The translations under genes were made by a program, and so were the position numbers. Below the pieces are notes generated by a model. That model did no database searches. It saw only the letters and a list, made by a program, of their open reading frames with translations, and was not told the origin of the DNA. Source: Escherichia phage CMS-2020a. From it: a stretch of 64,000 nucleotides of DNA. The stretch lies in the sequence record CP053388.1, one strand, 5' to 3'. Below, one piece after another: positions 1 through 64,000 of the stretch (position 1 is the first letter of the stretch; each line of letters starts with the position of its first letter).

Positions 1-104
1 TGTGAAAAAGGATTTGGCGTTCGGTTTCTTCAGTCATTACATCATTATTGCTGATATAGATAGGCTCAGCCCCATCGCAGAACAACACGCTGGCTGTTTG
101 TGGT

Positions 105-356
105 TTAATGACGCACCCACTTATCATACAACTCACGATGAACGGCAGAAGCATCTTTCTGACGTATTTTACTGCTCGTCTCATTCACCACTTTCACTGT
201 GTTTTGAAGTCGTTTTCTGTCTTCCTGTTTTGCCTTCTCTTCCATTGCTCGTCGCGCCGCATTCCCGCCCATCGTGTAAGCGCCGACAAGAACGAAAAGA
301 ACGGCAGCCAGCGTAATCAAAGCAACTTTTAGCTTTGTCATCAGGCTGCCTAGCAT
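105..356 (-). CDS. hypothetical membrane protein (N-terminal TM helix, charged C-terminus; possible spanin-like lysis component)
   Basis: 83-aa ORF with hydrophobic segment VALITLAAVLFVLVGAY; last gene of the late operon. Confidence 0.35.
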   Translation of the reverse strand: MLGSLMTKLKVALITLAAVLFVLVGAYTMGGNAARRAMEEKAKQEDRKRLQNTVKVVNETSSKIRQKDASAVHRELYDKWVRH

Positions 357-357
357 A

Positions 358-1077
358 TTAGACCATCCCTTTCTGGTGTCTTCTTACCTGCGACCAGGCA
401 ATGAATCCGGCCACAACAATAGTGGCAATGCCGAAGATGATGCGTACTGTATCCCCGCTAGAGATATGACCTTGTGCCTTATCCATAGCAGCGGAAACCT
501 GCGGCATAACATCGGCCAGCTGCGCCAGACCAATACCTGCTGTAACAGTTGCGCCTGCGGTTTCTTTAGTTACAGGAACAGCCTTCACGGTTTTCACCGG
601 CTTAACAACGCCAGCTCGACGCAGACCTTCCTCAATAACTTCTGCCGCATACCAGGTGTTCAGCGTTTTTAGCGGGCCTCGGCCATTCTCGTGGCGAATG
701 ATTGCCTCAACCAAAGGTCGAAGGATGTCGTAATCATGCAGATCGATGATCATGTCTGCGGTTACACCAACGGCTTTAGACACCTCATTAATGTAGGCGT
801 CAGTATTGTTTTCATTCGGCGGTGCCCAGCGTTCAATAACTTCACGAATGGTATCGATACTTGTGCCGTCTTTTGCGCGACGTTTATCGTGGTAGGTAAT
901 TAGAGTCACCGCCAGCGCACGAATCCCCCAAACAGGGTCTTTAAACGTGCAAAAGCGCGGTTCGGCAGGGTTGTCGATTAGCCCCTGCCACGGCGAACCT
1001 TTGTCGAGGTTGCCAGGGTTGTTATTACGAATGCCTCTCGGAGTTTTCATCCTTGATCTCCTGTTATTGCAGTCCAT
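358..1077 (-). CDS. hypothetical protein with C-terminal TM anchor (possible lysis or virion-associated protein)
   Basis: 239-aa ORF; RGIRNNNPGNL motif; C-terminal hydrophobic helix; sits between two small membrane proteins after the fibre genes. Confidence 0.45.
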   Translation of the reverse strand: MDCNNRRSRMKTPRGIRNNNPGNLDKGSPWQGLIDNPAEPRFCTFKDPVWGIRALAVTLITYHDKRRAKDGTSIDTIREVIERWAPPNENNTDAYINEVSKAVGVTADMIIDLHDYDILRPLVEAIIRHENGRGPLKTLNTWYAAEVIEEGLRRAGVVKPVKTVKAVPVTKETAGATVTAGIGLAQLADVMPQVSAAMDKAQGHISSGDTVRIIFGIATIVVAGFIAWSQVRRHQKGMV

Positions 1078-1399
1078 TCTTCACGCCATAAGCGGCCAGA
1101 CCCAGCAGCAGCGCGGTAATCAGGAACGACGTTATCTTTGAGATAATGCCGCCAAAGAACCCGCTGGAGATGGCGTCTAGCCGATTAAGTAGTTTGTCCA
1201 GGTTGGAGTGCTGAATGCTGTGTTGCGAAGGCGTCATATCGCCAAAGTAGGTTTTGAGCTGGTCGTTGACCTCCTGGCCAATTTCCTCACGCAACTCCTT
1301 ACCTAATTTGCCGACAACTTCACGCGCAACGATAGCGGCAATGCGCTCTACCTGCTCTGGCGTTACGCCTGCCATCTCGTTCGACATTATTTCCTCCAT
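1064..1399 (-). CDS. hypothetical small membrane protein (C-terminal TM; holin-like candidate)
   Basis: 111-aa ORF, C-terminal hydrophobic helix; overlaps start of downstream gene. Confidence 0.4.
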   Translation of the reverse strand: MEEIMSNEMAGVTPEQVERIAAIVAREVVGKLGKELREEIGQEVNDQLKTYFGDMTPSQHSIQHSNLDKLLNRLDAISSGFFGGIISKITSFLITALLLGLAAYGVKNGLQ

Positions 1400-1450
1400 G
1401 AATCGTCAAATCGGGATGGCGGTTTTATATCATAAAACGCCCACACTTGG

Positions 1451-1465
1451 TAGGTAAGTACTTAC
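1451..1465. promoter_or_regulatory. motif B palindrome
   Basis: taggtaagtacttac. Confidence 0.45.
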
Positions 1466-2301
1466 ACATGAGCGCCGTAAATTGCCCCAGCTTTAGTCCA
1501 TGTAGGCGCGTTGCCAGTTACGGCTTTACCAGCTGCTCCGCCGTTATATTCTGTACCGTTACCTTGAGTATTACATCTTCCTCCAGCAGCACCGACATTA
1601 CCACCCGAACCGCCTGTATATGCACTAAGAGACCCCTCACCAACAGATCCTTTACCAGGAGCGGAAATAGTACCAGCAGTTGCACCGGAACTCATATGAG
1701 AGGAAGACCCACCAGCACCGAATGGGCGACCACCGCCACCACCAAATATTAGTTTACCCCTGTTACCGCCGCCACCGCCGCCGCCACCTCCAGCGATTGC
1801 ACCATTATTCGTAATACGCAAGCGTGTACCGATGCCATTATTAATTGCGTTACCACCAGCAGCACCGGCAGCGTTACTACCACCATTGCCACCGCGTCCA
1901 TAGACAGTCACACCTGCGTTGATTACAAGGCTGATATAAGAGTTGGTAAGTGAACTCGGGAAATCTAAACATGGCACGCCGCTACTGGACGACACCAGAT
2001 CCCCTGTAATGGTAACAACGACTGGCGTCGCCCCCTGGGATTTTAAATAGTTGATCAGTGTGTCTTTGTTGTAGTTATGATTCGCACCGATGCTGTAATG
2101 AATTTCCTTAGAACGACCTGCTAACTGAGACATATTCCCAGCAGCAGACAATTGCACCGCCGTTCGAGCTGCACTCATCCATCTCTGGCCTGTCACACTG
2201 ACAGCCGAAGACCCAATCCAACCGGGAACACCGACAATTGGCACATCTAATCTCCTTTTTGATGTGAATATCCTGAATTGGTGAGGGTGGCCCCTCACCA
2301 T
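1462..2301 (-). CDS. glycine-rich protein (poly-Gly tracts; candidate adhesin or tail-fibre accessory)
   Basis: 279 aa with runs such as GGGGGGGGGN and many GGxGG repeats, directly downstream of the tail fibre gene. Confidence 0.6.
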   Translation of the reverse strand: MVRGHPHQFRIFTSKRRLDVPIVGVPGWIGSSAVSVTGQRWMSAARTAVQLSAAGNMSQLAGRSKEIHYSIGANHNYNKDTLINYLKSQGATPVVVTITGDLVSSSSGVPCLDFPSSLTNSYISLVINAGVTVYGRGGNGGSNAAGAAGGNAINNGIGTRLRITNNGAIAGGGGGGGGGNRGKLIFGGGGGRPFGAGGSSSHMSSGATAGTISAPGKGSVGEGSLSAYTGGSGGNVGAAGGRCNTQGNGTEYNGGAAGKAVTGNAPTWTKAGAIYGAHV

Positions 2302-2310
2302 TCACCTTGA

Positions 2311-5300
2311 TTACATTTTTGCCTTCAGTTCGCGCACTTCCTCGCGCAGCTCTTTGACAGCCTCGACCAACATGCCGATAACGCCGTTGTAGTTAAGACG
2401 CAGACGAGGCTCTCCTGACTGATCGTTATGGTCAACCGTTACCAGTTCAGGCTGAACATTCTGGACGTCCTGAGCGATGAGGCCGCCAGACTGCTCATAC
2501 CGGTCACAGACCTGAATCTCGTACAGAACACCTTCGATCCGATCCAGCTTGTCGAGCGCTCGTTCAATCTTGCGAATATTGCGTTTGCTACGACGGTCAG
2601 AGCGGATATAAACGTCATTAAAGCTGCCATTACCGCCACAAACCCAAGTACCATCATTCTGGAGGTATGCGTTCGCATCCGTGCCGTTTGCGGTACGTGA
2701 GTTGTTGATCATGTAAAAACCAAACTGACTGTTTCCCAAGCCACCCAAGAAGAATTTGCGATCCGCGTGGTCTTGTCTCAACAACGCTTGTGCAGAGCTT
2801 GTACTTACAGCGTTCCTCCCGAAGATGACGTTCTGGTTACGCATATCTATCCACGCGCCAGAGCCGCTGTTGATGGAAAAACGGTTGGCGTAAACCCACG
2901 CACTTGACGTGATGTCACCCGTTACACTCAACGGCTTAAGGCTTTGCAGCGTGCTATTAACGAACCTAAAAACATGGGCGCTATTGGCGTAAACATCCAG
3001 AATGCCATCTCCGTTCTGTTTAAAGCCGGTGTCATTGTCACCCAGAACAATGGAATTACCGCCAAGAGCACTGGATGTACCGATGCCCAGTGCACCATTC
3101 AATTGACCTCCAGATAATGATAACGCCCCAACATCAGCAGCAGTCGGTTTAATGTGCGAACTGTAAATTACATATACAGTTCCATCTGTCAGGCCTGTTG
3201 GTTTATTCGCTGTATAAGTTGGTGATGTATGAATCGTTACGCTGGCGTTACTGGTATAATCCCACTGGATATTAACACCTGTGGCGTAATTACCTATTTC
3301 TACATAAATGTCATAGGTATCACCGGATGTATTCACCCATGCAAAATTAGTAAATCCAACCGAGGTCCGTCGCCATAATGCACCAGTAATACCTTTGGGG
3401 TTCCCATTTCCTGCACGCAGAACCAGCTCAGAGATGCCTGCTTGCTGCGGGGAGCCAACGTTAAACCCTGCGCCACCAATCAGGCTTATGTAAACCACGG
3501 AACTGGCTTGTGGCATGGTTACAGTTGCCAGCTTGAACCATCCGGCACCACCACTAAAAGACATTGTTGCTGAGTTGATCGTGCCTATAGACCTTGGAGT
3601 TAGCTCAATATTTTTAGAACCGTCAAACGACACCCCATTTATAGTTCTAGCGGTTTGTAACTTGGTCGCTGTCGCTGCATTACCGGTTGTGTTCTGGTTA
3701 CCAGCAATGTTTACACCCGGCAGGTTGATATTGGCGGAGCCATCGAATGACACGCCGCCTATTGTGCGTGCTGTTTGCAGTTTTGTTGCAGTTGCAGCAT
3801 TACCGTTCAAACTACCATTGATGCCGCCAGTAACATTGAGTCCATTACCGATCGTAACAGCACCGCTGGTATTATTAATTATAATAGGTCGCAAACCGTT
3901 CCATGAACCTAATGTGTCTCCTGATGCTGTTAGCATGAAATATGTGTTCGATCCATCATTACGGATAAAGAATCCATAGTTGCCATAGGCAATGCGCAGA
4001 CCATTCGCCGATTTTGAAATAATCTCGCCAGCAGCAGTTAATCCGCCAGTTAACGCTCCTCCAGAAAGCGATAATGCTCCTACATCAGAAGCTGTTGGTT
4101 TGTTTCTAGTGTTATAAGAACGACGCCAGCCTGGCGCGTAATCACTGCCATTGTACACATAAATAAATTCCGCATTGTTAACACCACCATGACCCGATGT
4201 TGTTGTCGTTGTAACACGAATAGTGTAGTGGCTTGTTGCCTTATTACTAAACACCTCAATCACGGAACCAGATAGATCGATCCTACCGCAACCAGTGTCG
4301 TCTATATAATTATTGTTGGCGTAAGTCCATGAGCACCGTGCGATCCAATGTTTGTTTGTAAATGCCCCCTGATTATTTAGCCAAGTTATAAATTGAGCAG
4401 TCGTAAATGCCGTTCCGTTACCACTATTTAACCATCCAGCGGCAGCGGTTGGCGCGTTTATATCAGCCGGCTGAGGCATAAATCCAGTCGTGTAAACCTG
4501 CTCCCAACCACTTTCAAAACCATAGCCATCTCTTGAGGAACGGTAGAACAGACCACCATTTTTATAGTGAGCTTTAATTTGAAGCGTACGGCAACTACCT
4601 AAACCGGTATAAAAGTTGGCAAGAATATAACTGTGGCCTGTTCTATTTACATTATAAGCACCAGATTCAGCATTCCACGGCACGCCACCATCAGCATCCG
4701 CATATGACCCTGTTGCCCTTCTTGCGAAAGCGGCAACATGCGCAGCGGTTAAAGTGATATCAGTAGAACCATCAAATGGAACACCGGATATTTTTCTTAC
4801 CGTCTGAAGTTTTGTAGCAGTTGCAGCATTACCAGTGGTGTTCTGATTACCCGTAGTGTTTACACCTGGAAGGTTAATATTTGCAGAACCGTCGAAAACA
4901 ACTCCACCGATAGATCTTGCCGTCTGCAATTTCGTGGCTGTACTTGCATTACCATTCAATGAACCAGTTAATCCACCTGTAACAGACAACGGACCTGAAA
5001 CTGTTCCTCCGGTTGTTGGCAGTGCTCCAATATCTAACGGCGTCGGTTTCTGATGTGTGCTATACATCGTATAAACAACACCATCGGTAACGCTGGAAGG
5101 CTTACTCGCTGAATATGTTGGCGATGTATAAATAGAAACTGTCGCATTTGCAGTACAATCCCAATGGATATTTACACGAGTCGCATAATTGCCAATCTCA
5201 ACGTAAATATCATATGTATCGCCGGATGTGTTGATCCAGGCGAAATTCGTTAACCCGACGGCTGTACGCTTCCACAAAGCCCCGGTAATTCCTTTGGGGT

Positions 5301-7041
5301 TTCCATTGCCTGCTCGTAGAACCAGTTCTGAAATGCCTGCCTGATGTGGGGAACCGACGTTGTAACCAGCGCCACCAATCAATGCGATGTAAACGATGGA
5401 ACTCGCTTGTGGCATGGTAACCGTAGCCAGTTTGAACCACCCAGCCCCGCCAGAGAAAGACATCGTTACTGAATTTAAAGTACCAATATCTTTCGGCGTT
5501 AATGTTATATCCGCAGTCAGTGCTTTTCCGTTAACTTTTCGGTTAGATGGCACCCTGCTATTCGCATTGTCATTGGCTGCTTTAACTGCTTTTGGCGTTG
5601 CGGCCAGCGATTCACTGGTGCTATCAACAGCACTGCTAAGTTTCACAACACCTTTAGTTGTAAGGCTTGCGTCTTCCATCGCAACTGCACCGGCAATCTC
5701 TTCAGCACGATCAGCAGCAGCTTCCGCACGGGTCGCAGCGGATTCAGCAGCAGTTTTGCTCTGAGATGCTGCCGTCGCACTGCCTGCCGCCTCTGTTGCT
5801 TTCGTGGATGCCGTCGTGGCGCTGCCCTTCGCTGCTGACGCCTGTCTGGTCGCCTCATCTTTTGAAGCAGACGCAGATGATGCCGATGACGCTGCCGAAC
5901 TGGCGGACGATGCGGCTGCCGTTTTTGAGGATTCTGCACGGGTTTCCGACGCTTTCGCGTTCGTTTCGGATGTCTTCGCTGCGGAAGCAGACCTCGCTGC
6001 TGCGCTGGCCTGTTCAGTGGCTTCGCCAGCCTTCGTTGTGGCTGTTGAAGCAGACGATGCGGCACTTTCTGCCGATTTTCCGGCGGCGGTGGCACTGGCT
6101 GAGGCCTGCCCGGCACTTGTTGACGCGGCACTGGCAGACGACGCAGCCGCTGTTTTTGAGCCTGCCGCAGCTGAGGCACTCTGTCCCGCTGCCGTTTCAG
6201 AAGACCTGGCGTTCGTCTCGGACGTTTTTGCCGCCTTCGCGGAATTGCCTGCCGCTGTTGCCGAGGAGGCTGCACTACTGGCGCTCGAGGCTGCGCTCGT
6301 TTCTGATGATTTTGCCGCCTCTTTTGAAGCCGACGCATCTCTGGCTGAGGTGGCAGCTTCTGACGCTTTCGTGGTCGCGGTGGATGCAGAAGTGGCTGCA
6401 GATTTTTGTGACGCTGCAGCATTCGTTTCAGATTTTTTCGCAGCAGTTGCACTCGCACTTGCGGCACTTTGTGAGGATGCCGCAGCGGATGCACTTTGAG
6501 ACGCTTGAGAGGCTTTTTCTCCAGCGATATTGGCGCTTTCTGCTGCTGCGGCAGCACTGGCCGCCGCCTCACGAGCTTTGTCGCCAGCAGCATCAATCGC
6601 GTCAGTGTTATTTTTATACCACTCAACGTTTTCGTTGTGCTCGTTGACGATCTGCATTAGCGGCTTAACGGTCACTTCTGTACCGTCTTCACGCTCGATT
6701 GTCACCTCATCCAGAGCAGTCAACCAACTGCGCATGGACTTGGAATCAGCCGACATACGCGACATTAGTGCTGTAAAGCGCGCGCTAAACTGTGTTAAGT
6801 CGCCTTCATAGGTCGTAATGATTCGGCACGGAACTTCAGACTGAGTTTCGCCGGTATAAGGTTCTGAGAGAACAATGTTCGTATCACTGGTTACGCGCTT
6901 GATCTCATACAGCTTATTGTCGGGGCCAATGACGATCATCCCCGGCAACACACCATTAGCTGTTACGTTCCAGGCTGTCCCTGCCCCAACCAGAGTATTG
7001 CTACCCTGTGTAAATGTGATAGTACCTTCCCTGTACCACAT
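2311..7041 (-). CDS. long tail fibre protein with Ala/Ser-rich stalk, duplicated receptor-binding-type modules and C-terminal intramolecular chaperone (S74-like) domain
   Basis: 1576 aa; repeated TIGGVxFDGSxNIxL and NAATATKLQTAR fibre repeats; two copies of the MSFSGGAGWFKLATVTMPQASS module; C-terminal SDRRSKRNI motif. Confidence 0.9.
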   Translation of the reverse strand: MWYREGTITFTQGSNTLVGAGTAWNVTANGVLPGMIVIGPDNKLYEIKRVTSDTNIVLSEPYTGETQSEVPCRIITTYEGDLTQFSARFTALMSRMSADSKSMRSWLTALDEVTIEREDGTEVTVKPLMQIVNEHNENVEWYKNNTDAIDAAGDKAREAAASAAAAAESANIAGEKASQASQSASAAASSQSAASASATAAKKSETNAAASQKSAATSASTATTKASEAATSARDASASKEAAKSSETSAASSASSAASSATAAGNSAKAAKTSETNARSSETAAGQSASAAAGSKTAAASSASAASTSAGQASASATAAGKSAESAASSASTATTKAGEATEQASAAARSASAAKTSETNAKASETRAESSKTAAASSASSAASSASSASASKDEATRQASAAKGSATTASTKATEAAGSATAASQSKTAAESAATRAEAAADRAEEIAGAVAMEDASLTTKGVVKLSSAVDSTSESLAATPKAVKAANDNANSRVPSNRKVNGKALTADITLTPKDIGTLNSVTMSFSGGAGWFKLATVTMPQASSIVYIALIGGAGYNVGSPHQAGISELVLRAGNGNPKGITGALWKRTAVGLTNFAWINTSGDTYDIYVEIGNYATRVNIHWDCTANATVSIYTSPTYSASKPSSVTDGVVYTMYSTHQKPTPLDIGALPTTGGTVSGPLSVTGGLTGSLNGNASTATKLQTARSIGGVVFDGSANINLPGVNTTGNQNTTGNAATATKLQTVRKISGVPFDGSTDITLTAAHVAAFARRATGSYADADGGVPWNAESGAYNVNRTGHSYILANFYTGLGSCRTLQIKAHYKNGGLFYRSSRDGYGFESGWEQVYTTGFMPQPADINAPTAAAGWLNSGNGTAFTTAQFITWLNNQGAFTNKHWIARCSWTYANNNYIDDTGCGRIDLSGSVIEVFSNKATSHYTIRVTTTTTSGHGGVNNAEFIYVYNGSDYAPGWRRSYNTRNKPTASDVGALSLSGGALTGGLTAAGEIISKSANGLRIAYGNYGFFIRNDGSNTYFMLTASGDTLGSWNGLRPIIINNTSGAVTIGNGLNVTGGINGSLNGNAATATKLQTARTIGGVSFDGSANINLPGVNIAGNQNTTGNAATATKLQTARTINGVSFDGSKNIELTPRSIGTINSATMSFSGGAGWFKLATVTMPQASSVVYISLIGGAGFNVGSPQQAGISELVLRAGNGNPKGITGALWRRTSVGFTNFAWVNTSGDTYDIYVEIGNYATGVNIQWDYTSNASVTIHTSPTYTANKPTGLTDGTVYVIYSSHIKPTAADVGALSLSGGQLNGALGIGTSSALGGNSIVLGDNDTGFKQNGDGILDVYANSAHVFRFVNSTLQSLKPLSVTGDITSSAWVYANRFSINSGSGAWIDMRNQNVIFGRNAVSTSSAQALLRQDHADRKFFLGGLGNSQFGFYMINNSRTANGTDANAYLQNDGTWVCGGNGSFNDVYIRSDRRSKRNIRKIERALDKLDRIEGVLYEIQVCDRYEQSGGLIAQDVQNVQPELVTVDHNDQSGEPRLRLNYNGVIGMLVEAVKELREEVRELKAKM
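3125..3840 (-). repeat. intragenic direct repeat block, copy 2 (module X2 plus fibre-repeat set 2) within tail fibre gene
   Basis: About 80-85% nucleotide identity to 4760-5470; antisense ORFs at 3515 and 5414 start with the same MVTVASLNHPAPP peptide. Confidence 0.75.
4760..5470 (-). repeat. intragenic direct repeat block, copy 1 (module X1 plus fibre-repeat set 1) within tail fibre gene
   Basis: Paralogous to 3125-3840 (offsets about 1.15 and 1.9 kb for the two sub-modules). Confidence 0.75.
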
Positions 7042-7083
7042 GTTGAATATGCTCCTTGATTTGGCGGGCTATCCTTGCCCGCC

Positions 7084-7104
7084 ATTAAGTAAATACTTAC
7101 CTAT
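7084..7104. promoter_or_regulatory. motif B palindrome
   Basis: attaagtaaatacttacctat between J and tail fibre genes. Confidence 0.5.
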
Positions 7105-7134
7105 TTTTACCGATATAAAATTTTTTTTCCACCA

Positions 7135-10100
7135 TCACAGACGGCCAATTCTTACTCGTAAGACGTTGTTATCGTCATAAACGTCAATCCGCTGACCATT
7201 TATAACCAATCGCCCATTGCCGCCGCTATTACCGTTGATCTCAAGCGTTCCATTTTTGCCGAACCGCCATCCAGATCTACCGCTAACAAAATTGGTAGAT
7301 TGCAGATCGCCTACTTTTGCATTGGTGATTGTGCCATCCTTGATATACGCTCCATTCATATAGGCGATACTGTTTTCGATAACAAATGGCGTTGTGATCT
7401 TCCCGTTAACAGAGTTGACCAAACCAAACCTGTCAGCCTGCACCAAAAACTGAGAAAGGCCAGTGGTGTCGATACCAAGCGCAATACCAGCAACATACTT
7501 CTGCCCTCCGCTCGTTGAAGTTTCCATTTTCAACGTCCACGCGGTTGACACTTTTTTGTTGGTATCAGCAATAGCTGTTGCCTGCTGTTGAATTGTCGCG
7601 GTATTTCCATCCACCTCTGCTTTCAGAGTATCGATTCGCCCACTCAGAGCATTATCTGCCTGCGTTCTCGCTGTCGTTTCAGTTGTTACCGCCGCGGAAA
7701 TGTTGGCTGCCGTTTGAGACTCTAAGTTTGTGATTTGAGTCGCCAATGCGGCATCTTGCTCTGTACGCGTTTTCGTTTCGGTTGCTACAGCCGCTTTAAT
7801 ATCCTCTTTGTATTGAGAGGTCAGCTTGGTGATCTGAGACGACAACGCCGAGTCAGCATCAGTTCGAGCCTGCGTTTCAACTGCAACGGCCGCACTAATA
7901 TCTTTCGCTGTCTGTGCTTTTAAACTTGAAACCTCTTTTGTTAAAGCGGTATCACCATCTGCACGAGCCGTTGTTTCTCTGGCAAGAGACGCCTCGAGAT
8001 CATTAGCTTTTGCTGTAAGAGACGTAATCTGGGTAGACAATGCACTATCGGCATCAGTCCTTGCTTTTGTCTCTACAGCAACCGCTGCGGCAATATCAGT
8101 TCCGGTTTGTGCTCGCAGGCTGTTAATTTCTCGTGAGAGCGCCTGGTCAGCACTTGCCCTGGCCTCCTGCTCCTGAGTGATGGCAGCGGATATATCACCG
8201 TCAACCTTTGACTGAAGCTGGTTTATTTGTTTGGCTAACGCAGAGTCCCCGCTTGCTCGAGCCTCCTGCTCACTACGTATTGCAGCAGAAATATCATCAT
8301 CAACCTTTGCCTGAAGTTGGGTGATCTGGCTTGCCAGAGCCGAATCTTCCGTTGCTCGGGCTTCTTGCTCTTCCTTAATAGCTGCGACGATATCGTTGCT
8401 TACTTTCGACTCAAGCTGAGTGATCTGTGTCGTCAGAGCTTCATCGGCAGATGTACGAGCCTCCTGCTCTGTACTAATCGCCGCGCTGATATCTCCTTCA
8501 AACTTAGATTGCAGCTGAGTGACACGCTTTGCCAACGCTTCATCGCCATCGGCACGAGCGGTGGACTCTTCCAGAATACTGGCCTTAATGTCTTCGCCAA
8601 TTTCTACGCGAATTTCCTCAACCTTCGTGGCTATTGCAGACATATCATCAGCAAAGGTTTTCTGTGTTGTTGCGATCTTCGCGTTATTGACCATCTGCTT
8701 GTGCTGGTCTTCATCTTGACGAAGAGCCAGGTCAATATTTGTTTTGGCTAACGCCTCAATGTTCGTAGTCAGTTCTGCACTGGCACGATCGACCTCTGCA
8801 ACCGTCTTTTTCATTTCTTCAACGGCAGCGGAGCTTTCCTCTACCGTTGACTGCAACACTTCCAGTTGTTTAGCGTTTGCAGCATCGCCTTCAACACGAG
8901 CCTCGCTTTCCTTAGCAATAAGAGCCGCCGCTTCATCTCTTGCAGCCTTTATTGCCTCGACTGTATTAGCGAGAGCTTTATCGTGTTCAGATACGGTGTT
9001 TTCGATTTCAACAATTGCAGCATCAGTAGCATCAATTTTTTCAAACGCTTCATTGACCTTGTCAATCGTTGCCGAAACCTCACCTTTAAGCTCGGTTTGT
9101 GCGTTCTCCAAAGCATCGCTACGCTCGTTGAATTTTATTTCAAAATCCGCGAGGTTATCGCTGAACTGCTTATCTAATTCAGCTATATCTTCCTTAACGT
9201 CGTTTACCGCCCCCTCCAAAGATTCGACGCTCTGGTTGATATGCTCATTTAACTCGTCAACTGCTTCTTGAGAGGCTTTGCTGTTGATGTCCTCAAGCAG
9301 AGCCTGACCAAGCTCGGAAGATGTAATTTTGCCAGTCAGGAACGACAGTACATCGCGAGTTGTCGCCTCTGTACCCAAGTTTGAGTTCGGAGGACTTAAC
9401 ATACCTCGCTTGTTCGATGCTCGAACCCAGTAATACCACGTTTCGCTATCCCCAAGACCAGCATGTGTAAAGGTGGTGCTTGCAGACTCTGCGATCAGTT
9501 TCGCCGTATCCAGATTGTTGGTCTGGGATGCGTAAACATTAATGTGATCAAGGTCTACCGAATCTGGATTAACCCAATTCAGTATCACATTACGATAGTC
9601 TCCAACGGCCGTTAATGACGTTGGGGAATCCGGCGGTGTCATTGTGCCCAACACCTGATAAACGGTACTGATAATCTCTGTTTTTTTACCGTTGAATGAA
9701 ACCGCATACAGCTGGAAGTCGTAGCGTCCATTCTCCGCGACATTAACGATTTCGTATTGCTCTTCGGTTACACGCGCCGATTGCCAGTTCGATACATTGT
9801 TTTCATCAGAACGTCGCCAACTGATCCAATACTCTGGAGATTTCCCTTCCCATGTTGCAGTCAGTTTTACTGACAGGTTGCCAGGGCTTGAGAGATAAGT
9901 CCCTTCGGTGATTTGCAAATTAGACGGCTTGGAGTAAGTCGGGTCCAATACCGTCGTATTCTGCGGGATAAGCGTTGCACCATTGTCGATTGCCTCATAT
10001 TTAGACGGATTGTTCTCAACAGCGGTGATGTCAAAGCTACCCGGCGTTTCCCCCTGCGCGATGTTAACGATGCGAACGCGCATAGGTTCGAGATCTGGTT

Positions 10101-11868
10101 CTGTAATTGTCCAGACACCGTTCAAAACAGGCGTTTCCGCTGACGACAGGGCTTTTGAAAACGTAACCTTTGTTATGTTTTCGCCAGTTTCAAGAACATC
10201 GCGTTCAACGATTTTGCCTTCCTGATTCAGTATTCGAATAAAGCAGCCGCCTTTGGCTAACGACACCGGCGCATCGAGTGTGACGCTGTTTTTGGTAAAC
10301 GCCACAATTCGACCTGAGTTACGTTTGCCTGCGCGATATTTGTTCTGAATCAGAACGGTTTCACCAGGCATCAGAAATGACGCGTCTAAGCCGGCAGTAA
10401 ATGTAATTACATCCGACTCCATTCTGGCGGTATATAAAAGCCACAAACCAACTCGGTGAGCCTGCCCTCGGCTTGTACAGCCAAATGCTACGACTTCTGT
10501 CTTACGCTCACCATAACGGCGCATTGCGTCCTGATCTTCAACGTACTCGATGTTTTGCTTATAACCGTCCTCCTTGTTGTTGTAGGTTACGAGCGCAACG
10601 GATGGGCGATCTTTACGCGCAGAACCTTTATAGGTAAACAATCCATCTTTGACGTTAGAGTTGGTAAACATCATTACCGGATCTGATGGGCTATCCTGCA
10701 TGATGTTAACCATGCCACCAGCCCAAAACACCATACCGCGGAATGCACCGGCAATATCCTGAATTAATCGGTATGCGTCCTGTCGACTGGTGATCTGCGT
10801 ATTGATTGCAAAGCGTTTCTCTTTACCACCAAAGCCATCATCAACCTCTTCGTCACAATATCGACCGATCTGGTATAGCTGGCCGAGGTCAATCATAGAT
10901 TCCGACACATACTGACCAAGGCCATATCGAGCATTGGTAAGCAAATCAAAGAGAATCCACGCGGGGTTTGAAGAAGACAACAGCTTAAAAGTGCCATCCC
11001 ATACACCATCATAAGTGTTGCTGGCCTCGTTGTAGTTTGACGGCACGCGAATTTTTAATCCACGTACCAAATACGAACGAGATGGCATGGTGCTACCAAA
11101 CTGCTCAGAATTAACCTTCAGACCCACCAGCACAGAGTTTGGGTAGTTCATCGGTGTATCTACAATCTCACCTATTGAGTCCACCCATGTATCGTTATAG
11201 AGATACTGGCTGCTGTTATCATCGGTAATACGGACTACACGAACCTTGTACGCGCGTCCAGGCTTAGGCAGCTTCAGCTCATAGCTACGGTAATAAACAC
11301 CTGTCTTCTTTGCTGTTAGCTTAATGCCAACGCTTTTTTCACCTTCTGCGACCACATCTACAAATGTTGAGTCGCCATTTGCTATCTGGAACTTGTACTC
11401 AACGGTTGTACCGTTCGTGTCACCAGTTTTTTTATCTATGCTTCGCAAAGAAGGAAACTTCATGATGACACGAACCCGATCAGCTTCATCGTTATCGATT
11501 GAAACCGTTACATAATGTGTTTTTTTTAACTGGATATTGACGGATTTAGGCGTTTCAACGAAATCAAAGCCAGACATTGGAGTCTGGTCTTGCGAACCGT
11601 CGCGAAAATCCCATGTGATTCCGCTGAAGTTGGAGGAACCGTCTTCATTTACAATCGGCAGATCGTCGACAAAAATAGATCTTGCGCCATTTACCAAGCC
11701 GCCAATTACACCTTCCCCAAGAAGATCGAGGATAGCGGCCATTGCACGAGAATTTACGGTATCGTCGGCTTCAACCGGTGTACGGCTAGAGCTTTTGCTG
11801 CTTTTTTTACCACCCGCACCTGCAATAAACAGCGGTAACTTTTTCTTCTTGAACTGTTCCATGTTCAA
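7135..11868 (-). CDS. tail tip / host specificity protein (lambda J-like) with inserted coiled-coil repeat stalk
   Basis: 1577 aa; N-terminal region alignable to lambda J; about 10 tandem ~37-aa repeats of the ITQLxSKVxxDIxAAIxxEQEARxxxDxAL type. Confidence 0.9.
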   Translation of the reverse strand: MNMEQFKKKKLPLFIAGAGGKKSSKSSSRTPVEADDTVNSRAMAAILDLLGEGVIGGLVNGARSIFVDDLPIVNEDGSSNFSGITWDFRDGSQDQTPMSGFDFVETPKSVNIQLKKTHYVTVSIDNDEADRVRVIMKFPSLRSIDKKTGDTNGTTVEYKFQIANGDSTFVDVVAEGEKSVGIKLTAKKTGVYYRSYELKLPKPGRAYKVRVVRITDDNSSQYLYNDTWVDSIGEIVDTPMNYPNSVLVGLKVNSEQFGSTMPSRSYLVRGLKIRVPSNYNEASNTYDGVWDGTFKLLSSSNPAWILFDLLTNARYGLGQYVSESMIDLGQLYQIGRYCDEEVDDGFGGKEKRFAINTQITSRQDAYRLIQDIAGAFRGMVFWAGGMVNIMQDSPSDPVMMFTNSNVKDGLFTYKGSARKDRPSVALVTYNNKEDGYKQNIEYVEDQDAMRRYGERKTEVVAFGCTSRGQAHRVGLWLLYTARMESDVITFTAGLDASFLMPGETVLIQNKYRAGKRNSGRIVAFTKNSVTLDAPVSLAKGGCFIRILNQEGKIVERDVLETGENITKVTFSKALSSAETPVLNGVWTITEPDLEPMRVRIVNIAQGETPGSFDITAVENNPSKYEAIDNGATLIPQNTTVLDPTYSKPSNLQITEGTYLSSPGNLSVKLTATWEGKSPEYWISWRRSDENNVSNWQSARVTEEQYEIVNVAENGRYDFQLYAVSFNGKKTEIISTVYQVLGTMTPPDSPTSLTAVGDYRNVILNWVNPDSVDLDHINVYASQTNNLDTAKLIAESASTTFTHAGLGDSETWYYWVRASNKRGMLSPPNSNLGTEATTRDVLSFLTGKITSSELGQALLEDINSKASQEAVDELNEHINQSVESLEGAVNDVKEDIAELDKQFSDNLADFEIKFNERSDALENAQTELKGEVSATIDKVNEAFEKIDATDAAIVEIENTVSEHDKALANTVEAIKAARDEAAALIAKESEARVEGDAANAKQLEVLQSTVEESSAAVEEMKKTVAEVDRASAELTTNIEALAKTNIDLALRQDEDQHKQMVNNAKIATTQKTFADDMSAIATKVEEIRVEIGEDIKASILEESTARADGDEALAKRVTQLQSKFEGDISAAISTEQEARTSADEALTTQITQLESKVSNDIVAAIKEEQEARATEDSALASQITQLQAKVDDDISAAIRSEQEARASGDSALAKQINQLQSKVDGDISAAITQEQEARASADQALSREINSLRAQTGTDIAAAVAVETKARTDADSALSTQITSLTAKANDLEASLARETTARADGDTALTKEVSSLKAQTAKDISAAVAVETQARTDADSALSSQITKLTSQYKEDIKAAVATETKTRTEQDAALATQITNLESQTAANISAAVTTETTARTQADNALSGRIDTLKAEVDGNTATIQQQATAIADTNKKVSTAWTLKMETSTSGGQKYVAGIALGIDTTGLSQFLVQADRFGLVNSVNGKITTPFVIENSIAYMNGAYIKDGTITNAKVGDLQSTNFVSGRSGWRFGKNGTLEINGNSGGNGRLVINGQRIDVYDDNNVLRVRIGRL
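7670..8750 (-). repeat. tandem ~111-bp coding repeats (coiled-coil heptad array) inside J-like gene
   Basis: Repeating gcctcctgctc... units visible in DNA; protein repeats EQEARA(S/T)xDxAL. Confidence 0.7.
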
Positions 11869-11880
11869 AAAAATCCTTGT

Positions 11881-12474
11881 TTACATTAGCTGGTCAATCG
11901 TGATTGAAGAACTCACAACCTGTGAGCCAACCAGAATTTCCTCGCCATAGATAAGTTGTACTGGGTTGCCCTGGTTTTCTGTATTTTGAGGGCCGTCGAA
12001 ATAATAAGAGTTCGAGTTATCTGCCTGTCTCACACTTTCGTTAGTGGCTTGCGGCGATATGATTTGTGATATGCCGCCCATCATCAGTGACAAACCGAGA
12101 GGTGCTAAAGCAGGCATCACTACCGCCGATACAACCAACAAAGCGGCCCCTACTACCGTCTGAAACCACCCAAAAGCAGATCCACCGCTTCCTCGCGGAA
12201 CAGGTGTAATGCGGATTTTGGCAATGTTGTCAGACTGCCCCATCATCTGATATTCACTTTCGTCAACAGACCACTTGTGGCCCTGTTTATTGGTGATCTG
12301 GATGTGGTAACGGTCATAGGTTTTGATATTGCGCTTCATCCATGCTTTAAACCCAGGCTTGTTGGCCTCAATTAAATCCAGAGCCTGTTTTGTATTGCGC
12401 ACCTTTAGATGCCAGTGGCGGCCAAAATGTTTGGCCATAGGGCCGCCAAGCTGCACATGAACTAACTCAGACAC
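11881..12474 (-). CDS. tail assembly protein (lambda I-like)
   Basis: 197 aa, C-terminal hydrophobic Gly-rich segment; position between K and J. Confidence 0.75.
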   Translation of the reverse strand: MSELVHVQLGGPMAKHFGRHWHLKVRNTKQALDLIEANKPGFKAWMKRNIKTYDRYHIQITNKQGHKWSVDESEYQMMGQSDNIAKIRITPVPRGSGGSAFGWFQTVVGAALLVVSAVVMPALAPLGLSLMMGGISQIISPQATNESVRQADNSNSYYFDGPQNTENQGNPVQLIYGEEILVGSQVVSSSITIDQLM

Positions 12475-13286
12475 GTCTCATCTCCCTTGAGCAAGTCTCT
12501 GTGACGCAAGTGATGCGTCGTATGTTTCTGATACATTCCGCCGTAATAAGCACGACAACTAAGGCGGTCGATCTGGTGATGAAGAATCATTCCATCGCCG
12601 ATATAAACCGCGCAGTGGTCAGGCATTTTCCCGTATTGGATAAAGAAGATGTCCCCACGTTGAGGCTCTGTTCCGGGAGCAAGACGCACCAATCCCTCGT
12701 TACGGTAGTTCTGATCGAGAATGTCGTTATCGCCGGTGTACCACGATGGAATATGCAGGTGTGCGTTCGGGTTTAGTTCGACGTTAAACTCACGCTTCAA
12801 ATAGTCCCGACACAACATCCAGCAATCGAATACGCCAAATACATACGGTCTGCCCAGGTATGGCATTTCGAAACCATCAGGTGTGATCACATTCATCTCG
12901 CTAAAATGGAAAGGGGCATCTCCCTCAACATTCTTGCGAATAGCCAGAATCATCCACGGAACTTCCGTCGCTTCGCAGCCTGCACGATCGGCATCAGATG
13001 CTTCTGCTGATTCATCAGTATGTGAATGCCAGATTGCGATAACATCACCCGCATCCTCTGCCGCCATAATGTCGTCAACGTGCATTACAAAAGTGTTCTG
13101 CGGGTTCTCCGAAACATTCCGCGCTTCCATAAAGCGATATTTGTCGCCATTAGTTCTAACCAGAAAGCCACACGCTTCATTAGGGTAGCGATTTATGGCG
13201 CAGAGATAGATTTGCTGCATAACGTCAGAGCCAAGCTCAGGGATTGCTTTATTACCCATACCGCGTAGCTCCAATAAATCCGCCAA
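12462..13286 (-). CDS. tail assembly protein (lambda K-like; MPN/JAMM plus NlpC/P60 domains)
   Basis: HSHTDESAEASDAD JAMM-like motif and Cys/His NlpC-P60 region; position between L and I. Confidence 0.85.
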   Translation of the reverse strand: MADLLELRGMGNKAIPELGSDVMQQIYLCAINRYPNEACGFLVRTNGDKYRFMEARNVSENPQNTFVMHVDDIMAAEDAGDVIAIWHSHTDESAEASDADRAGCEATEVPWMILAIRKNVEGDAPFHFSEMNVITPDGFEMPYLGRPYVFGVFDCWMLCRDYLKREFNVELNPNAHLHIPSWYTGDNDILDQNYRNEGLVRLAPGTEPQRGDIFFIQYGKMPDHCAVYIGDGMILHHQIDRLSCRAYYGGMYQKHTTHHLRHRDLLKGDETCLS

Positions 13287-13983
13287 AATGGATCACACCG
13301 TCGGCAAAATAATTCCGACGCGCATTACAGGCGTCATAACGTTTTGTGCAGTAATCCGCACCAGACATAGACGTCTGCTGGTTATTTTTGTCGAAATATG
13401 GACCGGTATAGCCGCATTCTGGCCCTCGGTATTTCCACGGGCAGGTGTTTTTAATGATCTGACGATACGGCAGTTGCACCCCCATCAAATCGAACACACT
13501 AGACAATTCAAACTCGACAACCTGATGAGTTTCGAGAGTTTTCTGTTCGATAAACCACATTTCATCCGGGAAATGTTGGTTTGGATCTGCTGTTGGGTTG
13601 CCGTCTTTAAAATTAACGGCATCGAGGAAGCGAGCCAGCGTCATCTTGCGAATAATGCGGCAGCCAACAAGATCGTCGTTTGCCTGAACTTCCGCAGAGA
13701 CAGTTCCGGCAAAGTTCGATACCTGAATTTTTGGACGTGGCAACGTTCCCTGGCCAGTTTTGTCAAAGCCTGATGCTTTGATTGGCCACGGCTCGTATGT
13801 CACTCCTTGCCAGACGACCGGTTGCATCAGTTCGTTTGTTCCGGCGTGGAAGAATAACTTCCCCCCTGAAGTTGTGTTCGACATATCCAGTACGAACAAC
13901 TCAATGAGTGCAGAGGGAGATAAGCTCTGAATATCAGCTTTAATTCCCATTGTTTCATCCTTGAAATAAGTAGGCGCTAACAT
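13252..13983 (-). CDS. minor tail protein (lambda L-like)
   Basis: 243 aa with C-terminal Cys cluster; gene order M-L-K-I-J. Confidence 0.8.
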   Translation of the reverse strand: MLAPTYFKDETMGIKADIQSLSPSALIELFVLDMSNTTSGGKLFFHAGTNELMQPVVWQGVTYEPWPIKASGFDKTGQGTLPRPKIQVSNFAGTVSAEVQANDDLVGCRIIRKMTLARFLDAVNFKDGNPTADPNQHFPDEMWFIEQKTLETHQVVEFELSSVFDLMGVQLPYRQIIKNTCPWKYRGPECGYTGPYFDKNNQQTSMSGADYCTKRYDACNARRNYFADGVIHFGGFIGATRYG

Positions 13984-14000
13984 CCTGTCAGCGCCACAAT

Positions 14001-14025
14001 GATAGTAAATTAGTACTTACTTATC
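14001..14025. promoter_or_regulatory. motif B palindrome
   Basis: gatagtaaattagtacttacttatc between M and L genes. Confidence 0.5.
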
Positions 14026-14032
14026 CAGATAC

Positions 14033-14368
14033 TTAAGCCTCAAATACTTGTCTGAATGTAGCAGTTAAGACACAGTACCCCTGATATCGCTTGACCGTAT
14101 GACTGTCACATACAACTACAATCCGTTTTCCTCTTGGATTAACCCAATAGAACGACTCAACGCCTGCTCGCTCAGTCAGGAAGTCATCGATTGCATTAAT
14201 TTCGTTGTATGATCTGGTAAAGGTTAACGACCATTCTTCTTTAATACGATTAAGACCTTGAGCCTGTCTCTGCTCGTAGTCATCACCAAAATTAAGTACC
14301 GTTACATTCGGTTTTACGCTCTTTTCAGATTCGTAATCTGGATACCAATTAAACGTTTGTCTTTCCAT
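14033..14368 (-). CDS. minor tail protein (lambda M-like)
   Basis: 111 aa, immediately downstream of the tape measure gene. Confidence 0.7.
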   Translation of the reverse strand: MERQTFNWYPDYESEKSVKPNVTVLNFGDDYEQRQAQGLNRIKEEWSLTFTRSYNEINAIDDFLTERAGVESFYWVNPRGKRIVVVCDSHTVKRYQGYCVLTATFRQVFEA

Positions 14369-14410
14369 CTCACATCCTTGTGAGACTGCCCCGGTCGGGG
14401 CAGTCGATAG

Positions 14411-17400
14411 TTAGTTACGTTGAGTGTTTGGGTTGAGTGATCCGCCAGGGCGTTTCTCTTGAGCGATAGTCTCAAGCGCGATTGCTTTCATCCGTTGAGC
14501 GGCATTGTTCCATATGCTTTCTGTATCGCCGGATTCAGTTGTGCTACCGTCACTATGGACGTTGATCTCAATTGATACCGGAGAAAGAACATTTCCTCCT
14601 CCACTCATACCATCGGTACTGAGCGTTACAGGGATTGTTCGACCATCAGGCAATGGAACATACGCCTCATTCATATCGCCTTCCCCAAACAACGCCAATT
14701 GAGGTGAGTTGGCGATACCGCCTTTCTGGTATGCCCGGAGCGGGATCACGCCGTCTTTTCCGAATATGCCACCATTTGCAAACTTCGGAATTGCAGGAAT
14801 ACCATTCGTGCCATCGGCAGCAGAACTGGTCAGATTGTTGAACCCGGAAGTTGAGCCAGAAGAACCGGACATCAATCCATCGAATCCACCACCAGCCCAT
14901 ACTGAAACCAAACCAGATGCAACTGTCGCGCCGAAATTCAACCACTTATTACCAGAGCCGGAAGCATTAGCTCCAAGCATTGCAAACGCGGCAGACAGAG
15001 CGCCGGTAACAGAGCTGAGGTTCTGCATCGAGAAGATGGAGTCCTTCACTGCTTTTGTCTCAGCATCTTTGGCTTCGGTGCTATCAAATAGCCCCGATAC
15101 CCAGCTACCAATCGCATTTGTTGCTGTGCCAATTGCGCTGGTGGTCTGCTGTGTTGTTTGCCCCAATCCAGTTACCGAACTGGACGTCTCCTTCGTGGCT
15201 TCTCCTACCGACTTGTCGCCATTAACAGTGTTGCCCATTCGTACACCTTGATTGGCAACGGCAGAAGCAACTCCAGTGAGCAAATTGCCACTCTGTGAAC
15301 TACCAGCTGCGGTGGTTCCCATCCCCAACATGTTCATTAGAGGCAGCGTGATTTGCGACTTCACGACCATATTGGTGATATCTTTCAAAATGGACTGAGA
15401 TAGGCTGGAGAAGCTCATCTTCCCGTTAATAACGAAATCAGTCAGGACATCAGTTAAGCCACTAAACAAATCAGTCCAGGTGCTTTCGATCTGCTCTGCC
15501 AAGTTTTCGTATTCCAGTGCCAACTTCTGCGTCGCAGTCCCCGTCTCTTTAATAAGCGCGGTATTGCCAGCAGCAATCAGTTGATTGATTTTCTTTGTAT
15601 AAAGCGCCACAACTTTAGGATCAGACGCCTTATCACGAAGTTCTATCAACGCTTTGAGATTGCGGTTGTAGGTGTCTTCGAAATCAGCAACTTTCTCTTC
15701 GCGAGACGGCGTATAGCCAGCACTAATAATGGAATCCGCCTCCGGTGCCCAAGTGGAGATCATCTGCTCAACATTGCGGCGATTAAACATCTCGCGATAT
15801 TCAGGTGTCGCATTTTTGAGGTCTTCAAGACGTTTTTTCGCCTTGTCGATCATCTCTTGAGTGATGAACTCGTTAGGTACCGCATTAGCCAAATCTGTCA
15901 GCGATTTCGTTGTATCGCGAAGAGACTGATCAAACGATACCGTAGCCTTAGAGCTTTCACCCATTTGCCCCATAAGCTGATCAGCTTTGTCCAGAGCCTT
16001 CTGGTATCCGGCTGCCAGTTTCTGTTGCGCTGCCTGTTCCTTCTTGGCCGCACGCTGCGAGGCGTTAGCTGATCGTTGGGCTGCTTTCTCGGCAGCTGCT
16101 GCATCCTGTTCACGAGCTTTAGTAAGTGCGGCAATGGCTGCGGCACGCTCTTCATCGCTCATTTTCTCCAGAGAGCTGGCACTGGATGCTTTCTGCAAAT
16201 TAAGCTGCGTCTTGAGTTGTTTAGGCCCAATAATCGGCTTACCTTCGAAGTCCATCATCGGAGTGCCGTCAGGCAAAGTACGCTGATAAGTCGCAGAATC
16301 CATCTGGTTTCGCATATATTGCGCCAACGCCTTCTGAGCAGCTTTATCAGTTGTACCTAACCCAAGAACAGTCCCCTGGTTTGACATTACGCCCTTACCA
16401 GTTTTGGCCGCGTTATCTCTCTCGAACTCTGCCTGAGTCAGCTCCTGAGCAACGGCTTCCAAATGCTCCTGATAACCACGAATACTGCCTTGCAGTTTCT
16501 GGATCTGCTCGGTATTTCCATCCTTTTTGGCTTTTTCAAGCTGATCATTAAGAGTCGCAATTTGCTTCTCGGTCGCATTCTTACGAGAAGAAAGTGAATC
16601 AACCAGTTTTTGCGCAGGCTCCAGATAGCTTTTGTTTACCGTTTCACGTAACGGTGCCAATAGCTTGTTCTTTTCGTCATCTGAAAGTGAACCGTCATCA
16701 TTGATTTTCTGGATCTTATCCAGAGCCTCTTGCCGGGCTTTCACGAATGTTGCCGCGAAAATCTGGTTTTCCGCTCGAATTTTCTCAATCTGAGATTCGG
16801 CAGCCTCTTTAGCCAAACGCTTTGCTACAGCGCCGTCACCAAGAGCTATCGTGCCGGTTATCTTTTGATACTCCTCCTGATTTTTTTTCAGGCGTGCTTC
16901 GATGTCAGCCTTCGACTCTTTGTGAGTAATAACACCGGCAGAGTTAGATACGTAATTAACACCCTCACCAGTTTTTAATGCTCGTTGATCAGCAAGAATC
17001 TGCTTTTCGAGCTTTTCTGCGCGGTCGGCCATTTGTGCACGTTTGGCCGCTGTCATCGCTTCTGGTATTTTCCTAATCTCGTCAACGACCTTTGAAGTTT
17101 CGCTGCGGAGCATGGTCATGTACGTGATTAGGCCAGCAACAGCTACAGTGGCAACTGTAAATGCTGCCCCTATAGGGTTTGCTGCAATGAACGCCGTTAA
17201 TCCAGCAAAAGCGCCTTTAAGCCCCGTAATCGCCCCACGGATGGCGAAAATAAGAGAGGGGATCGGAGCCAGCCCCATACGTGCCGCACGATTGAATCGA
17301 GTTACTGCTGTAGCGCCGAGGTTAAATGGAGTCTGTATGGCGGTCGCCATCGTGGCAAAGGTGCTAACCATCTGGCTCCCAGCGCCAACTACCCCCATGA

Positions 17401-19000
17401 TCCCTGCTCGCATCAGTTTGAACGCAACCATCGCGGCCACGACCTTACCGAGATTAATTACCAGCTCTTGGTTCTTTGCTAACCATTGAGCAAGCTGACG
17501 CAACCCATCGATTGCCGTTGTTAACCCCGAACCTAAAGAATTGGCAAACGAAATCCCTTCGGCGCTATTCATGATTGAAGCCAGTTCTTTCATCCCCTTC
17601 GATAGAGAATCCAGATATCCGGCCTGACCAACCCGATCAGCAAATAACGTGAATGACGTCTGAAGTTGCGCCAGCGCACCTGTGTAGGTTTGCATCATGT
17701 CTTTCGCTGCGTTCTCATTCTCCGCACGCAGACCAACAAACATCAGAGACAACGCCTGTTTTGCCTCAACCGTACCGCTGGCAACGGCTTTAGTCAGTTC
17801 CCCCATAGTGATGCCTGCGGCGTCTGCCATTGCCTGCATCGCGTTAGGAACGGCTTCACCTAATTGCTGACGTAGCTCTTCCATTGACACGACGCCCTTA
17901 CCGGACATCTGCTGAACGGCCACAGCCGCACGTTTCAACAGCTCACTATCACCACCAAAACGAGCAACGGAGTCCACCAGCGCCTTCAGAGAGCCATCGG
18001 TTGGATCTAAGCCAGCAGAACGAAACTTCACGAAGGAATCTGTTAACGCCTGCATCGCGAACGGCGCATTTTGAGCCATGTCTACGATGTACTTCATGTC
18101 ATCGGCGGCAGCCTGGCCAGGGTTAGACTTCTCCTTATTCAACCCACGAAGCATCACCCGCATACGTTCCATTTCGGCCGCAGCTTCAACAATAGGCTTC
18201 TGCCATCCAAACATGATGTCAGTAACCGTTCTGGCTGCATCTCCGATCTCGCCAAGCAGGAAAATGTTGCCACGAAGGCCAGAGAACATACCTCCTTCGT
18301 TACTTTTACCGCTATGGCCAGAGCCGCTACGCCGCCCGCTGCCACCATCGCCACTTCCAGATGTACGAACGCGTACCGGCTTGCTAATCAGTTGCTGACG
18401 TCCGATAACTTCGTCCATCTGCTCACGAACCTTTTTCAGTCCCTCGGCAGCCTGACTCGTTGTGACACCCCAATTACTGAGTCGCTTCGTCGTGGTATTA
18501 AGGCGCGTATTCATGCCACTCACGGACGCAGAGGCTTCTTTGACCTCCGTACCAAAGCGGCTTGCGCTTTTGCTTGCATAGGTCGCCCAATCAGAGAAAT
18601 CATTTAGCTCTGATTGCACTTTACGTAATGACGCGGTGAGTTTATCTACTGAAGAAGTTGTCGTATCGACGCGCTCAATCAGGGCTTTAAGACCAGAATT
18701 GAGGCTGGTGATGTTGCCACGCATTTTACGCGTAGCATCTGAAGCAAGCTCAAAACCGGCAGCTACATCCTGTAGTTTATCTGCCGTAGAATCGAGCTTG
18801 CTTTCCAGAACGCCAATGATACGGGCGACCGAACCCAAAGAGCGTTCAAAGGTTTGGATTTTTTGAGCAGGCTTTGTTACCTGCTCACCAAATCGAGTAA
18901 GCAGTTTCCCCGCACGATCGATTGACGCTGTAAACTGTTTGTCTTCCAGCGACAGGATAAACTCTACGTTTTGTGACATTCCCTTGTCATCCTCTGCCAA
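14411..19000 (-). CDS. tail tape measure protein
   Basis: 1529 aa, extended helical/coiled-coil composition with hydrophobic central segments; follows G/GT chaperones. Confidence 0.9.
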   Translation of the reverse strand: MAEDDKGMSQNVEFILSLEDKQFTASIDRAGKLLTRFGEQVTKPAQKIQTFERSLGSVARIIGVLESKLDSTADKLQDVAAGFELASDATRKMRGNITSLNSGLKALIERVDTTTSSVDKLTASLRKVQSELNDFSDWATYASKSASRFGTEVKEASASVSGMNTRLNTTTKRLSNWGVTTSQAAEGLKKVREQMDEVIGRQQLISKPVRVRTSGSGDGGSGRRSGSGHSGKSNEGGMFSGLRGNIFLLGEIGDAARTVTDIMFGWQKPIVEAAAEMERMRVMLRGLNKEKSNPGQAAADDMKYIVDMAQNAPFAMQALTDSFVKFRSAGLDPTDGSLKALVDSVARFGGDSELLKRAAVAVQQMSGKGVVSMEELRQQLGEAVPNAMQAMADAAGITMGELTKAVASGTVEAKQALSLMFVGLRAENENAAKDMMQTYTGALAQLQTSFTLFADRVGQAGYLDSLSKGMKELASIMNSAEGISFANSLGSGLTTAIDGLRQLAQWLAKNQELVINLGKVVAAMVAFKLMRAGIMGVVGAGSQMVSTFATMATAIQTPFNLGATAVTRFNRAARMGLAPIPSLIFAIRGAITGLKGAFAGLTAFIAANPIGAAFTVATVAVAGLITYMTMLRSETSKVVDEIRKIPEAMTAAKRAQMADRAEKLEKQILADQRALKTGEGVNYVSNSAGVITHKESKADIEARLKKNQEEYQKITGTIALGDGAVAKRLAKEAAESQIEKIRAENQIFAATFVKARQEALDKIQKINDDGSLSDDEKNKLLAPLRETVNKSYLEPAQKLVDSLSSRKNATEKQIATLNDQLEKAKKDGNTEQIQKLQGSIRGYQEHLEAVAQELTQAEFERDNAAKTGKGVMSNQGTVLGLGTTDKAAQKALAQYMRNQMDSATYQRTLPDGTPMMDFEGKPIIGPKQLKTQLNLQKASSASSLEKMSDEERAAAIAALTKAREQDAAAAEKAAQRSANASQRAAKKEQAAQQKLAAGYQKALDKADQLMGQMGESSKATVSFDQSLRDTTKSLTDLANAVPNEFITQEMIDKAKKRLEDLKNATPEYREMFNRRNVEQMISTWAPEADSIISAGYTPSREEKVADFEDTYNRNLKALIELRDKASDPKVVALYTKKINQLIAAGNTALIKETGTATQKLALEYENLAEQIESTWTDLFSGLTDVLTDFVINGKMSFSSLSQSILKDITNMVVKSQITLPLMNMLGMGTTAAGSSQSGNLLTGVASAVANQGVRMGNTVNGDKSVGEATKETSSSVTGLGQTTQQTTSAIGTATNAIGSWVSGLFDSTEAKDAETKAVKDSIFSMQNLSSVTGALSAAFAMLGANASGSGNKWLNFGATVASGLVSVWAGGGFDGLMSGSSGSTSGFNNLTSSAADGTNGIPAIPKFANGGIFGKDGVIPLRAYQKGGIANSPQLALFGEGDMNEAYVPLPDGRTIPVTLSTDGMSGGGNVLSPVSIEINVHSDGSTTESGDTESIWNNAAQRMKAIALETIAQEKRPGGSLNPNTQRN

Positions 19001-19256
19001 ATATTTGCATCAGTTGCTCTTTGGCGTCAGGGTCTGCCTTATCCTGGCTTGGATCGTAGACTTTATCTGTTACGACTGGTCTTCCAATCCTGAGTTGCAA
19101 ACCCTCCATGAACGCCTTCACAGCCTCGCCATCCGCCTGGGACGCACGAGCGACTTGTAAGTTGCGGACATCCTCTTCCGCACGCAGACGGTCTATATTG
19201 CGACTGAGCATCCAGAACATCGTGAGAGGAACGTTCAGTAGCTCTAATGGCGACAC
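18987..19256 (-). CDS. tail assembly chaperone T-frame segment (probable -1 frameshift product GT)
   Basis: -1 frame is open from the last ~12 codons of the G ORF through this ORF. Confidence 0.5.
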   Translation of the reverse strand: MSPLELLNVPLTMFWMLSRNIDRLRAEEDVRNLQVARASQADGEAVKAFMEGLQLRIGRPVVTDKVYDPSQDKADPDAKEQLMQIFGRG

Positions 19257-19336
19257 GGCGTAGTGAGCAACTACACGACTGAAATAGAATCCGAGATCTA
19301 TTGAGACGGTCCTTGTCCCGGATTCATCGCGGGAAA

Positions 19337-19654
19337 TTACTTTGCCCCTTCGCCAGCCGCTTTTTCGTTTTCTTCATCAATCACTTCCATAGCGAAGGTG
19401 AAGATCTGCTGGAGTTGCGGAACAGTCAGTTTTTCAAGAACTTCGTCAGGTACTGAAGGGATAACCTTACGAACCAGATCTGCATAAGCTGTCACTTGCT
19501 CAACAGGAGACATGTTCATGAGATCTTTGCCTTCCATCTGCTTGATGGAAACGAACAGACCTACCGTCATTTCAACGATGGGATATTCCTGACCGCCAAA
19601 TTTGATGCTTTTCTTCGGAGGCAGAATGGAATCGAGATCGAGTAATTTGGTCAT
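19337..19654 (-). CDS. tail assembly chaperone (lambda G-like)
   Basis: 105-aa acidic protein between major tail and tape measure genes. Confidence 0.6.
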   Translation of the reverse strand: MTKLLDLDSILPPKKSIKFGGQEYPIVEMTVGLFVSIKQMEGKDLMNMSPVEQVTAYADLVRKVIPSVPDEVLEKLTVPQLQQIFTFAMEVIDEENEKAAGEGAK

Positions 19655-19709
19655 TGGTTAAAATCCTTTTAAAAGAGAGGCCCATCCTGAGCCTCTGCTT
19701 AATTACTGA

Positions 19710-20456
19710 TTAATCTGCGGGGTTAATCGTTACTGACTTAGTTGCCTTCTTACCACCGCTATTGCTGGTGAAGGAGATATTTGTAGAACCCTGCGCCACA
19801 CCACGTACCAGACCCGTTTGATCTACCGTGGCCTTTTTCTGGTCTTCGGATTCCCAAACACCGGTTTTGTCTGCGGCATCAGCTGGAGTAATTTCGACTG
19901 TCAGTTGCACAGTCTCCCCTGCTTTTACAGTTGGAGATTCCTGTTTGATCGACACGGTTTTTACCGGTTTAGGACCGCTCATTTTGCCCAGAACGCCTTC
20001 ATCATCCGGGTATGCGCTGAACTGAACAGAGAACACACGAACATCATCAGACTGGTAGGTCATAGTGAAGTTGCCCGCGGTTGCCGCTTTCGGGATGGTC
20101 AACACATAGTCGGTGGTGTCCTGCGGAGTCAGAACCAGCTCCTTCGCCACATCAATCAGGTTAACGCCCTGTGCAGATGTGATCGTGACAGAGCTGTCAT
20201 CTTCGCTCAGAGTAGAACCAGGCATCAGGTCAACCATGTTTTGGAGTACAGACTCAGCCAGAGGCGCGGTGATGGTAATGTTGCGCCCCTGAACTAATTC
20301 GGAAATTACGGTCTGCCCCAACTGATCGACGGTGACTTTCAGCGTTTCAGTGGCTACTTCAACCTGAACACCACCTTTGGTGTAACCCAAATCCACACCA
20401 CCAAACGACACCTTACAGGCACCAAGTTTGATGTTTTTTACATGGGTATTAGACAT
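19710..20456 (-). CDS. major tail protein with C-terminal Ig-like (Big_2) domain
   Basis: Start ATG at 20456 with AAGGAG RBS; C-terminal Big_2-type repeat. Confidence 0.75.
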   Translation of the reverse strand: MSNTHVKNIKLGACKVSFGGVDLGYTKGGVQVEVATETLKVTVDQLGQTVISELVQGRNITITAPLAESVLQNMVDLMPGSTLSEDDSSVTITSAQGVNLIDVAKELVLTPQDTTDYVLTIPKAATAGNFTMTYQSDDVRVFSVQFSAYPDDEGVLGKMSGPKPVKTVSIKQESPTVKAGETVQLTVEITPADAADKTGVWESEDQKKATVDQTGLVRGVAQGSTNISFTSNSGGKKATKSVTINPAD

Positions 20457-20504
20457 TGATGGAAAACTCCTTTTTCCGTTAATTCTACGCATTCATTGCG
20501 CTAA

Positions 20505-20524
20505 TAGTAAGTATATACTTACCA
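20505..20524. promoter_or_regulatory. motif B palindrome
   Basis: tagtaagtatatacttacca upstream of major tail gene. Confidence 0.5.
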
Positions 20525-20530
20525 ATTGAG

Positions 20531-20914
20531 TTAATTCAATAAATAGCCAGCAAATTCAACAGGAATGCCTGCTTCTATTAATGCCCCATCATTTTTGGGA
20601 TAAATGATTGGCATCGCCATCGGTCGTACAAGTCGAAAATAAACACCACCAGATTCCGTTTCCTCTACTGGAAACATCTCAATGATTTTATTGGCTTTCT
20701 CAACCGTCGTAGTAATTGACGAACCACGCACAATGATTGTGAATGATTCGTGATAAAAGCCCTGTAGCTCATGATCGATGCTGATACCGGTATTTGGGTT
20801 AATAAGCAGGACGCCAGATTTCACATTGGCAGGCAAGTAGTGACAGAAAATGTCAGTCCCGACCGTGCCAATCTTTGCCTTCTGCATCAAACTTGCAAAC
20901 GCTTCAATAAACAC
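20531..20914 (-). CDS. tail completion / terminator-like protein (start uncertain)
   Basis: ORF between neck genes and major tail gene; candidate GTG start with AGAGG RBS. Confidence 0.4.
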   Translation of the reverse strand: MFIEAFASLMQKAKIGTVGTDIFCHYLPANVKSGVLLINPNTGISIDHELQGFYHESFTIIVRGSSITTTVEKANKIIEMFPVEETESGGVYFRLVRPMAMPIIYPKNDGALIEAGIPVEFAGYLLN

Positions 20915-20915
20915 A

Positions 20916-21389
20916 TTAACCTCTCGTAAATCCGGCTTTTCTGGCAGCCTCAAGAATCGCTTCTGAGAACTGCTTCTCGCTAATTTCCACCGCTCTTTCC
21001 AGAAAGTGTGGCCCAACACGGGGTTTAACACCGGCAATTGGTGGGTTTGTCACGTTCTTCATTCGAGAAAGATAACCGAGTCGGTATTTACCCAGCTCCA
21101 TGTACTTAGCATAGTCACCGACTTCTACGCCCGGATGCCCCTGACGTGGTTTTGCTCCAGACACAGAAAGCTCAATGCGCAGCCCTGAATAACCTTCTTT
21201 AATCACCCTGGCAAAGATGGCTGTCTCCAGAGATCCGGTTTCCAGCGGGGCCATTGCACGGCTGAGGCGCTCAACCAAACGCGCCAGCTTTTCCATGTCC
21301 CGAATAAGATATCGCTTAAATGCTTTCTGGCTGTTGTTGAGTCTATTCCCCGCACGTTTGAACTGATGCGCATCGTATTTCAGACCCAT
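20916..21389 (-). CDS. neck / tail-component protein (HK97 gp10-like)
   Basis: PLETGSLETAI and GDYAKYMELG segments resemble the HK97 gp10 family. Confidence 0.55.
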   Translation of the reverse strand: MGLKYDAHQFKRAGNRLNNSQKAFKRYLIRDMEKLARLVERLSRAMAPLETGSLETAIFARVIKEGYSGLRIELSVSGAKPRQGHPGVEVGDYAKYMELGKYRLGYLSRMKNVTNPPIAGVKPRVGPHFLERAVEISEKQFSEAILEAARKAGFTRG

Positions 21390-21820
21390 ATATTCGCCCC
21401 TACTTCAAGATGCCCAGGTCTTCCTCGTAGCCCCCAGCGGCGATGAACACTGGACGCCTTTAATTTTTGACCTTCAAGGATCAGTACATCATCAAGTTGT
21501 ACAGCCGCTTCTAAAGGGACTACTAACACAGCATCAAACAGCTCCAGACTCGCCTTACCACGACTACCAGAGCTATCAGCACGAACTGACGATTTCTCAT
21601 TACTCTGTTCGAACTTAACCACGCCGACATTCGTCTTCCTGACGAATTGTAATTGCGCCTCACCGTAAACGTTCTTTGCGCCAAAGCGGTAGATCGCAAT
21701 TTCTGTTTGCCATGAAATATTCATGCTCTCTCCCTGTTGTTGTCGGTCGCTCTCATTACTGGCCAAAAACCCTTTCGACCAAAAGTAAATAATGCGACTG
21801 GCGTTACGCACGGCGAACAA
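21380..21820 (-). CDS. head-tail connector-type protein (hypothetical)
   Basis: Position in neck gene block; start may be the internal MNISWQ. Confidence 0.4.
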   Translation of the reverse strand: MFAVRNASRIIYFWSKGFLASNESDRQQQGESMNISWQTEIAIYRFGAKNVYGEAQLQFVRKTNVGVVKFEQSNEKSSVRADSSGSRGKASLELFDAVLVVPLEAAVQLDDVLILEGQKLKASSVHRRWGLRGRPGHLEVGANIWV

Positions 21821-22637
21821 TCATACGGTTGTTGATGTAACTGACCAGCAAGCGCCAGGTACTACGAGCCACATGCACGTTTGCAGCTTTACCGGTACGG
21901 TACATGTTGGTTGTTTCACCGATGGACTCTGACAAAATGCCATCCTCTCGTGCTGCGGCTACATCATTGCCATTTGCGATCTCACACGCTTCGTTGACAA
22001 CGGCAAGCATCAACGCTTCTTTGAAGTAGTCAGGGAACTCTTCAAACTTCTCCTGCGTCATCTTTTCCCAATCGACTAAATCATGCCGGTACGCTCCATC
22101 TGCTCCCCACGGAATGTCATACACATTCAGCATATTTTGAGGGCGATCGTATCGGTCAAAGTCGATACGTAGAATTTTGCGGATTGAGAACGGTAAAGTT
22201 TTAATTCGTCTGGTAGCCTCAATGAGACGCTTGCGCATTAAGCCTTCACCATCCGACAGCAAAGTGTCCCCATTCAGCATATCGATCGCCTGCATTTGAG
22301 CATCAGCGACAGTTGCAAACGACTGTTCTGGTATCGACAGTTCAAAACTATTCAGCAGAACATACATTTGCCGCTCTTCATGCGTCAGACCCGATGCAAC
22401 AGCCTTCACAATGACGTACCGCAGATCTCGCTCTTTCTCAGAGAGCTGGTTATATTCAGCCGACACGACAACCGGAATCGACATTTGACCGCTGGTAATT
22501 TCTAGCGGCTCGCCATCAACGAGAATAGCCCCGGTGCTGTCCTTTACTGTGTAGGTAGCAGATTCGATATCCAGCACGTTGAAGGCAAATGAAAGAGAAA
22601 CAGCTTCACCGCTACGATACGAGTCGATCTGCGCCAT
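21804..22637 (-). CDS. hypothetical virion protein
   Basis: 277-aa ORF in head/neck block. Confidence 0.45.
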   Translation of the reverse strand: MAQIDSYRSGEAVSLSFAFNVLDIESATYTVKDSTGAILVDGEPLEITSGQMSIPVVVSAEYNQLSEKERDLRYVIVKAVASGLTHEERQMYVLLNSFELSIPEQSFATVADAQMQAIDMLNGDTLLSDGEGLMRKRLIEATRRIKTLPFSIRKILRIDFDRYDRPQNMLNVYDIPWGADGAYRHDLVDWEKMTQEKFEEFPDYFKEALMLAVVNEACEIANGNDVAAAREDGILSESIGETTNMYRTGKAANVHVARSTWRLLVSYINNRMIVRRA

Positions 22638-23071
22638 TACTCACCGCCTTGTGCTTTCAGGATGCCTTCAATCATCTCGACAATTCCTTTCGCTTTGACA
22701 CCAACCTGATTACCAATAACTCGTAGACCGGCAATACCTTCGTTGTCTGCAATGGACTCCAGCTCTTCTCGTGTGAAAGCCTGGATCTGTTTGGCCGGTT
22801 CATCTGGTGTTCCACGTTTCATTGGCACAATGTCAGGCGCTGCTGGCTCGGTAATCAGGTCTGCTGTCAATTCACCACGATCACTGTATGCGGCAGACGG
22901 AGAAACATTTTTGCCCTCTACTGTTGACGCTCGCATTGAAGCACAAATCCTCTGCTGATCGATAAAAGGCAACTCCGCTACGGATACCCCGTTCTCGAAC
23001 TGAACGCCGCACAGCATTCCCGAATAACCGGAAAATTGCGGTTCTAATAAAACAATTTTTGCTGGTTTCAT
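22637..23071 (-). CDS. hypothetical virion protein
   Basis: 144-aa ORF downstream of decoration gene. Confidence 0.45.
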   Translation of the reverse strand: MKPAKIVLLEPQFSGYSGMLCGVQFENGVSVAELPFIDQQRICASMRASTVEGKNVSPSAAYSDRGELTADLITEPAAPDIVPMKRGTPDEPAKQIQAFTREELESIADNEGIAGLRVIGNQVGVKAKGIVEMIEGILKAQGGE

Positions 23072-23115
23072 AACGCTTTCTCTCCTCTTGGGCGGCTTTC
23101 GCCGCCCAATGTCGG

Positions 23116-24036
23116 TTATTCCTGTGCGGCAGTGACCTCTACGGTCGCTGTCGCTTTGTGGCTACCATCTTGGGTAGTAACCTCGATTGTGGCAGTACCA
23201 GCCGCAACACCAGTTACAACACCGGTTTCGCTGTCCACCGTTGCAAACTCGGTATTTTTAGATTCCCAAGTAACGGTTTTATTTGTGGCTCCTGCCGGCT
23301 CGACATTTGCGGTCAGCTGAACAGTTTTGTTTGCCTCAACGGTTGTGCTATTTGGGTCGATTCCGACGCCGGTAACAGCCACAACAGGCGCAGTTACTTC
23401 CACCGTTGCAGTTGCCTTTTTGCTGCCATCTTGGGAAACGATCTCAATCGTCGCAGTGCCAACTTCTACACCAGTAACGTTCCCGCTCTGGTCTACCGTT
23501 GCCTTGTCTTCATTTTTGGAAGACCAGGTAACTGCCTTATTCGTCGCATTTGACGGCTGAACATTCGCTTTCAGACTGACTGATTTCCCTTTCTCAACAG
23601 AGGTTGAGTCTGGCGTTACCGTTACGGATTTAACGGCTACCGGATTTACGGTGACTTCCACTGACGCGGAAAGCTGGGTTTCCTGATCAGTTGCGGTAAT
23701 TTTCACTTTGCCTGGGGCTACGCCAGTTACTAATCCAGTGCCGTTAACGGTTGCAATTTGATCATTGGCTGACTTCCAGGTAAATGAACTGGCACTCTTA
23801 CCCATACTAATACCTGCACTAAGTTGAACAGTTTTCCCAACCAAAACTGATGGTGAAGCCGGAGTTATGTTTACGGATTGGGAGAAGGGAACCGCCTGCA
23901 AACAAGCAGATAGCTGACTTTGTTGCCGCTCGGTTAAAGGTTCATCGGAGATAGAATTGGTAAATCCGGCGCGGCACATATGCCCCGTAAAATCCGAAAA
24001 TGCCTCTTCCGTAATCTTCATCTTTTGTTCTGGCAT
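23116..24036 (-). CDS. Ig-like (Big_2) repeat protein, probable capsid decoration
   Basis: Four tandem Big_2-type repeats (VTV.P.S.....G..V.L.A.V.P..ATNK.VTW.S); immediately after capsid gene. Confidence 0.6.
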   Translation of the reverse strand: MPEQKMKITEEAFSDFTGHMCRAGFTNSISDEPLTERQQSQLSACLQAVPFSQSVNITPASPSVLVGKTVQLSAGISMGKSASSFTWKSANDQIATVNGTGLVTGVAPGKVKITATDQETQLSASVEVTVNPVAVKSVTVTPDSTSVEKGKSVSLKANVQPSNATNKAVTWSSKNEDKATVDQSGNVTGVEVGTATIEIVSQDGSKKATATVEVTAPVVAVTGVGIDPNSTTVEANKTVQLTANVEPAGATNKTVTWESKNTEFATVDSETGVVTGVAAGTATIEVTTQDGSHKATATVEVTAAQE

Positions 24037-24080
24037 TTCTTGCTCCTACAAAAAGGGTGGGCGTATAGCCCACCCTTAAA

Positions 24081-24100
24081 CATAGATAATTACTTATCTA
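24081..24100. promoter_or_regulatory. motif B-like palindrome
   Basis: catagataattacttatcta. Confidence 0.4.
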
Positions 24101-24109
24101 CAACACTGA

Positions 24110-24985
24110 TTAAATTTTTACATTGGTCAGTGCAGCGATAGCCTTATCGTGCTTATTCGCCAGAGAGCAGTACCACTTCACACGGGTACGTACTGCGTCT
24201 TTGTTCTGTACAGTACCAATGTTTTCAACAACGATACCTGCGTTGTCGCCGCCATACAGACCAGTAACGCCGTTCTCTTCTGACAGATGCAGGCAGTAGA
24301 TGCTTGCTTTGCCAGCATCGGTCGGAATGAAGTCGTTTACGATAAACGGAACGCCGTTATGGCACAGCATCGGACGACCGAAGTTCTCCATCATGATTTC
24401 AGACGGACCTACGTTTACTGTACGCAGCAGCGCACGGTAAGCACGCAGGTGCTCTGAACGCATCATGATGCAGTCAGCACCAAGATCTTTCACCGCATCG
24501 ACCAGTTCGTCGAACATGGAGAAAGTCATAGATGCACCGGCGATATCGATCTTCTGATCTGCGTGCATCAGGCGTGGAATGCCGTCAAACGCCTTGTTGT
24601 TAGTGGTGGAGTCGCCAACAATCAGATTGCGACGGAAGGCACGAGCCAGACCTTTGACTTTCTGACGAACCTGGATAGCCAGCTGGTTGTTGGTATCAGC
24701 CATAGTGGTAGCCAGGAATTTGTCGACGTCAACGTCGCCAGCCAGAATGCGCAGCTTCGCAACTTTCTCTTCGAAGGTTGCTGCACCTTCGGTGATGGTG
24801 TCGTTCACATCAATGAAAGTAGCTTCGCTCAGCGTTTTTTCACGGTTGTACAGATATGCCTTTGAATTAATTTTCATAAAAGGCAGGATGGCAAACAGGT
24901 CATCGCGATCGATGATAGTTTCGATCACACCCTGTTCAAGTTCGTTGTTAGACAGCTTTTCAGCTTCTTCACGCAGTAATGGCAT
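24110..24985 (-). CDS. major capsid protein (putative)
   Basis: 291-aa ORF after scaffold gene and before decoration gene; highly expressed-type codons. Confidence 0.55.
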   Translation of the reverse strand: MPLLREEAEKLSNNELEQGVIETIIDRDDLFAILPFMKINSKAYLYNREKTLSEATFIDVNDTITEGAATFEEKVAKLRILAGDVDVDKFLATTMADTNNQLAIQVRQKVKGLARAFRRNLIVGDSTTNNKAFDGIPRLMHADQKIDIAGASMTFSMFDELVDAVKDLGADCIMMRSEHLRAYRALLRTVNVGPSEIMMENFGRPMLCHNGVPFIVNDFIPTDAGKASIYCLHLSEENGVTGLYGGDNAGIVVENIGTVQNKDAVRTRVKWYCSLANKHDKAIAALTNVKI

Positions 24986-25010
24986 CTATCAATTCCCTTT
25001 GATTTAGATG

Positions 25011-25898
25011 TTACTTAAGTCCAATTTTCCCCAGACCGGAGGCCAACTTATCCATAGTCGACTTGTTCTTCGGTTGGGATATTGTGTAGGTCGATTTGGA
25101 ATGTGAGCCTACACCCTGCTTGGCTTCGCTACGCATCAATGCGTCAGCTTCCGGATCTGCCCGCACAATGCGTTCAATCGCGGATTCAAACGGCAACGGC
25201 TTACCTTCACCGTCAACCAGAACAGCTCGTTCTTTATGACCTGCCGGTTTGTCATAACCCACTACGCTACCGTCTTCACCCACTTCAAAATGAGAACCGT
25301 AGATCACGCGGGCTTTTGCCGGGGTCATCAGAACTTTGTCACGTAGGAAGAGAGAGTTACTGAAGGAAGCGCCCACGGTCATCTCGACTAATTGAGATTT
25401 CAGTGATGCGTTTTCACTTTCCAGTGCTGTATAACGTTCGTCACGCTGTGCCAGCTCTGCCTGGTGTGCTTCGATCATCTGTTTTTTAACAGCATCGAAC
25501 TCACCACGACGCTCCAGTTCAGCTTGCTCCGCCTCACGACGTGCATTTTCTGCGGCCTGTTCAGCTTCTAAAAGCTGGCGAGCACGCGCCGGGTCGATAT
25601 CACCGTACTGAGCAAGCTGATCGGCCAATGTGCGCTCTTTCTCTTTGCGCTTCATGTTCTCCTTCAGCAGTTCAGCACCAGCTTTCTTGGTTTTACGAAG
25701 TTCGGCCAGTAACTCTTCCTGAGTCATGCCAGCGTATTCGTCATCGCCCTTCGGCTGCTCTTTTTGTTCACCCTGTTTGTCAGGATCTTGTGTGCTCTGC
25801 TCATTATCAGCAGCTACACCGCCAGCGCCTCCACGCTCATGCGCTTCAGCGACATCCATCAGACCACGACGGGCCAAAAGCATTTGCCACAGATTCAT
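25011..25898 (-). CDS. scaffolding protein (putative)
   Basis: Acidic, coiled-coil-rich 295-aa protein between portal and capsid genes. Confidence 0.5.
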   Translation of the reverse strand: MNLWQMLLARRGLMDVAEAHERGGAGGVAADNEQSTQDPDKQGEQKEQPKGDDEYAGMTQEELLAELRKTKKAGAELLKENMKRKEKERTLADQLAQYGDIDPARARQLLEAEQAAENARREAEQAELERRGEFDAVKKQMIEAHQAELAQRDERYTALESENASLKSQLVEMTVGASFSNSLFLRDKVLMTPAKARVIYGSHFEVGEDGSVVGYDKPAGHKERAVLVDGEGKPLPFESAIERIVRADPEADALMRSEAKQGVGSHSKSTYTISQPKNKSTMDKLASGLGKIGLK

Positions 25899-25919
25899 AA
25901 AAATTCCTTTTGTTACTTA

Positions 25920-27494
25920 TCACTCGTTCTCTTGAGTAGATGAGTCCCCATTCCCTCGGGGTTGATCTTGCCCGCTTTCTTGGGCTGCACCACGATAATA
26001 AGTAAGTACTGACTTATTTTCAAGGGTATTTAGATCATTTTTTGGAGGAAAATTCAAGAGATCTTTATCAAATTCCTTTTTCATCGCCTCAGTAATGTTC
26101 GGGAAAATCTTCTCAATAAGCATTTCCATCTGGTGACGACGTACAGAGTCCGGTGCCTGAAGTAATGACAGTTTCTCGGCAACAGAAAATTCATCAGTAA
26201 GGCCACGAATATCGAAACTTTCTGGATACGCAATTAAAGAGTGGTCTTCGTCCAGATCTGCCCCCATCCATTTCGCAACCAGTAGCATGATTTGGCGTTC
26301 AGCCCTTTCCAGACGCTCTGCTTTTGTGACAAGCAAGCTATTTACACGCTGGAAGTCATACATTTTTGCGGCACCAGATGAATTATCGATTCCCTGTGCG
26401 TTGTCCTGCTTCGTTCGCTCACCAGCTACACCAACTGAATGGTAGATTTCGTTAATCACCGTCTTAATCGTAGTGATGATCATCTGAGCTTGTTTCGGGT
26501 CTGGTGACAGATAAAACGGCTGGTTTCCACCTTCAGAATCGTAGGTGAAGACTCGCTTTGTGCCCATTTCAAGCACTTTAGTGTGGTTTTCATCACCAGG
26601 TAAAAGCGACTGTACCGGTATAGCCAACTGGCTAAATGTCTGATCCTGAATAATGGCATCAAGGTTTGACAGATAGTTTGCAACCGCACGATCAAGATAA
26701 GCGATATCATCGATCAACGATGGGCTGAAATACGGTGATTCACTTTCTCCAATACAATCAACAGGAAACACAGGAACTACGCCGAGATTATGCTCACCGC
26801 TATCCTCTAAAATAACTTTTGCCTGACGGCGACCTGCTCCACCAGCGCCCTTCTTCACTTCCTCACGGAACAGATACCACTCGTTTTGTGTCCACAGACG
26901 ATAACGTTGGTATTCCTGACCTGTAGAAGTAAAAGGATCTGCGTCATCACGAGCGACTTCCACAATTAACGCCCACAACATATTCCCGTCGTCGTCCCAT
27001 GCCACATCCAGCATTTGCTGAGGTGAAATCCAGTAGGCGTAGGCGCGAGCATCTTTCTTTTTCTCGTCAGCTACTGACTCAACATCACCACTCATCGTGC
27101 TATCGACAACAACCCATATGCGACCGTAAATAGACGACTGCAAATCAATAGCGGCCATAAATGAGTCAATAGAGGCATTCTGGCGAGTCGCACGTTTCCA
27201 GAAATTGCGGATCTGCTCTGGTGCCTCTTCGATATTTCTATGAATGTCTTCTTTAAAGAGATATTTGTTGATGAGGTTTACCACCTCACGAGTGTGGTTG
27301 AAGCGATAAGCACGTTCAACTCGCTCCTTAAACTCCTGATCTCCCTCTTTAAAGTAACGAAAGATATTGTCTGTAAACCAACCACGCCCGCCAGCGTAAG
27401 TGCTGGCGAGGAAGTCCCAATGTTCTTTTTTCTTTTCGTATTCCGGGTGGCGTCGCGCCACCAGATCCTTAATTTGTTTGTCGTTCAATTCCAT
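25920..27494 (-). CDS. portal protein
   Basis: 524 aa, immediately downstream of terminase large subunit. Confidence 0.75.
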   Translation of the reverse strand: MELNDKQIKDLVARRHPEYEKKKEHWDFLASTYAGGRGWFTDNIFRYFKEGDQEFKERVERAYRFNHTREVVNLINKYLFKEDIHRNIEEAPEQIRNFWKRATRQNASIDSFMAAIDLQSSIYGRIWVVVDSTMSGDVESVADEKKKDARAYAYWISPQQMLDVAWDDDGNMLWALIVEVARDDADPFTSTGQEYQRYRLWTQNEWYLFREEVKKGAGGAGRRQAKVILEDSGEHNLGVVPVFPVDCIGESESPYFSPSLIDDIAYLDRAVANYLSNLDAIIQDQTFSQLAIPVQSLLPGDENHTKVLEMGTKRVFTYDSEGGNQPFYLSPDPKQAQMIITTIKTVINEIYHSVGVAGERTKQDNAQGIDNSSGAAKMYDFQRVNSLLVTKAERLERAERQIMLLVAKWMGADLDEDHSLIAYPESFDIRGLTDEFSVAEKLSLLQAPDSVRRHQMEMLIEKIFPNITEAMKKEFDKDLLNFPPKNDLNTLENKSVLTYYRGAAQESGQDQPRGNGDSSTQENE

Positions 27495-27505
27495 TTGAAT
27501 AACCT

Positions 27506-27528
27506 TAGATAACTACTTACCTATCGAG
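27506..27528. promoter_or_regulatory. motif B palindrome
   Basis: tagataactacttacctatcgag between terL and portal genes. Confidence 0.5.
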
Positions 27529-28777
27529 AACCACCAAGAATAACACGGTTTTTGACTGGATACCTACGATGTACTGGATAGCCCAATGCGTCTGCACTAT
27601 GCTCAATGCCACCTGTCTTATCCATATCTCGTGTTCCAGGCTTGTAGATGACTTTTTCCAGTGAATCAATCAAATGCTTGCACTTCGGATCGATATACAG
27701 CCGGATATCTCCAGATGCGGACATCAGCATTCGGTTAACAGCATTAACACGATCCGCAATTGGCGGGTGCTTTTTCGAATAATCGACACGTAAGAATCCC
27801 TTCTCTTTGAATATGTCTACGTCAGACTCCCCACGAGCATGTTGGCGATAAGCACCTGCCGGATCTGGAAATACCGTTACCTGTGATTTCCAGCGCCAGA
27901 AGCGTCTCTCAAGCTCATCACAAACTTCTGCCGTGTTAGAGGAAAAGAGCACCAATTCATCAATTGCCCATAGCTCACCATTTGGCTGAGGTTGCAAAAT
28001 TACTGAAGACATCGGGTCAATGTTGAAGTCCTGCCCTACCCATATAGGCAACCGAGGGTTGAACTGAAGCGGTTTTACATGCACGTTACGATCGAACGGG
28101 TAGTAAACGCGCCCGGACATGTTCTCAAAGCTGGCCAGGTACTCCTGAGCGAACGATTTGGGGTCCATATCGTTCTTAGCAGCTTCAATTTCCGCCGTAG
28201 GTACAAACGGAGAATCGGCAGTTACAAACTGCCAGCTCTTCCACTGTCCCTTTCTTTGCAGCTCTACGTTCTGGCCTATCGTCCACAGTTTGTGAAATTC
28301 CGAGAAGCCTTTTGGCGTACCAATGATCAGTGCACCGCCGCGTGTCGATGAAAGAGTAGGTCGTAACACCTTGTACCAGGTGTCAGCCTTCATATCCTGA
28401 AATTCATCAAGCACTACAAAATGCAACGCTACGCCGCGCAGAGTGTCAGGCTTATCAGCACCTTTGAGGGCGATCTCCGAACCGTTCTTCAACACGATTG
28501 TCATCGTGGTGTCGTTCTTTTTCCTAACCCACTTACGAGGCAGAACTTCCTGTAGATCGTCCCACAAAATCTGGCGAGCCATCTGGTAAGTAGGAGCGAC
28601 ATACCAGACCCTTTGCTTTTTTTCCTTTGCCGCCGCACGAATAATAGTGGAGATCGACAACCGGGATTTTCCCCAGCGTCGACCAGCACAAACAACTTTA
28701 AATCGATGCGGAGACTGGAAGACTTTCATCTGTCCAGAATGCAGTTGCACAAGACTGAGCGAGGACGGGATTGCCAT
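27521..28777 (-). CDS. terminase large subunit
   Basis: Walker A-like CAGRRWGKS, Walker B VVLDEF, C-terminal nuclease-type Asp motifs (DFNIDP, DPAG). Confidence 0.85.
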   Translation of the reverse strand: MAIPSSLSLVQLHSGQMKVFQSPHRFKVVCAGRRWGKSRLSISTIIRAAAKEKKQRVWYVAPTYQMARQILWDDLQEVLPRKWVRKKNDTTMTIVLKNGSEIALKGADKPDTLRGVALHFVVLDEFQDMKADTWYKVLRPTLSSTRGGALIIGTPKGFSEFHKLWTIGQNVELQRKGQWKSWQFVTADSPFVPTAEIEAAKNDMDPKSFAQEYLASFENMSGRVYYPFDRNVHVKPLQFNPRLPIWVGQDFNIDPMSSVILQPQPNGELWAIDELVLFSSNTAEVCDELERRFWRWKSQVTVFPDPAGAYRQHARGESDVDIFKEKGFLRVDYSKKHPPIADRVNAVNRMLMSASGDIRLYIDPKCKHLIDSLEKVIYKPGTRDMDKTGGIEHSADALGYPVHRRYPVKNRVILGGSR

Positions 28778-29409
28778 TATTCGTCCTCCCCTTCACTTCC
28801 ATCATCTGTCGCATCAAATTCGCTTAGAGCTTCTTCTTCCAACGTCTCAAGCAATTCGTCATCGATGATTTCAGGCTCGTCGTCTTCCTGACGTAATTTC
28901 GCCACCTGGGAAGGCGTAAGCTCACCAAATACCAGGTTCGGAATTTCTTCCTCGTCATTTTCCGCATGATCCATGCCCAATGCTTTGGACGAAACTTCAA
29001 AGCATTTTGCAAGGGTATTACTGGCTCTCTGTAAGCTCTTGAGAGAATCCTCAATCGCCCCTAAAGGCTTACCCTCACGTTTGGCCGTAGTGACTTCGAC
29101 CATCACCATCTGCCCCAACGCATACGCCCAGCCGTCATAACGTGTACGACGTTCTTCTATCTTTTCCGCACGGGCTTTAGCGCGAAGCTCTGCGTCAGAT
29201 TTAAGAGACTCACGAACCATCTTCCCAACAGAGTCCGCGCCTTTCTCTAATCCTCGCTTTTTGAAATGTCTGGAGAGTGTTTCACGACGAATGCCGTACT
29301 CTTCCTCCAGCTTTGAGAGTGTATATTCGCCTGACGTCCATTTGGCTTCAGCTTCGGCCCACTCCGCTGGTGTCAGGCGAGTTTTTACCTCGTCTTTTTC
29401 GACCGTCAT
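28777..29409 (-). CDS. terminase small subunit (putative, HTH plus acidic tail)
   Basis: N-terminal HTH-like region, acidic C-terminus, immediately upstream of terL. Confidence 0.6.
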   Translation of the reverse strand: MTVEKDEVKTRLTPAEWAEAEAKWTSGEYTLSKLEEEYGIRRETLSRHFKKRGLEKGADSVGKMVRESLKSDAELRAKARAEKIEERRTRYDGWAYALGQMVMVEVTTAKREGKPLGAIEDSLKSLQRASNTLAKCFEVSSKALGMDHAENDEEEIPNLVFGELTPSQVAKLRQEDDEPEIIDDELLETLEEEALSEFDATDDGSEGEDE

Positions 29410-29418
29410 AGATCCCTC

Positions 29419-29450
29419 TAAAACACACAGAGCGCGTCCATGCGCTCTAA
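29419..29450 (-). terminator. hairpin plus U-tract in terS leader (candidate regulated terminator)
   Basis: Minus strand reads AGAGCGCATGGACGCGCTCT followed by GTGTGTTTT, then GAGGG RBS and terS ATG. Confidence 0.5.
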
Positions 29451-29492
29451 AACAACTTGTTTACTGCATCTGCTAACCAACTTGTTTTCTGG
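29448..29492. promoter_or_regulatory. two copies of motif A (AAACAAnTTGTTT palindrome) upstream of terS
   Basis: aaaacaacttgtttac and aaccaacttgttttctgg. Confidence 0.55.
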
Positions 29493-29525
29493 GGTGTTTA
29501 ATTAGGTCTGGCATGTCTTACGAAG

Positions 29526-29580
29526 CCTGCTTCCGTATATATTTAATAAGTTACTTATTATTTATATATACAGAAGCAGG
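29526..29580. repeat. 55-bp near-palindrome, copy 1
   Basis: cctgcttccgtatatat ... atatatacagaagcagg arms with central AATAAGTtACTTATT palindrome; copy 2 at 59621-59677. Confidence 0.8.
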
Positions 29581-29604
29581 TCTTTAAATAAGCTCCCAGA
29601 CCGA

Positions 29605-29871
29605 TTACATCACCAGTAACTTCGCTTTGGCTCGACCTAAAGTAGTTAACCCAAGAGTTCGGCGGTGATAGCGATTGTCACTGCGTTGGCGCGTATGCCC
29701 TTTCTCCACCAGCCCCTTTTTTATCAGAGCGCGAATTGAGAACTGGATACTTTGCTTGGTTGTCTTGTACGGCAAAACTTCAAGCAATTCGTCCAGGTCA
29801 AGTAGATGACCTCGCTCATAACCGAGATTGAGCGTTTTGATGATGTCCTTTTGTTTATCGGTTAACGTCAT
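29605..29871 (-). CDS. small winged-helix DNA-binding protein (putative regulator)
   Basis: 88 aa; helix-turn-helix-like segment and basic C-terminus. Confidence 0.45.
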   Translation of the reverse strand: MTLTDKQKDIIKTLNLGYERGHLLDLDELLEVLPYKTTKQSIQFSIRALIKKGLVEKGHTRQRSDNRYHRRTLGLTTLGRAKAKLLVM

Positions 29872-29880
29872 GGCAAATCC

Positions 29881-30780
29881 TTATGCCGGTAAAGCAATTT
29901 CTAACGGTTTATCCAAAGGTTGTTTGTCGAATGCCAGCAGTGGCAGCGTGTCAGGCAGTCGACGACCAAAGTCAGGGTTTCGATACACACCATACAACGG
30001 AGACGTAAAGCTCAGGTTGTGAATGTCCTTGAGCAGCTTCACAATGCTGGCCTCGTCCACCAGACTGTCGGCAATGTCCTGAATCGTCGTGCCACGATTC
30101 CGCCCAGCTTTTGCCAGGGAACTGTTCTTGTGGTAGTCCGCCACCAGATCACGCAGTGCACGGCGACGACGAGACTCGCTCATAGCGAACAACTCTTTGA
30201 CGATCGCCTCGTTATCACCCGGGTCGGAGCGGAAATGGCGCTGGAACACACGCAGTGCACTTTCATAGCTCTTCGGTCGCTCAGGGCGGATGAACTTAAA
30301 CCCTGCTTTCATGGCGAAGGGATTGTATTTGCTCATCGATGACTGGATCTCAATGATTGGCCGGTCATGCATCCTGCTAACCAGGTTAATCATTCGATAA
30401 GAGACGCCTACGCCACGGTACTGAGTATCCACAACTGAGCGGCTGATCACCGCAAAGTTGTTATTCACGTACCGGCCCCAGTACTGGTTAGCCACGGTGG
30501 TATTGGTAGTTGGTTTCAACTTAGGAAACATGCGATGGCGAGGTGCCAGCAGAAGTTTCGGGTAAGCCATAACCACGACGCCCACCAGACGGTCATCCAG
30601 TTCGCAGCGATAGTATGTTGGCGCGAAAGGTTTGCCGTCTGTTTTGTAGTGAAGCGATTTAAGAGCGTGCCAGTCCTCTACAGTTCCCTTTGTGACAGTC
30701 ATTCGCTCCAGAAAGTCCAGATGACGCGGAAACTCTTCAGGGCGGTAGCGTTTGATGATGATATCTGCCATCTCGATCAC
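29881..30780 (-). CDS. GNAT-like acetyltransferase-fold protein (function unknown)
   Basis: VVDTQYRGVGVSYRMINL resembles the GNAT acetyl-CoA-binding motif. Confidence 0.45.
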   Translation of the reverse strand: MIEMADIIIKRYRPEEFPRHLDFLERMTVTKGTVEDWHALKSLHYKTDGKPFAPTYYRCELDDRLVGVVVMAYPKLLLAPRHRMFPKLKPTTNTTVANQYWGRYVNNNFAVISRSVVDTQYRGVGVSYRMINLVSRMHDRPIIEIQSSMSKYNPFAMKAGFKFIRPERPKSYESALRVFQRHFRSDPGDNEAIVKELFAMSESRRRRALRDLVADYHKNSSLAKAGRNRGTTIQDIADSLVDEASIVKLLKDIHNLSFTSPLYGVYRNPDFGRRLPDTLPLLAFDKQPLDKPLEIALPA

Positions 30781-31031
30781 CTGCGCTCGATATTGGCATT
30801 GATGAAATCCAGGCGAAGAGACTCCATCGCCCCTACCATGACATACGGGCGCCCGCCGTTATGCCAGCAATCAAGAACACTGCCGTCGTTGTTGATCATC
30901 AACAGCGCCAGGCTCTGGCTTTTTCCTTCTCTGGCGTGCTGAAGTGCTTCTTCCAGCAGGCGGATGACTTCCACGTTGTTGTTATCAGTCTCTTTCGATG
31001 GCTTCAGCTCTACGATCTTCAAATCAGGCAT
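30777..31031 (-). CDS. hypothetical protein
   Basis: 84-aa ORF translationally coupled to flanking genes. Confidence 0.4.
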   Translation of the reverse strand: MPDLKIVELKPSKETDNNNVEVIRLLEEALQHAREGKSQSLALLMINNDGSVLDCWHNGGRPYVMVGAMESLRLDFINANIERR

Positions 31032-31662
31032 ATTCCACCTTCACGCGTTCTTTGTAGTGCTTGGTGATCTGCATATCCGGGCGCAGCGCGTTCTTCAGGT
31101 CTTCGTGAGTCGTCGCCACCATTACCGTCGCACCAACCTTTCGAGCGGCACGCTGGAGGTTAGATGCCACAACCTGAGCGGTTACACGGTCGAGAACAGC
31201 GCCGAACTCGTCAGCAGCCCACACTTTAGCGCCTGACTCAATCAGTTTGGCAATCTTGAGACGATATTTCTGACCGTCTGACATTTCAGAAGGCTTGCGA
31301 ACAAACAGATATGCATCGTTCAGACCAGCCATAGATAACAACCCAAGCGCATCACTGGTAGTTTTGCCCAGTTGGTCAATGACGTTAACCTCATTATCGA
31401 AGGTAAAATCATCGATGGAGGCCACAGATAGCCCTTCATCCTTCATCTGGTGTTGCAGCTCGCGCAGCACAACGGATTTGCCGGAACCGGATTGGCCGGT
31501 AATGTACACCACATCGCCCTGCTTCACTTCCAGCTCCAGATTGTCGTAAAGCGTCCACTCTTTTTCGTCCAGGCCAAGCCCGAACGACTCAGCGATTTCC
31601 AACGTGCGCGTGGTTTTATTTACGCGTGTCTGAAACGATACGTTGATGATGTATTTGCTCAT
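31024..31662 (-). CDS. stand-alone ABC-type ATPase
   Basis: Walker A GQSGSGKS, signature-like MSDGQKYRL, Walker B VWAADE, H-loop TTHE. Confidence 0.7.
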   Translation of the reverse strand: MSKYIINVSFQTRVNKTTRTLEIAESFGLGLDEKEWTLYDNLELEVKQGDVVYITGQSGSGKSVVLRELQHQMKDEGLSVASIDDFTFDNEVNVIDQLGKTTSDALGLLSMAGLNDAYLFVRKPSEMSDGQKYRLKIAKLIESGAKVWAADEFGAVLDRVTAQVVASNLQRAARKVGATVMVATTHEDLKNALRPDMQITKHYKERVKVEYA

Positions 31663-32360
31663 GCAGCCATCTCCCCGGAAGAGATCTTCTCCGCATATGC
31701 CACAAATGCGTCTACCCCGCTTTCTCCCGTCATTTCTTCCATGTGGGCAAGCAAATCACCAACAACAATGGCAGAGCCAGCAGGGAGCGTTTTAAAGCCC
31801 AATACGTCGACAACACGTACTTCTTCCGCTGCAACTTCACGACTGATCTCGGTGTGTTCATCCTTCTGTCGTTTAGTTTCTTCGCCAAGATCGATAACTA
31901 GCGAGTCGGTGTCCATTTCTTCTGTCATACTGCCAACGAGAACATTCAACTCACGCTCTTCAAAGCCGAAAACCTCGATATCGTCCAGAACAAGCGACTC
32001 AAGCTCTTTCTGTAGCTTAATTGCATCGTAATCAATGCTGGCAAGTCGGTTATCTTCAAGGCGCTTCGCACGAACCTCGTCATCACTGAGATCATCGCGA
32101 ACAATAACCGGTACGCGCTCAAGTCCAGCAAAAATTGCAGCCTCACGGCGGCCGTGGCCAGTAATAATTACGTCGTTCTTATCGACCGTAATTGGCTGGT
32201 CAAATCCGCGCTTTTTAATGGCTGCGGCTAGATCTCGGATCTGCTGTTCATCATGCTTTTTGGCATTCATCTCATAGGGAATAAGATCTGCCGGGTCGCG
32301 ATATACGATTTCAAACTTTTTGGTCATTACATACGCTCCTTGTAGTAGTCGACCAGCCAT
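31659..32360 (-). CDS. ParB-like nuclease-domain protein
   Basis: ITGHGRREAAIFAG ParB/Srx-type motif. Confidence 0.65.
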   Translation of the reverse strand: MAGRLLQGAYVMTKKFEIVYRDPADLIPYEMNAKKHDEQQIRDLAAAIKKRGFDQPITVDKNDVIITGHGRREAAIFAGLERVPVIVRDDLSDDEVRAKRLEDNRLASIDYDAIKLQKELESLVLDDIEVFGFEERELNVLVGSMTEEMDTDSLVIDLGEETKRQKDEHTEISREVAAEEVRVVDVLGFKTLPAGSAIVVGDLLAHMEEMTGESGVDAFVAYAEKISSGEMAA

Positions 32361-33025
32361 ACCAGAGCCTCACCAGCGTTCTCCATTTCATTACCGGTGT
32401 TAATAGCCTGCTCTTTGATGATGTTTTTTATGGTTTCTGCAACACGATCTGACGCATCGAAAGTTACTTTGAAGCGCATGGTCTGATGTTCCGCACCCAC
32501 ACGTTCGGTTTTCTCTCGTTTGTCGGTATCGACAGGCTCATCACTACCACGAGACAACGCCTCCAGTGCTTCAAGGTCGATTGCCGCCTCTTTTGCTAAA
32601 ACCATCGAGATTTCGTCGTCATACGGGGCGATTTCAGACAGTTGATAGTCAAGTTCTGACTGAATTTCTTCAATGAAGCGTTGCAATGCGATTTGGTCGT
32701 CTTCACCGTATCGCTCGTTGTCCACCAGTGACATCTGTTTAGCTACGACATCGCTAATTTTGCCCACAGAAAGCACCGGAACCGTTGAAATTCCTTGCTC
32801 AATAGCAGCACGCCAGCGATGTTCGCCGCCGAGGATTTCAAAAAATCCATCTTCAAGTTCACGAGCCAAAATTGGCTTAAAAAAGCCCAATTTTTCGATA
32901 GAACCTTTCAGTTTTTCAAAATTCTGCGCACCAACCGAATTGGTGTTCCAGGTATTCGGGCGAAGGTTGGCAACATCAACCTGCAAAATCGTGATTTTTA
33001 CATCCATTTTATTGCTACAATCCAC
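32327..33025 (-). CDS. ParB-like nuclease-domain protein (second paralogue)
   Basis: ILGGEHRWRAAIEQG ParB/Srx-type motif. Confidence 0.65.
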   Translation of the reverse strand: MDCSNKMDVKITILQVDVANLRPNTWNTNSVGAQNFEKLKGSIEKLGFFKPILARELEDGFFEILGGEHRWRAAIEQGISTVPVLSVGKISDVVAKQMSLVDNERYGEDDQIALQRFIEEIQSELDYQLSEIAPYDDEISMVLAKEAAIDLEALEALSRGSDEPVDTDKREKTERVGAEHQTMRFKVTFDASDRVAETIKNIIKEQAINTGNEMENAGEALVWLVDYYKERM

Positions 33026-33045
33026 TAAGTAATCACTTACTTATT
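33025..33045. promoter_or_regulatory. motif B-type palindrome in divergent intergenic region
   Basis: ctaagtaatcacttacttatt between the ParB-like gene (-) and the helicase gene (+). Confidence 0.45.
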
Positions 33046-33089
33046 ATAATAGCCAAATAACATACAAAAGGCACTAAGGAAAGAGGTTT

Positions 33090-34649
33090 ATGACTGTTCG
33101 GATTGTATCTAACGCAGTAAATGCGCTTATTTCTGGCGCAGATGACAAGGTAAAGCAACTGGTGCAGCAAATGTTGAGCTACGAAGTCGAGACTGGCGAC
33201 TGGAAGGGCACAAGCACGATGTTCAACTGGAGTAAAAACTCGTTCCCTGCTGGCTTTGCCAAGCCTGTAGCGGCGAACTTGAACAAGGCGGGCATCAAAT
33301 GTGTTCATATCCGCAAAGACAAAGCCCCGGCGCTTGGTAAACCAAATCCGGCGGTTAACCCATTCCCATACAATCCTGATTATGCGTATCAGGATCAGAC
33401 TGTGGAAACACTGGTTCGAGAGGGAATGATGATTGCGCAGATCGCTACTGGTGGCGGGAAATCTAACGTTGCCTGCAAAGCAGCTGCACGTATCGGTCGA
33501 ATGACATTATTTTTAACAACTCGCTCTGTTCTGATGTTTCAAATGGCCGAAAACTTCCAGAGATCCATCGACTACCGCGCCGAAAATGGCGAACCGTGGT
33601 TAAAGGGCCAAAAGGTTGGAGTCATTGGCTCGGGTGAGTTCCAGGTATCACGACATATCAACGTCGCTACAGTTCAAACTCTGGCAAGTTTCCTTGAAGA
33701 ACCACCACGCGATGCAACACCAGATAAAAAGAGCTACCATCTCAAACGTCGGGAGTTGGTGAAACGCTTCCTTTCAAGTGTGTCTCTGCTTATTCTGGAA
33801 GAAGCGCATGAGTCTTCAGGCTCTAATTTCTATGACATTGCCAGATTATGTGTGAACGCAGACTATCGTCTGGCGCTTACAGCCACGCCGTTCATGAAGG
33901 ATTCGACGGAAGCCAACATGCGCCTGATGGCGGTGGCCGGGCGAATTGAAATTAAAGTCACAGAAAAGTACCTGATTGATCGAGGCATTCTGGCAAAGCC
34001 GTACTTCCTTTATCATAAAGTTGCCTACAAGCCAGACGAGGCCAGAATCAAGGCCGAACTTGCCAACAAACACCTCAATTTTAGAGTTGGTATGAGCACC
34101 GCCTACCAAAAGGCTTATCAGTTGGGGATCGTGTATAATTTGGGACGTAACGAGGCCATAGTGCGCGAGGCATTGCTTTATAAGCAACATTCACTCAACT
34201 GCATGACTCTGGTTCGTCTTAAACGCCACGGGCAAATCCTGATGGAGATGATGAAGGAGTCAGGTCTTAAAGTTGATTTCATCTATGGGGAATCTAACCA
34301 GACGACAAGGCAAGCAAAGCTGAATAGTTTAGCGTCTGGTGAAATAGATGTTTTAATAGGCTCGACTATTCTGGATGTTGGTGTTGATGTGCCAAGCGTT
34401 GGTGCGGTCATTCTTGCTGGTGGTGGGAAAGCAGAAGTTGAAATGAGACAGCGTGTCGGTCGTGGCTTACGAGCCAAAAAAAATCAGGCAAACGTGTGTT
34501 TTATCACTGATTTCATTGACATTAGCAACAAATACCTGTTGTCTCACTCTTATGAGCGAAAACACATCATCGACACCACACCTGGCTTTGCAGAAGGTGT
34601 ATTGCCTATTGATGGAGCATTCGATTTTGGAGTTCTGAAACGAGATTAG
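33090..34649 (+). CDS. SF2 (DEAD/DEAH-type) helicase
   Basis: Walker A ATGGGKS, DExH-like LEEAHE, C-terminal helicase domain motifs. Confidence 0.8.
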   Translation: MTVRIVSNAVNALISGADDKVKQLVQQMLSYEVETGDWKGTSTMFNWSKNSFPAGFAKPVAANLNKAGIKCVHIRKDKAPALGKPNPAVNPFPYNPDYAYQDQTVETLVREGMMIAQIATGGGKSNVACKAAARIGRMTLFLTTRSVLMFQMAENFQRSIDYRAENGEPWLKGQKVGVIGSGEFQVSRHINVATVQTLASFLEEPPRDATPDKKSYHLKRRELVKRFLSSVSLLILEEAHESSGSNFYDIARLCVNADYRLALTATPFMKDSTEANMRLMAVAGRIEIKVTEKYLIDRGILAKPYFLYHKVAYKPDEARIKAELANKHLNFRVGMSTAYQKAYQLGIVYNLGRNEAIVREALLYKQHSLNCMTLVRLKRHGQILMEMMKESGLKVDFIYGESNQTTRQAKLNSLASGEIDVLIGSTILDVGVDVPSVGAVILAGGGKAEVEMRQRVGRGLRAKKNQANVCFITDFIDISNKYLLSHSYERKHIIDTTPGFAEGVLPIDGAFDFGVLKRD

Positions 34650-34651
34650 TT

Positions 34652-34930
34652 ATGAGTGAAAAGAAAACAACTTACTGTCAGGTAGCATTGTCTGATAAGG
34701 CCAATGACAAACTTGGAAAGTTTCAAGTGAAACTAAAAGAAAAAAATATCAAAATGTCTAAGGCTGAAGTCATAAATACCATTCTGGAACAATTGACAAT
34801 GGCCGACTTTGACAAGGTTATATCTTCTGTCGGGGCTTCCGCTAAGACTCGTGAGAAAATCATGCGTATCTATGAGAACTCTAATATGACAAAGGAAGAT
34901 CTCGAAACGCTATTAAGCAGATTAAAATAA
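34652..34930 (+). CDS. hypothetical protein
   Basis: 92-aa ORF, Lys-rich. Confidence 0.45.
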   Translation: MSEKKTTYCQVALSDKANDKLGKFQVKLKEKNIKMSKAEVINTILEQLTMADFDKVISSVGASAKTREKIMRIYENSNMTKEDLETLLSRLK

Positions 34931-34956
34931 TCACGCTATCAATTAGGGAGACAAAG

Positions 34957-35421
34957 ATGAAGTCTCCCATACTGTTCACTTTCTGTTCTAAAACTATCAT
35001 GAAATACTCGCTTCTCCCTCTACTAACGTTACCAGTGTTGATGCTTACCGCGTGCCAATCACGCCCAATATCAATCCATGACGCCAAACCAGCACCGCAG
35101 GCCAAAGTGTTCAAGTATCAAAGCGCAGCGCCAGCTACGTTGGTGGTAATGAGAGACACAGGTTTTGTAGGAGCTGGATGTGATGCTTCCATTTTCATCA
35201 ACGGCGAAACTGTCGCAAAACTGGCTACAGGCGAAAAAGCGACTTTCCATTTAAATGCCGGAGTATTAATTGTGGGTGCATCTCTTGAAGGTGCAGGTTT
35301 ATGTGCTCTAAACCCCGCTCGTCAAGAGCGAGAAACGACTCTGAAGAATGGAGACACAAAAGCGTTCAGGGTGTTCACCAGCAATTCTGGTGACATCGAC
35401 ATTCTGCCAACAACTCTGTGA
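34957..35421 (+). CDS. putative lipoprotein
   Basis: GGGAG RBS; signal peptide with LTAC lipobox. Confidence 0.55.
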   Translation: MKSPILFTFCSKTIMKYSLLPLLTLPVLMLTACQSRPISIHDAKPAPQAKVFKYQSAAPATLVVMRDTGFVGAGCDASIFINGETVAKLATGEKATFHLNAGVLIVGASLEGAGLCALNPARQERETTLKNGDTKAFRVFTSNSGDIDILPTTL

Positions 35422-35425
35422 TGAC

Positions 35426-35950
35426 ATGACAACCAAAGATATTACCTACGGTATCCAAGCTGAACTCTGGCCGCGAGATTACACTAACGTTGAAAAACTA
35501 CTGATGTTCTGGCGCAGAGAACAAATTCCTGTAAGGGTCACTCTCGAAGATGGCCAGGCGTTTTGCATGTACGTTTATGGCCTCATGCCATCTCGTAACA
35601 AAGTTGACCTTTGCCCAGCCCCTTTTGACAAAGAAAATCGTATAAGGCTCCCACTTGAACGCATTAGTACAATTGAATCAGGTGTGGTTGACAGTATCGC
35701 TCACGATTTCAAAGGTCGACTAACAGTTCACCCTGATTATGTCGATAATCGGCCATCACGCCGCGATTTTTTTGCAATTTGCAACCAAGCCTACAAAGCA
35801 AACAAATCTATAAGGGTGTACATGGCGGATGGCCGTGAAATTGAGGGGGTGTCAGCAGGTGCAGATGCTTGTCAGGTTACACTACGTGTCGAGAACGGTA
35901 GAAAAATAGTTGTTTTGTTCGATTGGGTTGAACGAATTTTGCCTTTTTGA
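35426..35950 (+). CDS. hypothetical protein
   Basis: ORF starting MTTKDITYG after lipoprotein stop. Confidence 0.45.
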   Translation: MTTKDITYGIQAELWPRDYTNVEKLLMFWRREQIPVRVTLEDGQAFCMYVYGLMPSRNKVDLCPAPFDKENRIRLPLERISTIESGVVDSIAHDFKGRLTVHPDYVDNRPSRRDFFAICNQAYKANKSIRVYMADGREIEGVSAGADACQVTLRVENGRKIVVLFDWVERILPF

Positions 35951-35953
35951 GTT

Positions 35954-36262
35954 ATGAAATCGATATTGTTACCACCATTATTTTTACTTTGCTCAGTTGC
36001 AGCAAATGCAATGGACTATAAGCCTGTCATTCAGTCGCTGATGAATGACGTGTGCTCAACGTCTCAGAATGTATCAGTTTGCATGTATCAATTTTCGGCA
36101 GCCGTAAAAGCAGGAAAAGCGATAGGCGAGAATGTGGAACTGTGTAAGAAAGTGGCAAATGAAGAACGGGCAATGTTGGATTGCGAATCTAGCGAGTCAT
36201 CGGCACAGTTCGTTGATGCGCTATTTGACACCAATCGTAAGGCTGTAGAGTCTGTTCAATAA
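35954..36262 (+). CDS. small secreted Cys-containing protein
   Basis: N-terminal signal peptide, several Cys. Confidence 0.5.
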   Translation: MKSILLPPLFLLCSVAANAMDYKPVIQSLMNDVCSTSQNVSVCMYQFSAAVKAGKAIGENVELCKKVANEERAMLDCESSESSAQFVDALFDTNRKAVESVQ

Positions 36263-36274
36263 ATCTATAAGGTT

Positions 36275-36306
36275 AATAACCGGCTAAGTCCGGTTATTAT
36301 TTTTCA
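36275..36306 (+). terminator. rho-independent terminator
   Basis: aataaccggctaagtccggttatt followed by T-run. Confidence 0.7.
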
Positions 36307-36453
36307 CATCACTTCTTTATATCTACAAATCAAATAACCTAAATATATATAAGGTCTAAAGCCGCAATCGATTATTTATTTAGGGAACACCTTCGACGAT
36401 CTCGCTTTTATTTCTAGGACTTTCATCCCTGCAAAAAATTTTAAAAAAAACAC

Positions 36454-36481
36454 TTGCAATCTTTTTTCGTATATCGATAAT
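36454..36481 (+). promoter_or_regulatory. sigma70-type promoter candidate for 36547-37701 cassette
   Basis: TTGCAA, 16-bp spacer, GATAAT; A/T-rich upstream tract. Confidence 0.45.
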
Positions 36482-36546
36482 TGAACTCGTCGAAAGCGAA
36501 GACGCTAACGACAATAAATTTTAAATTTACATAAGGAAAAATCATC

Positions 36547-37197
36547 ATGGCTAACATTATCATTTCTAAAAAATCCATCGTTGAAGCTGCTTCCATTGTA
36601 TCCGATGAACTGCGCGAAAAAGCAGATCTGGCAACTCAAACATACAACGAACATTATAAAAATGGTACGCACACTAAAGCAGACAAAGCAAATATGCAAG
36701 CTGCGACCACTAAACTAGCTTACTTCATCAACAACGTTGTAAACGCTGTAGAAGACGAAAAATTGTGCTCTGTTTTCTACTATGCGATTAAAGCAAGCAA
36801 ACAAGCGCCAGAAGTATTTTTTCGTGATGCAATGACTAATAGTTATTCTCTGGAAAAACTGGTTTATCTGGTTAAATCAATTAAATCTGGTAAATGCATT
36901 TATTCCATCGCTGATATGTCTGGATCTCGTGTATTCGCTTTAATCGATATGATTAACGACGAGATCGACACGTTCACCAATGGCGCTGTTTTCGATTTAA
37001 TGAATGAAGCTAAAAAAGCGTGTGAAATTAAATTGGACGCTGGCTATACTCAAGCCAACCAGTTGATCAATCTTTGCGAACGTCTCGGACTTGTTGAAAA
37101 AGTCAAAGGAGCTGGGAGCGCCAAAGCTGGTACACAGCAATATCGCTTTATCAAGAATGATTTCTACAATTATTTAGCTGATGCTTTTAAAGCGTAA
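36547..37197 (+). CDS. hypothetical protein (cassette gene 1)
   Basis: 216 aa, strong RBS TAAGGAAAAA. Confidence 0.6.
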   Translation: MANIIISKKSIVEAASIVSDELREKADLATQTYNEHYKNGTHTKADKANMQAATTKLAYFINNVVNAVEDEKLCSVFYYAIKASKQAPEVFFRDAMTNSYSLEKLVYLVKSIKSGKCIYSIADMSGSRVFALIDMINDEIDTFTNGAVFDLMNEAKKACEIKLDAGYTQANQLINLCERLGLVEKVKGAGSAKAGTQQYRFIKNDFYNYLADAFKA

Positions 37198-37245
37198 TTA
37201 ATGGAATCAAGCGCCCACAATGGGCGCTTTAAAGGAGCTTTAAAG

Positions 37246-37449
37246 ATGGTCAGCTATGACAAGATCCGCGCAGAATATCGCGCAAATTATCGCGCTTATA
37301 AACTGGAATTAATCGACGATTTGATCGCGCAACGCGACCAATTAAATTTTACGTTTTCTGATTTGCTTAACAGCAAGCGAGATTGCAAGCGCAAACGTGA
37401 ATACTTACGCTTAAGCGCATTAATCGGAAAACTTCAAAATTCTATTTAA
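37246..37449 (+). CDS. hypothetical small protein (cassette gene 2)
   Basis: AAGGAG RBS, preceded by hairpin agcgcccacaatgggcgct. Confidence 0.45.
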   Translation: MVSYDKIRAEYRANYRAYKLELIDDLIAQRDQLNFTFSDLLNSKRDCKRKREYLRLSALIGKLQNSI

Positions 37450-37470
37450 TTTTTTTTAAGGAGCTTAATC

Positions 37471-37701
37471 ATGTTTGTTCTTATCGCTGGCGTTAACGTC
37501 CATAATGAATATTATGTTAATCGCATCGCTGGGATCGCTGGTTACGCTGGGCGCGTAGTCGAGCTTATAGACGAAACGACGCGCAAAATTGACTTATTGA
37601 GCGACCAGGAGCGAAAAAAAGCAGACGTGAACGACGCTGATATATTTTTAATGTTAAAAGCGTTCGTAGAAATGGGATTTAAAATCAGTTTACACAAATA
37701 A
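37471..37701 (+). CDS. hypothetical small protein (cassette gene 3)
   Basis: AAGGAG RBS; followed by terminator. Confidence 0.45.
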   Translation: MFVLIAGVNVHNEYYVNRIAGIAGYAGRVVELIDETTRKIDLLSDQERKKADVNDADIFLMLKAFVEMGFKISLHK

Positions 37702-37705
37702 AATC

Positions 37706-37731
37706 GAGCGCCCACTATGGGCGCTTTTTTC
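37706..37731 (+). terminator. rho-independent terminator
   Basis: agcgcccactatgggcgct plus TTTTTT. Confidence 0.75.
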
Positions 37732-37751
37732 GTTTCCAATACACCTACCAT

Positions 37752-37777
37752 AACGCGCCAATGATGGCGCGTTTTTA
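37752..37777 (+). terminator. second tandem terminator hairpin
   Basis: aacgcgccaatgatggcgcgttttt. Confidence 0.6.
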
Positions 37778-38317
37778 TTGTCTTTAACTCACTCCAACAA
37801 CATAAAAATAAGCGCCAAAATAACGCCATAGACGCGCTTTTATATCCTTACCAGTACATGCCCATTACTTAACACATTAACGCGCTTAAAACGCGTTATA
37901 TTGCGCTATAGAGTATGGTTAATCATTGGCTTTTAGTCTTGCTATGTGATCCGCGCTTATTTGTCGGTGCGGATCGGTATTTTGTTTTGTTCTGTATCCG
38001 CTCGCGTATTATGTGCGCGTGATTTTTCACTTAATCACACCACTTAATCACGTATGTGATTATGCTACGAAAGAAATCTGGATGTCTCAGGTGACGAAAG
38101 TCATCATAATTTTCCCCGCTCACCTGTCCGACAACCGCTGGTTGGATTCCACCAGCTTCCCGATGTTTTTTCTACACAAAGGCGAATGCAGCCGTTTCCC
38201 GAAAAAATCCTGGCCGTTCCCCCGTCGGCTCATGAATACGTTCCTCGCCGCTTCTGAAAATTTCCCTGCGGCAGCTGGTGGCTATAGAGAAAGGGCCGTT
38301 TCTGGCCCTCTTCTCAG

Positions 38318-38800
38318 TTACACGCCATCAAGGATGTGGATGCGGTTGCTTGCGTATACATTCAGCATAAAGTTAGCGCAAAACAGTTTCCATGTATCAA
38401 CGCCAGCGGTATACGTAATGTTTTTGCATTTAATCGCATTGTTGGCGATCCGCATCCCCTGCGATACTGCTTCATCGTCGGAAAATTTGAACGACGATTG
38501 AGTTTTAATCCAGACAGAAATCTGCGTAGCGAACTCAATCAGCTTGGACTGGCAGAATCGCCCGGAGCGCACCGGAAAGACGAACGTTCCGAATCCAGAA
38601 TTTACCACATATGCTTTCTCAAATACCCTCGAGTAACGACGATTGCCAATGATGTCGCGTGCAATAATGCATTTTTCTTGTGCTGACAGTTCTACCGTCT
38701 CATTGTCGCGCCATGCACCAAGTACTCGTTTTTCAATGTCAGAGAACGTTACAGCGATATTGCCATGTGCGGGTGCGTTTACAGTAGCGATAAAATTCAT
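38318..38800 (-). CDS. hypothetical protein
   Basis: 160-aa ORF with TAAGGAA RBS and motif A upstream. Confidence 0.5.
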   Translation of the reverse strand: MNFIATVNAPAHGNIAVTFSDIEKRVLGAWRDNETVELSAQEKCIIARDIIGNRRYSRVFEKAYVVNSGFGTFVFPVRSGRFCQSKLIEFATQISVWIKTQSSFKFSDDEAVSQGMRIANNAIKCKNITYTAGVDTWKLFCANFMLNVYASNRIHILDGV

Positions 38801-38821
38801 GATTAATTCCTTATCGTAAAT

Positions 38822-38842
38822 AACAAATTGTTTTCTTGTTGG
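38822..38842. promoter_or_regulatory. motif A
   Basis: aacaaattgttttcttgttgg about 20 nt upstream of ATG. Confidence 0.55.
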
Positions 38843-38882
38843 TGTTAATTATCGTTGTACGAATAAGGCGTCAAAGTGGAAA

Positions 38883-38955
38883 GTTGCGGTAGCCGGACGG
38901 GAACAGGTGGGTTTGTCGGTTGCCTGGAGGTAAGAGGTTGGTGTTTTTAGCCTGC
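38883..38955. repeat. ~75-bp GT-rich repeat, copy 1
   Basis: About 75% identical to 42055-42130 (cggtagcc..aggtgggt..tcggt.gcctg..aagaggttggt). Confidence 0.6.
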
Positions 38956-39002
38956 GGGAAACAAGATGGTCATTTAAGGCCACCAATGCTGATGGCCTTA
39001 AT

Positions 39003-39148
39003 AATTATCGCACGATTACGCTAAGGATCTTTTCCTCAACTGATTTGTTGTTGCGACTAAACTGCCTTGCGTATCTGATGACAGAAGAGGCGTTTTGCTT
39101 TCTGACCATCTCGGCTCTTTCCTTCAGGCGTTTCTTGAAATCGCCCAT
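39003..39148 (-). CDS. hypothetical small basic protein (not in ORF track)
   Basis: 47-aa ORF MGDFKKRLKERAEMVRKQNASSVIRYARQFSRNNKSVEEKILSVIVR. Confidence 0.25.
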
Positions 39149-39150
39149 AT

Positions 39151-39525
39151 TTACCACCAGGCGCAGAAGGTCAGTCTGTTATTGTGAAAGTCGTGGTTCT
39201 TAATCAGATCTTCCACAAGCTCTTTCAACTGCCCCACATCATGCCAGTAACCTTCATCGTACTCCTGACTGCCGAAGAAAAAACCTTCCCGGGTAGGCAA
39301 GTACTCTTCGCAATTACTTTCGTTTATGTGCATCAAATGAGCCTTCAGAAAACAAATGTCATTCATCGTTAATTCTAAAAGCTCACAATTTTCGACTTCA
39401 CCTACGTTGCGCTCCATCCACCCAACGAGCGCATTGAACTTACGGAAGTAAGCAACCTGCTTTCTGGATGCCTCGTTATTCAGATCGTTTTTAGGCTGTG
39501 TCTCGATATAGATATCAAGTCCCAT
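39151..39525 (-). CDS. hypothetical protein
   Basis: Start MGLDIY with AAGGAA RBS. Confidence 0.5.
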   Translation of the reverse strand: MGLDIYIETQPKNDLNNEASRKQVAYFRKFNALVGWMERNVGEVENCELLELTMNDICFLKAHLMHINESNCEEYLPTREGFFFGSQEYDEGYWHDVGQLKELVEDLIKNHDFHNNRLTFCAWW

Positions 39526-39582
39526 GATGGTTTCCTTATTAAGTTGCTTCAGTGAAATCATTTTCACAAATCAGATAAGGCA

Positions 39583-39600
39583 GAAAACAAATTGTTATCG
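39583..39600. promoter_or_regulatory. motif A
   Basis: gaaaacaaattgttatcg. Confidence 0.5.
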
Positions 39601-39634
39601 GGCTTAATAAAATGGCGCGGTTTACGCGCCATTT
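39601..39634 (-). terminator. rho-independent terminator
   Basis: GC hairpin ggcgcg..cgcgcc with flanking T-run on minus strand. Confidence 0.6.
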
Positions 39635-39642
39635 AAAGAGGA

Positions 39643-40038
39643 TTAAGCGAATACGCTTTCAGGGATTAAGGTGTCGGCAGGAATGCCAGAGGTAATGCGC
39701 AGGCCGTACTGACCAATCCAGGTAGTGTTGGTATTCAGGTTGGAGGCGAATACGGTGTTAACCATATTCATCATGGTTTCAAACACCTCTTCATCAACCT
39801 GGCGGAAGTAGTTCTCGATTTTCAGCAGCAGCGGGTCAGTTGCATCGAGAATGGACTGGTATTGAGTCGCGTACTCGCCGTCGGAGGCATCACCTTTACG
39901 CACGATCGTACTGGCCTGGACTTCGGCACCAGTTTCGGTGTTGTACGTAACAACGGTGATTTTTGCCACATTCTTACCTTCGGCGGTTTCAGAGGCATAG
40001 TAAACATCAACTGTCAGTTTTTCGCGTTTAACGGTCAT
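39643..40038 (-). CDS. hypothetical protein
   Basis: Start MTVKREK with GGAGAG RBS. Confidence 0.5.
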   Translation of the reverse strand: MTVKREKLTVDVYYASETAEGKNVAKITVVTYNTETGAEVQASTIVRKGDASDGEYATQYQSILDATDPLLLKIENYFRQVDEEVFETMMNMVNTVFASNLNTNTTWIGQYGLRITSGIPADTLIPESVFA

Positions 40039-40074
40039 TTCACTCTCCGTAGTGTTTTGGTTATTTTTATATTC

Positions 40075-40102
40075 TATGATAGTAAGTATGTACTTACAAT
40101 AC
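40075..40102. promoter_or_regulatory. motif B palindrome
   Basis: tatgatagtaagtatgtacttacaatac between terminator and RBS. Confidence 0.5.
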
Positions 40103-40131
40103 AAAAAAGCCCCGTAAGGATGGCGGGGCTG
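40101..40131 (-). terminator. rho-independent terminator
   Basis: agccccg..cggggct hairpin followed by TTTTTT on minus strand. Confidence 0.7.
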
Positions 40132-40164
40132 TCGTACTGTCGACTAATTGCCACTTGCACATTA

Positions 40165-40476
40165 TCAGGCTATTGCCATCACTGATGCTCTCTGAATCTC
40201 TTGCTGGGCCACGCGGTTAACTTCCATCAAAGCCAGTTCGAGCTGATGTTCCGGCCACATTCTTTGAAATGCCACCCAGCCTTTTCCACGCTGGCGACGA
40301 ACATTCATTACATAACGAGTAAAGGTGTTTTTATCGAAAGACACCGCTGTTTCACGGAACAGACGAATAGAGGTTCCATTGGCAACGATGTCCAGCAAAG
40401 TTAATTGAGCAACCAGCGCAGGCTTCTCTTTTCTCTTCTGGTCTTTGTCCAGACCAAGAACCAATGATTTTTTCAT
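40165..40476 (-). CDS. hypothetical protein
   Basis: Start MKKSLVLG with GGAG RBS. Confidence 0.5.
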   Translation of the reverse strand: MKKSLVLGLDKDQKRKEKPALVAQLTLLDIVANGTSIRLFRETAVSFDKNTFTRYVMNVRRQRGKGWVAFQRMWPEHQLELALMEVNRVAQQEIQRASVMAIA

Positions 40477-40486
40477 TACAACTCCG

Positions 40487-40509
40487 TAAACAACTTGTTT
40501 TCTCAATGG
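40487..40509. promoter_or_regulatory. motif A
   Basis: taaacaacttgttttctcaatgg. Confidence 0.55.
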
Positions 40510-40629
40510 CGTAAATAATACCAGTAAGAAAACGGCTACAAAGCATATTGATCAGGTGCATGAGCGATATGCAGGTTCTTCCCTGCGGCTATAGAGAAAT
40601 TAAGCCAGCATTGCTGGCTTTGGTTGGGG

Positions 40630-40959
40630 TTACTCGAATACTTCAAGAAACTCCTGAACGTCCCAATGCTGGACGAGGTGAAGATAGACCTTAGAAATCA
40701 CGTCATTTTCGCTATCGCATGTGAAGTAGTACTTCTGGCTGCGGTTGTATGTGTCCACACAAAATTCGCTCATATCCATAAAGTCAGCATCTTCACCCAG
40801 GTCGCTGATCATCAAAGCAGGTGCGTCATCACGAGTCATCAGTTCCAGCACCCATCTTGAATTGATCAGAGTGGAAGACCAACCTTCTAACTCATAAAAC
40901 TGATCAAACTCTTTTTGAGTTAATTTCTTGATTTGGTTGATGTCGATATTTGTAAACAT
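40630..40959 (-). CDS. hypothetical protein
   Basis: Start MFTNIDIN with AAGGA RBS. Confidence 0.5.
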   Translation of the reverse strand: MFTNIDINQIKKLTQKEFDQFYELEGWSSTLINSRWVLELMTRDDAPALMISDLGEDADFMDMSEFCVDTYNRSQKYYFTCDSENDVISKVYLHLVQHWDVQEFLEVFE

Positions 40960-40971
40960 AAAGCAATCCTT

Positions 40972-40993
40972 AAACATGTTGTTTTCTTGATGG
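40972..40993. promoter_or_regulatory. motif A
   Basis: aaacatgttgttttcttgatgg. Confidence 0.55.
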
Positions 40994-41317
40994 TGTTATT
41001 ATCGCAATAACACACAGGCGGAAAAGGATTTTATTCCGGTGAATGTGGTTTTGGCAGTGAGTTTTCAGGTTCAGTACCGAGTACACTTTTTACATTATTC
41101 TGATTTAGTGGCCGAAAGTGGCTGGTGGCAGAGTAATCCTCTCCCCAAAAACCTACTGAAATCGATTGTGCCCCGTTGGCTGTCTGGCACAATTACGCTG
41201 TAGCTGGGCATTCAGAGGGAATCCAGCGGTAAGCAAGTCCGCCTACGTGAGCGCCTCTCTTCTTCCCGCACATTACAGGTGGGTAGCCGCAACTCTCCCT
41301 CTCGCTATACCGGTACG

Positions 41318-41475
41318 CCACCGTTCCTGAACCGGCATCGAGCCTTCTCCCGAAATCCACACAGGCAACTCGACCGTTTCTCTGAAAACCTCCAGCCGTT
41401 CCCCGAAGGCAACCCAGCCGTTTCTGTAGCGGGATGCAGCCTTTTCCCTGTATGGACCGAAGGCTGACCGTAGGG
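41318..41475. repeat. iteron-like array (6-7 degenerate ~22-bp direct repeats)
   Basis: Units cagccgtt(c/t)c..gaa at 41318, 41340, 41371, 41394, 41415, 41437. Confidence 0.6.
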
Positions 41476-42054
41476 GTGTTACGGGGGGATAAAATCAGGA
41501 GTTGAATAAATACGAAAAAGGAGGCGACACCTCTCCTTCCCTCCCCACTTATACATACCTGGCTTCTTCGCTATACATGTTGTGTTTTCTTCGTGTTTTA
41601 TCTGTCTCAACCTCTCTATAGGCGTTAATGCTCACTCCTTCCAGAACGTTCTATACGGCGACTATTTCTGTTGGTGAATTGGGTGTGTTGTTTTCTCTGT
41701 CGGTGTATGTGGTTTCGTTCGTTTTGCGGTGGTTCTTCTAGGGGGTGTTCTCGTCGTTTTGGTGATTGTTCTTCTCCATGTATGGAGTAATGGCAGGTGG
41801 GCGATTCCTTTCGTTGTTGTGTTTGAGTTGTTTGTCTGGAGTGCGTGAAGGGCTTTTGTAGTTATTCGTGTATTGGGTAATGGCGTTTCCCGTGATTGTT
41901 ATGTTTCGTGTCTTTTGGGATTGAGAGAATCCTTGTGGTTACAGGCTTCGTTGGGGTTTCAGTGATTCTGGTGTTTCTTCGCTGTTTGGGTAATGGCCTG
42001 TCGTGGGTATCGCGCGTATGAATGTTTTCGGATTGCCTGTGAAAGTTAGGTTGG

Positions 42055-42130
42055 TTGTCCGGTAGCCTGGGGAGAAGAGGTGGGTCTTTTCGGTAGCCTG
42101 CCATAAAGAGGTTGGTTGTTTTTGGGAATG
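42055..42130. repeat. ~75-bp GT-rich repeat, copy 2
   Basis: Paralogous to 38883-38955. Confidence 0.6.
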
Positions 42131-42512
42131 GCATGTGTGTTATTTAGTTGTTTTGTTATACCTGAAAATGAGTTGTTTATATGGTTGTGTAACGCAACGG
42201 GAGCGATTTTGAGCGTGTGTTTTTGTTGGTAGTGTGTTGGGTCGTCTGTGGTGAAAATTGGACGCTGTGGCGCTGTCTGCTGCGTAGAGTTACGGGTATA
42301 AGAAGTGATGTGTGAAAACGTCAATTTTTTAGACCAAATCGGGTGAAAGCGTTGACGTTTCGTTGATCTGTTATTTAGTTGTTTTCTTATTTGTATAAAC
42401 AACCATAACCTATTGATATTTAAAGATATGATTGCAGCTATGGAAGGGGAGTAGTGGCGATCAACGGATTCTTATAGAAAAGAATCAAATTGTGACCGCC
42501 ATTATCAATGTT

Positions 42513-43247
42513 TTACATAGTTTTGTTTAGCAGAGAGAGAATTTCATCACTAATTTCACTCGCCTGTTTTATAGCCAATGCAGTTACCTCTTCTATGGTT
42601 GGTGACTGTTGATGCTCATGTTTGGTTTCAGTTATGACAATGTGTTCTTCACCTGAATTTGCGCATAGTGCCGCATTGACGATAAGGTTTGAGTAAGAAT
42701 TTAGCAGAGCACTGTTGATAAACGCTTTCACGGTATTACTGTCTGCACCAAATACATCTTTTCTGACCGCTTCAGCCTCACAGCGAACCCCTGCAGCAAC
42801 ATCGTGAAGAACATGTATGGCCTTGGGGCTTGTTTGTTCACAGTACTCAATCATTATTGTCGAATTGTTCTGTTCAACAAACGATCTGATGCCTGACGAT
42901 TCACCCATAGCATCGAAGGCAGCGTGACCCGCACTGGTAGAGATATCTTCATAGAGTTCTTCATCGCTATCTTTTTCTTCAGGTGTCGAGGTGTCTTCAT
43001 CGTCGTAATAGATATTGCCTTTAATCAGTGTTTTGGACACTTGATATAAACAATAAGAAACGAGATTTAAGCATTGGATTTTAGCTGTATTGTCCTTTGT
43101 CGCCTCGCTCTTCAGTTCTTTCGCTTCTTCAGTAAGGCTGTTGATAAGACTTTGTATTTTTTCCAACGCGTTAGGCGCACACTCCGCGTTGTCCATAAAG
43201 AATTTATAACCAGTCCCAGGGATTTCTAAACTTTTCAACTTTTTCAT
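42513..43247 (-). CDS. hypothetical protein
   Basis: 244-aa acidic ORF. Confidence 0.5.
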   Translation of the reverse strand: MKKLKSLEIPGTGYKFFMDNAECAPNALEKIQSLINSLTEEAKELKSEATKDNTAKIQCLNLVSYCLYQVSKTLIKGNIYYDDEDTSTPEEKDSDEELYEDISTSAGHAAFDAMGESSGIRSFVEQNNSTIMIEYCEQTSPKAIHVLHDVAAGVRCEAEAVRKDVFGADSNTVKAFINSALLNSYSNLIVNAALCANSGEEHIVITETKHEHQQSPTIEEVTALAIKQASEISDEILSLLNKTM

Positions 43248-43292
43248 TTCTTTGATAATCCTAAAAACAAACTACCAATGCTTTAATATCTG

Positions 43293-43592
43293 TTACCAGT
43301 TCCAGCACTCAAGCCCTTCAACGACTGGTGCTCCACAATCAAAATGTACAGAGTCAAAGCCTACATCAAGTACTTTCTGAATGTTAGCAATCGCGCCTTC
43401 GGATATACCATATCGACGCAAGTCGTCTTTCCAGACATCATCCTGTAACCCGGCGTGAACAATACAACCGCCATCAATTTGTGAAACCCAATCCAGCTCA
43501 TTGCTTGCGATCATGAATCGGCGAGCATCTTCCTCTGATGTATGAGATGAACTGATCAATGCCACCTGGTAGGCTTGGGTAATGTTCAACAT
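43293..43592 (-). CDS. hypothetical protein
   Basis: 99 aa; GGAG RBS; two motif A copies upstream. Confidence 0.5.
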   Translation of the reverse strand: MLNITQAYQVALISSSHTSEEDARRFMIASNELDWVSQIDGGCIVHAGLQDDVWKDDLRRYGISEGAIANIQKVLDVGFDSVHFDCGAPVVEGLECWNW

Positions 43593-43604
43593 TTCAACTA
43601 CTCC

Positions 43605-43629
43605 AAAACAAGTTGTTTTCTTATGTGGC
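43605..43629. promoter_or_regulatory. motif A
   Basis: aaaacaagttgttttcttatgtggc. Confidence 0.6.
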
Positions 43630-43646
43630 TTATTATCTCAATCAAC

Positions 43647-43675
43647 AAAAGGTAGAAAACAAATTGTTTTAGGGC
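43647..43675. promoter_or_regulatory. motif A variant
   Basis: aaaaggtagaaaacaaattgttttagggc; candidate -10 GATAAT lies between the two copies. Confidence 0.5.
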
Positions 43676-43704
43676 TTGTGTAAATCAGGAGGGATTGTGT
43701 CTAT

Positions 43705-43736
43705 ATGAAAATGCCCGGCGTGTTGCCGGGCATTGT
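43705..43736 (-). terminator. metG terminator hairpin
   Basis: aatgcccggc..gccgggcatt just after the metG stop. Confidence 0.5.
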
Positions 43737-43753
43737 GAAAAATGGTTGTTTAG

Positions 43754-45787
43754 TTACTTAACTTGGTGGCCTGGTTTAGCACCAGCATCCGGGCTTAACA
43801 GGAAGATATCTTTTCCGCCAGGGCCAGCAGCCATCACCATGCCTTCGGAGATACCGAAGCGCATTTTACGCGGTGCCAGGTTAGCCACCATAATGGTGTG
43901 ACGACCAATCAGTGCCTGTGGATCTGGATAAGCGGAACGAATGCCTGAGAAGACATTACGTTTTTCTCCGCCGAGATCCAGTGTCAGGCGCAGCAGTTTG
44001 TCAGAACCTTCGACAAACTCCGCGTTTTCAATCAGCGCCACACGCAGGTCAACTTTGGCGAAGTCGTCAAAGGTGATGGTTTCCTGAATCGGGGCGTCAG
44101 CCAGTGGGCCAGTTACCGGTGCAGCTGTGGCTTTCACTTCTTCTTTGGATGCTTCCACCAGTGCTTCCACCTGTTTCATATCGATACGGTTATACAGTGC
44201 CTTGAACGGATTCACTTTATGGCCCAGCAGCGGTTGCTGGATACCATCCCAGGTCAGTTCTGTATTCAGGAATGCTTCTGCACGTTCAGTCAGTTTCGGC
44301 AGTACCGGTTTCAGGTACGTCATCAGCACGCGGAACAGGTTAATGCCCATAGAGCAAATCGCCTGCAGATCGGCATCGCGTCCTTCCTGCTTCGCCACCA
44401 CCCACGGAGCCTGTTCATCAACATAGCGGTTAGCCAGGTCAGCCAGTGCCATGATTTCACGGATAGCTTTGCCAAATTCGCGGCTTTCCCATGCTTCGCC
44501 AATCACTTCAGCGGCATCAGTAAAGGTTTTGTACAGTTGCGGGTCAGCCAGTTCGCTTGCCAGCACGCCGTCAAAACGCTTGTTGATAAAGCCTGCATTA
44601 CGGGAGGCCAGGTTAACCACTTTGTTCACGATATCGGCATTCACGCGCTGAACGAAATCTTCCAGGTTGAGATCGATATCATCAATGCGCGAAGAGAGTT
44701 TCGCAGTGTAGTAGTAACGCAGGCTGTCGGCGTCAAAATGATTCAGCCAGGTGCTGGCTTTAATAAAGGTGCCGCGAGACTTGGACATCTTCGCACCGTT
44801 CACCGTCACATAGCCATGAACAAACAGGTTGGTCGGCTTGCGGAAGTTGCTGCCTTCTAGCATGGCAGGCCAGAACAGGCTGTGGAAGTAAACGATATCT
44901 TTGCCGATGAAGTGGTACAGCTCGGCGGTGGAGTCTTTCTTCCAGTATTCGTCGAAGCTGGTAGTGTCGCCGCGTTTGTCGCACAGATTCTTGAAGGAAC
45001 CCATGTAGCCAATCGGCGCGTCCAGCCAGACGTAGAAGTATTTGCCCGGTGCGTTCGGAATTTCAAAACCGAAGTAAGGTGCGTCACGGGAGATATCCCA
45101 CTGTTGCAGGCCAGATTCAAACCACTCCTGCATTTTGTTTGCCACCTGCTCCTGCAACGCACCGCTGCGGGTCCATGCCTGCAACATTTCGCTGAAAGAA
45201 GGCAGATCAAAGAAGAAGTGTTCGGAATCACGCATTACCGGTGTAGCGCCAGAAACTACCGATTTCGGCTCGATCAGTTCCGTCGGGCTGTATGTCGCGC
45301 CGCAGACTTCACAGTTATCGCCGTATTGATCCGGCGCTTTACATTTCGGGCATGTGCCTTTTACAAAACGGTCCGGCAGGAACATGCCTTTTTCCGGGTC
45401 GTACAGCTGAGAGATGGTGCGGTTTTTAATAAAACCGTTCTCTTTCAGGCGAGTGTAGATAAGCTCGGACAACTGACGGTTCTCTTCGCTGTGCGTCGAG
45501 TGATAGTTGTCATAGCTGATGTTAAAGCCTGCGAAATCAGTCTGATGTTCCTGACTCATTTCGCCAATCATCTGCTCCGGTGTGATACCAAGCTGCTGTG
45601 CTTTCAGCATGATCGGCGTACCGTGGGCATCGTCGGCACAGATGAAATTAACCTCGTGGCCGCGCATTCGCTGGTAACGAACCCAGACATCAGCCTGGAT
45701 GTGCTCCAGCATATGGCCGAGGTGGATTGAGCCGTTAGCGTACGGCAGCGCGCACGTCACCAGAATTTTCTTCGCGACTTGGGTCAT
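43754..45787 (-). CDS. metG: methionyl-tRNA synthetase
   Basis: Start [25 protein letters not shown] (HIGH motif), KMSKS motif, C-terminal tRNA-binding domain; matches enterobacterial MetG as recalled from memory. Confidence 0.97.
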
Positions 45788-45944
45788 AGTAGGCATTACT
45801 TCTTTGTAGTGAAAAGGGGCTTGATAGTAACAAAATGGCCTTATGTCTGCCATGTGATAACAGCATTTCTCATAAATGATTAAATGTCGTAGCTGGAGTA
45901 CACTACAAGGCGACAATTGCGCAAATTAAAATAAAGGAGACGGG

Positions 45945-47045
45945 ATGAGCGAGTCCAAATCGCCGGATGCCCTGAGAGCAATGGTAGCCGGTACGCTGGC
46001 TAATTTTCAGCACCCAACCCTGAAACACAACCTGACTACGCTTAAAGCGTTACACCATGTTGCGTTGATGGATGACACACTGCATGTCGAACTAATCATG
46101 CCTTTCGTGTGGAATAAGCCTTTTGAAGACCTGAAAGAGCAATGTAGTGGTGATCTGCTCCGTATCACTGGCGCAAAGGCTATTGACTGGAAGCTGTCGT
46201 ACAACATTGCCACGCTTAAGCGTGTCAAAAACCAACCAGGCATTAATGGCGTTAAGAACATTATCGCCGTCAGCTCAGGCAAGGGCGGCGTGGGTAAATC
46301 CTCCACGGCGGTAAACCTGGCACTGGCGTTGGCTGCTGAAGGTGCGAAAGTTGGTATTTTGGATGCCGATATCTATGGTCCATCAATTCCAACCATGCTG
46401 GGCGCGGAAAACCAACGTCCAACCTCACCTGACGGTACTCACATGGCACCTATCATGTCTCATGGCCTGGCAACCAACTCTATTGGTTATCTGGTCACCG
46501 ACGACAATGCAATGGTGTGGCGTGGACCGATGGCCAGCAAGGCGCTGATGCAGATGTTGCAGGAAACATTGTGGCCTGATCTGGACTATCTTGTTCTCGA
46601 TATGCCGCCGGGCACTGGTGATATTCAGTTGACGCTGGCGCAGAACATTCCTGTAACTGGTGCTGTTGTGGTAACTACGCCGCAAGACATCGCGCTGATC
46701 GATGCGAAGAAAGGCATTGTGATGTTCGAAAAAGTCGAAGTGCCGGTACTGGGTATCGTTGAAAACATGAGTGTGCATATTTGCAGTAACTGCGGTCATC
46801 ACGAGCCAATTTTTGGCACCGGTGGCGCACAGAAACTGGCCGAGAAATACAACACGCAGTTGTTAGGCCAAATGCCACTTCATATCTCTCTTCGTGAAGA
46901 TCTGGATAACGGAACACCAACCGTTATTAGTCGTCCAGATAGCGAATTTACAGCTATTTATCGTGACCTCGCAGATCGCGTTGCCGCCCAAATGTATTGG
47001 CAAGGTGAAGTAATACCTGGCGAAATCGCATTCCGCGCAGTGTGA
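45945..47045 (+). CDS. apbC: Fe-S cluster carrier ATPase ApbC/Mrp
   Basis: P-loop SGKGGVGKSS and CxxC motif; divergent from metG with AAGGAG RBS, the native enterobacterial arrangement. Confidence 0.95.
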   Translation: MSESKSPDALRAMVAGTLANFQHPTLKHNLTTLKALHHVALMDDTLHVELIMPFVWNKPFEDLKEQCSGDLLRITGAKAIDWKLSYNIATLKRVKNQPGINGVKNIIAVSSGKGGVGKSSTAVNLALALAAEGAKVGILDADIYGPSIPTMLGAENQRPTSPDGTHMAPIMSHGLATNSIGYLVTDDNAMVWRGPMASKALMQMLQETLWPDLDYLVLDMPPGTGDIQLTLAQNIPVTGAVVVTTPQDIALIDAKKGIVMFEKVEVPVLGIVENMSVHICSNCGHHEPIFGTGGAQKLAEKYNTQLLGQMPLHISLREDLDNGTPTVISRPDSEFTAIYRDLADRVAAQMYWQGEVIPGEIAFRAV

Positions 47046-47072
47046 TAAAAAGGCGGTGCATTGCACCGCCTA
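47046..47072. terminator. hairpin terminator at the apbC / UmuD'-like junction
   Basis: aaaaa + ggcggtgcattgcaccgcc; U-tract is on the minus-strand side. Confidence 0.55.
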
Positions 47073-47082
47073 ATCAGTTCTC

Positions 47083-47472
47083 CTACATCACGGGACAATC
47101 ATCAAACTCGCCACTTCTTGCGTCGTTGATAATGTGAGTGATCACACCAAACACGGCATTGCTGCCCGTGCATCCATCGTCATCCTTTGGCAATGCTTCC
47201 TTCTTACCGGTTCTTAAATCCTCCAGATGCTGACGTGGGTACTTCCGGTATCTTTTTACGCGATATTCCCCATCCAGAGCGCATACAAGCAGAGAACCAT
47301 CAACCGGGGTAAGTGAGGAATCGACCACCAGCAATGCACCCTGTAATATTCCCTCACGATGATGACTATCAGCTGCCCTCATGAAGTAGGTCGCTGAAGG
47401 ATGTCTAATTATCTGCTGATCAAGAGAAATACGGCTCTCAACATAATCCGCCGCAGGAGAAGGGAAGCCCAT
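47083..47472 (-). CDS. UmuD'-like S24 peptidase-family protein (N-terminally pre-truncated, HumD-like)
   Basis: GFPSPAADYVESRISLDQQIIRHPSATYF aligns with UmuD from its autocleavage-site region onward; no umuC. Confidence 0.85.
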   Translation of the reverse strand: MGFPSPAADYVESRISLDQQIIRHPSATYFMRAADSHHREGILQGALLVVDSSLTPVDGSLLVCALDGEYRVKRYRKYPRQHLEDLRTGKKEALPKDDDGCTGSNAVFGVITHIINDARSGEFDDCPVM

Positions 47473-47488
47473 AATACTCGCCTCTTAA

Positions 47489-47508
47489 TACTGTATACAC
47501 ATACAGTA
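47489..47508. promoter_or_regulatory. LexA (SOS) box overlapping the UmuD'-like promoter
   Basis: tactgtatacacatacagta = CTGT-N8-ACAG; -35 TTCAAA and -10 TATACT on minus strand. Confidence 0.85.
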
Positions 47509-47803
47509 TATATTGAAGCTATATATTTTTGAACTCTATCTCTTAAAAAAGATGTTAATAAGATGCTAACTATTGAAAGGCATAAATATATACAATTCAA
47601 ACAAACGTTATTTTTAACAAATTTTTTCTTCCCATTGACTTTTTCGAACGCCTTGTCCGGTCTAAAGTGCGCAGAAGTCACTTTTTCCTTCCTGAGTTAT
47701 CCACAGGCTTATGCACTTGCATGAAAAATCTATTCACACTATCTTAATTCGCAAGACACTGATGTTGCAGTATTGAGGGTATGTTGGGTTAAAAATAGAC
47801 ATT

Positions 47804-47836
47804 AAAAAGCCCAGTTGACTAGGCTGGGCTTTTTAA
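47804..47836. terminator. bidirectional terminator hairpin
   Basis: aaaaagcccagttgactaggctgggcttttt. Confidence 0.65.
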
Positions 47837-48229
47837 AAGGAAACAGAGTTTGCGGCTCTGTTCCTGAGCCATAAGTATCTGGCGACTGAGCTAAGATTAA
47901 CCGAATGTACTGGATTCATCAAGAAACGTTGAGTGGTCATACTAGGTAATAATGACCATTTACTAAACATCGTTGTTCTCAAAGAAGATTTAAGTCCAGG
48001 TTTTTGGTGACTCTAAAACCTTACCTTAACTCGAAATCGTGCCGTAAGTATCTGGCGACTACAGATATTGCAACTGCAAAGGCAAGCTCAAAGGTATTTG
48101 CAGCTAGGTGCGATAAAACTAAGTGAGGCCTATAGTGCTTAACTTACTTTTCAAAATCGTGCCGCCTATGTTCGCAATCATCGAAGCGATCATTGAGTAC
48201 GTCAACCAGCGCCCATAATGCTAGTTGTT

Positions 48230-48257
48230 ACCGGCCCCATCCAAATGGGGCCATTTT
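48230..48257 (+). terminator. plus-strand rho-independent terminator
   Basis: ggccccatccaaatggggcc followed by atttt. Confidence 0.55.
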
Positions 48258-48267
48258 ATTGTATTGA

Positions 48268-48900
48268 CTACATACTTTCTGATCTAATTGAGTTGTTCAC
48301 TGCTCTGGCAATCTTCTCCCGCAATTGCTGCGCTCCGTGGTACTGAACCGCAATATCCCGCAACTCGTTCACCAGTTCTCTAATCTGGTGATCTTTAAGC
48401 TCATTATTTGGGTGATGGGTAACAACTCTGGTTAATTCACCCTTGTCTTTTGCTCTTACGTATGCAGCTCTTGTGCATTCGACCCATGTATTACCGCCTA
48501 CATTAACTTCGTAGATTAGGCTGGACTTATCTGTCAATTCGGAACAAATACGGGCCGTGGTCTGGCAACTAGAGCATTCGCAGTTATCGCGGAAACCGTG
48601 ATCTACCGGTCGAGAAAGAGGTTTAACTTTTTCATCCAACTTCATCACAGCATCGTGATAAGCGTTCCAGCCGTCATCTTTACCAAGTTGATAAATCTCT
48701 GAAGGCTCCATGTAGTCTATATCGCAACCTTCTTCATCCGATCTATCTGGTCGCTTCCCTGGTAATCGCTCATAAAAACGTTTTCTGTCTCGACGTTCGG
48801 CTCTCAGAGCTAACGCAAGAAGTTGCTCAAGCGAGGTATTTGCACCAGCAATAATTTCATTGAGAATATCTTCTGTGAGATCTTTCGCTACCGTGCTCAT
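48268..48900 (-). CDS. hypothetical protein
   Basis: 210-aa ORF. Confidence 0.5.
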   Translation of the reverse strand: MSTVAKDLTEDILNEIIAGANTSLEQLLALALRAERRDRKRFYERLPGKRPDRSDEEGCDIDYMEPSEIYQLGKDDGWNAYHDAVMKLDEKVKPLSRPVDHGFRDNCECSSCQTTARICSELTDKSSLIYEVNVGGNTWVECTRAAYVRAKDKGELTRVVTHHPNNELKDHQIRELVNELRDIAVQYHGAQQLREKIARAVNNSIRSESM

Positions 48901-49280
48901 TTATCTCTCTCAGTATGTTGCGATGGCGTAAATTTGACGACATCAAATATTTTGGATGGCATCAACTTTATCCGCGAGCTTAGTTCGGCTCTTCTCTGTA
49001 ATGCGGTTAATAATGTTTTCGTTCTGACGCCTTCGTGTATCCTCATCCCTGGCACAAGAACTACATCGCAGGGGAGATGCTCAGGTGACAAATCATTTTG
49101 GGCATCGCTAATCAGTCGTGTAATCTCTCTTTCAAGCCGACCGCCTAGCTCTGTTTTAGTGCAATGTTCTGACCAATCGCCAGCCTCAAGCAGCGCGAGA
49201 ATGCTTAAAATATCGTCCAATAGAACGGTAGTATTATCGACTTCCTTCTGAAACTCACCGGCTACTGATTTATGCATCAT
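48897..49280 (-). CDS. hypothetical protein
   Basis: 127-aa ORF, coupled to neighbours. Confidence 0.45.
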   Translation of the reverse strand: MMHKSVAGEFQKEVDNTTVLLDDILSILALLEAGDWSEHCTKTELGGRLEREITRLISDAQNDLSPEHLPCDVVLVPGMRIHEGVRTKTLLTALQRRAELSSRIKLMPSKIFDVVKFTPSQHTERDK

Positions 49281-49930
49281 TCGTCATCCTCATCCGAGTC
49301 ATCCTCATCACAGGATGAGAGTAGTGGGTTAGTCATTCGCCCTACTTGAGTGGCGTAGCCACGCCGACAGAGATTGCGCAGCACACTGTATATTTCGAAC
49401 ATCTCGGTTCGTTCATCGCCAACATCAAGCTCAGATGCTATAGCGTGGCATTCAGTCGCGAGAGCCGATATTTTCTGAAATAACTCTGCATTATTCACTG
49501 TTCGACTCCTGCGGCGTTCTGGTAGTGACATCCAGTGTGTGACATTGCTAATCAGACCATATTCATTAGTTTGAGGATGGTTGCCGTTAGCGTCTCCGTA
49601 TTTAAGACTCTCCATAAAGCCATAATGCCTATCACCATTAACGCTCACAAAGCCGTAATAAGCAGGTATAACGCCGATCTCACACGTAACCAGTAAAGGA
49701 AAACTAGTTCTCCAATTTAGCTCGCCAATTACAGGCATTCGCTCACTACAGCTTATCCAACCATCCTTAGATGCGGCTGTATTGGCATAGGCCTTACGGT
49801 GCTTCTGTAGCTCTGCTGCAATCGCTCTCACGACTTCAACTGGTGCTCTTGCAGCAAACTCAATGTTGGTGATCAGCTCATTAAGATATTTCTCGCTTGG
49901 GTAGCATTTCTTATTGTTAACGGTGGTCAT
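49277..49930 (-). CDS. DUF551-like phage early protein
   Basis: GWISCSERMP ... VTHWMSLPERRR pattern. Confidence 0.55.
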   Translation of the reverse strand: MTTVNNKKCYPSEKYLNELITNIEFAARAPVEVVRAIAAELQKHRKAYANTAASKDGWISCSERMPVIGELNWRTSFPLLVTCEIGVIPAYYGFVSVNGDRHYGFMESLKYGDANGNHPQTNEYGLISNVTHWMSLPERRRSRTVNNAELFQKISALATECHAIASELDVGDERTEMFEIYSVLRNLCRRGYATQVGRMTNPLLSSCDEDDSDEDDE

Positions 49931-50115
49931 TAGGCAGCTCTCTCAACAACAAGCAATTCGTCGTAGTCATAATCAGTTTCGGAACCATCCGTACCGAACA
50001 GAGTCACTTTGTCATTTTCCATCCAAAAAGATTTAACCGCACATTGTTGACCTTTAGATGTTATGAGCACATCACCAGGGATTACGTCTTCAGCGCGAAC
50101 CTCTAGTGTTCTCAT
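49930..50115 (-). CDS. hypothetical small protein
   Basis: 61-aa ORF. Confidence 0.35.
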   Translation of the reverse strand: MRTLEVRAEDVIPGDVLITSKGQQCAVKSFWMENDKVTLFGTDGSETDYDYDELLVVERAA

Positions 50116-50642
50116 CGTGCTGCCCCCTCTTTGGTGAAAATGCCTGCTGCAATGCTGTTTATGATGCTGTCAGTGCATGGAGTAGAAAGCTGGGCATCTC
50201 CAGCAATTTTCATGACCTCAACATCCGCATATCGAATACCGAGGTGTATCAGACCGGCTATACCTGACTTAAGTCGAACATTTTCCATAAACAGATCTTT
50301 TTCCCGCTGTTTAGCGCCTTCCAACTCCATCGACAATTTTTCCAACTGCTCTTTATGCTTCTTGTATTCCTGATACGCGTGCCAAGACTGACCTTTGCGC
50401 ACACTATCAGTGATATCAGCAACCTGCTCTGGTGTTAGCGTGGTCAGTGGCTGTGCTGGAAAAATCATCACTTGCCCGGCATCCCAATCAAAACCCGCCT
50501 GAATTGACTGAACCTCAACTGATGGTGTTGAACCGATGCGACCAGGCGAATGAACAACGATCGTTACATCCATATCGCGACGATGGCTGTGGTTGTTGGA
50601 CAAAATACGATTCACCAACTCAGAAAATTTGGATAATTTCAT
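50112..50642 (-). CDS. hypothetical protein (start set at MKLSKF)
   Basis: ATG overlaps stop of upstream gene (ATGA). Confidence 0.45.
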
Positions 50643-50962
50643 GCTGATCTCTCTTTCTCTCCCCGGATAATTCTGTTGCACACATCCACACACTCGTCGC
50701 AGATGAAAACGGCGTCCCCAGCAATTAACTTTTTGACGGCGTACTGGGATTTGTTGCAGAAGCTGCAACAAAGTGTTCGCCTGACTGATAAGGATGGAGC
50801 GCCAGATGTCAGCCGCTCCATATCGTTCTTGCGACGCAATATCACACGGCTGAACTCAACCAGTTTCTCCGGGGATATCTCCTCCTCCGTAGCGAGCGTC
50901 TCTAGTCGTTCGAGTATGTTGAAGGCTTTTTCTTGGGTAATAGCAGAGTGCGATGTGGTCAT
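50639..50962 (-). CDS. ClpX-type C4 zinc-finger domain protein
   Basis: [35 protein letters not shown] closely parallels the ClpX N-terminal zinc-binding domain. Confidence 0.6.
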
Positions 50963-51360
50963 TTTCTTTCACCTTCAATGTTCGTGGCGCTGGCACGATT
51001 GTCCTTGCGAAGAAGAGCGGCTATGCGCTTACTTCCATCCGAGATAACGCCCTCGTAATACTCACGCTGCTCGTTGAGTTTTGATTTTGCCAACTCCAGT
51101 TGTTTTGTTAGTTCCGCAATACGGCAAACATCGTTGATACGCGTTTCCTCTAATGCGTTGATCTCATCCAGTAGTGCCAGCACGGTTTCTGGTCCGGCCA
51201 GAAATTTGAAGGCGTTGAGGGCATCAATATCAACACCGCTATCTTTAAGTTCCTGTTCGCATATCAGATCATCATCAACTGGCAACATTAACAGGCGTTC
51301 CATTGCCGGAATTGCACGCTCTGCCGCCTCACGCAGTGCCTGATAGTCAATCTTGCTCAC
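50959..51360 (-). CDS. hypothetical coiled-coil protein (Ea22-like?)
   Basis: 133-aa ORF. Confidence 0.4.
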
Positions 51361-51857
51361 TGGATGACTCCTTTACGAAGCTGTTCAGCAATACTTACGC
51401 ATATCTCTGCGCCTCTAATCAGCCCCGGAACGTTCTTGTTTGGCCCAACTTCACCATCAACAAAATCAATCATCGCGTTACGAGCCATATCCACGCCCTG
51501 CGCACGTACTTCAGCCAGAAAAGCATCGGTGGCTGGAGTCTCCGTCAATTCGCTAACCCAATTATCTCCGTGTTCCTCGGCACACATCGCATCGAATGCT
51601 CGCTCAGATTCTTTCAGGGCTGCATTCTCCGCCGCTAATGCGTCTCTTTGCGCCAGCAACTTCTCAATTTCGGCAGCCATGTAGTAACCAACCATAGCGA
51701 AGACGGCAAAAGAGTTATCTGCCTCATCAGGCGACACTGAGGCCATTAGCAGGCCATCGTAAAAATCGTGACTCCCATTGGTGATCGCCACCGCATAGGA
51801 GTCGTGGTTCTCGCGCTTGTGAATGAGAACTACGGGATTTTCGATTTTGTTACTCAT
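51357..51857 (-). CDS. hypothetical protein
   Basis: 166-aa ORF; motif A variant upstream. Confidence 0.5.
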   Translation of the reverse strand: MSNKIENPVVLIHKRENHDSYAVAITNGSHDFYDGLLMASVSPDEADNSFAVFAMVGYYMAAEIEKLLAQRDALAAENAALKESERAFDAMCAEEHGDNWVSELTETPATDAFLAEVRAQGVDMARNAMIDFVDGEVGPNKNVPGLIRGAEICVSIAEQLRKGVIQ

Positions 51858-51920
51858 GTGTTTTTCTCTTCTTTGCTGTTACATAAGCACTACCAAGTGC
51901 TGGTTTATTTTCACAAATAA

Positions 51921-51948
51921 GAAAAGGTAGAAAACAATTTATTTAAGG
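51921..51948. promoter_or_regulatory. motif A variant
   Basis: gaaaaggtagaaaacaatttatttaagg. Confidence 0.45.
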
Positions 51949-51995
51949 CCACAACTTATGGCCTTTATTTATTCATGCCGAAGGATTTGTAGCGT

Positions 51996-52376
51996 CTAAT
52001 TGCCGGATAAAATGGGGTGAGGTGCTTGCCAGTAGGCTCCACCGTTCCATGTGAACCCCATGCGAATAAGAGTGTTTATTGCGGCTTTGGTAGCCTCCGA
52101 TTCGACACTGGCTTTTCGAAACTCTTGAACCTCTTTCGCCAACTTGTATGTAATTGTGCAGGGGACGATTGCAGCCCAGCCTTTCTCATGACTGTTAATG
52201 ACCATCTGGATGTGACCATCCAGAATAGGTTGATTAGGCATGTTATTGAAAATGTCTGCCTGTTTTTGAATGTGAAGAAAAAGCCTTGCCAGCTCCATTT
52301 GCTCACTCCGAGACAAGGGATTATCAAGAGGGCTTTTTGCAAAAGCGGCTACACGCTGTGCGTCAATGCCAAACAT
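51996..52376 (-). CDS. hypothetical protein
   Basis: 126-aa ORF. Confidence 0.45.
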   Translation of the reverse strand: MFGIDAQRVAAFAKSPLDNPLSRSEQMELARLFLHIQKQADIFNNMPNQPILDGHIQMVINSHEKGWAAIVPCTITYKLAKEVQEFRKASVESEATKAAINTLIRMGFTWNGGAYWQAPHPILSGN

Positions 52377-53080
52377 CAGCGCACCTCACCATCTTTATGG
52401 CTGGAGTTAACTTCCGCCATTAAATGTCTGACGTAATCGACAAGAGAGCCACCTGGTGGAATCTGGCATTCCTCGACTAACTGGAAGTAGATATCCGCAG
52501 CATTACGTGTATTGCTACCCGCACATATTCTTTCTTCCCGAAGTGCATGAAGCTCGTTGATCAAACGGTCACACTCTCCGTTACGCTGATCCACAACGGC
52601 CTCAAGCTCTGCGACGCGTTCACCTGGCGTCTTACCTTCTTTGCGTTGGATGGTAACGACGAAATCGCCAATTTCCGGGACGTTGTAATCCAGCTCAAGG
52701 TAGTTTTTGGCACCGCTGCGGACGAACTCACCCGCGAACATGGTAGCGAACATCGCAGAGGCCACTTCGCCGTTGAAAAGTGACTCCAGATCTAACGGAG
52801 TACCGGCAGCAAGAGCCTCTTTTGCTGTATCCATTGCATCCATGAACCGATCAAACTCATTGGCGCGCTTTTCCAGGTTTTTCCATTGCTCGCTCCAACG
52901 TTTGGCAACGAAGTCTATGAATGTTTTCGCGGATTCATCAAAATTCCCCTCAAACTTAACGATGCCTTTATCAATAATGATCTGGCCTACCGCATCCTCT
53001 GCATAACCTTTCAATGTAAACTTGAAAGGAAAATCGGAATGGCCTGTGACGTTAAAATGCTCTAACTGGAGGTTGCTCAT
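52376..53080 (-). CDS. hypothetical protein
   Basis: 234-aa ORF. Confidence 0.5.
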   Translation of the reverse strand: MSNLQLEHFNVTGHSDFPFKFTLKGYAEDAVGQIIIDKGIVKFEGNFDESAKTFIDFVAKRWSEQWKNLEKRANEFDRFMDAMDTAKEALAAGTPLDLESLFNGEVASAMFATMFAGEFVRSGAKNYLELDYNVPEIGDFVVTIQRKEGKTPGERVAELEAVVDQRNGECDRLINELHALREERICAGSNTRNAADIYFQLVEECQIPPGGSLVDYVRHLMAEVNSSHKDGEVR

Positions 53081-53121
53081 GTGTTTTCTCTTATCGTTTA
53101 GTTACTACATTCTTACATAAA

Positions 53122-53142
53122 CTAAGTAAGTATTTACCTATC
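53122..53142. promoter_or_regulatory. motif B palindrome
   Basis: ctaagtaagtatttacctatc at the MTase gene stop. Confidence 0.5.
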
Positions 53143-54826
53143 ATTTAACGCGTTTGAAAACGTATACGCTGACTGTGATCCCTGTGTCTTCAAACTCGTT
53201 GGTAAACGACTTCCCTCTGGCATAAACGTAATTATCCATCGTCATCCAGTCCAGTATTGGCGCAGTGCCCGGCAATACTGCTACAAGACGCCCGCCGACT
53301 TTCAGATGCCCCAGCGCAGCCAGCGTGTGCTCTCTATGACGACCAAGCGAGTACGGCGGGTTCATAACGATTTTGTCGAACTGATAACCTACGTTGTCCT
53401 CAGACCACTTTATGAAGTCGCAGCAAATCGTGTTCGTATACCCTTTTCCGCGCAGGATATCAGCGAAGAGAGGTGCGATTTCTATGCAGGTAACATCTTC
53501 CAGATCGGCGTTGATATAGGCCAGAAGATCCCCACGTCCGGCTTGAGGCTCCAGCAGCTTCTCACCAGACTTCAATTCAGTGGCTCTGGCAACGTACTCA
53601 GCAATCAAGCGTGGGGTAGGGTAGAACTGGTGTGATTTTGTATCCGGTATTAATCCGGTAGCCACAATCGTATTTAGCGTATGGCCGATCTCATACGGGA
53701 ACTGCCAGTGTTTTTTCTCCTGCACGCCGCCAATGAAGCTCAGTGTGCGCTCAAGCTCTTCCACCTGCGACTTCTGGAGAGCTGAATCAGAGAAGTACCA
53801 TACGCCTTTGTCTTTGCTCAATCGCCCGTCACGAAGCGCAGTGCGAACCGGCACGGAGATCGTCTTCTGGATTAACCCGAACTGCTTTGGTGCCCGTGTT
53901 TTTGGCGCAGTTCGGCATGGCGCGGGGATTGCAGCAGGCATACTGTAAGCCAGCACCTCATTCAACTTCCAGGCCACGTCAGGATGTATTTCAAAGTGAA
54001 CGTTGCCGTTCTTGAACATCTTCACGCGCATCAGATTTCCATCGACGTTCATCCAGTCACCGGTCTGGCAGTCGTTTGCTCGATACGCAGCTGATAGCAC
54101 CTCAGCAGTGCGGTTGATGGTAATAAATTCTTTGTGCGCGAAGAAATGAAGCAAGACACGCAGATCGTCGATGTAGTCCTCTTTGCGATAGTTCACGCTA
54201 ACGCTGTCCCGCCAGAAATCAGAAATGCAGTCAGCGATTATCAGACGCTCGCTGAAACCGTTTGTCTTATTTGTCTTGTGCGCAGGACTCAGCGCCTTAA
54301 ACAAGCCATACACGCGCTCAGAGAGATATTTGTGCCTGTCATTCAGCAAATTAAGCATCGTGGGTATGACCGTTTCTGCTTTGAACTCCGGTACACCAAC
54401 GAACTCTTTAACCTTCATCTGGTAGCCGGTTCTGTCAGTTTTGATGACTTCCTGTTTGCCCTCTATAAACTGCTCGCGCCACTCATCTCGACGGGAAGCT
54501 GGCATGATCAGCAAAACGTTAGTCATGTCCGTGACCTTCCTCCAGTACTCGGCCCAAATATTCTGTTTCACCCATTCCAGATCGACTTTATCCAACCAAC
54601 CTCGATTTAAACGCGAGCGATCTTCATCTGGTCGATGGTTTAGTCTCAGCAGGCGATTAATCATGTTGTGGCGTTCGTCGCCATAAACGAAGTCGTGTAC
54701 CTGATACATGAAGGCGATCTCTTTCTCGCACTCGGCCACAATTTCGTGGATGACGTTCATTTCCTGCCGATAGTCGATAGCAGTGTTTGAGTTGGCATCG
54801 TCGATGATGGAAAGGGCTGTATTCAT
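53141..54826 (-). CDS. DNA methyltransferase (NPPY class) with ~380-aa N-terminal domain of unknown function
   Basis: C-terminal FYPTP, EPQAGRGDL (SAM-binding) and IVMNPPY motifs. Confidence 0.7.
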   Translation of the reverse strand: MNTALSIIDDANSNTAIDYRQEMNVIHEIVAECEKEIAFMYQVHDFVYGDERHNMINRLLRLNHRPDEDRSRLNRGWLDKVDLEWVKQNIWAEYWRKVTDMTNVLLIMPASRRDEWREQFIEGKQEVIKTDRTGYQMKVKEFVGVPEFKAETVIPTMLNLLNDRHKYLSERVYGLFKALSPAHKTNKTNGFSERLIIADCISDFWRDSVSVNYRKEDYIDDLRVLLHFFAHKEFITINRTAEVLSAAYRANDCQTGDWMNVDGNLMRVKMFKNGNVHFEIHPDVAWKLNEVLAYSMPAAIPAPCRTAPKTRAPKQFGLIQKTISVPVRTALRDGRLSKDKGVWYFSDSALQKSQVEELERTLSFIGGVQEKKHWQFPYEIGHTLNTIVATGLIPDTKSHQFYPTPRLIAEYVARATELKSGEKLLEPQAGRGDLLAYINADLEDVTCIEIAPLFADILRGKGYTNTICCDFIKWSEDNVGYQFDKIVMNPPYSLGRHREHTLAALGHLKVGGRLVAVLPGTAPILDWMTMDNYVYARGKSFTNEFEDTGITVSVYVFKRVK

Positions 54827-54929
54827 AATTGCACCATTAAGAAGTGATTTGTTTAATGGTGCAATTATTTCAAAAATGAAAAGGTACTAAATAGAAATAA
54901 ACAGGCAATCGTTCAAATAAAGGCATTGG

Positions 54930-55535
54930 CTAATCATACTTGGAGGTATTTATCACCAGAATTTTGTTTGTATAAATCTTCTTAATATCCCATGTGACAT
55001 TACCGGAATACCATTGACCGTTATATACTTGGTTTCCAGTTGCACCTGTCATTGTTACATAGACAGGTCTGTCGTAATCGGTTCGTCTATAGTTATATAC
55101 CCCAACCATAGCAGGCATTACCGCACATGGATACCCCATATCTATTGTAAATTGAGGGTCAGAAATAGTGATAAGTTTCGCATCAAGGGGCATCATCTCA
55201 CCGTGATACACCATTGCGCCTGCGCTGTTATACATGGCAATGCCATAGCCAGAATGTGGTAACACCATATCAGAAAAAGCATAAACTGTTATTGTTCCGG
55301 GGCTACCATTTACCTGATGCAATCTGAGAGCATTGTATCCGTTACTATGCTCATGAATAAACATCATGTTCGCCTTATTACTGCTTTTTATGAAGAAAAA
55401 GCATGATTTGTTTGATGGGATTGATGTTTGAAAAACAGAACCTTTAGATGTAGACATTGTCCCTTTATTAATCAGATTTTGCGGAGTAAATTCTGGACTC
55501 ATCCACAAACTTCCATCTGATTGAGTAATTGACAT
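54930..55535 (-). CDS. hypothetical protein (AT-rich cassette gene 2)
   Basis: Asn/Tyr/Gly-rich; start MSITQSDG. Confidence 0.45.
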   Translation of the reverse strand: MSITQSDGSLWMSPEFTPQNLINKGTMSTSKGSVFQTSIPSNKSCFFFIKSSNKANMMFIHEHSNGYNALRLHQVNGSPGTITVYAFSDMVLPHSGYGIAMYNSAGAMVYHGEMMPLDAKLITISDPQFTIDMGYPCAVMPAMVGVYNYRRTDYDRPVYVTMTGATGNQVYNGQWYSGNVTWDIKKIYTNKILVINTSKYD

Positions 55536-55546
55536 CCCGAACATAA

Positions 55547-55828
55547 TTATCCCCAGTATGTGTATATGTAAGAACCAAGCCCCGTATATAAATTTGACCA
55601 ACTAACCGTATTTCCATTAATAGTAACTGTTGGAACAGGTAAATTAATGTAGTTGTCGTTGTTAAGAGGCATCAATGACCACACGGCATGTAGCGATTTA
55701 CCCGGTGGCGGATTGGAGTACGTCTTAGAGCCTGATGACGCAGTAAATCGATCAAGAAAAAAAATAGGAGTAAGGAAGCCAGTAACGTTAATTCCTTTAT
55801 TGTTGTAAATCCCTGTACCGTATGACAT
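55547..55828 (-). CDS. hypothetical protein (AT-rich cassette gene 1)
   Basis: 93 aa, Asn/Tyr/Gly-rich. Confidence 0.45.
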   Translation of the reverse strand: MSYGTGIYNNKGINVTGFLTPIFFLDRFTASSGSKTYSNPPPGKSLHAVWSLMPLNNDNYINLPVPTVTINGNTVSWSNLYTGLGSYIYTYWG

Positions 55829-55882
55829 TTTTCACCCTTGTTTTTATCAACACAATATGGCCGATCATGCGGCCATATCAGA

Positions 55883-56452
55883 TCAATTAGAGCTTTGAAA
55901 GACTTTGTGTGGTTGTGTTGCGAGGTTATGTCGATGGCTTAACTCACGCATCATGTCTTCAAGCCGACTCTTTGTGTCGTCGAGTTGGTCGGCCATTGCT
56001 CCCAAAAGCTGACGAACGGCCATCGGATCATCGCTGTTTAGTGATGGCATTTTATAACCCGCCTGAGAAGACATAAGATTGAACGCAGACATCAACATCG
56101 TTAGAGAGGATTTAAGCCCAGCAATTTCACGATCTTTGCTGGCAATAATCGCCTCACTCTTGTTAGTGTCATCAGTTCGTTGAGTCTCGCTCACCATATC
56201 CAAAGTCGCCTGCAACTTATCAGCGCGCTCTTTTTCAGCAAGATAATGAACACCGAAATGATGTGCTAAAGCTACAACCTGAGTTGGCTCTTCAAAGGTG
56301 GACTCAAAATTAAGTGCTGTAACCACTCTCTCAAATATGGAAACGTCTTCTATTCCTCGAAGAATGGCTAACATTTTGACCAGTTCATTAGCATCCATTT
56401 CTTCGAATAAGGCGTTTTGTTCATCAGCTATCGCTTTGCATTTCTTGCACAT
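55883..56452 (-). CDS. hypothetical coiled-coil protein
   Basis: 189-aa ORF; motif A upstream. Confidence 0.5.
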   Translation of the reverse strand: MCKKCKAIADEQNALFEEMDANELVKMLAILRGIEDVSIFERVVTALNFESTFEEPTQVVALAHHFGVHYLAEKERADKLQATLDMVSETQRTDDTNKSEAIIASKDREIAGLKSSLTMLMSAFNLMSSQAGYKMPSLNSDDPMAVRQLLGAMADQLDDTKSRLEDMMRELSHRHNLATQPHKVFQSSN

Positions 56453-56468
56453 GTGTTTTTCCTAATGC

Positions 56469-56493
56469 TTAAACAAGTTGTTTTCTTATTGGC
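56469..56493. promoter_or_regulatory. motif A
   Basis: ttaaacaagttgttttcttattggc. Confidence 0.6.
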
Positions 56494-56559
56494 TTTATTG
56501 TGATGTGGCATAAAAGGGGAGCAAGCTAAACGTAAAGGTGCAAACTCTCTATTTCGGTC

Positions 56560-56590
56560 AACGAAACACAAGGGCCATTTGGCCCTTGTC
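56560..56590 (-). terminator. rho-independent terminator
   Basis: aagggccatttggccctt hairpin, T-rich tail on minus strand. Confidence 0.6.
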
Positions 56591-56749
56591 ATTAACACGT
56601 TGCTTTACGGACTAGCGGATAAGCGAAGTAGATCGCCAGACCAATGAGGACGCCATCAGAAATGACAGACATCATCTTTCCCGTAAAATCCACCAACACC
56701 GCCATCACCAGAAGAGCAATGACGATCACAAGCCGGAATCTCTCAAGCA

Positions 56750-57175
56750 TTAGAGATAAGCATCCAGTGACAACTGAAGCGCCTGGGCGATCTTTTTCAG
56801 TGCCTGCTCTTCTTGTTCACCAATGCCGTCCTGATCGGCAATATCAAGGCACAGACACAGAACATCGACCGCCTCTGGAGTACCCGCAATATCAGACAGC
56901 TCACGAATAGCCTGTGCATTAGCAGAACGAGGGGACGCTTCGTAACGAGCACGGATATTGGCGCTCATTTGGGCAATTTCACCAGCAAACGGAGAAAACG
57001 CAGGCAGAGCTGCAATTGTCTTCTCAAGAATGGCAATTTCTTTTGCGTCACATGTGCCGTCGGCATAGGAGATCATGTACGCGCCCCACACGGTGGCCTC
57101 AACCGCATCACGGTTCTCCATTTTTTTGACTTCGATAACAGCTTTACGAGTTTTCTTTTTGAAGAAACCTAACAT
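56750..57175 (-). CDS. TerB-like domain protein
   Basis: Tandem YADG / DIADQDG acidic motifs. Confidence 0.5.
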   Translation of the reverse strand: MLGFFKKKTRKAVIEVKKMENRDAVEATVWGAYMISYADGTCDAKEIAILEKTIAALPAFSPFAGEIAQMSANIRARYEASPRSANAQAIRELSDIAGTPEAVDVLCLCLDIADQDGIGEQEEQALKKIAQALQLSLDAYL

Positions 57176-57197
57176 GTGCTTTCCTTTTATTATTTGT

Positions 57198-57220
57198 CAA
57201 AACAAGTTGTTTTCTAATTA
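57198..57220. promoter_or_regulatory. motif A
   Basis: caaaacaagttgttttctaatta. Confidence 0.6.
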
Positions 57221-57268
57221 CATAAATTGCTTACGCAGAGATGGTCAATGCATATGCACTAACAGCCG

Positions 57269-57457
57269 TCAGAAATAACCAAGTACCGAACCAACTGGAA
57301 AAACAAAAATCCCAACAACACGAGCCAAGGTCATACCAGCCTGAAACTGGAGATCGCCAGAGCAAACAAGTTTTATAATGTTCGATACCCAACCGGCGGC
57401 CATGAGGGCAAGAATTGCCAGCCAAATTTTTCCAAAGTGATTTGAAAACCAGTTCAT
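57269..57457 (-). CDS. small two-TM membrane protein
   Basis: 62 aa with two hydrophobic helices; ATG overlaps upstream stop. Confidence 0.4.
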   Translation of the reverse strand: MNWFSNHFGKIWLAILALMAAGWVSNIIKLVCSGDLQFQAGMTLARVVGIFVFPVGSVLGYF

Positions 57458-57672
57458 ACAACCGCCTTAGTCACAGCATGATCCTGAGTAACTGGATGAA
57501 CTTGAGGTATCGCATCCACCGTCATCCCATCCAGAGTGACAGGACGCTCTACTGGAGTGGTGGTAATTGTCGTCGACGAAGGTGTGGTGGTGGATGAATC
57601 CGGCATCAAAAGGCTCTGACCGGCTGGAACGGCTACCGTCGCCAGTGAAACTATAATGAGAACGTAGGCCAT
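57454..57672 (-). CDS. small secreted Thr/Pro-rich protein
   Basis: Start MAYVLIIVSLATVAVPA with AAGAGG RBS; overlaps 57467-57961 in another frame. Confidence 0.4.
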   Translation of the reverse strand: MAYVLIIVSLATVAVPAGQSLLMPDSSTTTPSSTTITTTPVERPVTLDGMTVDAIPQVHPVTQDHAVTKAVV

Positions 57673-57961
57673 TGGTTTCAGCCTCTTTCTTTGAAAATTT
57701 TCCATTCGAACTGTCCTTGTTGTTTTTCTCCTTCACTAAAGGCCGTGCATTTTTCGCTTCGCGTGAAGAACCAGAGGCAACAATCGCCCCCACGTTCGCA
57801 ACAACTGACGCTTGATTATCTAAACGTTCATTCAGCAACCGAACGGTAGTCTCTAGTTCTTCAAGGCGTGACATAACACGACCGCTAAATAATTCGGCCA
57901 AAATTTGACGTAAAGAACGAGGGCGTTTAGTTACAGAAGTGAAATAGGTTTGACGTGCCAT
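57467..57961 (-). CDS. hypothetical protein (3' half doubtful)
   Basis: N-terminal 100 aa look protein-like, C-terminal part low-complexity. Confidence 0.35.
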   Translation of the reverse strand: MARQTYFTSVTKRPRSLRQILAELFSGRVMSRLEELETTVRLLNERLDNQASVVANVGAIVASGSSREAKNARPLVKEKNNKDSSNGKFSKKEAETNGLRSHYSFTGDGSRSSRSEPFDAGFIHHHTFVDDNYHHSSRASCHSGWDDGGCDTSSSSSYSGSCCD

Positions 57962-58089
57962 GTGGACTCCATCCAGTGTCAGAAAGAGTTGCGGCTGGCG
58001 ATTGCCAGCCGCCTTTCTCGTTCCATCCTGGAACTGTGTCTTACCGACACATTGTCATCCTGACGCCGATAAGATACATGATTTAAAAT

Positions 58090-58110
58090 GATAGGTAAAC
58101 ACTTACTTAC
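58090..58110. promoter_or_regulatory. motif B palindrome
   Basis: gataggtaaacacttacttac at RNase H stop. Confidence 0.5.
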
Positions 58111-58700
58111 TATTTATTATAAACAAAACCAATATCTTTCTTGTGAGGCATATCTGCTGCTGAAAAAGCTGCGATCTTCGCGAGTCGATCACATATTTCA
58201 TTTTCACGATGCCCGGCGTGACCTTTAACCCACTTCCAGCGAACATTATGTCGACTTGCGGCCTCATCCAGACGCTTCCACAGATCAACATTCTTTACCG
58301 GTTTTTTGTCAGAAGTCATCCATCCATTGCGTTTCCACCATTTCATCCACTGTGTCATGCCGTTTTTCAGATACTGGCTATCAGAGTGCAAAATAACGTT
58401 GCATGGATATTTCAAACGCTCCAGCCCGATAAGTGCCCCCATCATCTCCATGCGGTTATTGGTGGTGCTATGAAAACCATCTGAGAACTCGCGTTCCTCT
58501 CCACGATACTGAAGAACGATACCGTAACCGCCCGGGCCACCCGGATTTTTAAGGCAAGAGCCATCACTGAAGATTTTCACGGTTTTAAGCTGGGGATTGA
58601 ACTCTACGACAGGCGTTGTGGGATTGGTGCGGGGAGAATTTTTGTTTTTGGCTTTTTTGCGAGTTTTCGCTTGCGATCGGGCTGGTGTCTTCGTCGTCAT
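58110..58700 (-). CDS. ribonuclease HI
   Basis: [41 protein letters not shown] motifs; start MTTKTPARS with AGGAG RBS. Confidence 0.85.
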
Positions 58701-59283
58701 ATAAACTCCTGAATCAAGCGCCGCGCCGATTTTTCCTCGCGCGTGCGCACACGCGTGCGTGTTAATAATTATTAAAATAAACAAATTACTTCCCAGAACA
58801 GGTTTTTATAAACCTGAACTGAACGAACGAAGTGAGTGAAGTTCACCTCGAACGAAGTGAGAGGTTGTCTTTTCAGGTAATACTCTCCCAGGGAGGTGAG
58901 TATAAAAATCTCTCACCAACCTGGTCGTTTCATAACCTGAAAAGTTATGGTCTAAGTCTACTGCCAGCTTAGACTTGGGAAGTTATGGATGACAGCACCC
59001 CAGAACCGAGATCTTCCCACACTTTATGAAGGGGAGTACTGGATTCAACCTCTCGAAACACCCCAGACTCGACAATCATAAAGTGACCCTTGTCTCTGCT
59101 CACTTTGGTTCCCCCTTCCCCGACACCTAAACGGCACCAGTTCTACGCTGGTAGTGAGCTTTTTTTAAACCTGACGCCAGTGACGCTTACCCCCACCCAT
59201 CAGGTCGAGTCTCCAGTCTACGACTGGAAACTATCAGATCTTAGCACTTACAATTCACTTTATGAATAGTTTGTACTTATCTA

Positions 59284-59538
59284 TCATTGTGATTGATTAT
59301 TTTCTCTACCATGTAGTTGAACATTCAAGGCAAACACCTCATTGATCAACTCACCTAAAAGCTGTTCAACAAGTTCGCGATGCTCGCCAAGATGCAAGCA
59401 CTTAATTGCCCATTCGTACAAGTTGAAAGCCTGCTCACGATCTTTCATCATTTCACGAGCCTGGGCCAGAAAATCGCTCTCTACGAGCGCAACGACATTA
59501 GTCGGGTATGACATGTTGGTTTCCTTAAAGTGGTTCAT
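59284..59538 (-). CDS. hypothetical protein
   Basis: 84-aa ORF. Confidence 0.45.
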   Translation of the reverse strand: MNHFKETNMSYPTNVVALVESDFLAQAREMMKDREQAFNLYEWAIKCLHLGEHRELVEQLLGELINEVFALNVQLHGRENNQSQ

Positions 59539-59620
59539 AAAATCGATTTTAAAGCGTCTGGGAAGGGGTTCTAGTGGATTCTGTAGTGATGTTCAGGTCT
59601 GGAGTCTCTGATACAAAGCT

Positions 59621-59677
59621 GCCTGCTTCCGTATATTAATAATTAATATGTAGTTATTTATATATACAGAAGCAGGC
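59621..59677. repeat. 55-bp near-palindrome, copy 2
   Basis: gcctgcttccgtatat ... atatacagaagcaggc. Confidence 0.8.
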
Positions 59678-59699
59678 TAATTACAGACGCCAGAACAAA

Positions 59700-60293
59700 C
59701 TAAGCAGCCTTCTTTGATGGTCTTTTTTTCCTGATCACATTCGCAGGATCATACCCTCCCAGACTTTTCATGACGTCCAAAGGGATCTTGCTTATAGAGT
59801 GCCCAGCGTCCTGACAGAATCCTCGAAAAACAACGAGCATACTGCCACCTGGGTTGATGTTTACTTCTACCTGACCCAGATTTACGTCAGGCTCGACAAA
59901 CGCTACGCGGCCACCAGACAGAATAATCGTCTCATTCGCACACTCTGTTGCACGCTCATACCACTTTGTATCTAGGGATTGAGGAATTAGCATCACTGTT
60001 GTAACTCCACGAGCCTGCTCACGTATAGCCGCATCAATCCAGGGGGAGATTTTGGAGTAGGGTGGATTGAGGAAGGCAATTGTACCTGGCTGTCCCCATT
60101 CAGATTTCAAAGCATCACGCTCAACGCCTATGAAATTAGGCAGCTTTGCATTGTCCTTGTTGCAGGCAACGTCAACATCAAATGTCACTCCAAGATAACG
60201 TTGAATGGCAGAAAACAGCCAGTCAGGTGTTCTCCAGAGGTCACGAAGAGAGTTGTCGCGCTTTCGCTGTTTGATTTTTTCGGCTGCAATCAT
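59700..60293 (-). CDS. phage-type DNA N6-adenine methyltransferase (Dam family)
   Basis: WRTPDWLF, DVDVAC, FLNPPY motifs. Confidence 0.7.
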   Translation of the reverse strand: MIAAEKIKQRKRDNSLRDLWRTPDWLFSAIQRYLGVTFDVDVACNKDNAKLPNFIGVERDALKSEWGQPGTIAFLNPPYSKISPWIDAAIREQARGVTTVMLIPQSLDTKWYERATECANETIILSGGRVAFVEPDVNLGQVEVNINPGGSMLVVFRGFCQDAGHSISKIPLDVMKSLGGYDPANVIRKKRPSKKAA

Positions 60294-60303
60294 CTTCTTT
60301 CTC

Positions 60304-60324
60304 GATAGGTAAGTATATACCTAT
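60304..60324. promoter_or_regulatory. motif B palindrome
   Basis: gataggtaagtatatacctat. Confidence 0.5.
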
Positions 60325-60351
60325 TTTTGCATTTGATTTTATGTCTGGCAA

Positions 60352-60403
60352 TCAAATAAAACGCGCCAGAAATGCAAACGAGAAGCTCTCTGGCGCGTTT
60401 TTG
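60352..60403 (-). terminator. hairpin terminator
   Basis: acgcgccaga..tctggcgcgt with T-rich flank on minus strand. Confidence 0.5.
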
Positions 60404-60476
60404 TGGTGCTGGGTATGTGATTGGCTTACCCAGTACTATAAAGCTCTCTATGGGCTTTATTTTAAGTAGGGGAACG

Positions 60477-61286
60477 TCATCCAATAGTGTACTCCGCGAC
60501 AAACTTCTTAACGATCGGTGATTCTTCGTTCAATGTTAGATTTCCACCGTCTCTAACGGCAATTCCTGTCGCTGGAAATACAGCCATCATTTGCCCAGCC
60601 TGAGTTGACGCAGTATTAAGCGGATACGGTTTTTCTGGATTGCTCATTAAAGCAATCTTAATACTATTACTTGTAGCCTTCTTTTCTGTGAGAAGGTGTC
60701 TCATGGAAATTACCGTGTAAACACTAATATCTGGACCTCCGCTAAACCAATTAAGAAGGTTTAATATCTTATCCTTTGCTTTGACAGGCGCGTTATCGTA
60801 AGCGTCTAAGAAAATATCTTTTTCTAAGCCCGCTTTATTGAAAAACGAATCATCTTTATCACTTAAAGTAAAACGAGGACCTCTTGCAGTACGCGCTTTT
60901 TTATTTGTATTGCTATCATTTGACTGTTGAACTTTTAATTCATCATTAACCTCAACACACTCTTCAACCTCAATAAATCCCAATTGTTCTGGCTCGTTTT
61001 CGGCAGCTTCAACACTTTCAGCGTTAATTACGTTTATAGGCTCATGCGCTAACTCCAACTCATTTAAAGCAGAGCTGAAATCACCTGCTTTTTCTTCATT
61101 GAACAGTTCTTCGGCAACATCATCAGAACTCATGGCTACGCCAGCATCTAGGCCGAGCAGCAGATCGTCAATATCATCAGTATTTTCAACCTGTGCAGCT
61201 TTTTTTACTGGTTCATCAAGTGATTGCAACATGGCTGTCAGCTCGTCCAGATCAGCATTTGTCATTACATTTTCAACCGAACTCAT
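60477..61286 (-). CDS. hypothetical acidic protein
   Basis: 269-aa ORF. Confidence 0.45.
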   Translation of the reverse strand: MSSVENVMTNADLDELTAMLQSLDEPVKKAAQVENTDDIDDLLLGLDAGVAMSSDDVAEELFNEEKAGDFSSALNELELAHEPINVINAESVEAAENEPEQLGFIEVEECVEVNDELKVQQSNDSNTNKKARTARGPRFTLSDKDDSFFNKAGLEKDIFLDAYDNAPVKAKDKILNLLNWFSGGPDISVYTVISMRHLLTEKKATSNSIKIALMSNPEKPYPLNTASTQAGQMMAVFPATGIAVRDGGNLTLNEESPIVKKFVAEYTIG

Positions 61287-61444
61287 GTAAGTCTCCTTCT
61301 GTTTGGTTACATTTGCGTTTCGATGGCTGCATTTTGACTAAACCTATCAGGCGGAAAAGTATTAAATACAGGCAGGAAATGATTGAAAGGCGACTGTTCT
61401 TTAAAAAAAAGCCTACTTTAAACTTTTTAAAGTAGGCTTTTGTT

Positions 61445-62002
61445 TTACACAATTTCAGAGGGTAATTTAAAAAATCCGTACTTATTACGTGCCTTAAAGA
61501 AGCATTGCATCATTAAGTTTGTGTCATATAAGGCACTATGTGCTTTGGCATGATCGTATATAAAGCCAAGAGAGAAGGCCAACTCTTCAAGGCGGGGACG
61601 TTTACCGTCTTCTGTGGCCCACAATCCCGATAACATAGTATCTATAACAGGAACTTCTGGCAGTCTTACTCCATACCCTGAAAACTCGTGTCGAATAAAT
61701 GGTATATCAAATGCTTCGCCGTTATGAGCAACCCACACACTACATGCCCCCATATAAGCGCCAATTTCGCTGGCATGATTTGACAACAAAGGTTCAGCTG
61801 CGAGCTGTTCCAATGAAATGCCATGAACGGCTTGAGCTTTCGGATCTATGTTTCTGCGAGGGTTAAAACGCATCTCCAGACTATCAATATGTCTCTGTGT
61901 CTCCAGTTCATAGCGGGTAATTGCGATTTCAATAATTTTATGACCAGCAAGGAAATCCAGTCCCGTAGACTCGATATCGATGCCTGCAACAATCGTTGTC
62001 AT
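61445..62002 (-). CDS. DEDDh 3'-5' exonuclease (DnaQ-like)
   Basis: Exo I DIESTG, Exo II HNGEAFDIPF, Exo III HSALYDT. Confidence 0.75.
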   Translation of the reverse strand: MTTIVAGIDIESTGLDFLAGHKIIEIAITRYELETQRHIDSLEMRFNPRRNIDPKAQAVHGISLEQLAAEPLLSNHASEIGAYMGACSVWVAHNGEAFDIPFIRHEFSGYGVRLPEVPVIDTMLSGLWATEDGKRPRLEELAFSLGFIYDHAKAHSALYDTNLMMQCFFKARNKYGFFKLPSEIV

Positions 62003-62011
62003 CAGAACTCC

Positions 62012-62431
62012 TTACAACTTCTTAGCGCCCTTAAGTAGTGCGCTACGTACAAATTGAGCCGCTTTTTTCAAAGTTTCTTCACTGGTTTCACAGACAATCG
62101 GATCTTTCCACTTACCTGACACAGTGTTGAGAATATTGATTTGGTTGCTATCCAGACAAACAGAGATATAAAGCACCGTGCCACCAGCCAGCATCAAATG
62201 CATAGGAAACAGAGGCTTTTTACTGCCTTCACTGAACTGAGACATGGCGATGTTAATGGCTTCACCCACTTGTGTACCAACAAGCCCCTGCGCAGTTTCG
62301 AATATGGCACGAATAGCCAGACGAGCCTCTCGATCGCTCATAAGCGACCGGGAATGTTCGTCCGCTACACGAATCAAAGCCTCTGTTGTTTTCCGATCCA
62401 GTTCATCTTCAAGCAACATTTCACTAAACAT
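62012..62431 (-). CDS. hypothetical protein
   Basis: 139-aa ORF. Confidence 0.45.
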   Translation of the reverse strand: MFSEMLLEDELDRKTTEALIRVADEHSRSLMSDREARLAIRAIFETAQGLVGTQVGEAINIAMSQFSEGSKKPLFPMHLMLAGGTVLYISVCLDSNQINILNTVSGKWKDPIVCETSEETLKKAAQFVRSALLKGAKKL

Positions 62432-62492
62432 TTTTTATCCTTAACCCATTTTGAGAGTTTTATTGTCGCAATGTCGAAGAGGCGAACAATTT

Positions 62493-63137
62493 CTAATGAA
62501 CGGTCACTCGGCCACAGAACCGGTTTTCTATCTTTTCTACAGCGTTATCTAGCATTCTCATCACTGATCTGGCTCTTGCTTCAACCGTGCGATATCGGTT
62601 GGAAACGACGAAGGTTTGCAGATCTCCCCTTTGCGGATGCAGGTGAATTTTTGTCAGTTCCCCGCACATCAACGCATCAATACGAGCGACATACAGACGG
62701 TCTAATGATGCTCGTTGTGATCGCAAGTAATCTCGCTCTGAGAGAGCGACTCCCGGGCGTAAGCCAGCAATGGCGTTAAAGTTTGAAATAGCAGTTTTGT
62801 GGCAAAACTTTTCGATATCGAGGGCTAACTCAATACACCGATCTTCATTTGTATGGCCGACCAAATCCAACGTGTAGGCCATAACATCAGCAGGTGTGCG
62901 ATCGATAACAAAGCCTTCAACACCACGCGTAAGTAGCTCTATATGCTTTGCTATTTCCATTTGAATCTGAAGCCGCTCATATAGAGGCATAGAATCACCT
63001 ACTCGAACACCGAGGCGGCTCATCAAACTTCCGACACCAGCATCCACGTAAGGGATTCCGTAATGTTTGTCGATATATTTAGCCAGGGTTGTTTTCCCAC
63101 TGCCCTGAGCACCAGTGATCCCAATCCGGTAATCCAT
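62493..63137 (-). CDS. P-loop NTPase (putative nucleotide kinase)
   Basis: Walker A GAQGSGKTT near N-terminus. Confidence 0.55.
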   Translation of the reverse strand: MDYRIGITGAQGSGKTTLAKYIDKHYGIPYVDAGVGSLMSRLGVRVGDSMPLYERLQIQMEIAKHIELLTRGVEGFVIDRTPADVMAYTLDLVGHTNEDRCIELALDIEKFCHKTAISNFNAIAGLRPGVALSERDYLRSQRASLDRLYVARIDALMCGELTKIHLHPQRGDLQTFVVSNRYRTVEARARSVMRMLDNAVEKIENRFCGRVTVH

Positions 63138-63613
63138 TACGACCTTCTGTATACGATCTGCGAAAAGCCAGGCTCTTCCTCGCTGGCTCGTTGGGTATAA
63201 GCTGTTTCAACAGGCACAAAGCCTAAATTACGCATCATGCTTGCCGGGAAGAATGCATCGGCGTTTGGCACATCAACGCCGATGTGGGAGAGCCAAATCT
63301 CTTCAACATGCGGCATGAATAGCGAGTAAATTTGTTCCCCGCCAATCACCCACACAGGCTCTGGTAATCGCAACACATCATCCACACCAGCAGGGTAGAA
63401 TCCATTTGGTACAAAGCCATGAGAGCGCGTCAAAACGAGGTTATGACGCTCTGGAAGAGGGCGTTTGAGACTTTCCATCGTTTTACGCCCCATAACGACA
63501 GTGGCGTTTTTGGTGAGTCTCTTAAATAGCTTCAGATCGGTAGAACAACGCCAGGGCAGTTCGTTCGCTATGCCGATCTCATAGTTACGGCCAACAGCAG
63601 CTATCATCTTCAT
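63137..63613 (-). CDS. dihydrofolate reductase
   Basis: MIAAV..N..G..N.LPW, VVMGRKT, VIGGEQIY pattern typical of DHFR. Confidence 0.8.
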   Translation of the reverse strand: MKMIAAVGRNYEIGIANELPWRCSTDLKLFKRLTKNATVVMGRKTMESLKRPLPERHNLVLTRSHGFVPNGFYPAGVDDVLRLPEPVWVIGGEQIYSLFMPHVEEIWLSHIGVDVPNADAFFPASMMRNLGFVPVETAYTQRASEEEPGFSQIVYRRS

Positions 63614-64000
63614 TTGCTCACCTCATAGATGACCGGTCTATGATGAGAGTCAGCTAAAGCGGCACGGAGTCGAGGATCGTGCACCAGCGCAGCGATAAGC
63701 AGATCGCCTTTATGCTCCGCTAATGTGCGCTTAATATGCTTCTCATAACTGGTGCCATTCGGTACTAGATGAAGCCAGTCATAATCAACACCAAAATCTT
63801 TCAGCCATCGTTTAGTGGGCGCTTCAAGAGTTTCAGAGCGGCTACTGATAAGCACCACTTCAGCCCCTGAGCGAGCAAAACCACGCAACATACGGCTGGT
63901 GGGGAAAATGAGTTCATCACCGGCAATGAATTGGCCTGCATCCGAGTCAGATACAGATTTACGATGGCTGGTATTTGCCAGCACACCTTCAATTTCGCAT
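63610..64000 (-). CDS. hypothetical protein, 5' end beyond window
   Basis: ORF runs to the window edge; overlaps DHFR start. Confidence 0.35.
   Translation of the reverse strand, partial: CEIEGVLANTSHRKSVSDSDAGQFIAGDELIFPTSRMLRGFARSGAEVVLISSRSETLEAPTKRWLKDFGVDYDWLHLVPNGTSYEKHIKRTLAEHKGDLLIAALVHDPRLRAALADSHHRPVIYEVSK

Follow-up and report, generated by a model that had tools for sequence, protein, structure and literature searches.

A probable late lysis cassette with an Enc34-type, C-terminally anchored endolysin in an SSU5-like phage-plasmid of Escherichia coli

Among described lysis systems, those of Hafnia phage Enc34 and Salmonella phage BSPM4 are the closest to the locus considered here, and the endolysins of both have been studied experimentally. 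Enc34 ORF39deltaC and the BSPM4 enzyme M4Lys degrade peptidoglycan, and in these homologues lysis from within depends on a transmembrane domain (TMD) (Cernooka et al. 2022, PMC8943055; Bai, Lee & Ryu 2020, PMC7143992). In the case of Enc34, full-length ORF39 is toxic, Glu131 has been proposed as the catalytic residue, and the roles of the conserved Tyr95 and Trp79 have been described (PMC8943055). M4Lys alone lyses E. coli, with no need of its holin and also when azide is present; its TMD by itself is bacteriostatic, and deletion of the TMD abolishes lysis even when the upstream protein is supplied (PMC7143992). This cognate upstream protein is dispensable for lysis and, upon co-expression, delays it slightly, while M4Lys itself resembled an N-acetylglucosaminidase and gave some endopeptidase-like products (PMC7143992).

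The present study concerns one end of a 64,000-nucleotide stretch of DNA (henceforth, the window; record CP053388.1), in which positions 1-1399 of the minus strand very probably constitute the late lysis cassette of an SSU5-like phage-plasmid. Four proteins would be encoded: a holin-like protein, an endolysin of the Enc34/M4Lys type, an i-spanin and an o-spanin. A lysis cassette of this type is already known and is ordinary for SSU5-like phage-plasmids. The initial annotation, made by eye, had proposed an atypical candidate lysis cassette here, or else an uncharacterised or virion-associated module. The cassette is borne out by the Enc34-type endolysin, the spanins and the annotation of SSU5 and Cyrano, and it is indeed atypical in that its endolysin is predicted to be anchored in the membrane at the C terminus; it is not uncharacterised, as the family includes homologues with muralytic activity in experiment (PMC8943055, PMC7143992).

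Setting and reality of the genes

The nucleotide matches place the window in an SSU5-like phage-plasmid of E. coli. Positions 1-2400 are 99.0% identical to an E. coli RefSeq plasmid, and identity of the window is 94.6% with the phage-plasmid Cyrano and 84.4% with SSU5; the cassette region (window 1-2400) is matched in 252 of the 5426 complete E. coli genomes. The 64 kb cover part of an element of roughly 110 kb, and many genes of SSU5-like elements are hypothetical. Cyrano is known to make siphovirus virions (PMC9928086). The counterparts of the cassette genes in Cyrano and SSU5 are annotated Holin, Endolysin, Rz and Rz1, labels that are database predictions only, and a literature search found no experimental work on the lysis genes of either element.

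As the initial annotation had it, the cassette follows the fibre genes. Upstream, on the same strand, lie a tail fibre ORF of 1576 aa (2311..7041) and, directly before the cassette, the gene of a gp38-type adhesin (1462..2301; Pfam GP38, E=1.9e-70). A scan of window 1-2500, which includes the interval between the adhesin and fibre genes and the cassette, found no promoter-like site, and terminator-like sites were at chance level; transcription of the cassette thus probably continues from the fibre operon.

The three minus-strand ORFs reported initially, at 1064..1399 (111 aa), 358..1077 (239 aa) and 105..356 (83 aa), are all present. Their lengths stand as open frames, but the likelier starts, based on Shine-Dalgarno sequences and on those used in Cyrano and RefSeq, give proteins of 107, 230 and 83 aa. 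The predicted transmembrane segments were also placed correctly: a 19-residue Kyte-Doolittle profile shows a single strong hydrophobic segment per ORF, at ~80-105 of the 111-aa reading, ~205-232 of the 239-aa reading (peak 2.07) and 1-34 of the 83-aa protein (peak 2.38). The ORFs are real genes rather than chance frames, since they match PHROG 873 'endolysin' (E=2.4e-87), PHROG 1026 'Rz-like spanin' over the full length (E=7e-25) and PHROG 5093 'unknown function' (E=1.2e-67, the 107-aa protein), and since the endolysin has 1867 homologue clusters and the region recurs in the 252 genomes mentioned above.

The four predicted proteins

The second gene (358..1050, minus strand) codes for a protein of 230 aa, which PDB 7Q47, PHROG 873 and Foldseek all point to as an Enc34-type (PHA02564) endolysin. 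Its ATG at 1050, with AGGAG 7 nt upstream and an identical start annotated in Cyrano and RefSeq, is a likelier start than the ATG at 1077 that opens the 239-aa ORF. PDB 7Q47 is matched by phmmer at E=1.1e-53 (query residues 10-160 of the 239-aa reading), and in BLASTP the protein is 54% identical to Enc34 ORF39 over the full length, TMD included (E=9e-87). The catalytic domain (residues ~1-150, window 1050..601, minus strand) includes the N-terminal RGIRNNNPGN, part of the RGIRNNNPGNL motif that had been noted at the outset and spans residues 14-24 of the 239-aa reading. It also includes W75, Y86 and the putative catalytic residue E121 (codon 690..688, minus strand). W75 (in RWAPP), Y86 and E121 (in RHENG) are invariant in an alignment of 30 homologues and align with Trp79, Tyr95 and Glu131 of Enc34, respectively. 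The AlphaFold model has pLDDT >84 over residues 31-150, with five helices in 39-145. A Foldseek search with this model, of the kind suggested in the initial annotation, returned 7q47_B as the top match (E=4e-15, TM 0.81, rmsd 2.4 Å), and the significant PDB matches were 7q47_A and 7q47_B only (TM 0.76-0.81). As modelled, the N-terminal domain is all-helical and resembles the alpha-lobe of lysozyme in its fold.

Beyond a linker, the model being of low confidence from about residue 151 on, a membrane domain of two helices and a basic tail are predicted at the C terminus, in a region that aligns with the Enc34 TMD. An amphipathic helix (~176-192), weakly hydrophobic and rich in Gly, Ala and Thr (mean hydropathy ~0.4-1.1), is followed by a TM helix (~199-226, window 456..373, minus strand; hydropathy peak 2.07) and by the tail RRHQKGMV (net charge +3). 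In the 30-sequence alignment, 12 positions between residues 159 and 221 are invariant. The endolysin has no N-terminal hydrophobic segment, as its hydropathy peaks only at residues ~164-226. A classification as a signal-anchor-release (SAR) endolysin was rejected because the hydrophobic peaks are C-terminal only and the N-terminal signal anchor is lacking. By homology, the 230-aa protein is an endolysin of the Enc34/M4Lys type, and by analogy with these homologues it would be muralytic and would need its TMD.

The initial view that no enzyme signature is recognisable holds for the Pfam and NCBIfam scans, in which the endolysin and the 107-aa and 83-aa proteins gave sub-threshold noise only, and for RefSeq, which labels the endolysin 'membrane protein' in the plasmid inspected. 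It does not hold for PDB 7Q47, PHROG 873 or the structure search. No lysozyme signature was evident by eye because the endolysin family, of the Enc34/M4Lys type with a C-terminal anchor, is poorly annotated.

The third gene (105..356, minus strand), whose start overlaps the endolysin stop (TAATATG), codes for an 83-aa Rz-like i-spanin. As described initially, it has an N-terminal TMD (residues ~5-27), here followed by a charged helical periplasmic part; its orthologue is annotated Rz in Cyrano and SSU5, and its similarity to Enc34 ORF40 is weak (28%, E=5e-4). A length of 83 aa is short for an Rz, yet Enc34 ORF40 is of the same size.

A fourth gene had been missed in the initial set of three membrane proteins. 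Frame translation and similarity to the putative Rz1 of Enc34, ORF41 (43% identity, E=1e-21), identify it as coding for an Rz1-like lipoprotein, the o-spanin (1..184, minus strand, partial). Its ATG at 184 lies inside the Rz gene (356..105) in another frame, and the gene extends past Rz in an overlapped architecture. It also passes the left end of the window, beyond which lie its last 10 codons and stop; the full 71 aa were read in a 99%-identical plasmid (L003). The signal peptide MRRAVKYVRKMLLPFIVSCMISG is directly followed by the Cys (codon 115..113) of the lipobox I-S-G-C. SSU5_029 is annotated at the equivalent position, and the SSU5 o-spanin was grouped with that of Enc34 in a 'Chi' family by Kongari et al. 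2018 (PMC6139136). RefSeq leaves the gene uncalled in the plasmid inspected, and Rz1 of Cyrano is annotated from an internal GTG, hence without the signal peptide. With the sequence features of an i-spanin in one product and of an o-spanin in the other, the cassette is taken to hold a two-component Rz/Rz1 spanin pair of overlapped architecture.

The first gene (1064..1387, minus strand) codes for a holin-like protein of 107 aa, which belongs to PHROG 5093 (63 representatives at the 50% identity level). The ATG at 1387, preceded by GGAGG 5 nt upstream and used identically by Cyrano and RefSeq, is the likelier start; the in-frame ATG at 1399 (MEEIM..., 111-aa ORF) lacks a Shine-Dalgarno sequence, and the residues gained from it would be acidic, not basic. 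The protein is composed of a helical, net-acidic N-terminal domain of ~75 aa, one C-terminal TMD (residues ~76-101) and a tail of 5-6 aa, and its low-confidence structure model (pLDDT 57.8) contains two long helices. Just before the TMD lies the conserved motif YFGDMTPSQHSIQH, in which G49, H56 and H60 are invariant in family alignments (G-x6-H-x3-H). In common with holins, the protein is small, has at least one TMD and adjoins the endolysin gene. The tail after the TMD is KNGLQ only, the charged C-terminal tail and dual-start motif typical of holins are absent, and no curated holin family in Pfam, NCBIfam or PHROG 'holin' includes it. Homology to Enc34 ORF38 and to the Chi-like 'lysis protein B' was considered and rejected, with hhalign probabilities of 0.2% and 0.6%, respectively. 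A literature search found no experimental data on members of PHROG 5093. On the strength of its gene position, the 107-aa protein is most likely a holin or lysis timer.

Gene order in relatives and alternative readings

The order of holin-like gene, PHA02564 endolysin and Rz is found at 21 of the 22 viral loci; one of the 21, L016, has its Rz homologue about 1.3 kb farther downstream. Distant homologues of the 107-aa protein (26-40% identical) are situated immediately upstream of at least three other endolysin types: Peptidase_M15_3 directly follows the PHROG 5093 homologue in L028, L032 and L036, Amidase_2 in L030/L031, and a PHROG 669 endolysin in L005. Wherever upstream sequence is available, these distant homologues are directly behind tail-fibre genes. 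The relatives with soluble endolysins also carry a second small protein with two or three TMDs, which could be their real holin. The separate two-TMD protein sits where the SSU5-like elements have the fused endolysin TMD, and in L005 an extra three-TMD ORF lies next to the PHROG 5093 homologue. The idea that the C-terminal TMD of the endolysin is a fused copy of the two-TMD protein was rejected: the positions agree, but the hhalign probability is 0.2%. A scan of genome contigs returned no relatives, and a metagenome scan returned one short contig with nothing downstream.

We tentatively suggest that the members of PHROG 5093 are holins or lysis timers and that the family has gone unrecognised as such. 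Across SSU5-related phages of ~100 kb it has stayed the first cassette gene, although the endolysin beside it varies between at least four catalytic types unrelated to one another. Its paired His residues might be a metal- or pH-dependent trigger, and in the SSU5-like elements the protein might gate the C-terminally anchored endolysin. It is also conceivable, if rather doubtful, that the cassette is self-sufficient through its endolysin, the C-terminal two-helix domain permeabilising or crossing the inner membrane so that holin and endolysin are combined in one chain, with the 107-aa protein as a regulator (antiholin-like inhibitor, timer or partner). The behaviour of M4Lys and its TMD, the slight delay caused by the upstream protein (PMC7143992) and the toxicity of full-length Enc34 ORF39 are consistent with such a function. 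The C-terminal domain, with its 12 invariant positions, is moreover far more conserved than a simple anchor requires, the 107-aa protein is devoid of a charged C-terminal tail, and the relatives with soluble endolysins have their separate two-TMD protein at the position of the fused TMD, or the extra three-TMD ORF of L005. The M4Lys data, however, come from strong over-expression, the upstream protein of that phage is unrelated to PHROG 5093, and the C-terminal domain has no detectable homology to the separate two-TMD proteins. In addition, the 107-aa gene occupies the classic holin position, first in the cassette and adjoining, often overlapping, the endolysin gene, and homologues retain this position next to soluble M15 and amidase endolysins as well, for which a hole is necessary.

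It is very improbable that the 230-aa protein is instead a virion-associated peptidoglycan hydrolase for infection, with all three proteins belonging to a virion or entry module. The virion-associated reading offered initially is right in so far as the PHA02564 domain, originally named 'virion protein', does occur in virion and ejection proteins: it is found inside PHROG 7182 'tail injection transglycosylase', PHROG 2276 'tape measure' and PHROG 992 'head protein', in Gp29 of PDB 9vvp (1295 aa), in Kayfunavirus gp16-like internal virion proteins and in phage D6. Such virion fusions match residues ~4-146 only, whereas the full-length match (54%) is to endolysins of Enc34/Chi-like cassettes. The copy in the window is a stand-alone gene with a C-terminal TMD, outside the structural ORFs and in lysis-cassette synteny; the Rz/Rz1 spanin pair adjoins it, and no other endolysin to perform lysis was found in the annotations of SSU5 and of the colinear plasmid. 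Equally improbable is the suggestion that the cassette ORFs are unrelated membrane proteins and that lysis is due to genes in another part of the element or beyond the window. The window holds only 64 kb of the roughly 110 kb and many SSU5-like genes are hypothetical, but the PHROG-based RefSeq annotation of SSU5, covering 100 of its 103 kb, lists holin, endolysin and spanins at this locus only. The closest plasmid has no other holin, endolysin or spanin annotated over its colinear 47.5 kb, where PGAP lists no lysozyme, amidase or transglycosylase, the sole peptidase being a lambda-K-like C40 tail protein; ten ORFs from 48-60 kb gave no lysis-category match; and tblastn detected neither a second PHA02564 copy nor paralogues in the window. 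A canonical cassette elsewhere in the element was thus sought in SSU5, in the colinear plasmid and in the window, and was not found.

Proposed course of lysis and comparison with known systems

With the locus read as a four-gene lysis cassette, the 107-aa protein would act as holin or lysis timer, and the endolysin would cleave the glycan strand of peptidoglycan, E121 serving as the catalytic acid and W75 and Y86 positioning the substrate. The two-helix membrane domain, with its basic cytoplasmic tail, would tether the endolysin to the inner membrane and would be needed for it to reach the wall. Rz/Rz1 spanin pairs disrupt the outer membrane once the wall has been degraded, and the 83-aa i-spanin in the inner membrane and the 71-aa o-spanin lipoprotein in the outer membrane would do so here. 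Since M4Lys needs no holin to lyse E. coli and does so even with azide present, the function of the 107-aa protein may, by analogy, be to trigger or gate an enzyme tethered to the membrane and not to make large holes.

Neither Pfam nor NCBIfam has a model for this abundant endolysin family, and as a result the RefSeq label of the endolysin is 'membrane protein' in some 250 complete E. coli genomes. Phage-plasmids, which are often carriers of resistance genes, seem to have no lysis genes because the endolysin is mislabelled and the o-spanin uncalled. The discovery value is small: SSU5 and Cyrano already carry annotations of the cassette, and a crystal structure and activity data exist for the enzyme family. 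As a widespread inducible element of E. coli, the phage-plasmid would offer a convenient system for studying the route of a C-terminally anchored endolysin to the wall and for the role of the His-pair protein.

The direct orthologues of the cassette, in the same order, are SSU5 gp26-gp30 and Cyrano CYRAN_22-25. The Cyrano holin-like protein is 95-98% identical to that of the window and the endolysin 98% identical; SSU5 differs in that its adhesin and holin genes are separated by cor and membrane-protein genes, which are absent in the window. Like the cassette described here, ORF38-41 of Enc34 (PMC8943055) comprise a small membrane protein, an endolysin, Rz and an overlapped Rz1, behind morphogenesis genes. 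The endolysins share, in addition to their 54% identity over the full length, the proposed catalytic Glu, Tyr and Trp and the predicted fold; the o-spanins are 43% identical, and the i-spanins are of the same size and weakly similar. In ORF38, however, the TMD is N-terminal and a coiled coil makes up the C-terminal part, whereas the 107-aa protein has the reverse arrangement and no sequence similarity to ORF38, and Enc34 is a 60-kb Chi-like virulent siphovirus as opposed to a phage-plasmid of ~110 kb. M4Lys of BSPM4 (PMC7143992) is of the same family, with a PHA02564 domain, a C-terminal TMD and a basic tail, and Chi-like homologues are ~55% identical to the window endolysin. The muralytic activity of M4Lys, its lysis independent of holin and of azide-sensitive Sec, and its indispensable TMD are known from experiment, whereas the SSU5-type protein is known from sequence. 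That ORF_37 of BSPM4 ('lysis protein B') belongs to the Enc34 ORF38 type is an assumption made from the 'lysis protein B' of Serratia phage Smarc6, a Chi-like protein that is 60% identical to Enc34 ORF38 and unrelated to PHROG 5093.

In SAR-endolysin/pinholin systems, such as S21-R21 of phage 21 and Lyz of P1, a membrane-tethered endolysin can be unleashed by depolarisation of the membrane. The window endolysin shares the concept of a tethered enzyme whose activity depolarisation could set free, and the weak hydrophobicity and high Gly, Ala and Thr content of its first C-terminal helix are like those of SAR domains; unlike these systems, its anchor is C-terminal rather than N-terminal, it has no N-terminal signal, and its fold is unrelated to the T4 and P1 lysozymes. 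The lysis operon of P2 runs from the holin Y through the endolysin K to lysA and lysB/C. Distant relatives of the cassette parallel this order, with a small membrane protein, an endolysin, a second small membrane protein and overlapped spanins, whereas the SSU5-type cassette has no separate second membrane protein. Both comparisons have been drawn for Enc34, whose endolysin was discussed in relation to the SAR type and whose spanin overlap was likened by its authors to that of P2 (PMC8943055).

Organization and genomic setting of the cassette

The initial annotation proposed an atypical candidate lysis cassette of three membrane-anchored proteins at 105-1399, and all three reading frames were recovered on the minus strand of window 1-1399: the gene of a 107-aa holin-like protein (1064..1399; 111 aa in the longest ORF), that of a 230-aa endolysin (358..1077; 239 aa in the longest ORF) and that of an 83-aa i-spanin (105..356). 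Each contains one strongly hydrophobic stretch at the position described, and the RGIRNNNPGNL motif is present in the 239-aa reading. The cassette indeed follows the fibre genes, i.e., a tail-fibre ORF of 1576 aa (2311..7041) and a gp38-type adhesin (1462..2301; Pfam GP38, E=1.9e-70). For the first two genes, internal ATGs at positions 1387 and 1050 are likelier starts than those of the longest ORFs; these codons are preceded by GGAGG and AGGAG, yield the 107- and 230-aa products, respectively, and are used in both the Cyrano and RefSeq annotations. A fourth minus-strand gene, absent from the initial list, is an o-spanin ORF in another frame, which starts at 184 within the 83-aa gene and continues past the left window end. 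Its N-terminus, MRRAVKYVRKMLLPFIVSCMISG followed by CVIKPQ..., is a lipoprotein signal with a lipobox, and the complete 71-aa product was read in the 99%-identical plasmid.

Window 1-2400 shows 99.0% identity to an E. coli plasmid. Of 5426 complete E. coli genomes, 252 contain a match to it, located on a plasmid in every case but one, and more than 1100 plasmid records match the first 25 kb. Among phages, the phage-plasmids Cyrano (94.6%) and SSU5 (84.4%) come closest, the former being an inducible element that makes siphovirus particles (PMC9928086). As regards family, structure and the database annotation of direct orthologues, the cassette is already known. The four genes are annotated in Cyrano as Holin, Endolysin, Rz spanin and Rz1 spanin, and in SSU5 as putative holin, endolysin and Rz-like spanins. 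In the RefSeq/PGAP annotation of the 99%-identical plasmid (L003 2472-3887), the endolysin is a 'membrane protein', the holin-like and Rz genes are each a 'hypothetical protein', and the o-spanin is not called. In Cyrano, the annotated Rz1 begins at an internal GTG and so misses its signal peptide.

Several neighbouring features were also recorded. The adhesin at 1462..2301 (minus strand) is of the T-even type (Gp38_N is also matched), lies behind the fibre gene of a siphovirus-like phage-plasmid and shows 83-92% nucleotide identity to gp38 of Krischvirus-type myoviruses (RB49, JSE, Phi1); SSU5 and Cyrano carry other genes at this position. This distribution suggests that virulent T-even phages and temperate phage-plasmids exchange receptor-binding modules. 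The tail-fibre ORF (minus strand) contains a long Ala/Ser-rich low-complexity tract, two copies at high identity of a ~140-aa internal module (TMSFSGGAGWFKLATVTMPQASS...TSPTY...KP) and, judging from the translation, a C-terminal end resembling an intramolecular chaperone; the fibre gene of the closest plasmid is longer and divergence lies within it. Window ~43300-47500 is colinear with plasmid NZ_JBWDPT010000001.1 (97% identity) and by colinearity carries host-like genes, namely metG (methionine-tRNA ligase), apbC and those of a DNA polymerase III theta homologue and a translesion polymerase subunit of the HumD family. Beyond the left window edge, the closest relatives encode, directly after the o-spanin, an antitoxin of the TacA type together with a GNAT (KacT/TacT-type) acetyltransferase toxin (L003 1638-2436; L001 2102-2936), and then a ParA/MipZ-type partition ATPase.

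The endolysin and the search for other lysis genes

The initial annotation saw no lysozyme, amidase or transglycosylase signature by eye, which fits the lack of any significant Pfam or NCBIfam match for the 230-aa protein; neither database has a model for this family, despite its 1867 clusters. An endolysin domain is nevertheless recognizable by other means. PHROG 873 'endolysin' is matched at E=2.4e-87, and a PDB sequence search returns 7Q47 'Endolysin' (E=1.1e-53), the catalytic domain of Hafnia phage Enc34 ORF39 (PMC8943055); full-length ORF39 is 54% identical, membrane domain included. In a structure search, as had been recommended, the AlphaFold model, confident at residues 31-150, has as its sole significant PDB neighbours the two 7Q47 chains (TM-score 0.76-0.81, rmsd 2.4-2.8 A). 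Three residues, W75, Y86 and E121, do not vary among 30 aligned homologues and correspond to the conserved Trp79 and Tyr95 and the proposed catalytic Glu131 of Enc34 (PMC8943055); the N-terminal G-x-R-x-x-N-P-G-N motif is mostly invariant. The C-terminal third, predicted to comprise an amphipathic Gly/Ala/Thr-rich helix (176-192), a hydrophobic helix (199-226) and the tail RRHQKGMV, is unusually conserved, with 12 invariant positions in residues 159-221. By sequence and predicted structure, the protein belongs to a known endolysin type, and the notion of an uncharacterised module falls away, since the family has both a structure (7Q47) and a functional study (M4Lys of Salmonella phage BSPM4).

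The possibility that the true lysis genes lie outside the window found no support. The PHROG-based annotation of SSU5 (100 of 103 kb inspected) places holin, endolysin and spanins at this locus alone; no lysozyme, amidase or transglycosylase is annotated in the plasmid that is colinear with window 1-47.5 kb, its sole peptidase being a lambda-K-like C40 tail protein; ten ORFs at 48-60 kb gave no lysis-category match; and by tblastn none of the three proteins is duplicated in the window. A virion-associated module was also considered, an idea that reflects a genuine trait of the family: PHA02564 domains (the Enc34/M4Lys-type endolysin domain) are also found within ejection proteins, tape-measure proteins and internal virion proteins. 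Such proteins match the catalytic domain alone, however, whereas the present gene has the architecture and neighbours of a lysis cassette. The initial interpretation holds in part: the genes form an atypical lysis cassette, but it does include an endolysin and is not uncharacterised.

The 107-aa holin-like protein

The sole uncertain part of the cassette is its first gene. Its 107-aa product has PHROG 5093 as its match (E=1.2e-67), a family labelled 'unknown function', and hits no Pfam or NCBIfam family; relatives of at least 60% identity are restricted to SSU5-like elements from Enterobacterales. When 1.8 billion representatives were searched with a profile, 63 proteins scored E<=1e-3, mostly of 94-162 aa, with a few fragments or long multi-domain proteins. 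The 22 homologues aligned share an identical layout; G49, H56 and H60 are invariant in the motif FGDMxxxxHxxxH, ~20 residues ahead of a single C-terminal TMD. Kinship with the pre-endolysin small membrane proteins of Enc34 and of a Chi-like phage was rejected (hhalign probability 0.2% and 0.6%, respectively).

In 21 of 22 viral-contig loci the holin-like gene is followed by a PHA02564 endolysin and then by Rz; in one of these, L016, the Rz homologue lies ~1.3 kb further downstream. Distant homologues (26-40% identical) directly precede endolysins of other types, and in many cases the stop codon overlaps the next start: Peptidase_M15_3 (L028, L032, L036), Amidase_2 (L030, L031) and PHROG 669 (L005). 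Where upstream sequence exists, it holds tail-fibre or fibre-chaperone genes. Such genomic association is good evidence for a lysis role, and the first position is the classic holin position.

Relatives with soluble endolysins encode a 72-90-aa two-TMD protein after the endolysin (L030 4300-4557; L033 4246-4518; L028 4755-4973). It is conserved in distant SSU5-related phages (motif KDYIMAxGPxN...FWFGE), is followed by an Rz-like gene, has no match in PHROG or Pfam and is a candidate holin or antiholin; L005 has a 3-TMD ORF ahead of the endolysin. The SSU5-like elements, in contrast, have no separate protein of this kind. Derivation of the endolysin TMD from a fused copy of it agrees in position, found no sequence support and was rejected. 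Downstream of these lysis cassettes lies a conserved ~400-aa protein (L005 5910-7106, L030 5256-6449, L032 1948-3138, L033 4959-6191; motif RNFFRV...ESVWN.HFGTF.EFKRQAGI), followed in L030 by a PhoH-family ATPase gene (Pfam), which indicates a backbone common to ~100-kb elements well beyond the SSU5 group.

A firm holin call is weakened by these extra small TMD proteins, by the near absence of a C-terminal tail in the 107-aa protein and by the low confidence of its structure model. On the strength of the association, and in view of these weaknesses, a holin or lysis timer is the leading reading, which we favour with moderate confidence within the overall model; regulation of a self-exporting endolysin is a serious, though less likely, rival. 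What remains of interest is PHROG 5093, with its pair of invariant histidines and its link to several endolysin types, together with the way in which C-terminally anchored endolysins are exported.

Proposed lysis pathway and relationship to known modules

Because no promoter-like site was found between the fibre operon and the cassette, late transcription would presumably run on from the former into the latter, and the four proteins would be made. By homology and the positive-inside rule, the C-terminal domain would anchor the endolysin in the inner membrane and leave the basic tail on the cytoplasmic side. Once lysis is due, the enzyme would reach the murein, and the 107-aa protein may depolarise or permeabilise the membrane or relieve inhibition. 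E121 would then cut the glycan strand, an activity known from homologues. The Rz/Rz1 complex would act last and disrupt the outer membrane, as is established in spanin biology.

In the homologue M4Lys, the catalytic domain degrades peptidoglycan to N-acetylglucosaminidase-type products, and the full-length protein alone suffices for E. coli lysis, whether or not azide is present; without the TMD lysis is lost, and the TMD by itself is bacteriostatic (PMC7143992). The route of the catalytic domain to the periplasm is unknown according to both endolysin papers (PMC8943055, PMC7143992).

PHROG 1026 'Rz-like spanin' covers the 83-aa protein from end to end (E=7e-25), and this protein is weakly similar to Enc34 ORF40; the overlapped lipoprotein shares 43% identity with ORF41 (E=1e-21); a spanin survey places the o-spanins of SSU5 and Enc34 alike in the 'Chi' family (PMC6139136). 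Taken with the similarity to ORF39, these sequence relationships show that the endolysin and the o-spanin are homologous to their counterparts in the Enc34/Chi-type module, with a less clear case for the i-spanin.

Follow-up and report, generated by a model that had tools for sequence, protein, structure and literature searches.

A recurring 22-bp palindrome in the intergenic gaps of an SSU5-like phage-plasmid and its possible role as an operator for a global phage regulator

Palindrome copies in the window

The DNA analyzed here (the window) is a 64,000-nucleotide stretch of record CP053388.1, Escherichia phage CMS-2020a, and represents an E. coli SSU5-like phage-plasmid with 98.6% identity to phage Cyrano/pLF82. 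A 22-bp palindrome with the consensus GATAGGTAAGT|ACTTACCTATC and fixed spacing recurs at 12 sites in this window. All 12 coordinates given in a preliminary description of this DNA carry the motif, and its placement was also correct, with 11 of the sites in intergenic gaps and one within the 3' end of the portal gene. The motif as a recurring element is real, an observation confirmed here, and no earlier description of this palindrome was found in the literature. The copies, a degenerate thirteenth one, and a near-consensus promoter associated with one of them are the following.

1449..1470: palindrome abutting the end of ORF 1462-2301 and upstream of ORF 1064-1399 (both minus strand)
7084..7105: palindrome between the host-specificity gene J (7135-11868) and a tail-fibre gene (2311-7041)
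14004..14025: palindrome between the minor tail genes M (14033-14368) and L (13252-13983)
20506..20527: palindrome upstream of the major tail protein gene (19710-20492, minus strand)
24081..24102: palindrome 18 nt past the major-capsid stop codon
25995..26023, minus strand: near-consensus sigma-70 promoter TTGAAA-17-TATTAT (10/12), the spacer of which is the palindrome at 25997-26018
25997..26018: palindrome within the 3' end of the portal gene, ahead of the scaffold/protease and capsid genes
27504..27525: palindrome filling the gap from the TerL stop codon to the portal RBS
33024..33045: palindrome in the 83-bp gap that separates the divergent UvsW helicase gene (33090-34649, plus strand) from the ParB-like operon
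40081..40102: palindrome directly after an intrinsic terminator
53121..53142: palindrome between a DUF4942 gene (53141-54826) and an Ead/Ea22-like gene (52376-53080)
58090..58111: palindrome just after an RNase H-like gene (58110-58784, minus strand), with the downstream arm TATCAT
about 59264..59285: degenerate 13th copy (PWM 15.2)
60304..60325: palindrome (GATAGGTAAGTATATACCTATT on the plus strand), 22 nt upstream of an adenine-methyltransferase gene (59700-60293, minus strand)

The dyad has even symmetry and a constant register, with its center between ...AAGT and ACTT... and a core geometry of AAGT-N8-ACTT. The half-site TA(A/G)GT(A/C)A, at -9..-3 from the dyad, is common to all lineage variants. 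The spacer that had been written into the motif is superfluous, as a fixed register with even symmetry suffices; at 14001, 20505, and 40075, where two to four additional central bases are apparent, the same register still fits, and the inner positions are degenerate.

Several copies lie beside other signals. The copy at 7084..7105 is followed by a GC hairpin without a T-run, and that at 20506..20527 overlaps a promoter-like TTGAAT-18-TATACT. A GC hairpin/terminator with a T-run (24059-24075) lies 14 to 18 nt from the dyad center of the copy behind the capsid gene, and the order capsid gene, palindrome, hairpin is kept across lineages. At 40075, as previously claimed, the copy follows a terminator (GCCCCGCC...GGGGCTTTTTT) and precedes an RBS; it overlaps the sigma-70 promoter TTGTAA-17-TAGAAT (40099-40071, minus strand), the -10 of which is conserved in SSU5 and pJN2-26. 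In the divergent gap, the ParB-like operon starts at about 33007 on the minus strand, and the TAnnnT hexamer of the palindrome faces UvsW. This gap carries a copy in all lineages examined, and the TerL/portal gap does so in essentially every family member, while the promoter-spacer architecture of 25995..26023 recurs in Yersinia, Morganella, Xenorhabdus, and Photobacterium relatives. Additionally, the SSU5 orthologue of the degenerate copy matches better (AATCGGTAAGTACTTACCATTT), and the copy at 60304..60325 has orthologues at Cyrano 77445, SSU5 77660, and pJN2-26 14630.

Enrichment and conservation

Both 9-nt arms were scored across the window against TAGGTAAGT with no spacer, and 300 Markov shuffles served as the null. 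At least 14 of 18 core matches were reached at 11 positions compared to 0.11 expected (shuffle maximum, 2), and at least 16 of 18 at 5 positions compared to 0 expected. The family-wide pattern TARGTMA-N4-TKACYTA, with at most two mismatches, gave 14 window matches against 1.55 expected. The motif exceeds the AT-rich background, against which the preliminary description had proposed to measure it. About 24 copies are present in the full genome, and in the near-identical genome of Cyrano, 21 of 22 sites are intergenic though 86.5% of the genome is coding (binomial P of ~1e-17). The exact 18-mer occurs in 31 IMG/VR stretches, every one of them SSU5-like by BLAST. Structural, lysis, replication, recombination, and nucleotide-metabolism genes lie downstream of the copies, which are also found ahead of SSB, SbcD, NrdA, ThyX, Dam, and primase-region genes; early-type and late-type genes are both preceded by copies. 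No copies were found in the plasmid-maintenance and lysogeny modules.

Comparison with the intergenic motifs of related phages, another check suggested beforehand, showed the consensus kept at orthologous positions between diverging flanks. At 22 orthologous sites, core identity between Cyrano and SSU5 is 88% and flank identity 59%, and conservation reaches further on the downstream side, to +13/+17. Lineage-specific variants with one half-site and one dyad register occupy the same syntenic gaps in Acinetobacter and at least 17 proteobacterial lineages, their bearers belonging to the alpha-, beta-, and gamma-proteobacteria, and the central 4 nt are free in many lineages. Across relatives, the family-wide pattern yields 158 sites versus 14 in shuffles. 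In Acinetobacter, the downstream arm drifts to TATAAT, 10:1 over the upstream arm; enteric copies have TATCAT in the downstream arm versus TATTTT in the upstream one. The Acinetobacter drift fits a promoter function and does not separate repression from activation. These comparisons suggest that the motif is ancient and that the regulatory system may be as old as the phage-plasmid family itself.

A probable DNA-level site, in part in register with promoters

Complementarity between the arms equals the expectation for independent arms (Cyrano, 166 versus 171 ± 5; Acinetobacter, 227 versus 229.5 ± 4), and G-U and A-C mismatches are balanced (64 versus 59), with no strand bias. RNA folding of the copies gave weak stems of 7 to 8 bp (-1.3 to -7.3 kcal/mol); 2 of the 12 sites show no advantage over shuffles, and some do (z down to -3.8). 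A scan of the whole window with Rfam 15 returned no matches at the gathering threshold. The lack of arm covariation and of a G-U bias, together with the weak hairpins, points to a palindrome that is probably recognized as DNA by a dimeric protein. The RNase III-type processing hairpin proposed earlier is thus not sustained, given the short, weak stems, the lack of excess complementarity, and the lack of an Rfam match. A hairpin of the T7 R-site type, with a double-stranded RNA stem of about two turns and compensatory change, was likewise rejected on the 7- to 8-bp stems and the missing covariation. The suggestion of a regulator-binding site punctuating long operons is supported by half-sites conserved independently of each other, by a consensus retained between diverging flanks, and by concerted variants specific to distant lineages.

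The remaining early suggestion, that of late or middle promoters, holds only in part. With a criterion of at least 4/6 at the -35 plus TAnnnT, the palindrome is placed exactly in the 17-bp spacer of a sigma-70 promoter that points the same way as the gene at 16 of 99 family sites, compared to 1 on the opposite strand, and TTG at -16..-14 occurs 18 times on the gene strand versus twice on the opposite one. The strongest promoter at 20 to 40 kb of the window, TTGAAA-17-TATTAT, has the palindrome as its spacer. This copy (25997-26018) is the only one of the 12 with a strong -35, and the sites are not confined to late or middle genes. TAnnnT at +8 is found at 8 of the 12 window copies; of the 24 Cyrano copies, 14 have it on the gene strand and 9 on the opposite one. 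The lack of a good -35 at 11 of the 12 window copies and of TAnnnT at +8 at 4 of them means that most copies are not demonstrable promoters, a point against the operator reading given below. Furthermore, the palindrome lies in the spacer in some cases, over the -35 in others (Massilia TTGACA, +7..+12), and between TTGTAA and TAGAAT in another (40091), and such variation in placement with respect to the hexamers is typical of operators bound by repressors. GC hairpins start at +14..+18, near the expected transcript start.

A possible operator and the competing explanations

The reading that we tentatively favor makes the palindrome an operator that lies in internal promoters and serves a global phage regulator; this regulator would more probably be a repressor than an activator like Lpa of P1. 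Recognition of the 22-bp palindrome would take two subunits of a single DNA-binding protein, sequence specific and encoded by the phage, and the copies would mark points of transcription control inside the lytic gene clusters. In the canonical layout, one base separates a -35 TTGAnA from the palindrome, which ends in the TA that opens the -10 TAnnnT; with the palindrome in the promoter spacer, a bound dimer would exclude the host sigma-70 RNA polymerase. Copies that lack such hexamers may act as roadblocks or auxiliary sites. The approximately 24 copies would form one regulon under a single regulator, which would silence the genes for replication, recombination, structure, and lysis while the element is a plasmid, or would set the timing of their expression. 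A near-consensus promoter before the scaffold/capsid genes of a temperate element would need negative control. What the sequences show directly is an enriched and conserved motif, with half-sites independent of each other and a register with respect to promoter hexamers; in this operator reading, we infer that a protein binds the palindrome, which protein it is, and that its effect is negative.

An element of 108 kb under such control may be likened to P1 with its C1 operators and to mycobacteriophage L5 with its stoperators. In L5 and other Cluster A phages, one short sequence recognized by the immunity repressor (gp71) is present approximately 20 to 30 times in short intergenic gaps of the lytic operons in addition to promoter operators, and one repressor can thereby silence the whole prophage (PMC9283540). 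The similarity lies in the approximately 24 copies, 21 of 22 of them intergenic in Cyrano, with a subset within sigma-70 promoters. The L5 sites differ in that they are asymmetric and 13 to 14 bp long, keep one orientation with respect to transcription, and bind a monomeric repressor, whereas the symmetric 22-bp palindrome implies a dimer; here there is also no evident gp71 homologue, the host is Gram negative, and the prophage is a plasmid. The C1 operators of P1 are similarly scattered in large numbers over a plasmid-prophage of approximately 100 kb and control separate lytic operons, but they are asymmetric 17-bp sites, each over a different sigma-70 promoter and mostly where operons begin, and are absent from the gaps between cistrons of the late operons. 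The LexA SOS box, CTGT-N8-ACAG, has its 4-bp cores the same 8 bp apart, and LexA and MarR operators lie between or over the -35 and -10; the palindrome was not assigned to the SOS boxes, as its half-site is A(A/G)GT / AC(C/T)T and not CTGT. Immunity repressors normally diversify. The conservation of the half-site from alpha- to gamma-proteobacteria is unusual for such repressors and counts against the operator reading.

The cognate binder would be one of two proteins that are universally conserved in an operon headed by one palindrome copy.

29605..29871, minus strand: 88-aa winged-helix protein, candidate regulator, last gene before TerS
32327..33007, minus strand: ParB-like protein, second candidate, first gene of the operon headed by the site at 33024-33045

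An HMM search placed the winged-helix gene at the pre-TerS position in 26 of 26 family loci. The AF2 model of the protein (pLDDT 81) has MarR-family proteins, AF1382, and RTP as top Foldseek matches, and Pfam gave weak matches to LexA_DNA_bind and MarR_2; this likeness to LexA and MarR is limited to an 88-aa DNA-binding module with neither an S24 peptidase nor MarR dimerisation helices. Against this candidate, its recognition helix varies among lineages with an identical half-site. The ParB-like protein has a ParB_N domain with GGEHRWRAA that matches Spo0J, ParB, and Noc (E values of 1e-9 to 1e-5), and a C-terminal segment, 'TH..MRFKV...NAG.AL', that belongs to the best conserved regions of the protein. 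From the N-domain to the C terminus, no HTH was recognized, and the AF2 model of the protein had a pLDDT of 38. All family loci carry its gene, which directly follows one copy of the palindrome. The operon of both candidates adjoins the late genes and is not an obvious lysogeny module, which also counts against the operator reading.

An unlikely alternative that nevertheless deserves serious weight is that most copies are -35-less promoters of the P1 Lpa type, off by default in the lysogen, in which the outer downstream arm would be the -10 and a phage activator bound to the palindrome at -30..-10 would recruit or remodel the host RNA polymerase. In P1, 11 late promoters carry a 9-bp inverted repeat (PMC10695390), and the late boxes that we extracted from NC_005856 read AAGTnACTT-N4-TAnnnT. 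The inner core AAGT|ACTT, with TATCAT/TACTAT 3 nt on, resembles this box, so that in both enterobacterial phage-plasmids about a dozen or more dispersed promoters would have AAGT/ACTT half-sites just upstream of the -10 and mostly no -35 (1 of 12 window copies has one). The winged-helix gene just before the terminase genes is placed like lpa, and the orientation bias of the TATAAT-like and TATCAT arms, the longer downstream conservation, and the hairpins near the would-be transcript start also favor an activator, as does deep motif conservation, which is typical of core lytic transcription machinery. On the contrary, no Lpa homologue was found by tblastn against the window and Cyrano (best, E = 0.46), by hhalign of Lpa against the winged-helix family (probability, 0.1%), or as Pfam BPP1_LPA (PF25716) in any of the proteins scanned. 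The P1 repeat has a central base, and its dyad center lies at -21/-22; the palindrome spans 18 to 22 bp with no central base and is centered at about -19.5 relative to the +8 hexamer, approximately 1.5 bp nearer the -10. The Lpa-dependent promoters belong to late operons (morphogenesis, lysis, and packaging), and copies before replication, recombination, and nucleotide-metabolism genes argue against a late regulon. Moreover, several copies lie only 12 to 28 nt from the next start codon, so a transcript from about +20 would lose its RBS; some include a complete consensus promoter, for which no activator is required, and the position relative to the hexamers is not fixed.

Appreciably less probable is that the conserved ParB-like protein loads onto or recognizes the palindromes, much as in the KorB, Noc, or N15 SopB systems; a CTP-binding ParB_N protein would bind these dispersed sites and spread or slide to silence, compact, or position the phage-plasmid DNA, and effects on transcription would be secondary. 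Dispersed even-symmetry palindromes, some of them intragenic, are typical of ParB-family sites (parS, NBS, KorB OB), and the palindrome fits this pattern. KorB-OB of RK2, Noc-NBS, and the N15 SopB repeats are also dispersed palindromes at variable promoter distances, and a ParB_N protein is encoded here beside one site; the ubiquity of that gene, its Spo0J, ParB, and Noc matches, and its conserved C terminus, which parallels the conserved half-site, add to the likeness. However, the protein is without a recognizable central HTH, strict avoidance of coding sequence and precise register with the promoter hexamers are unexpected for centromere-like sites, and the element has a separate ParA-based partition locus. 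A broader form, which we consider comparably doubtful, would have the ParB_N protein, alone or with the winged-helix partner, act as a KorB-like CTP-dependent clamp on approximately 24 promoter-spacer sites and silence or time the entire genome of approximately 100 kb. Such a clamp system might be ancient in phage-plasmids of alpha-, beta-, and gamma-proteobacteria and might include the phage-related backbone of the Yersinia pestis pMT1-type and Salmonella Typhi pHCM2-type plasmids.

Very improbable is a hairpin in polycistronic mRNA that controls stability or translation of the flanking cistrons, either as a substrate of RNase III or a different nuclease or as the target of an RNA-binding protein, for example the FljA-like one encoded at 35348-35950: the copies are intercistronic and often beside an RBS, some fold better than shuffles, and the window encodes this Flag1_repress-family protein, the FljA relatives of which reportedly prevent translation of fliC mRNA (PMC2652032), but the weak stems, the missing covariation, G-U asymmetry, and Rfam family, a copy in a divergent gap from which both transcripts run away, and the lack of the FljA-like gene in SSU5, pJN2-26, and the Acinetobacter relative, all of which carry the motif, stand against it.

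Phage-plasmids of the SSU5 supergroup are frequent in Klebsiella, E. coli, Enterobacter, Salmonella, Yersinia, and Acinetobacter, and resistance genes are found on some of them (PMC9600943). The palindrome provides a testable map of putative transcription-control points in SSU5-type elements, reduced to one 22-mer and two concrete candidate genes, and a sequence signature by which these phage-plasmids may be recognized and their promoters annotated.

Form and placement of the palindrome

Over the window, identity is 98.6% with Escherichia phage Cyrano (pLF82), 96% with phage CMS-2020a and approximately 80% with Salmonella phage SSU5 and several Klebsiella phage-plasmids of ~110 kb. Gene assignments were taken from the Cyrano annotation, which gives the following blocks:

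~33 kb down to 1, minus strand: ParB-like operon, then terminase, head, tail and lysis genes
33-39 kb, plus strand: short block with the UvsW helicase and regulators
64 to 40 kb, minus strand: nucleotide-metabolism, methylase and accessory genes

A 22-bp palindrome was recovered at every coordinate listed in a preliminary description of this DNA. The variable central spacer proposed there was not confirmed, since one fixed dyad register with even symmetry accounts for all sites, including three copies with seemingly extra central bases, and the variable-spacer hairpin model was dropped. The symmetrised consensus in the window consists of GATAGGTAAGT and ACTTACCTATC, joined at the dyad. Scoring of two 9-nt arms with zero spacer confirmed the enrichment of the motif, with 11 positions at the threshold of at least 14/18 matches versus 0.11 expected from 300 shuffles.

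The complete Cyrano genome contains about 24 copies, and 21 of the 22 clear ones fall in non-coding DNA, which represents 13.5% of the genome (P ~1e-17). The usual distance of their dyad centre is 6-24 nt from the preceding stop codon and 12-170 nt from the start codon that follows. Copies precede structural and lysis genes (portal, scaffold/capsid, decoration, major tail, tail L, tail-fibre and holin) and also SSB, SbcD, NrdA, ThyX, Dam and primase-region genes. Therefore, the motif lacks late-gene specificity; nor does it mark late or middle genes alone, as genes of the replication and nucleotide-metabolism type are preceded by copies too. In the Cyrano gene map, the toxin-antitoxin, ParA, RepA, integrase, tRNA and accessory regions contain zero copies.

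Conservation across a phage-plasmid family

Comparison with related phages revealed that SSU5 and the Klebsiella relative pJN2-26 share the consensus at orthologous gaps. Among 22 Cyrano/SSU5 site pairs, identity reached 88% in the 18-bp core and 59% in the flanks, and the exact 18-mer was confined to SSU5-like contigs in IMG/VR. The Acinetobacter baumannii phage-plasmid pA52-1, with a TerL 59% identical, carries ~27-32 variant copies (TATTAGTAAGC and GCTTACTAATA, joined at the dyad) at syntenic positions. Additionally, a TerL-profile scan of species-representative genomes recovered ~100-118-kb contigs across many proteobacteria (Morganella, Xenorhabdus, Photobacterium, Piscirickettsiaceae, Chitinibacter, Massilia, Halomonas, Roseospira, Faunimonas, Magnetospirillum, Methylocystis, Phyllobacterium, Paracoccus and others). 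All of them share a gene block that runs from UvsW through ParB, ParB-nuclease, ABC ATPase, ATPase-acetyltransferase and a small protein to TerS, TerL and portal. Lineage-specific palindromes occupy the syntenic gaps, such as TAAGTCA-N4-TGACTTA, TAAATCAAT with ATTGATTTA, and TATAGTAAGT with GCTTACTGTA. Alignment on the dyad centre showed TA(A/G)GT(A/C)A at -9..-3 to be common to all lineages, and this generic pattern occurs at 158 sites in 26 loci versus 14 after shuffling. Judged from these sequence comparisons, the palindrome is under selection and part of a large family.

The usual setting of the family is the ~100-118-kb contig. One member lies at 1.89-1.91 Mb inside the complete 4.2-Mb chromosome of Halomonas sulfidaeris (AP019514.1, L064) and another on a 450-kb Paraburkholderia contig (L055); both may be integrated versions of the phage-plasmids. 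Three MAG contigs labelled Bacillota, Saccharibacteria and Fimivivens (L046, L058 and L077) encode TerL 58-97% identical to that of enteric/proteobacterial elements and are most likely mis-binned phage-plasmid contigs.

Probable DNA recognition and association with promoters

Complementarity between the arms stands at the level of independent arms (166 versus 171±5 in Cyrano and 227 versus 229.5±4 in Acinetobacter), and arm mismatches lack sense-strand bias (64 G-U versus 59 A-C). The 4 nt at the centre are unconstrained and non-palindromic in many lineages, and one copy is situated in a divergent promoter gap. The predicted RNA stems of the window copies, of 7-8 bp and -1.3 to -7.3 kcal/mol, are short and weak, 2 of the 12 copies fold no better than shuffles, and Rfam gave no match. 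With such stems, independent arms, no G-U bias and no Rfam match, the RNase III-type processing hairpin once suggested finds no support, and an RNA-level element is very unlikely. Because the half-sites are independently constrained and each lineage carries a concerted consensus, we infer a dimeric DNA-binding protein; the palindrome has the signature of a site recognised as DNA by a sequence-specific dimer, in line with the regulator-binding site also proposed at the outset. The LexA box CTGT-N8-ACAG is equal in geometry to AAGT-N8-ACTT here but differs in sequence. In general terms, a protein-bound site on DNA that controls transcription is likely.

Where promoter hexamers are recognisable, the layout is TTGAnA, one base, the palindrome and nnnT, with the palindrome as the 17-bp spacer and its terminal TA as the first bases of the -10. 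Strand bias was tested on 99 sites from 17 lineages. A -35 with 4/6 or more matches at precisely this spacing was present on the gene strand at 17 sites and on the opposite strand at 5; the corresponding counts were 18 and 2 for TTG at -16..-14, and 16 and 1 for a -35 plus TAnnnT. The top promoter-like site within 20-40 kb of the window, TTGAAA-17-TATTAT at 26023-25995, lies ahead of the scaffold and capsid genes, and its spacer is the copy found within the 3' end of the portal gene. Copies 40081-40102 and 20506-20527 overlap predicted promoters too. In the remaining window copies the -35 hexamer is poor, and 4 are without TAnnnT at +8. Thus, the suggested promoter role is supported in part, by the gene-strand-biased -35/-10 register at 16 of the 99 sites, and is weaker for most window copies, where the -35 is poor.

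In a second geometry, found ahead of TerS in Massilia, Piscirickettsiaceae and Magnetospirillum, the -35 TTGACA covers the downstream arm and the -10 lies at +30; save for a minor +29..+31 class (12 sites versus 1), no -10 occurs at a fixed distance outside the palindrome. The arms and flanks also drift in an orientation-specific way, with a TATAAT-like downstream arm 10 times and upstream arm once in Acinetobacter, and TATCAT in the downstream and TATTTT in the upstream flank in enterics. After the capsid gene, nearly all lineages have a stop codon, the palindrome and a GC hairpin/terminator (24059-24075 in the window). In enteric as well as beta- and alpha-proteobacterial relatives (L044-L074), the hairpin starts at a distance of 14-18 nt from the dyad centre. 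Since this spacing is kept even though the hairpin sequences have wholly diverged, the arrangement suggests functional coupling; one possibility is that a new transcript would start there while upstream transcripts terminate. In the UvsW/ParB divergent gap, the palindrome is adjoined by TATTATAATA (33046-33055). TATAAT can be read on either strand of this stretch, so a single overlapping -10 region may serve both divergent promoters.

The PWM also matched at 29548/29555 and 59651, but what it picked up there is another long inverted repeat rather than the motif:

29520-29575, minus strand: second repeat family, in the gap between the gene of an 88-aa protein and TerS
~59630-59680: second repeat family
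Cyrano 31188 and 78108: second repeat family

This inverted repeat of ~55 nt has a GC clamp, CCTGCTTCTGTATATA...TATATAC(A/G)GAAGCAGG, and an AT-rich palindromic loop. As a T-run follows two Cyrano copies, these repeats are probably strong, perhaps bidirectional, terminators. In the 29548 copy the loop includes AATAAGT-T-ACTTATT, which is identical to a P1 late "-22 box" (AAGTTACTT).

Candidate binding proteins and regulatory readings

Three proteins of the window were considered as binders:

29605-29871, minus strand: 88-aa winged-helix protein
32327-33007, minus strand: ParB-like protein
35348-35950, plus strand: FljA-like protein

We infer that the first two are candidate binders of the palindrome. 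The 88-aa protein, encoded directly upstream of TerS in 26/26 loci, is modelled by AF2 as a winged helix (pLDDT 81), with MarR-family proteins, AF1382 and RTP as top Foldseek matches and weak Pfam similarity to LexA_DNA_bind and MarR_2. Its recognition helix varies where the half-site is invariant, and no clear pattern of covariation between this helix and half-site variants emerged. The ParB-like protein, whose gene is the first in the operon headed by copy 33024-33045, matches Spo0J and Noc; GGEHRWRAA occurs in its ParB_N domain, and its C-terminal 'TH..MRFKV...NAG.AL' segment is highly conserved.

The architecture of the ParB-like protein, common to the window and its L044-L076 homologues, is a ParB_N of CTP-binding type, an acidic linker and a C-terminal 'TH..MRFKV...LTNAGDAL' module, strand-helix-helix in appearance. 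No central HTH was seen in any of them, and the AF2 model of the protein (pLDDT 38) gave no readable fold.

The FljA-like protein, as an RNA-level binder (not conserved in SSU5, pJN2-26 or Acinetobacter), the HTH repressor beside the Cyrano integrase (missing from SSU5) and an Acinetobacter sigma-like protein were excluded because they are not conserved in all motif-bearing lineages. Pfam places the 200-aa FljA-like protein in the 'repressor of phase-1 flagellin' family (Flag1_repress, E 2.5e-84), and its C-terminus gives a weak Hfq-like match; the protein may be a moron silencing host flagellin; SSU5 and pJN2-26 yielded no homologue of it and conserve a related 173-aa regulator.

Our preferred reading, held tentatively at slightly less than an even chance, is an operator at which a global phage regulator acts as a repressor. 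Negative control is more likely because some copies lie in promoters close to consensus, which a temperate element has to silence, the operator position varies relative to the hexamers, the regulon spans early-type and late-type lytic genes, and the plasmid and lysogeny modules are without copies. At internal sigma-70 promoters this regulator would bind over the spacer or core, and copies that lack promoter hexamers would be auxiliary sites or roadblocks.

An Lpa-like activator at -35-less promoters is possible but on the unlikely side. The P1 late box AAGTnACTT-N4-TAnnnT resembles the palindrome, -35 hexamers are scarce in enteric elements, the deep conservation of the motif is unusual for immunity repressors, and a candidate regulator gene sits just before the terminase genes, like lpa in P1; however, neither tblastn, Pfam nor hhalign found a P1 Lpa homologue. 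A ParB/KorB-like loading site is quite doubtful. A phage sigma factor was rejected, as the divergent sigma-70-like protein of Acinetobacter pA52-1 (L042, 18432-19097, between a MoxR/CobS-like gene and dnaE; weak Sigma70_r2 match, E=0.0026) has no counterpart found in the enteric elements, and a palindrome is not a sigma-type promoter.

A full-text literature search covering SSU5, pHCM2, phage-plasmid promoters and palindromes, and sequence strings found no description of the motif; its coverage did not extend to a bioRxiv preprint of 2026 about an SSU5-type element, rich in promoter mentions. Regulatory motifs dispersed over phage genomes are already known from P1 C1 operators, P1 Lpa boxes and L5 stoperators (PMC9283540). 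The palindrome departs from each of these three families in at least one defining feature. It is set apart by its symmetric 22-bp form, its placement in the promoter spacer, a regulon that takes in every lytic module and its conservation in three classes of proteobacteria.

Follow-up and report, generated by a model that had tools for sequence, protein, structure and literature searches.

The question raised by the long tail fibre gene of Escherichia phage CMS-2020a (CP053388.1) is whether a fibre that contains one module twice is the product of a recent duplication, with the copies recombining to alter host range, or an assembly of older parts obtained from elsewhere. The window (the whole stretch of 64,000 nucleotides analysed, to which the positions below refer) carries a tail and lysis region, that of an SSU5-like siphovirus phage-plasmid of E. 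coli, and was syntenic with SSU5 and Cyrano as well as with hundreds of E. coli plasmids. The ORF is its long side tail fibre: the N-terminal domain was homologous to that of the lineage, the genes followed the order J-like gene, fibre, adhesin, holin, and endolysin, and the fibre gene was flanked by the J-like tip gene and by the adhesin and lysis genes, likewise in SSU5, Cyrano, and E. coli SSU5-like plasmids. A Shine-Dalgarno sequence (AAGGAG) was located 11 nt ahead of the ATG. A pseudogene was considered and rejected; the ORF is intact. Several related records annotate the fibre as truncated or as a pseudogene, showing that this gene is hard to annotate. ORFs of 231-327 aa antisense to the stalk were also rejected as genes, because they are by-products of the GC-rich, low-complexity stalk repeat.

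The original prediction of a 1576-aa mosaic fibre held, with an intact reading frame and modules common to many other phages. The fibre gene, its parts from the N-terminus to the C-terminus, and the adhesin gene that follows it were as below.

2311..7041 (-): side tail fibre gene, an intact ORF of 1576 aa, stop codon at 2311-2313
6592..7041 (-): N-terminal attachment domain, SSU5-lineage-specific, aa 1-150; attachment role suggested by its position
5677..6591 (-): Ala/Ser-rich heptad stalk, aa 151-455, predicted from composition and autocorrelation to be a trimeric coiled coil
5497..5676 (-): linker L, aa 456-515, fibre repeat 'GVVKLSSAVDS..ATPKAVK', resembling the constant part of Mu S
5026..5496 (-): module A copy 1, jelly-roll knob of the A1 type, aa 516-672, self-matching copy 2
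4732..4974 (-): tandem 40-aa fibre repeats R1, 'GNAxTATKLQTxR..G..FDGS', units from aa 697 and 737
4102..4731 (-): module X, aa 771-980, a domain pair with homology to the variable part of Mu S', order swapped
3817..4101 (-): gp34-type trimerisation domain (PF21446), aa 981-1075
3592..3816 (-): tandem 40-aa fibre repeats R2, units from aa 1080 and 1120
3127..3591 (-): module A copy 2, jelly-roll knob of the A2 type, aa 1151-1305
2602..3126 (-): distal module T, aa 1306-1480, with a gp37-like motif, a Mu S-like distal domain, and the DVYIR strand last
2314..2601 (-): intramolecular chaperone, Peptidase_S74 (PF13884), aa 1481-1576
1462..2244 (-): Gp38-type adhesin gene, 260 aa, GTG start, AAGGAG 7 nt upstream

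The N-terminal domain (aa 1-150), for which a Pfam profile search gave no match, recurred at 98-100% identity in Cyrano and 13 E. coli plasmids, and at 82% in SSU5. The predicted Ala/Ser-rich stalk was clearly recognised in aa 151-455 (Ala, 39%; Ser, 24%; Thr, 10%): residue autocorrelation peaked at lags of 7, 14, 21, 28, and 35 (0.38-0.45 against a background of ~0.2; 0.45 at lag 7), a periodicity as expected for a putative coiled coil, and its DNA contained a 45-nt repeat family (D3). Linker L matched residues 105-156 of Mu S (5yvq) and Mu S' (8ju3), and in module X, aa 860-986 and 771-868 corresponded to residues 201-326 and 324-421 of the 8ju3 chain, respectively. The gp34-type domain (PF21446 at 5.7e-31, aa 956-1055) also matched the T4 gp34 structures 4uxe and 5nxf, and residues 234-338 of Mu S. 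Module T was 93% identical in SSU5; aa 1385-1490 matched residues 341-445 of Mu S, with ~70% of aligned residues identical as judged by eye, while aa 1284-1369 matched residues 1106-1193 of PaulHMueller gp37. The fibre would be a homotrimer built as beads on a string, in the order N-terminal attachment domain, coiled-coil stalk of ~300 residues, L, A1, two repeats, X, gp34-type domain, two repeats, A2, T, and S74 domain.

The last 96 residues formed the S74 domain: Peptidase_S74 matched aa 1481-1535 over positions 1-58 of its 58-position profile (41.7 bits; cut-off, 22), and S1481 and K1486 in 'SDRRSK' gave the Ser-x4-Lys spacing. The C-terminal SDRRSKRNI, earlier proposed as a self-cleaving chaperone motif, was supported by this match and by the alignment of NDVYIR|SDRRSKRNI with 'DLNVS|SDRRIKK' of S16 gp37, in which SDRRIKK is the cleavage site (PMC7917993); self-cleavage is predicted at R1480|S1481. 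The chaperone would help the distal part trimerise and then cut itself off between these two residues, and its loss would expose the DVYIR strands; they match the form DVYIR|SDGRLKI, which has been described as the docking strand for Gp38 (PMC7917993).

A gene for a Gp38-type adhesin was found immediately downstream of the fibre gene: the fibre stop codon (2311-2313) and the GTG at 2244, placed as annotated in relatives, were separated by a 66-nt gap containing the Shine-Dalgarno sequence. This gene lies outside positions 2311-7041, to which the original prediction was confined, and was missed there. The product matched the Gp38 profiles PF05268 (1.9e-70) and PF21721 (5.9e-15) and aligned over its full length with S16 gp38 (6f45_D; 4.7e-47), with the polyglycine motifs and the two N-terminal tryptophans kept; it had an N-terminal attachment domain and a glycine-rich receptor-binding domain, and its gene followed a fibre carrying the DVYIR strand and chaperone. 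By homology, Gp38 should dock on the exposed DVYIR tip, and its glycine-rich C-terminal domain would then contact the receptor. The docking geometry is assumed, since the N-terminal docking domain differs from T-even versions. Gp38 is the probable receptor binder, and OmpA is the predicted receptor because aa ~101-260 were nearly identical, with few positions differing, to gp38 of PaulHMueller (Bas45), which depends on OmpA (PMC8594841). On the other hand, module T itself might contribute to binding, since part of it is homologous to a portion of the distal region of Mu S, a stretch that may contact LPS in Mu; the Mu S and S' fibres are reported to recognise the LPS core (PMC11821841).

Module A matched 673 representative proteins and occurred in 295 phage records, including T2 gp37, with 44% identity to Bas45 gp37. 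In each of the 64 matching representative proteins of at least 600 aa, 114 aa or more separated its core from the C-terminus, and 30 residues were invariant across 22 homologues; a homologue search with module A gave short partial proteins only, which were used for alignment and not for architecture. No name is given to this domain in the Sf14 paper. In a monomer model, which holds no information on the trimer, the fold was a jelly-roll resembling the β-sandwich of tailspike-like proteins and, weakly, galectins and CBMs. We infer that the match to WceF concerns its jelly-roll domain (residues 531-667; PMC7949094), the fold search itself giving no aligned WceF residues. The internal position, the invariant residues, and the low dN between the two copies (0.146) differ from what a terminal receptor-binding domain would show, and the earlier description of the copies as receptor-binding-type modules was not sustained, module A being internal in 64 of 64 proteins and conserved in T2-like gp37 and many other fibres. 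The A modules most likely act as structural knobs, of a jelly-roll type that is common inside T2-like, Felix O1-like, Moogle-like, lambdoid, and SSU5-like fibres.

A multivalent fibre, in which the two A knobs, and possibly X and T, are auxiliary glycan-binding sites (LPS/O-antigen) along the shaft, beside the protein receptor of Gp38, appears unlikely to us. It would fit the likeness of the A fold to tailspike-like β-sandwiches (and, weakly, to galectins and CBMs), the strong purifying selection on both A copies, the homology of X and T to parts of Mu S' and S, reported LPS-core recognisers (PMC11821841), and the existence of fibres with two receptor domains, such as T-shaped fibres (PMC11990801). 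However, module A is highly conserved across phages of E. coli, Salmonella, and Acinetobacter, which is typical of structural parts rather than of receptor surfaces; dN was low, invariant residues were many, no ligand site was identified, and the extreme C-terminus of Mu is replaced here by the chaperone. If the fibre were multivalent, it would read several receptors in series, and internal swaps would tune host range as much as tip swaps. In a weaker variant of this unlikely reading, the fully randomised synonymous sites of A1 and A2 would reflect selection against recombination between the copies.

The relationship between the two copies bears on whether they recombine. When the fibre protein was split into parts, self-BLASTP matched aa 495-699 with aa 1126-1330 (68% identity over 207 aa; E 3e-96), and, as a second match, aa 680-789 with aa 1063-1168 (66%; E 2e-36). 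The two diverged modules of ~150 aa that had been predicted were therefore present (aa 516-672 and 1151-1305), as were tandem repeats beside each of them, located about within the claimed 3125-3840 and 4760-5470. In DNA, nt 1554-2000 of the gene matched nt 3453-3899 (73.7% identity; E 1e-75), and a repeat search returned the pair 3107-3406/5006-5305 and four 79-nt units at 3606, 3726, 4755, and 4875. The claim of a ~0.7-kb duplication was correct in that there are two copies with repeats, but these do not form one contiguous 0.7-kb block: the alignable DNA consisted of ~450 nt plus short repeats, and the module preceded the repeats in the first copy and followed them in the second.

Over 162 aligned codons, A1 and A2 had a pS of 0.75 (saturated) and the dN given above; their DNA identity was 71-74%, and the longest exact match measured 17 nt for the repeats and 14 nt for the module. 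Each copy had its own near-identical counterparts: 10 related fibres carried A1-type copies of 96-100% identity (for the lambdoid phage phi458, ~97% in DNA), and A2-type copies were 94-100% identical across relatives. Because of the saturated synonymous sites, the 17-nt longest run, and these separate counterparts, the two copies are judged to be old paralogues, and not a recent duplication. Efficient recombination by RecA needs roughly 23-27 bp, and the longest exact match falls below this minimum. A chimeric L+A1/A2+T query, representing what a deletion would leave, had no full-length counterpart among 5,426 complete E. coli genomes; within these complete E. coli assemblies, the best coverage was 82% and never reached into T. 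By these measures, the A copies are poorly suited to recombining with each other.

The proposal that a recent duplication of a receptor-binding-type module permits recombination in cis, generating deletion and duplication variants and, with them, a change in host range, is already largely refuted and appears very unlikely. Both copies do exist, as do the repeat pairs, and in an unrelated fibre fragment (P0076), an apparent perfect tandem duplication of a 317-aa repeats-A-gp34 block suggests that such events are possible in this fibre family; nevertheless, the divergence of the copies at synonymous sites and in DNA, the short identical run, the near-identical orthologues of each copy elsewhere, the absence of an L-A-T deletion product, and the internal rather than terminal position of module A all argue against it. 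The part of the original prediction that offered the copies as a substrate for homologous recombination failed on these grounds. An assembly artefact (a collapsed or expanded repeat), which the original prediction had named as its refutation, is extremely improbable, and nothing was found in its favour: over a quarter of the DNA positions differ between the copies, so that an assembler could not confuse them, two further complete plasmids (H71 and H72; L002) show this architecture in colinear form over 5.8 kb at 96.7%, A1 and A2 types also co-occur in the relatives L003 and L006, and the fibre ORF is intact.

Exchange between phages was apparent from the relatives, in which 15 related loci showed differing module combinations; the panel was picked by BLAST coverage, and the frequencies of architectures in it are not population estimates. 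Breakpoints recurred at aa ~496 (in linker L), 697-768 (at R1), 1091-1148 (at R2), 1324, and 1423, and a lambdoid prophage fibre combined the same L linker (98%) with an A2-type module, switching where A begins. These results indicated that modules are shuffled in trans, from phage to phage, with conserved linkers and repeats as the sites. Modularity as a driver of host-range variation is, as a general idea, right, but it operates between phages at linkers, not between the copies: host range in this lineage would vary by swapping whole modules and Gp38 loops with other phages, and recombination of A1 with A2 within one gene would not be its source. An invertible segment like the G region of Mu was rejected because a single ORF on one strand contains every module. 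Taken together, this is probably an SSU5-like fibre trimer of exchangeable modules, self-cleaved and tipped with Gp38 (OmpA being the predicted receptor), in which the A modules are structural knobs and old paralogues and host range changes through exchange in trans.

With the A modules being old paralogues, the fibre observation is real but ordinary, and the biology is expected rather than surprising. It provides a worked example of tail fibres assembled from a module pool of phage-plasmids, lambdoid prophages, Mu-like phages, and virulent T-even phages, and yields two predictions for a widespread E. coli phage-plasmid lineage: OmpA recognition through the T-even-like half of Gp38, and maturation at R1480|S1481. 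SSU5-like phage-plasmids have been reported with antibiotic resistance genes (PMC9600943), and their host-range determinants are therefore of some practical value.

Among known systems, SSU5 (fibre SSU5_021; 'tail fiber adhesin' SSU5_022) and Cyrano (CYRAN_21) have the same locus, from the J-like tip gene to the lysis genes, and a homologous N-terminal domain (82% and 100%, respectively). SSU5 shares the T module (93%) and S74 chaperone (94%), but its single A module is very diverged (33-36%), A2 is lacking, and the adhesin gene is shorter (178 aa); with Cyrano, the stalk, L, A1, and repeats are held in common at 97% DNA identity, whereas its fibre has no T or S74 match and the stretch shown carries no annotated Gp38 gene. 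Unlike both, the present fibre has A1, A2, and a full-length Gp38 together. The T2/S16-type tip (PDB 6F45) similarly has the S74 chaperone, the SDRRxK site after the docking strand, and a Gp38, encoded directly downstream, that has N-terminal tryptophans and polyglycine motifs, and T2-type gp37 also contains module A and the 'ALGGNS..GDxDTGxKQNGDG' motif. It differs in belonging to a virulent myovirus, and not a temperate siphovirus phage-plasmid; furthermore, a Mu S-like domain of ~100 aa lies here between the gp37-like motif and DVYIR, and the Gp38 docking domain is lineage-specific. In Mu S (gp49, 5YVQ), L, the gp34-type domain, and T are colinear with this fibre, and the variable part of Mu S' (gp52, 8JU3) matches X, although with the subdomains in opposite order. 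In contrast to Mu, A1, repeats, X, repeats, and A2 are inserted here, the C-terminal ~60 residues of Mu S are replaced by the intramolecular chaperone and Gp38, and an invertible segment is absent; the fibre of Mu forms a complex with a separate assembly protein (PMC11990801). Lambdoid Stf fibres (phi458, mEp332, and an E. coli W409 prophage) have the stalk, L, A, and repeats in common with this fibre (85-97% DNA identity), but a different N-terminal domain (PF08400 type) and tips that depend on Tfa. The chaperones of K1F endosialidase and T5 pb1 belong to the same Pfam family as the S74 domain and have the same Ser-x4-Lys spacing at its start; there, the matured tip itself binds or cleaves the receptor, whereas cleavage in the present fibre is expected to make room for a separate adhesin.

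The fibre gene (2311..7041, minus strand) had an intact reading frame encoding 1576 aa, with a Shine-Dalgarno sequence (AAGGAG) 11 nt upstream of its ATG. No identical database record was found for the fibre locus; the closest were two complete plasmids (H71 and H72), with 96.7% identity across all 5.8 kb. Sequence matches to solved structures and Pfam assigned the following chain of modules.

Modules of the side tail fibre (minus strand, aa numbering)
1-150, N-terminal domain, lineage-specific, with no Pfam match
151-455, stalk, coiled coil
456-515, linker L, constant part of Mu S
516-672, A1, module A family
~697-776, two fibre repeats
771-980 (window 4102-4731), X, variable part of Mu S' (8ju3)
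981-1075, gp34-type trimerisation domain (PF21446; T4 gp34 and Mu S structures)
~1080-1150, two fibre repeats
1151-1305, A2, module A family
1306-1480, T, gp37-like motif and then Mu S-like domain
1481-1576, intramolecular chaperone (Peptidase_S74)

The stalk consisted of Ala (39%), Ser (24%), and Thr (10%), and its residue autocorrelation was 0.38-0.45 at lags of 7, 14, 21, 28, and 35 (about 0.2 elsewhere), as in a probable heptad coiled coil. The four 40-aa repeat units (GNAxTATKLQTxR..G..FDGS) started at aa 697, 737, 1080, and 1120, and the linker KPTxxDxGAL recurred after A1, X, and A2. The two subdomains of X were in the reverse order of Mu S' (query 860-986 with chain 201-326, and query 771-868 with chain 324-421): a domain swap or circular-permutation-like rearrangement within the fibre shaft. 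T began with a motif common to T2-type gp37, followed by a domain closely resembling Mu S 341-445 (identity, judged by eye, at about 70% of the aligned positions). In RefSeq, the fibre N-terminus was shortened in several relatives, and a 684-nt "hypothetical protein" was called antisense to the fibre within the Ala/Ser stalk (L003 6054-6737, L004 6320-7003, and L008 6102-6785), in spite of a fibre frame that was intact from stop to stop in all three. These antisense ORFs, and those of 231-327 aa in the window, look like by-products of the low-complexity repeat.

Self-comparison of the fibre aligned aa 495-699 with aa 1126-1330 (68% over 207 aa, E 3e-96) and aa 680-789 with aa 1063-1168 (66%, E 2e-36). 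A repeat search of the DNA located the module copies at 3107-3406 and 5006-5305, and 79-nt units at 3606, 3726, 4755, and 4875. The original prediction of two diverged copies with adjacent repeats was therefore correct, including their positions; however, the copies did not form a single contiguous 0.7-kb duplication: the module preceded the repeats in the first and followed them in the second. An assembly artefact was rejected: the copies were too unlike for an assembler to collapse or expand, two further complete plasmids shared the colinear layout at 96.7% identity, and the reading frame was open.

The copies had also been proposed as a substrate for recombination within the gene. Module A copies shared 73.7% DNA identity across 449 nt; over 162 aligned codons, protein identity between A1 and A2 was 79% and DNA identity 71%, and the proportion of synonymous differences was 0.75, namely, full saturation (dN, 0.146). 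The longest exact DNA matches between the copy regions, 17 nt (repeats) and 14 nt (module), were below the minimum of 23-27 bp for efficient RecA recombination. Both copies had separate close orthologues: ten related fibres carried A1-type modules at 96-100% identity, and four carried A2-type modules at 94-100%. A query mimicking the deletion product fused L and the first half of A1 to the latter half of A2 and the beginning of T; in 5,426 complete E. coli genomes, the best coverage of this chimeric query was 82%, and no match extended into T. These results make A1 and A2 old paralogues under purifying selection, rather than a fresh duplication; intragenic recombination between the two is at most rare.

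A receptor-binding function for the module was not upheld. A profile search retrieved 673 representative proteins (E ≤ 1e-3) among 1.84 billion; 210 were fetched, and 139 of these had a near-complete core. In all 64 near-complete-core proteins of at least 600 aa, the core ended at least 114 aa ahead of the C-terminus. Module A was present in 295 phage records, including T2 gp37, Felix O1-like and Moogle-like fibres, and Acinetobacter T4-like phages, and was 44% identical to part of gp37 from phage PaulHMueller (Bas45). With a deeper alignment, AlphaFold2 gave a confident, all-beta model (pLDDT 87.5, pTM 0.80). WceF consists of a short triple beta-helix followed by an eight-stranded jelly-roll sandwich (PMC7949094); the aligned residues are not listed in the match output, and we infer that the sandwich is the part matching module A. 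Module A fits best as a jelly-roll knob internal to the fibre. A lectin-like side function is conceivable. A multivalent fibre, whose internal modules would also bind, is improbable. Only two other fetched proteins had two cores. In one, an SSU5-type fibre, the copies were 29% identical. In the other, a 791-aa fragment (P0076), a 317-aa block (two repeats, an A2-type module, and the gp34-type domain) was perfectly duplicated in tandem, with 143/143 identical residues in the A cores, which points either to misassembly or to unequal crossover between the repeats in the very recent past.

Exchange between phages was well supported by sequence comparison. Module combinations varied among 15 related loci.

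Module A content of the related loci
A1 and A2: L002, L003, L006
A2 only: L004
A1-type only: L001, L005, L007, L010, L012, L013, L014
One very diverged A (33-36%): L015 (SSU5)
Neither A1 nor A2: L008, L009, L011

The tips also differed: chaperone and Gp38 in most, an annotated tail fibre assembly protein in AH04, and a short adhesin in SSU5. The ends of high-identity DNA segments recurred at aa ~496, 697-768, 1091-1148, 1324, and 1423, coinciding with linkers and repeats. In a lambdoid prophage fibre from strain W409, L (98%) was fused to an A2-type module (91%), with a switch from A1-like to A2-like DNA within the first 60 nt of the module. Together, these observations give good support to module exchange at conserved joints.

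The predicted self-cleaving chaperone was recognized as Peptidase_S74 (aa 1481-1535; 41.7 bits, cut-off 22). S16 gp37 trimerises and then removes its own chaperone at DLNVS|SDRRIKK, uncovering the surface on which Gp38 docks, and the equivalent sequence in some Yersinia T4-like phages is DVYIR|SDGRLKI (PMC7917993). Since NDVYIR|SDRRSKRNI of the fibre aligned with the S16 site, self-cleavage is predicted between R1480 and S1481; Ser1481 and Lys1486 would be the catalytic pair, and Gp38 would then cap the DVYIR tip. A 260-aa ORF just downstream, absent from the original prediction, matched PF05268 (1.9e-70) and Gp38_N (5.9e-15), and aligned over its full length with S16 gp38 (6f45_D; 4.7e-47), with polyglycine runs and both N-terminal tryptophans conserved. 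This ORF encodes a T2/S16-type Gp38 adhesin, most likely from GTG at 2244 (AAGGAG 7 nt upstream; relatives are annotated from the same position). Residues about 101-260, a region with all of the glycine motifs and their intervening variable loops, differed from Bas45 gp38 at only a handful of positions, while the N-terminal docking domain was unlike that of Bas45 and common to other plasmids. Since Bas45 depends on OmpA (PMC8594841), OmpA is the predicted receptor. Gp38 of related plasmids (L006 and L010) had other loop sets, as expected for this adhesin.

Upstream of the fibre was the following gene.
7135..11868 (-), lambda-J-like tip protein, 1577 aa, with FNIII-A_GpJ, Phage-tail_3, and Phage_Tail_Tip domains

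This protein was unusually long: an insert of ~500 residues of repetitive, apparently coiled-coil sequence (roughly aa 830-1390; motifs resembling DISAAI..EQEAR..AD.AL..QI.QL) separated its C-terminal tip domain from the fibronectin-like domains. Between the J-like stop (7135) and the fibre ATG (7041), a perfect, GC-rich hairpin (GGCGGGC-aaggata-GCCCGCC; ~7063-7083, minus strand) might be a terminator, attenuator, or RNA stability element. Tail protein L, an NlpC/P60 K-like protein, and the tape measure protein lay past the J-like gene, and the 260-aa gene, a holin-like gene, and endolysin downstream of the fibre. This order was common to Escherichia phage Cyrano, Salmonella phage SSU5, and hundreds of E. 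coli plasmids (~110 kb, non-mobilisable) at 93-97% DNA identity, which indicates that the window belongs to an SSU5-like phage-plasmid. Elsewhere, the window encoded a full-length, 720-aa methionyl-tRNA synthetase (43754-45916, minus strand; PF09334 5e-166; tRNA_bind and Anticodon_3 domains also present), where GC content was locally higher (0.515 vs 0.43-0.46), next to apbC (45945-47045, plus strand). An aminoacyl-tRNA synthetase is unusual phage cargo; both genes were kept at 95-99% in about 200 SSU5-like plasmids, in which the synthetase is annotated as metG.

The mosaic fibre and self-cleaving chaperone are thus retained, without the cis-recombination substrate or receptor-binding module, and the system, in which an SSU5-type fibre carries a tip of the T2/S16 type (chaperone plus Gp38), represents a new arrangement within a familiar class.
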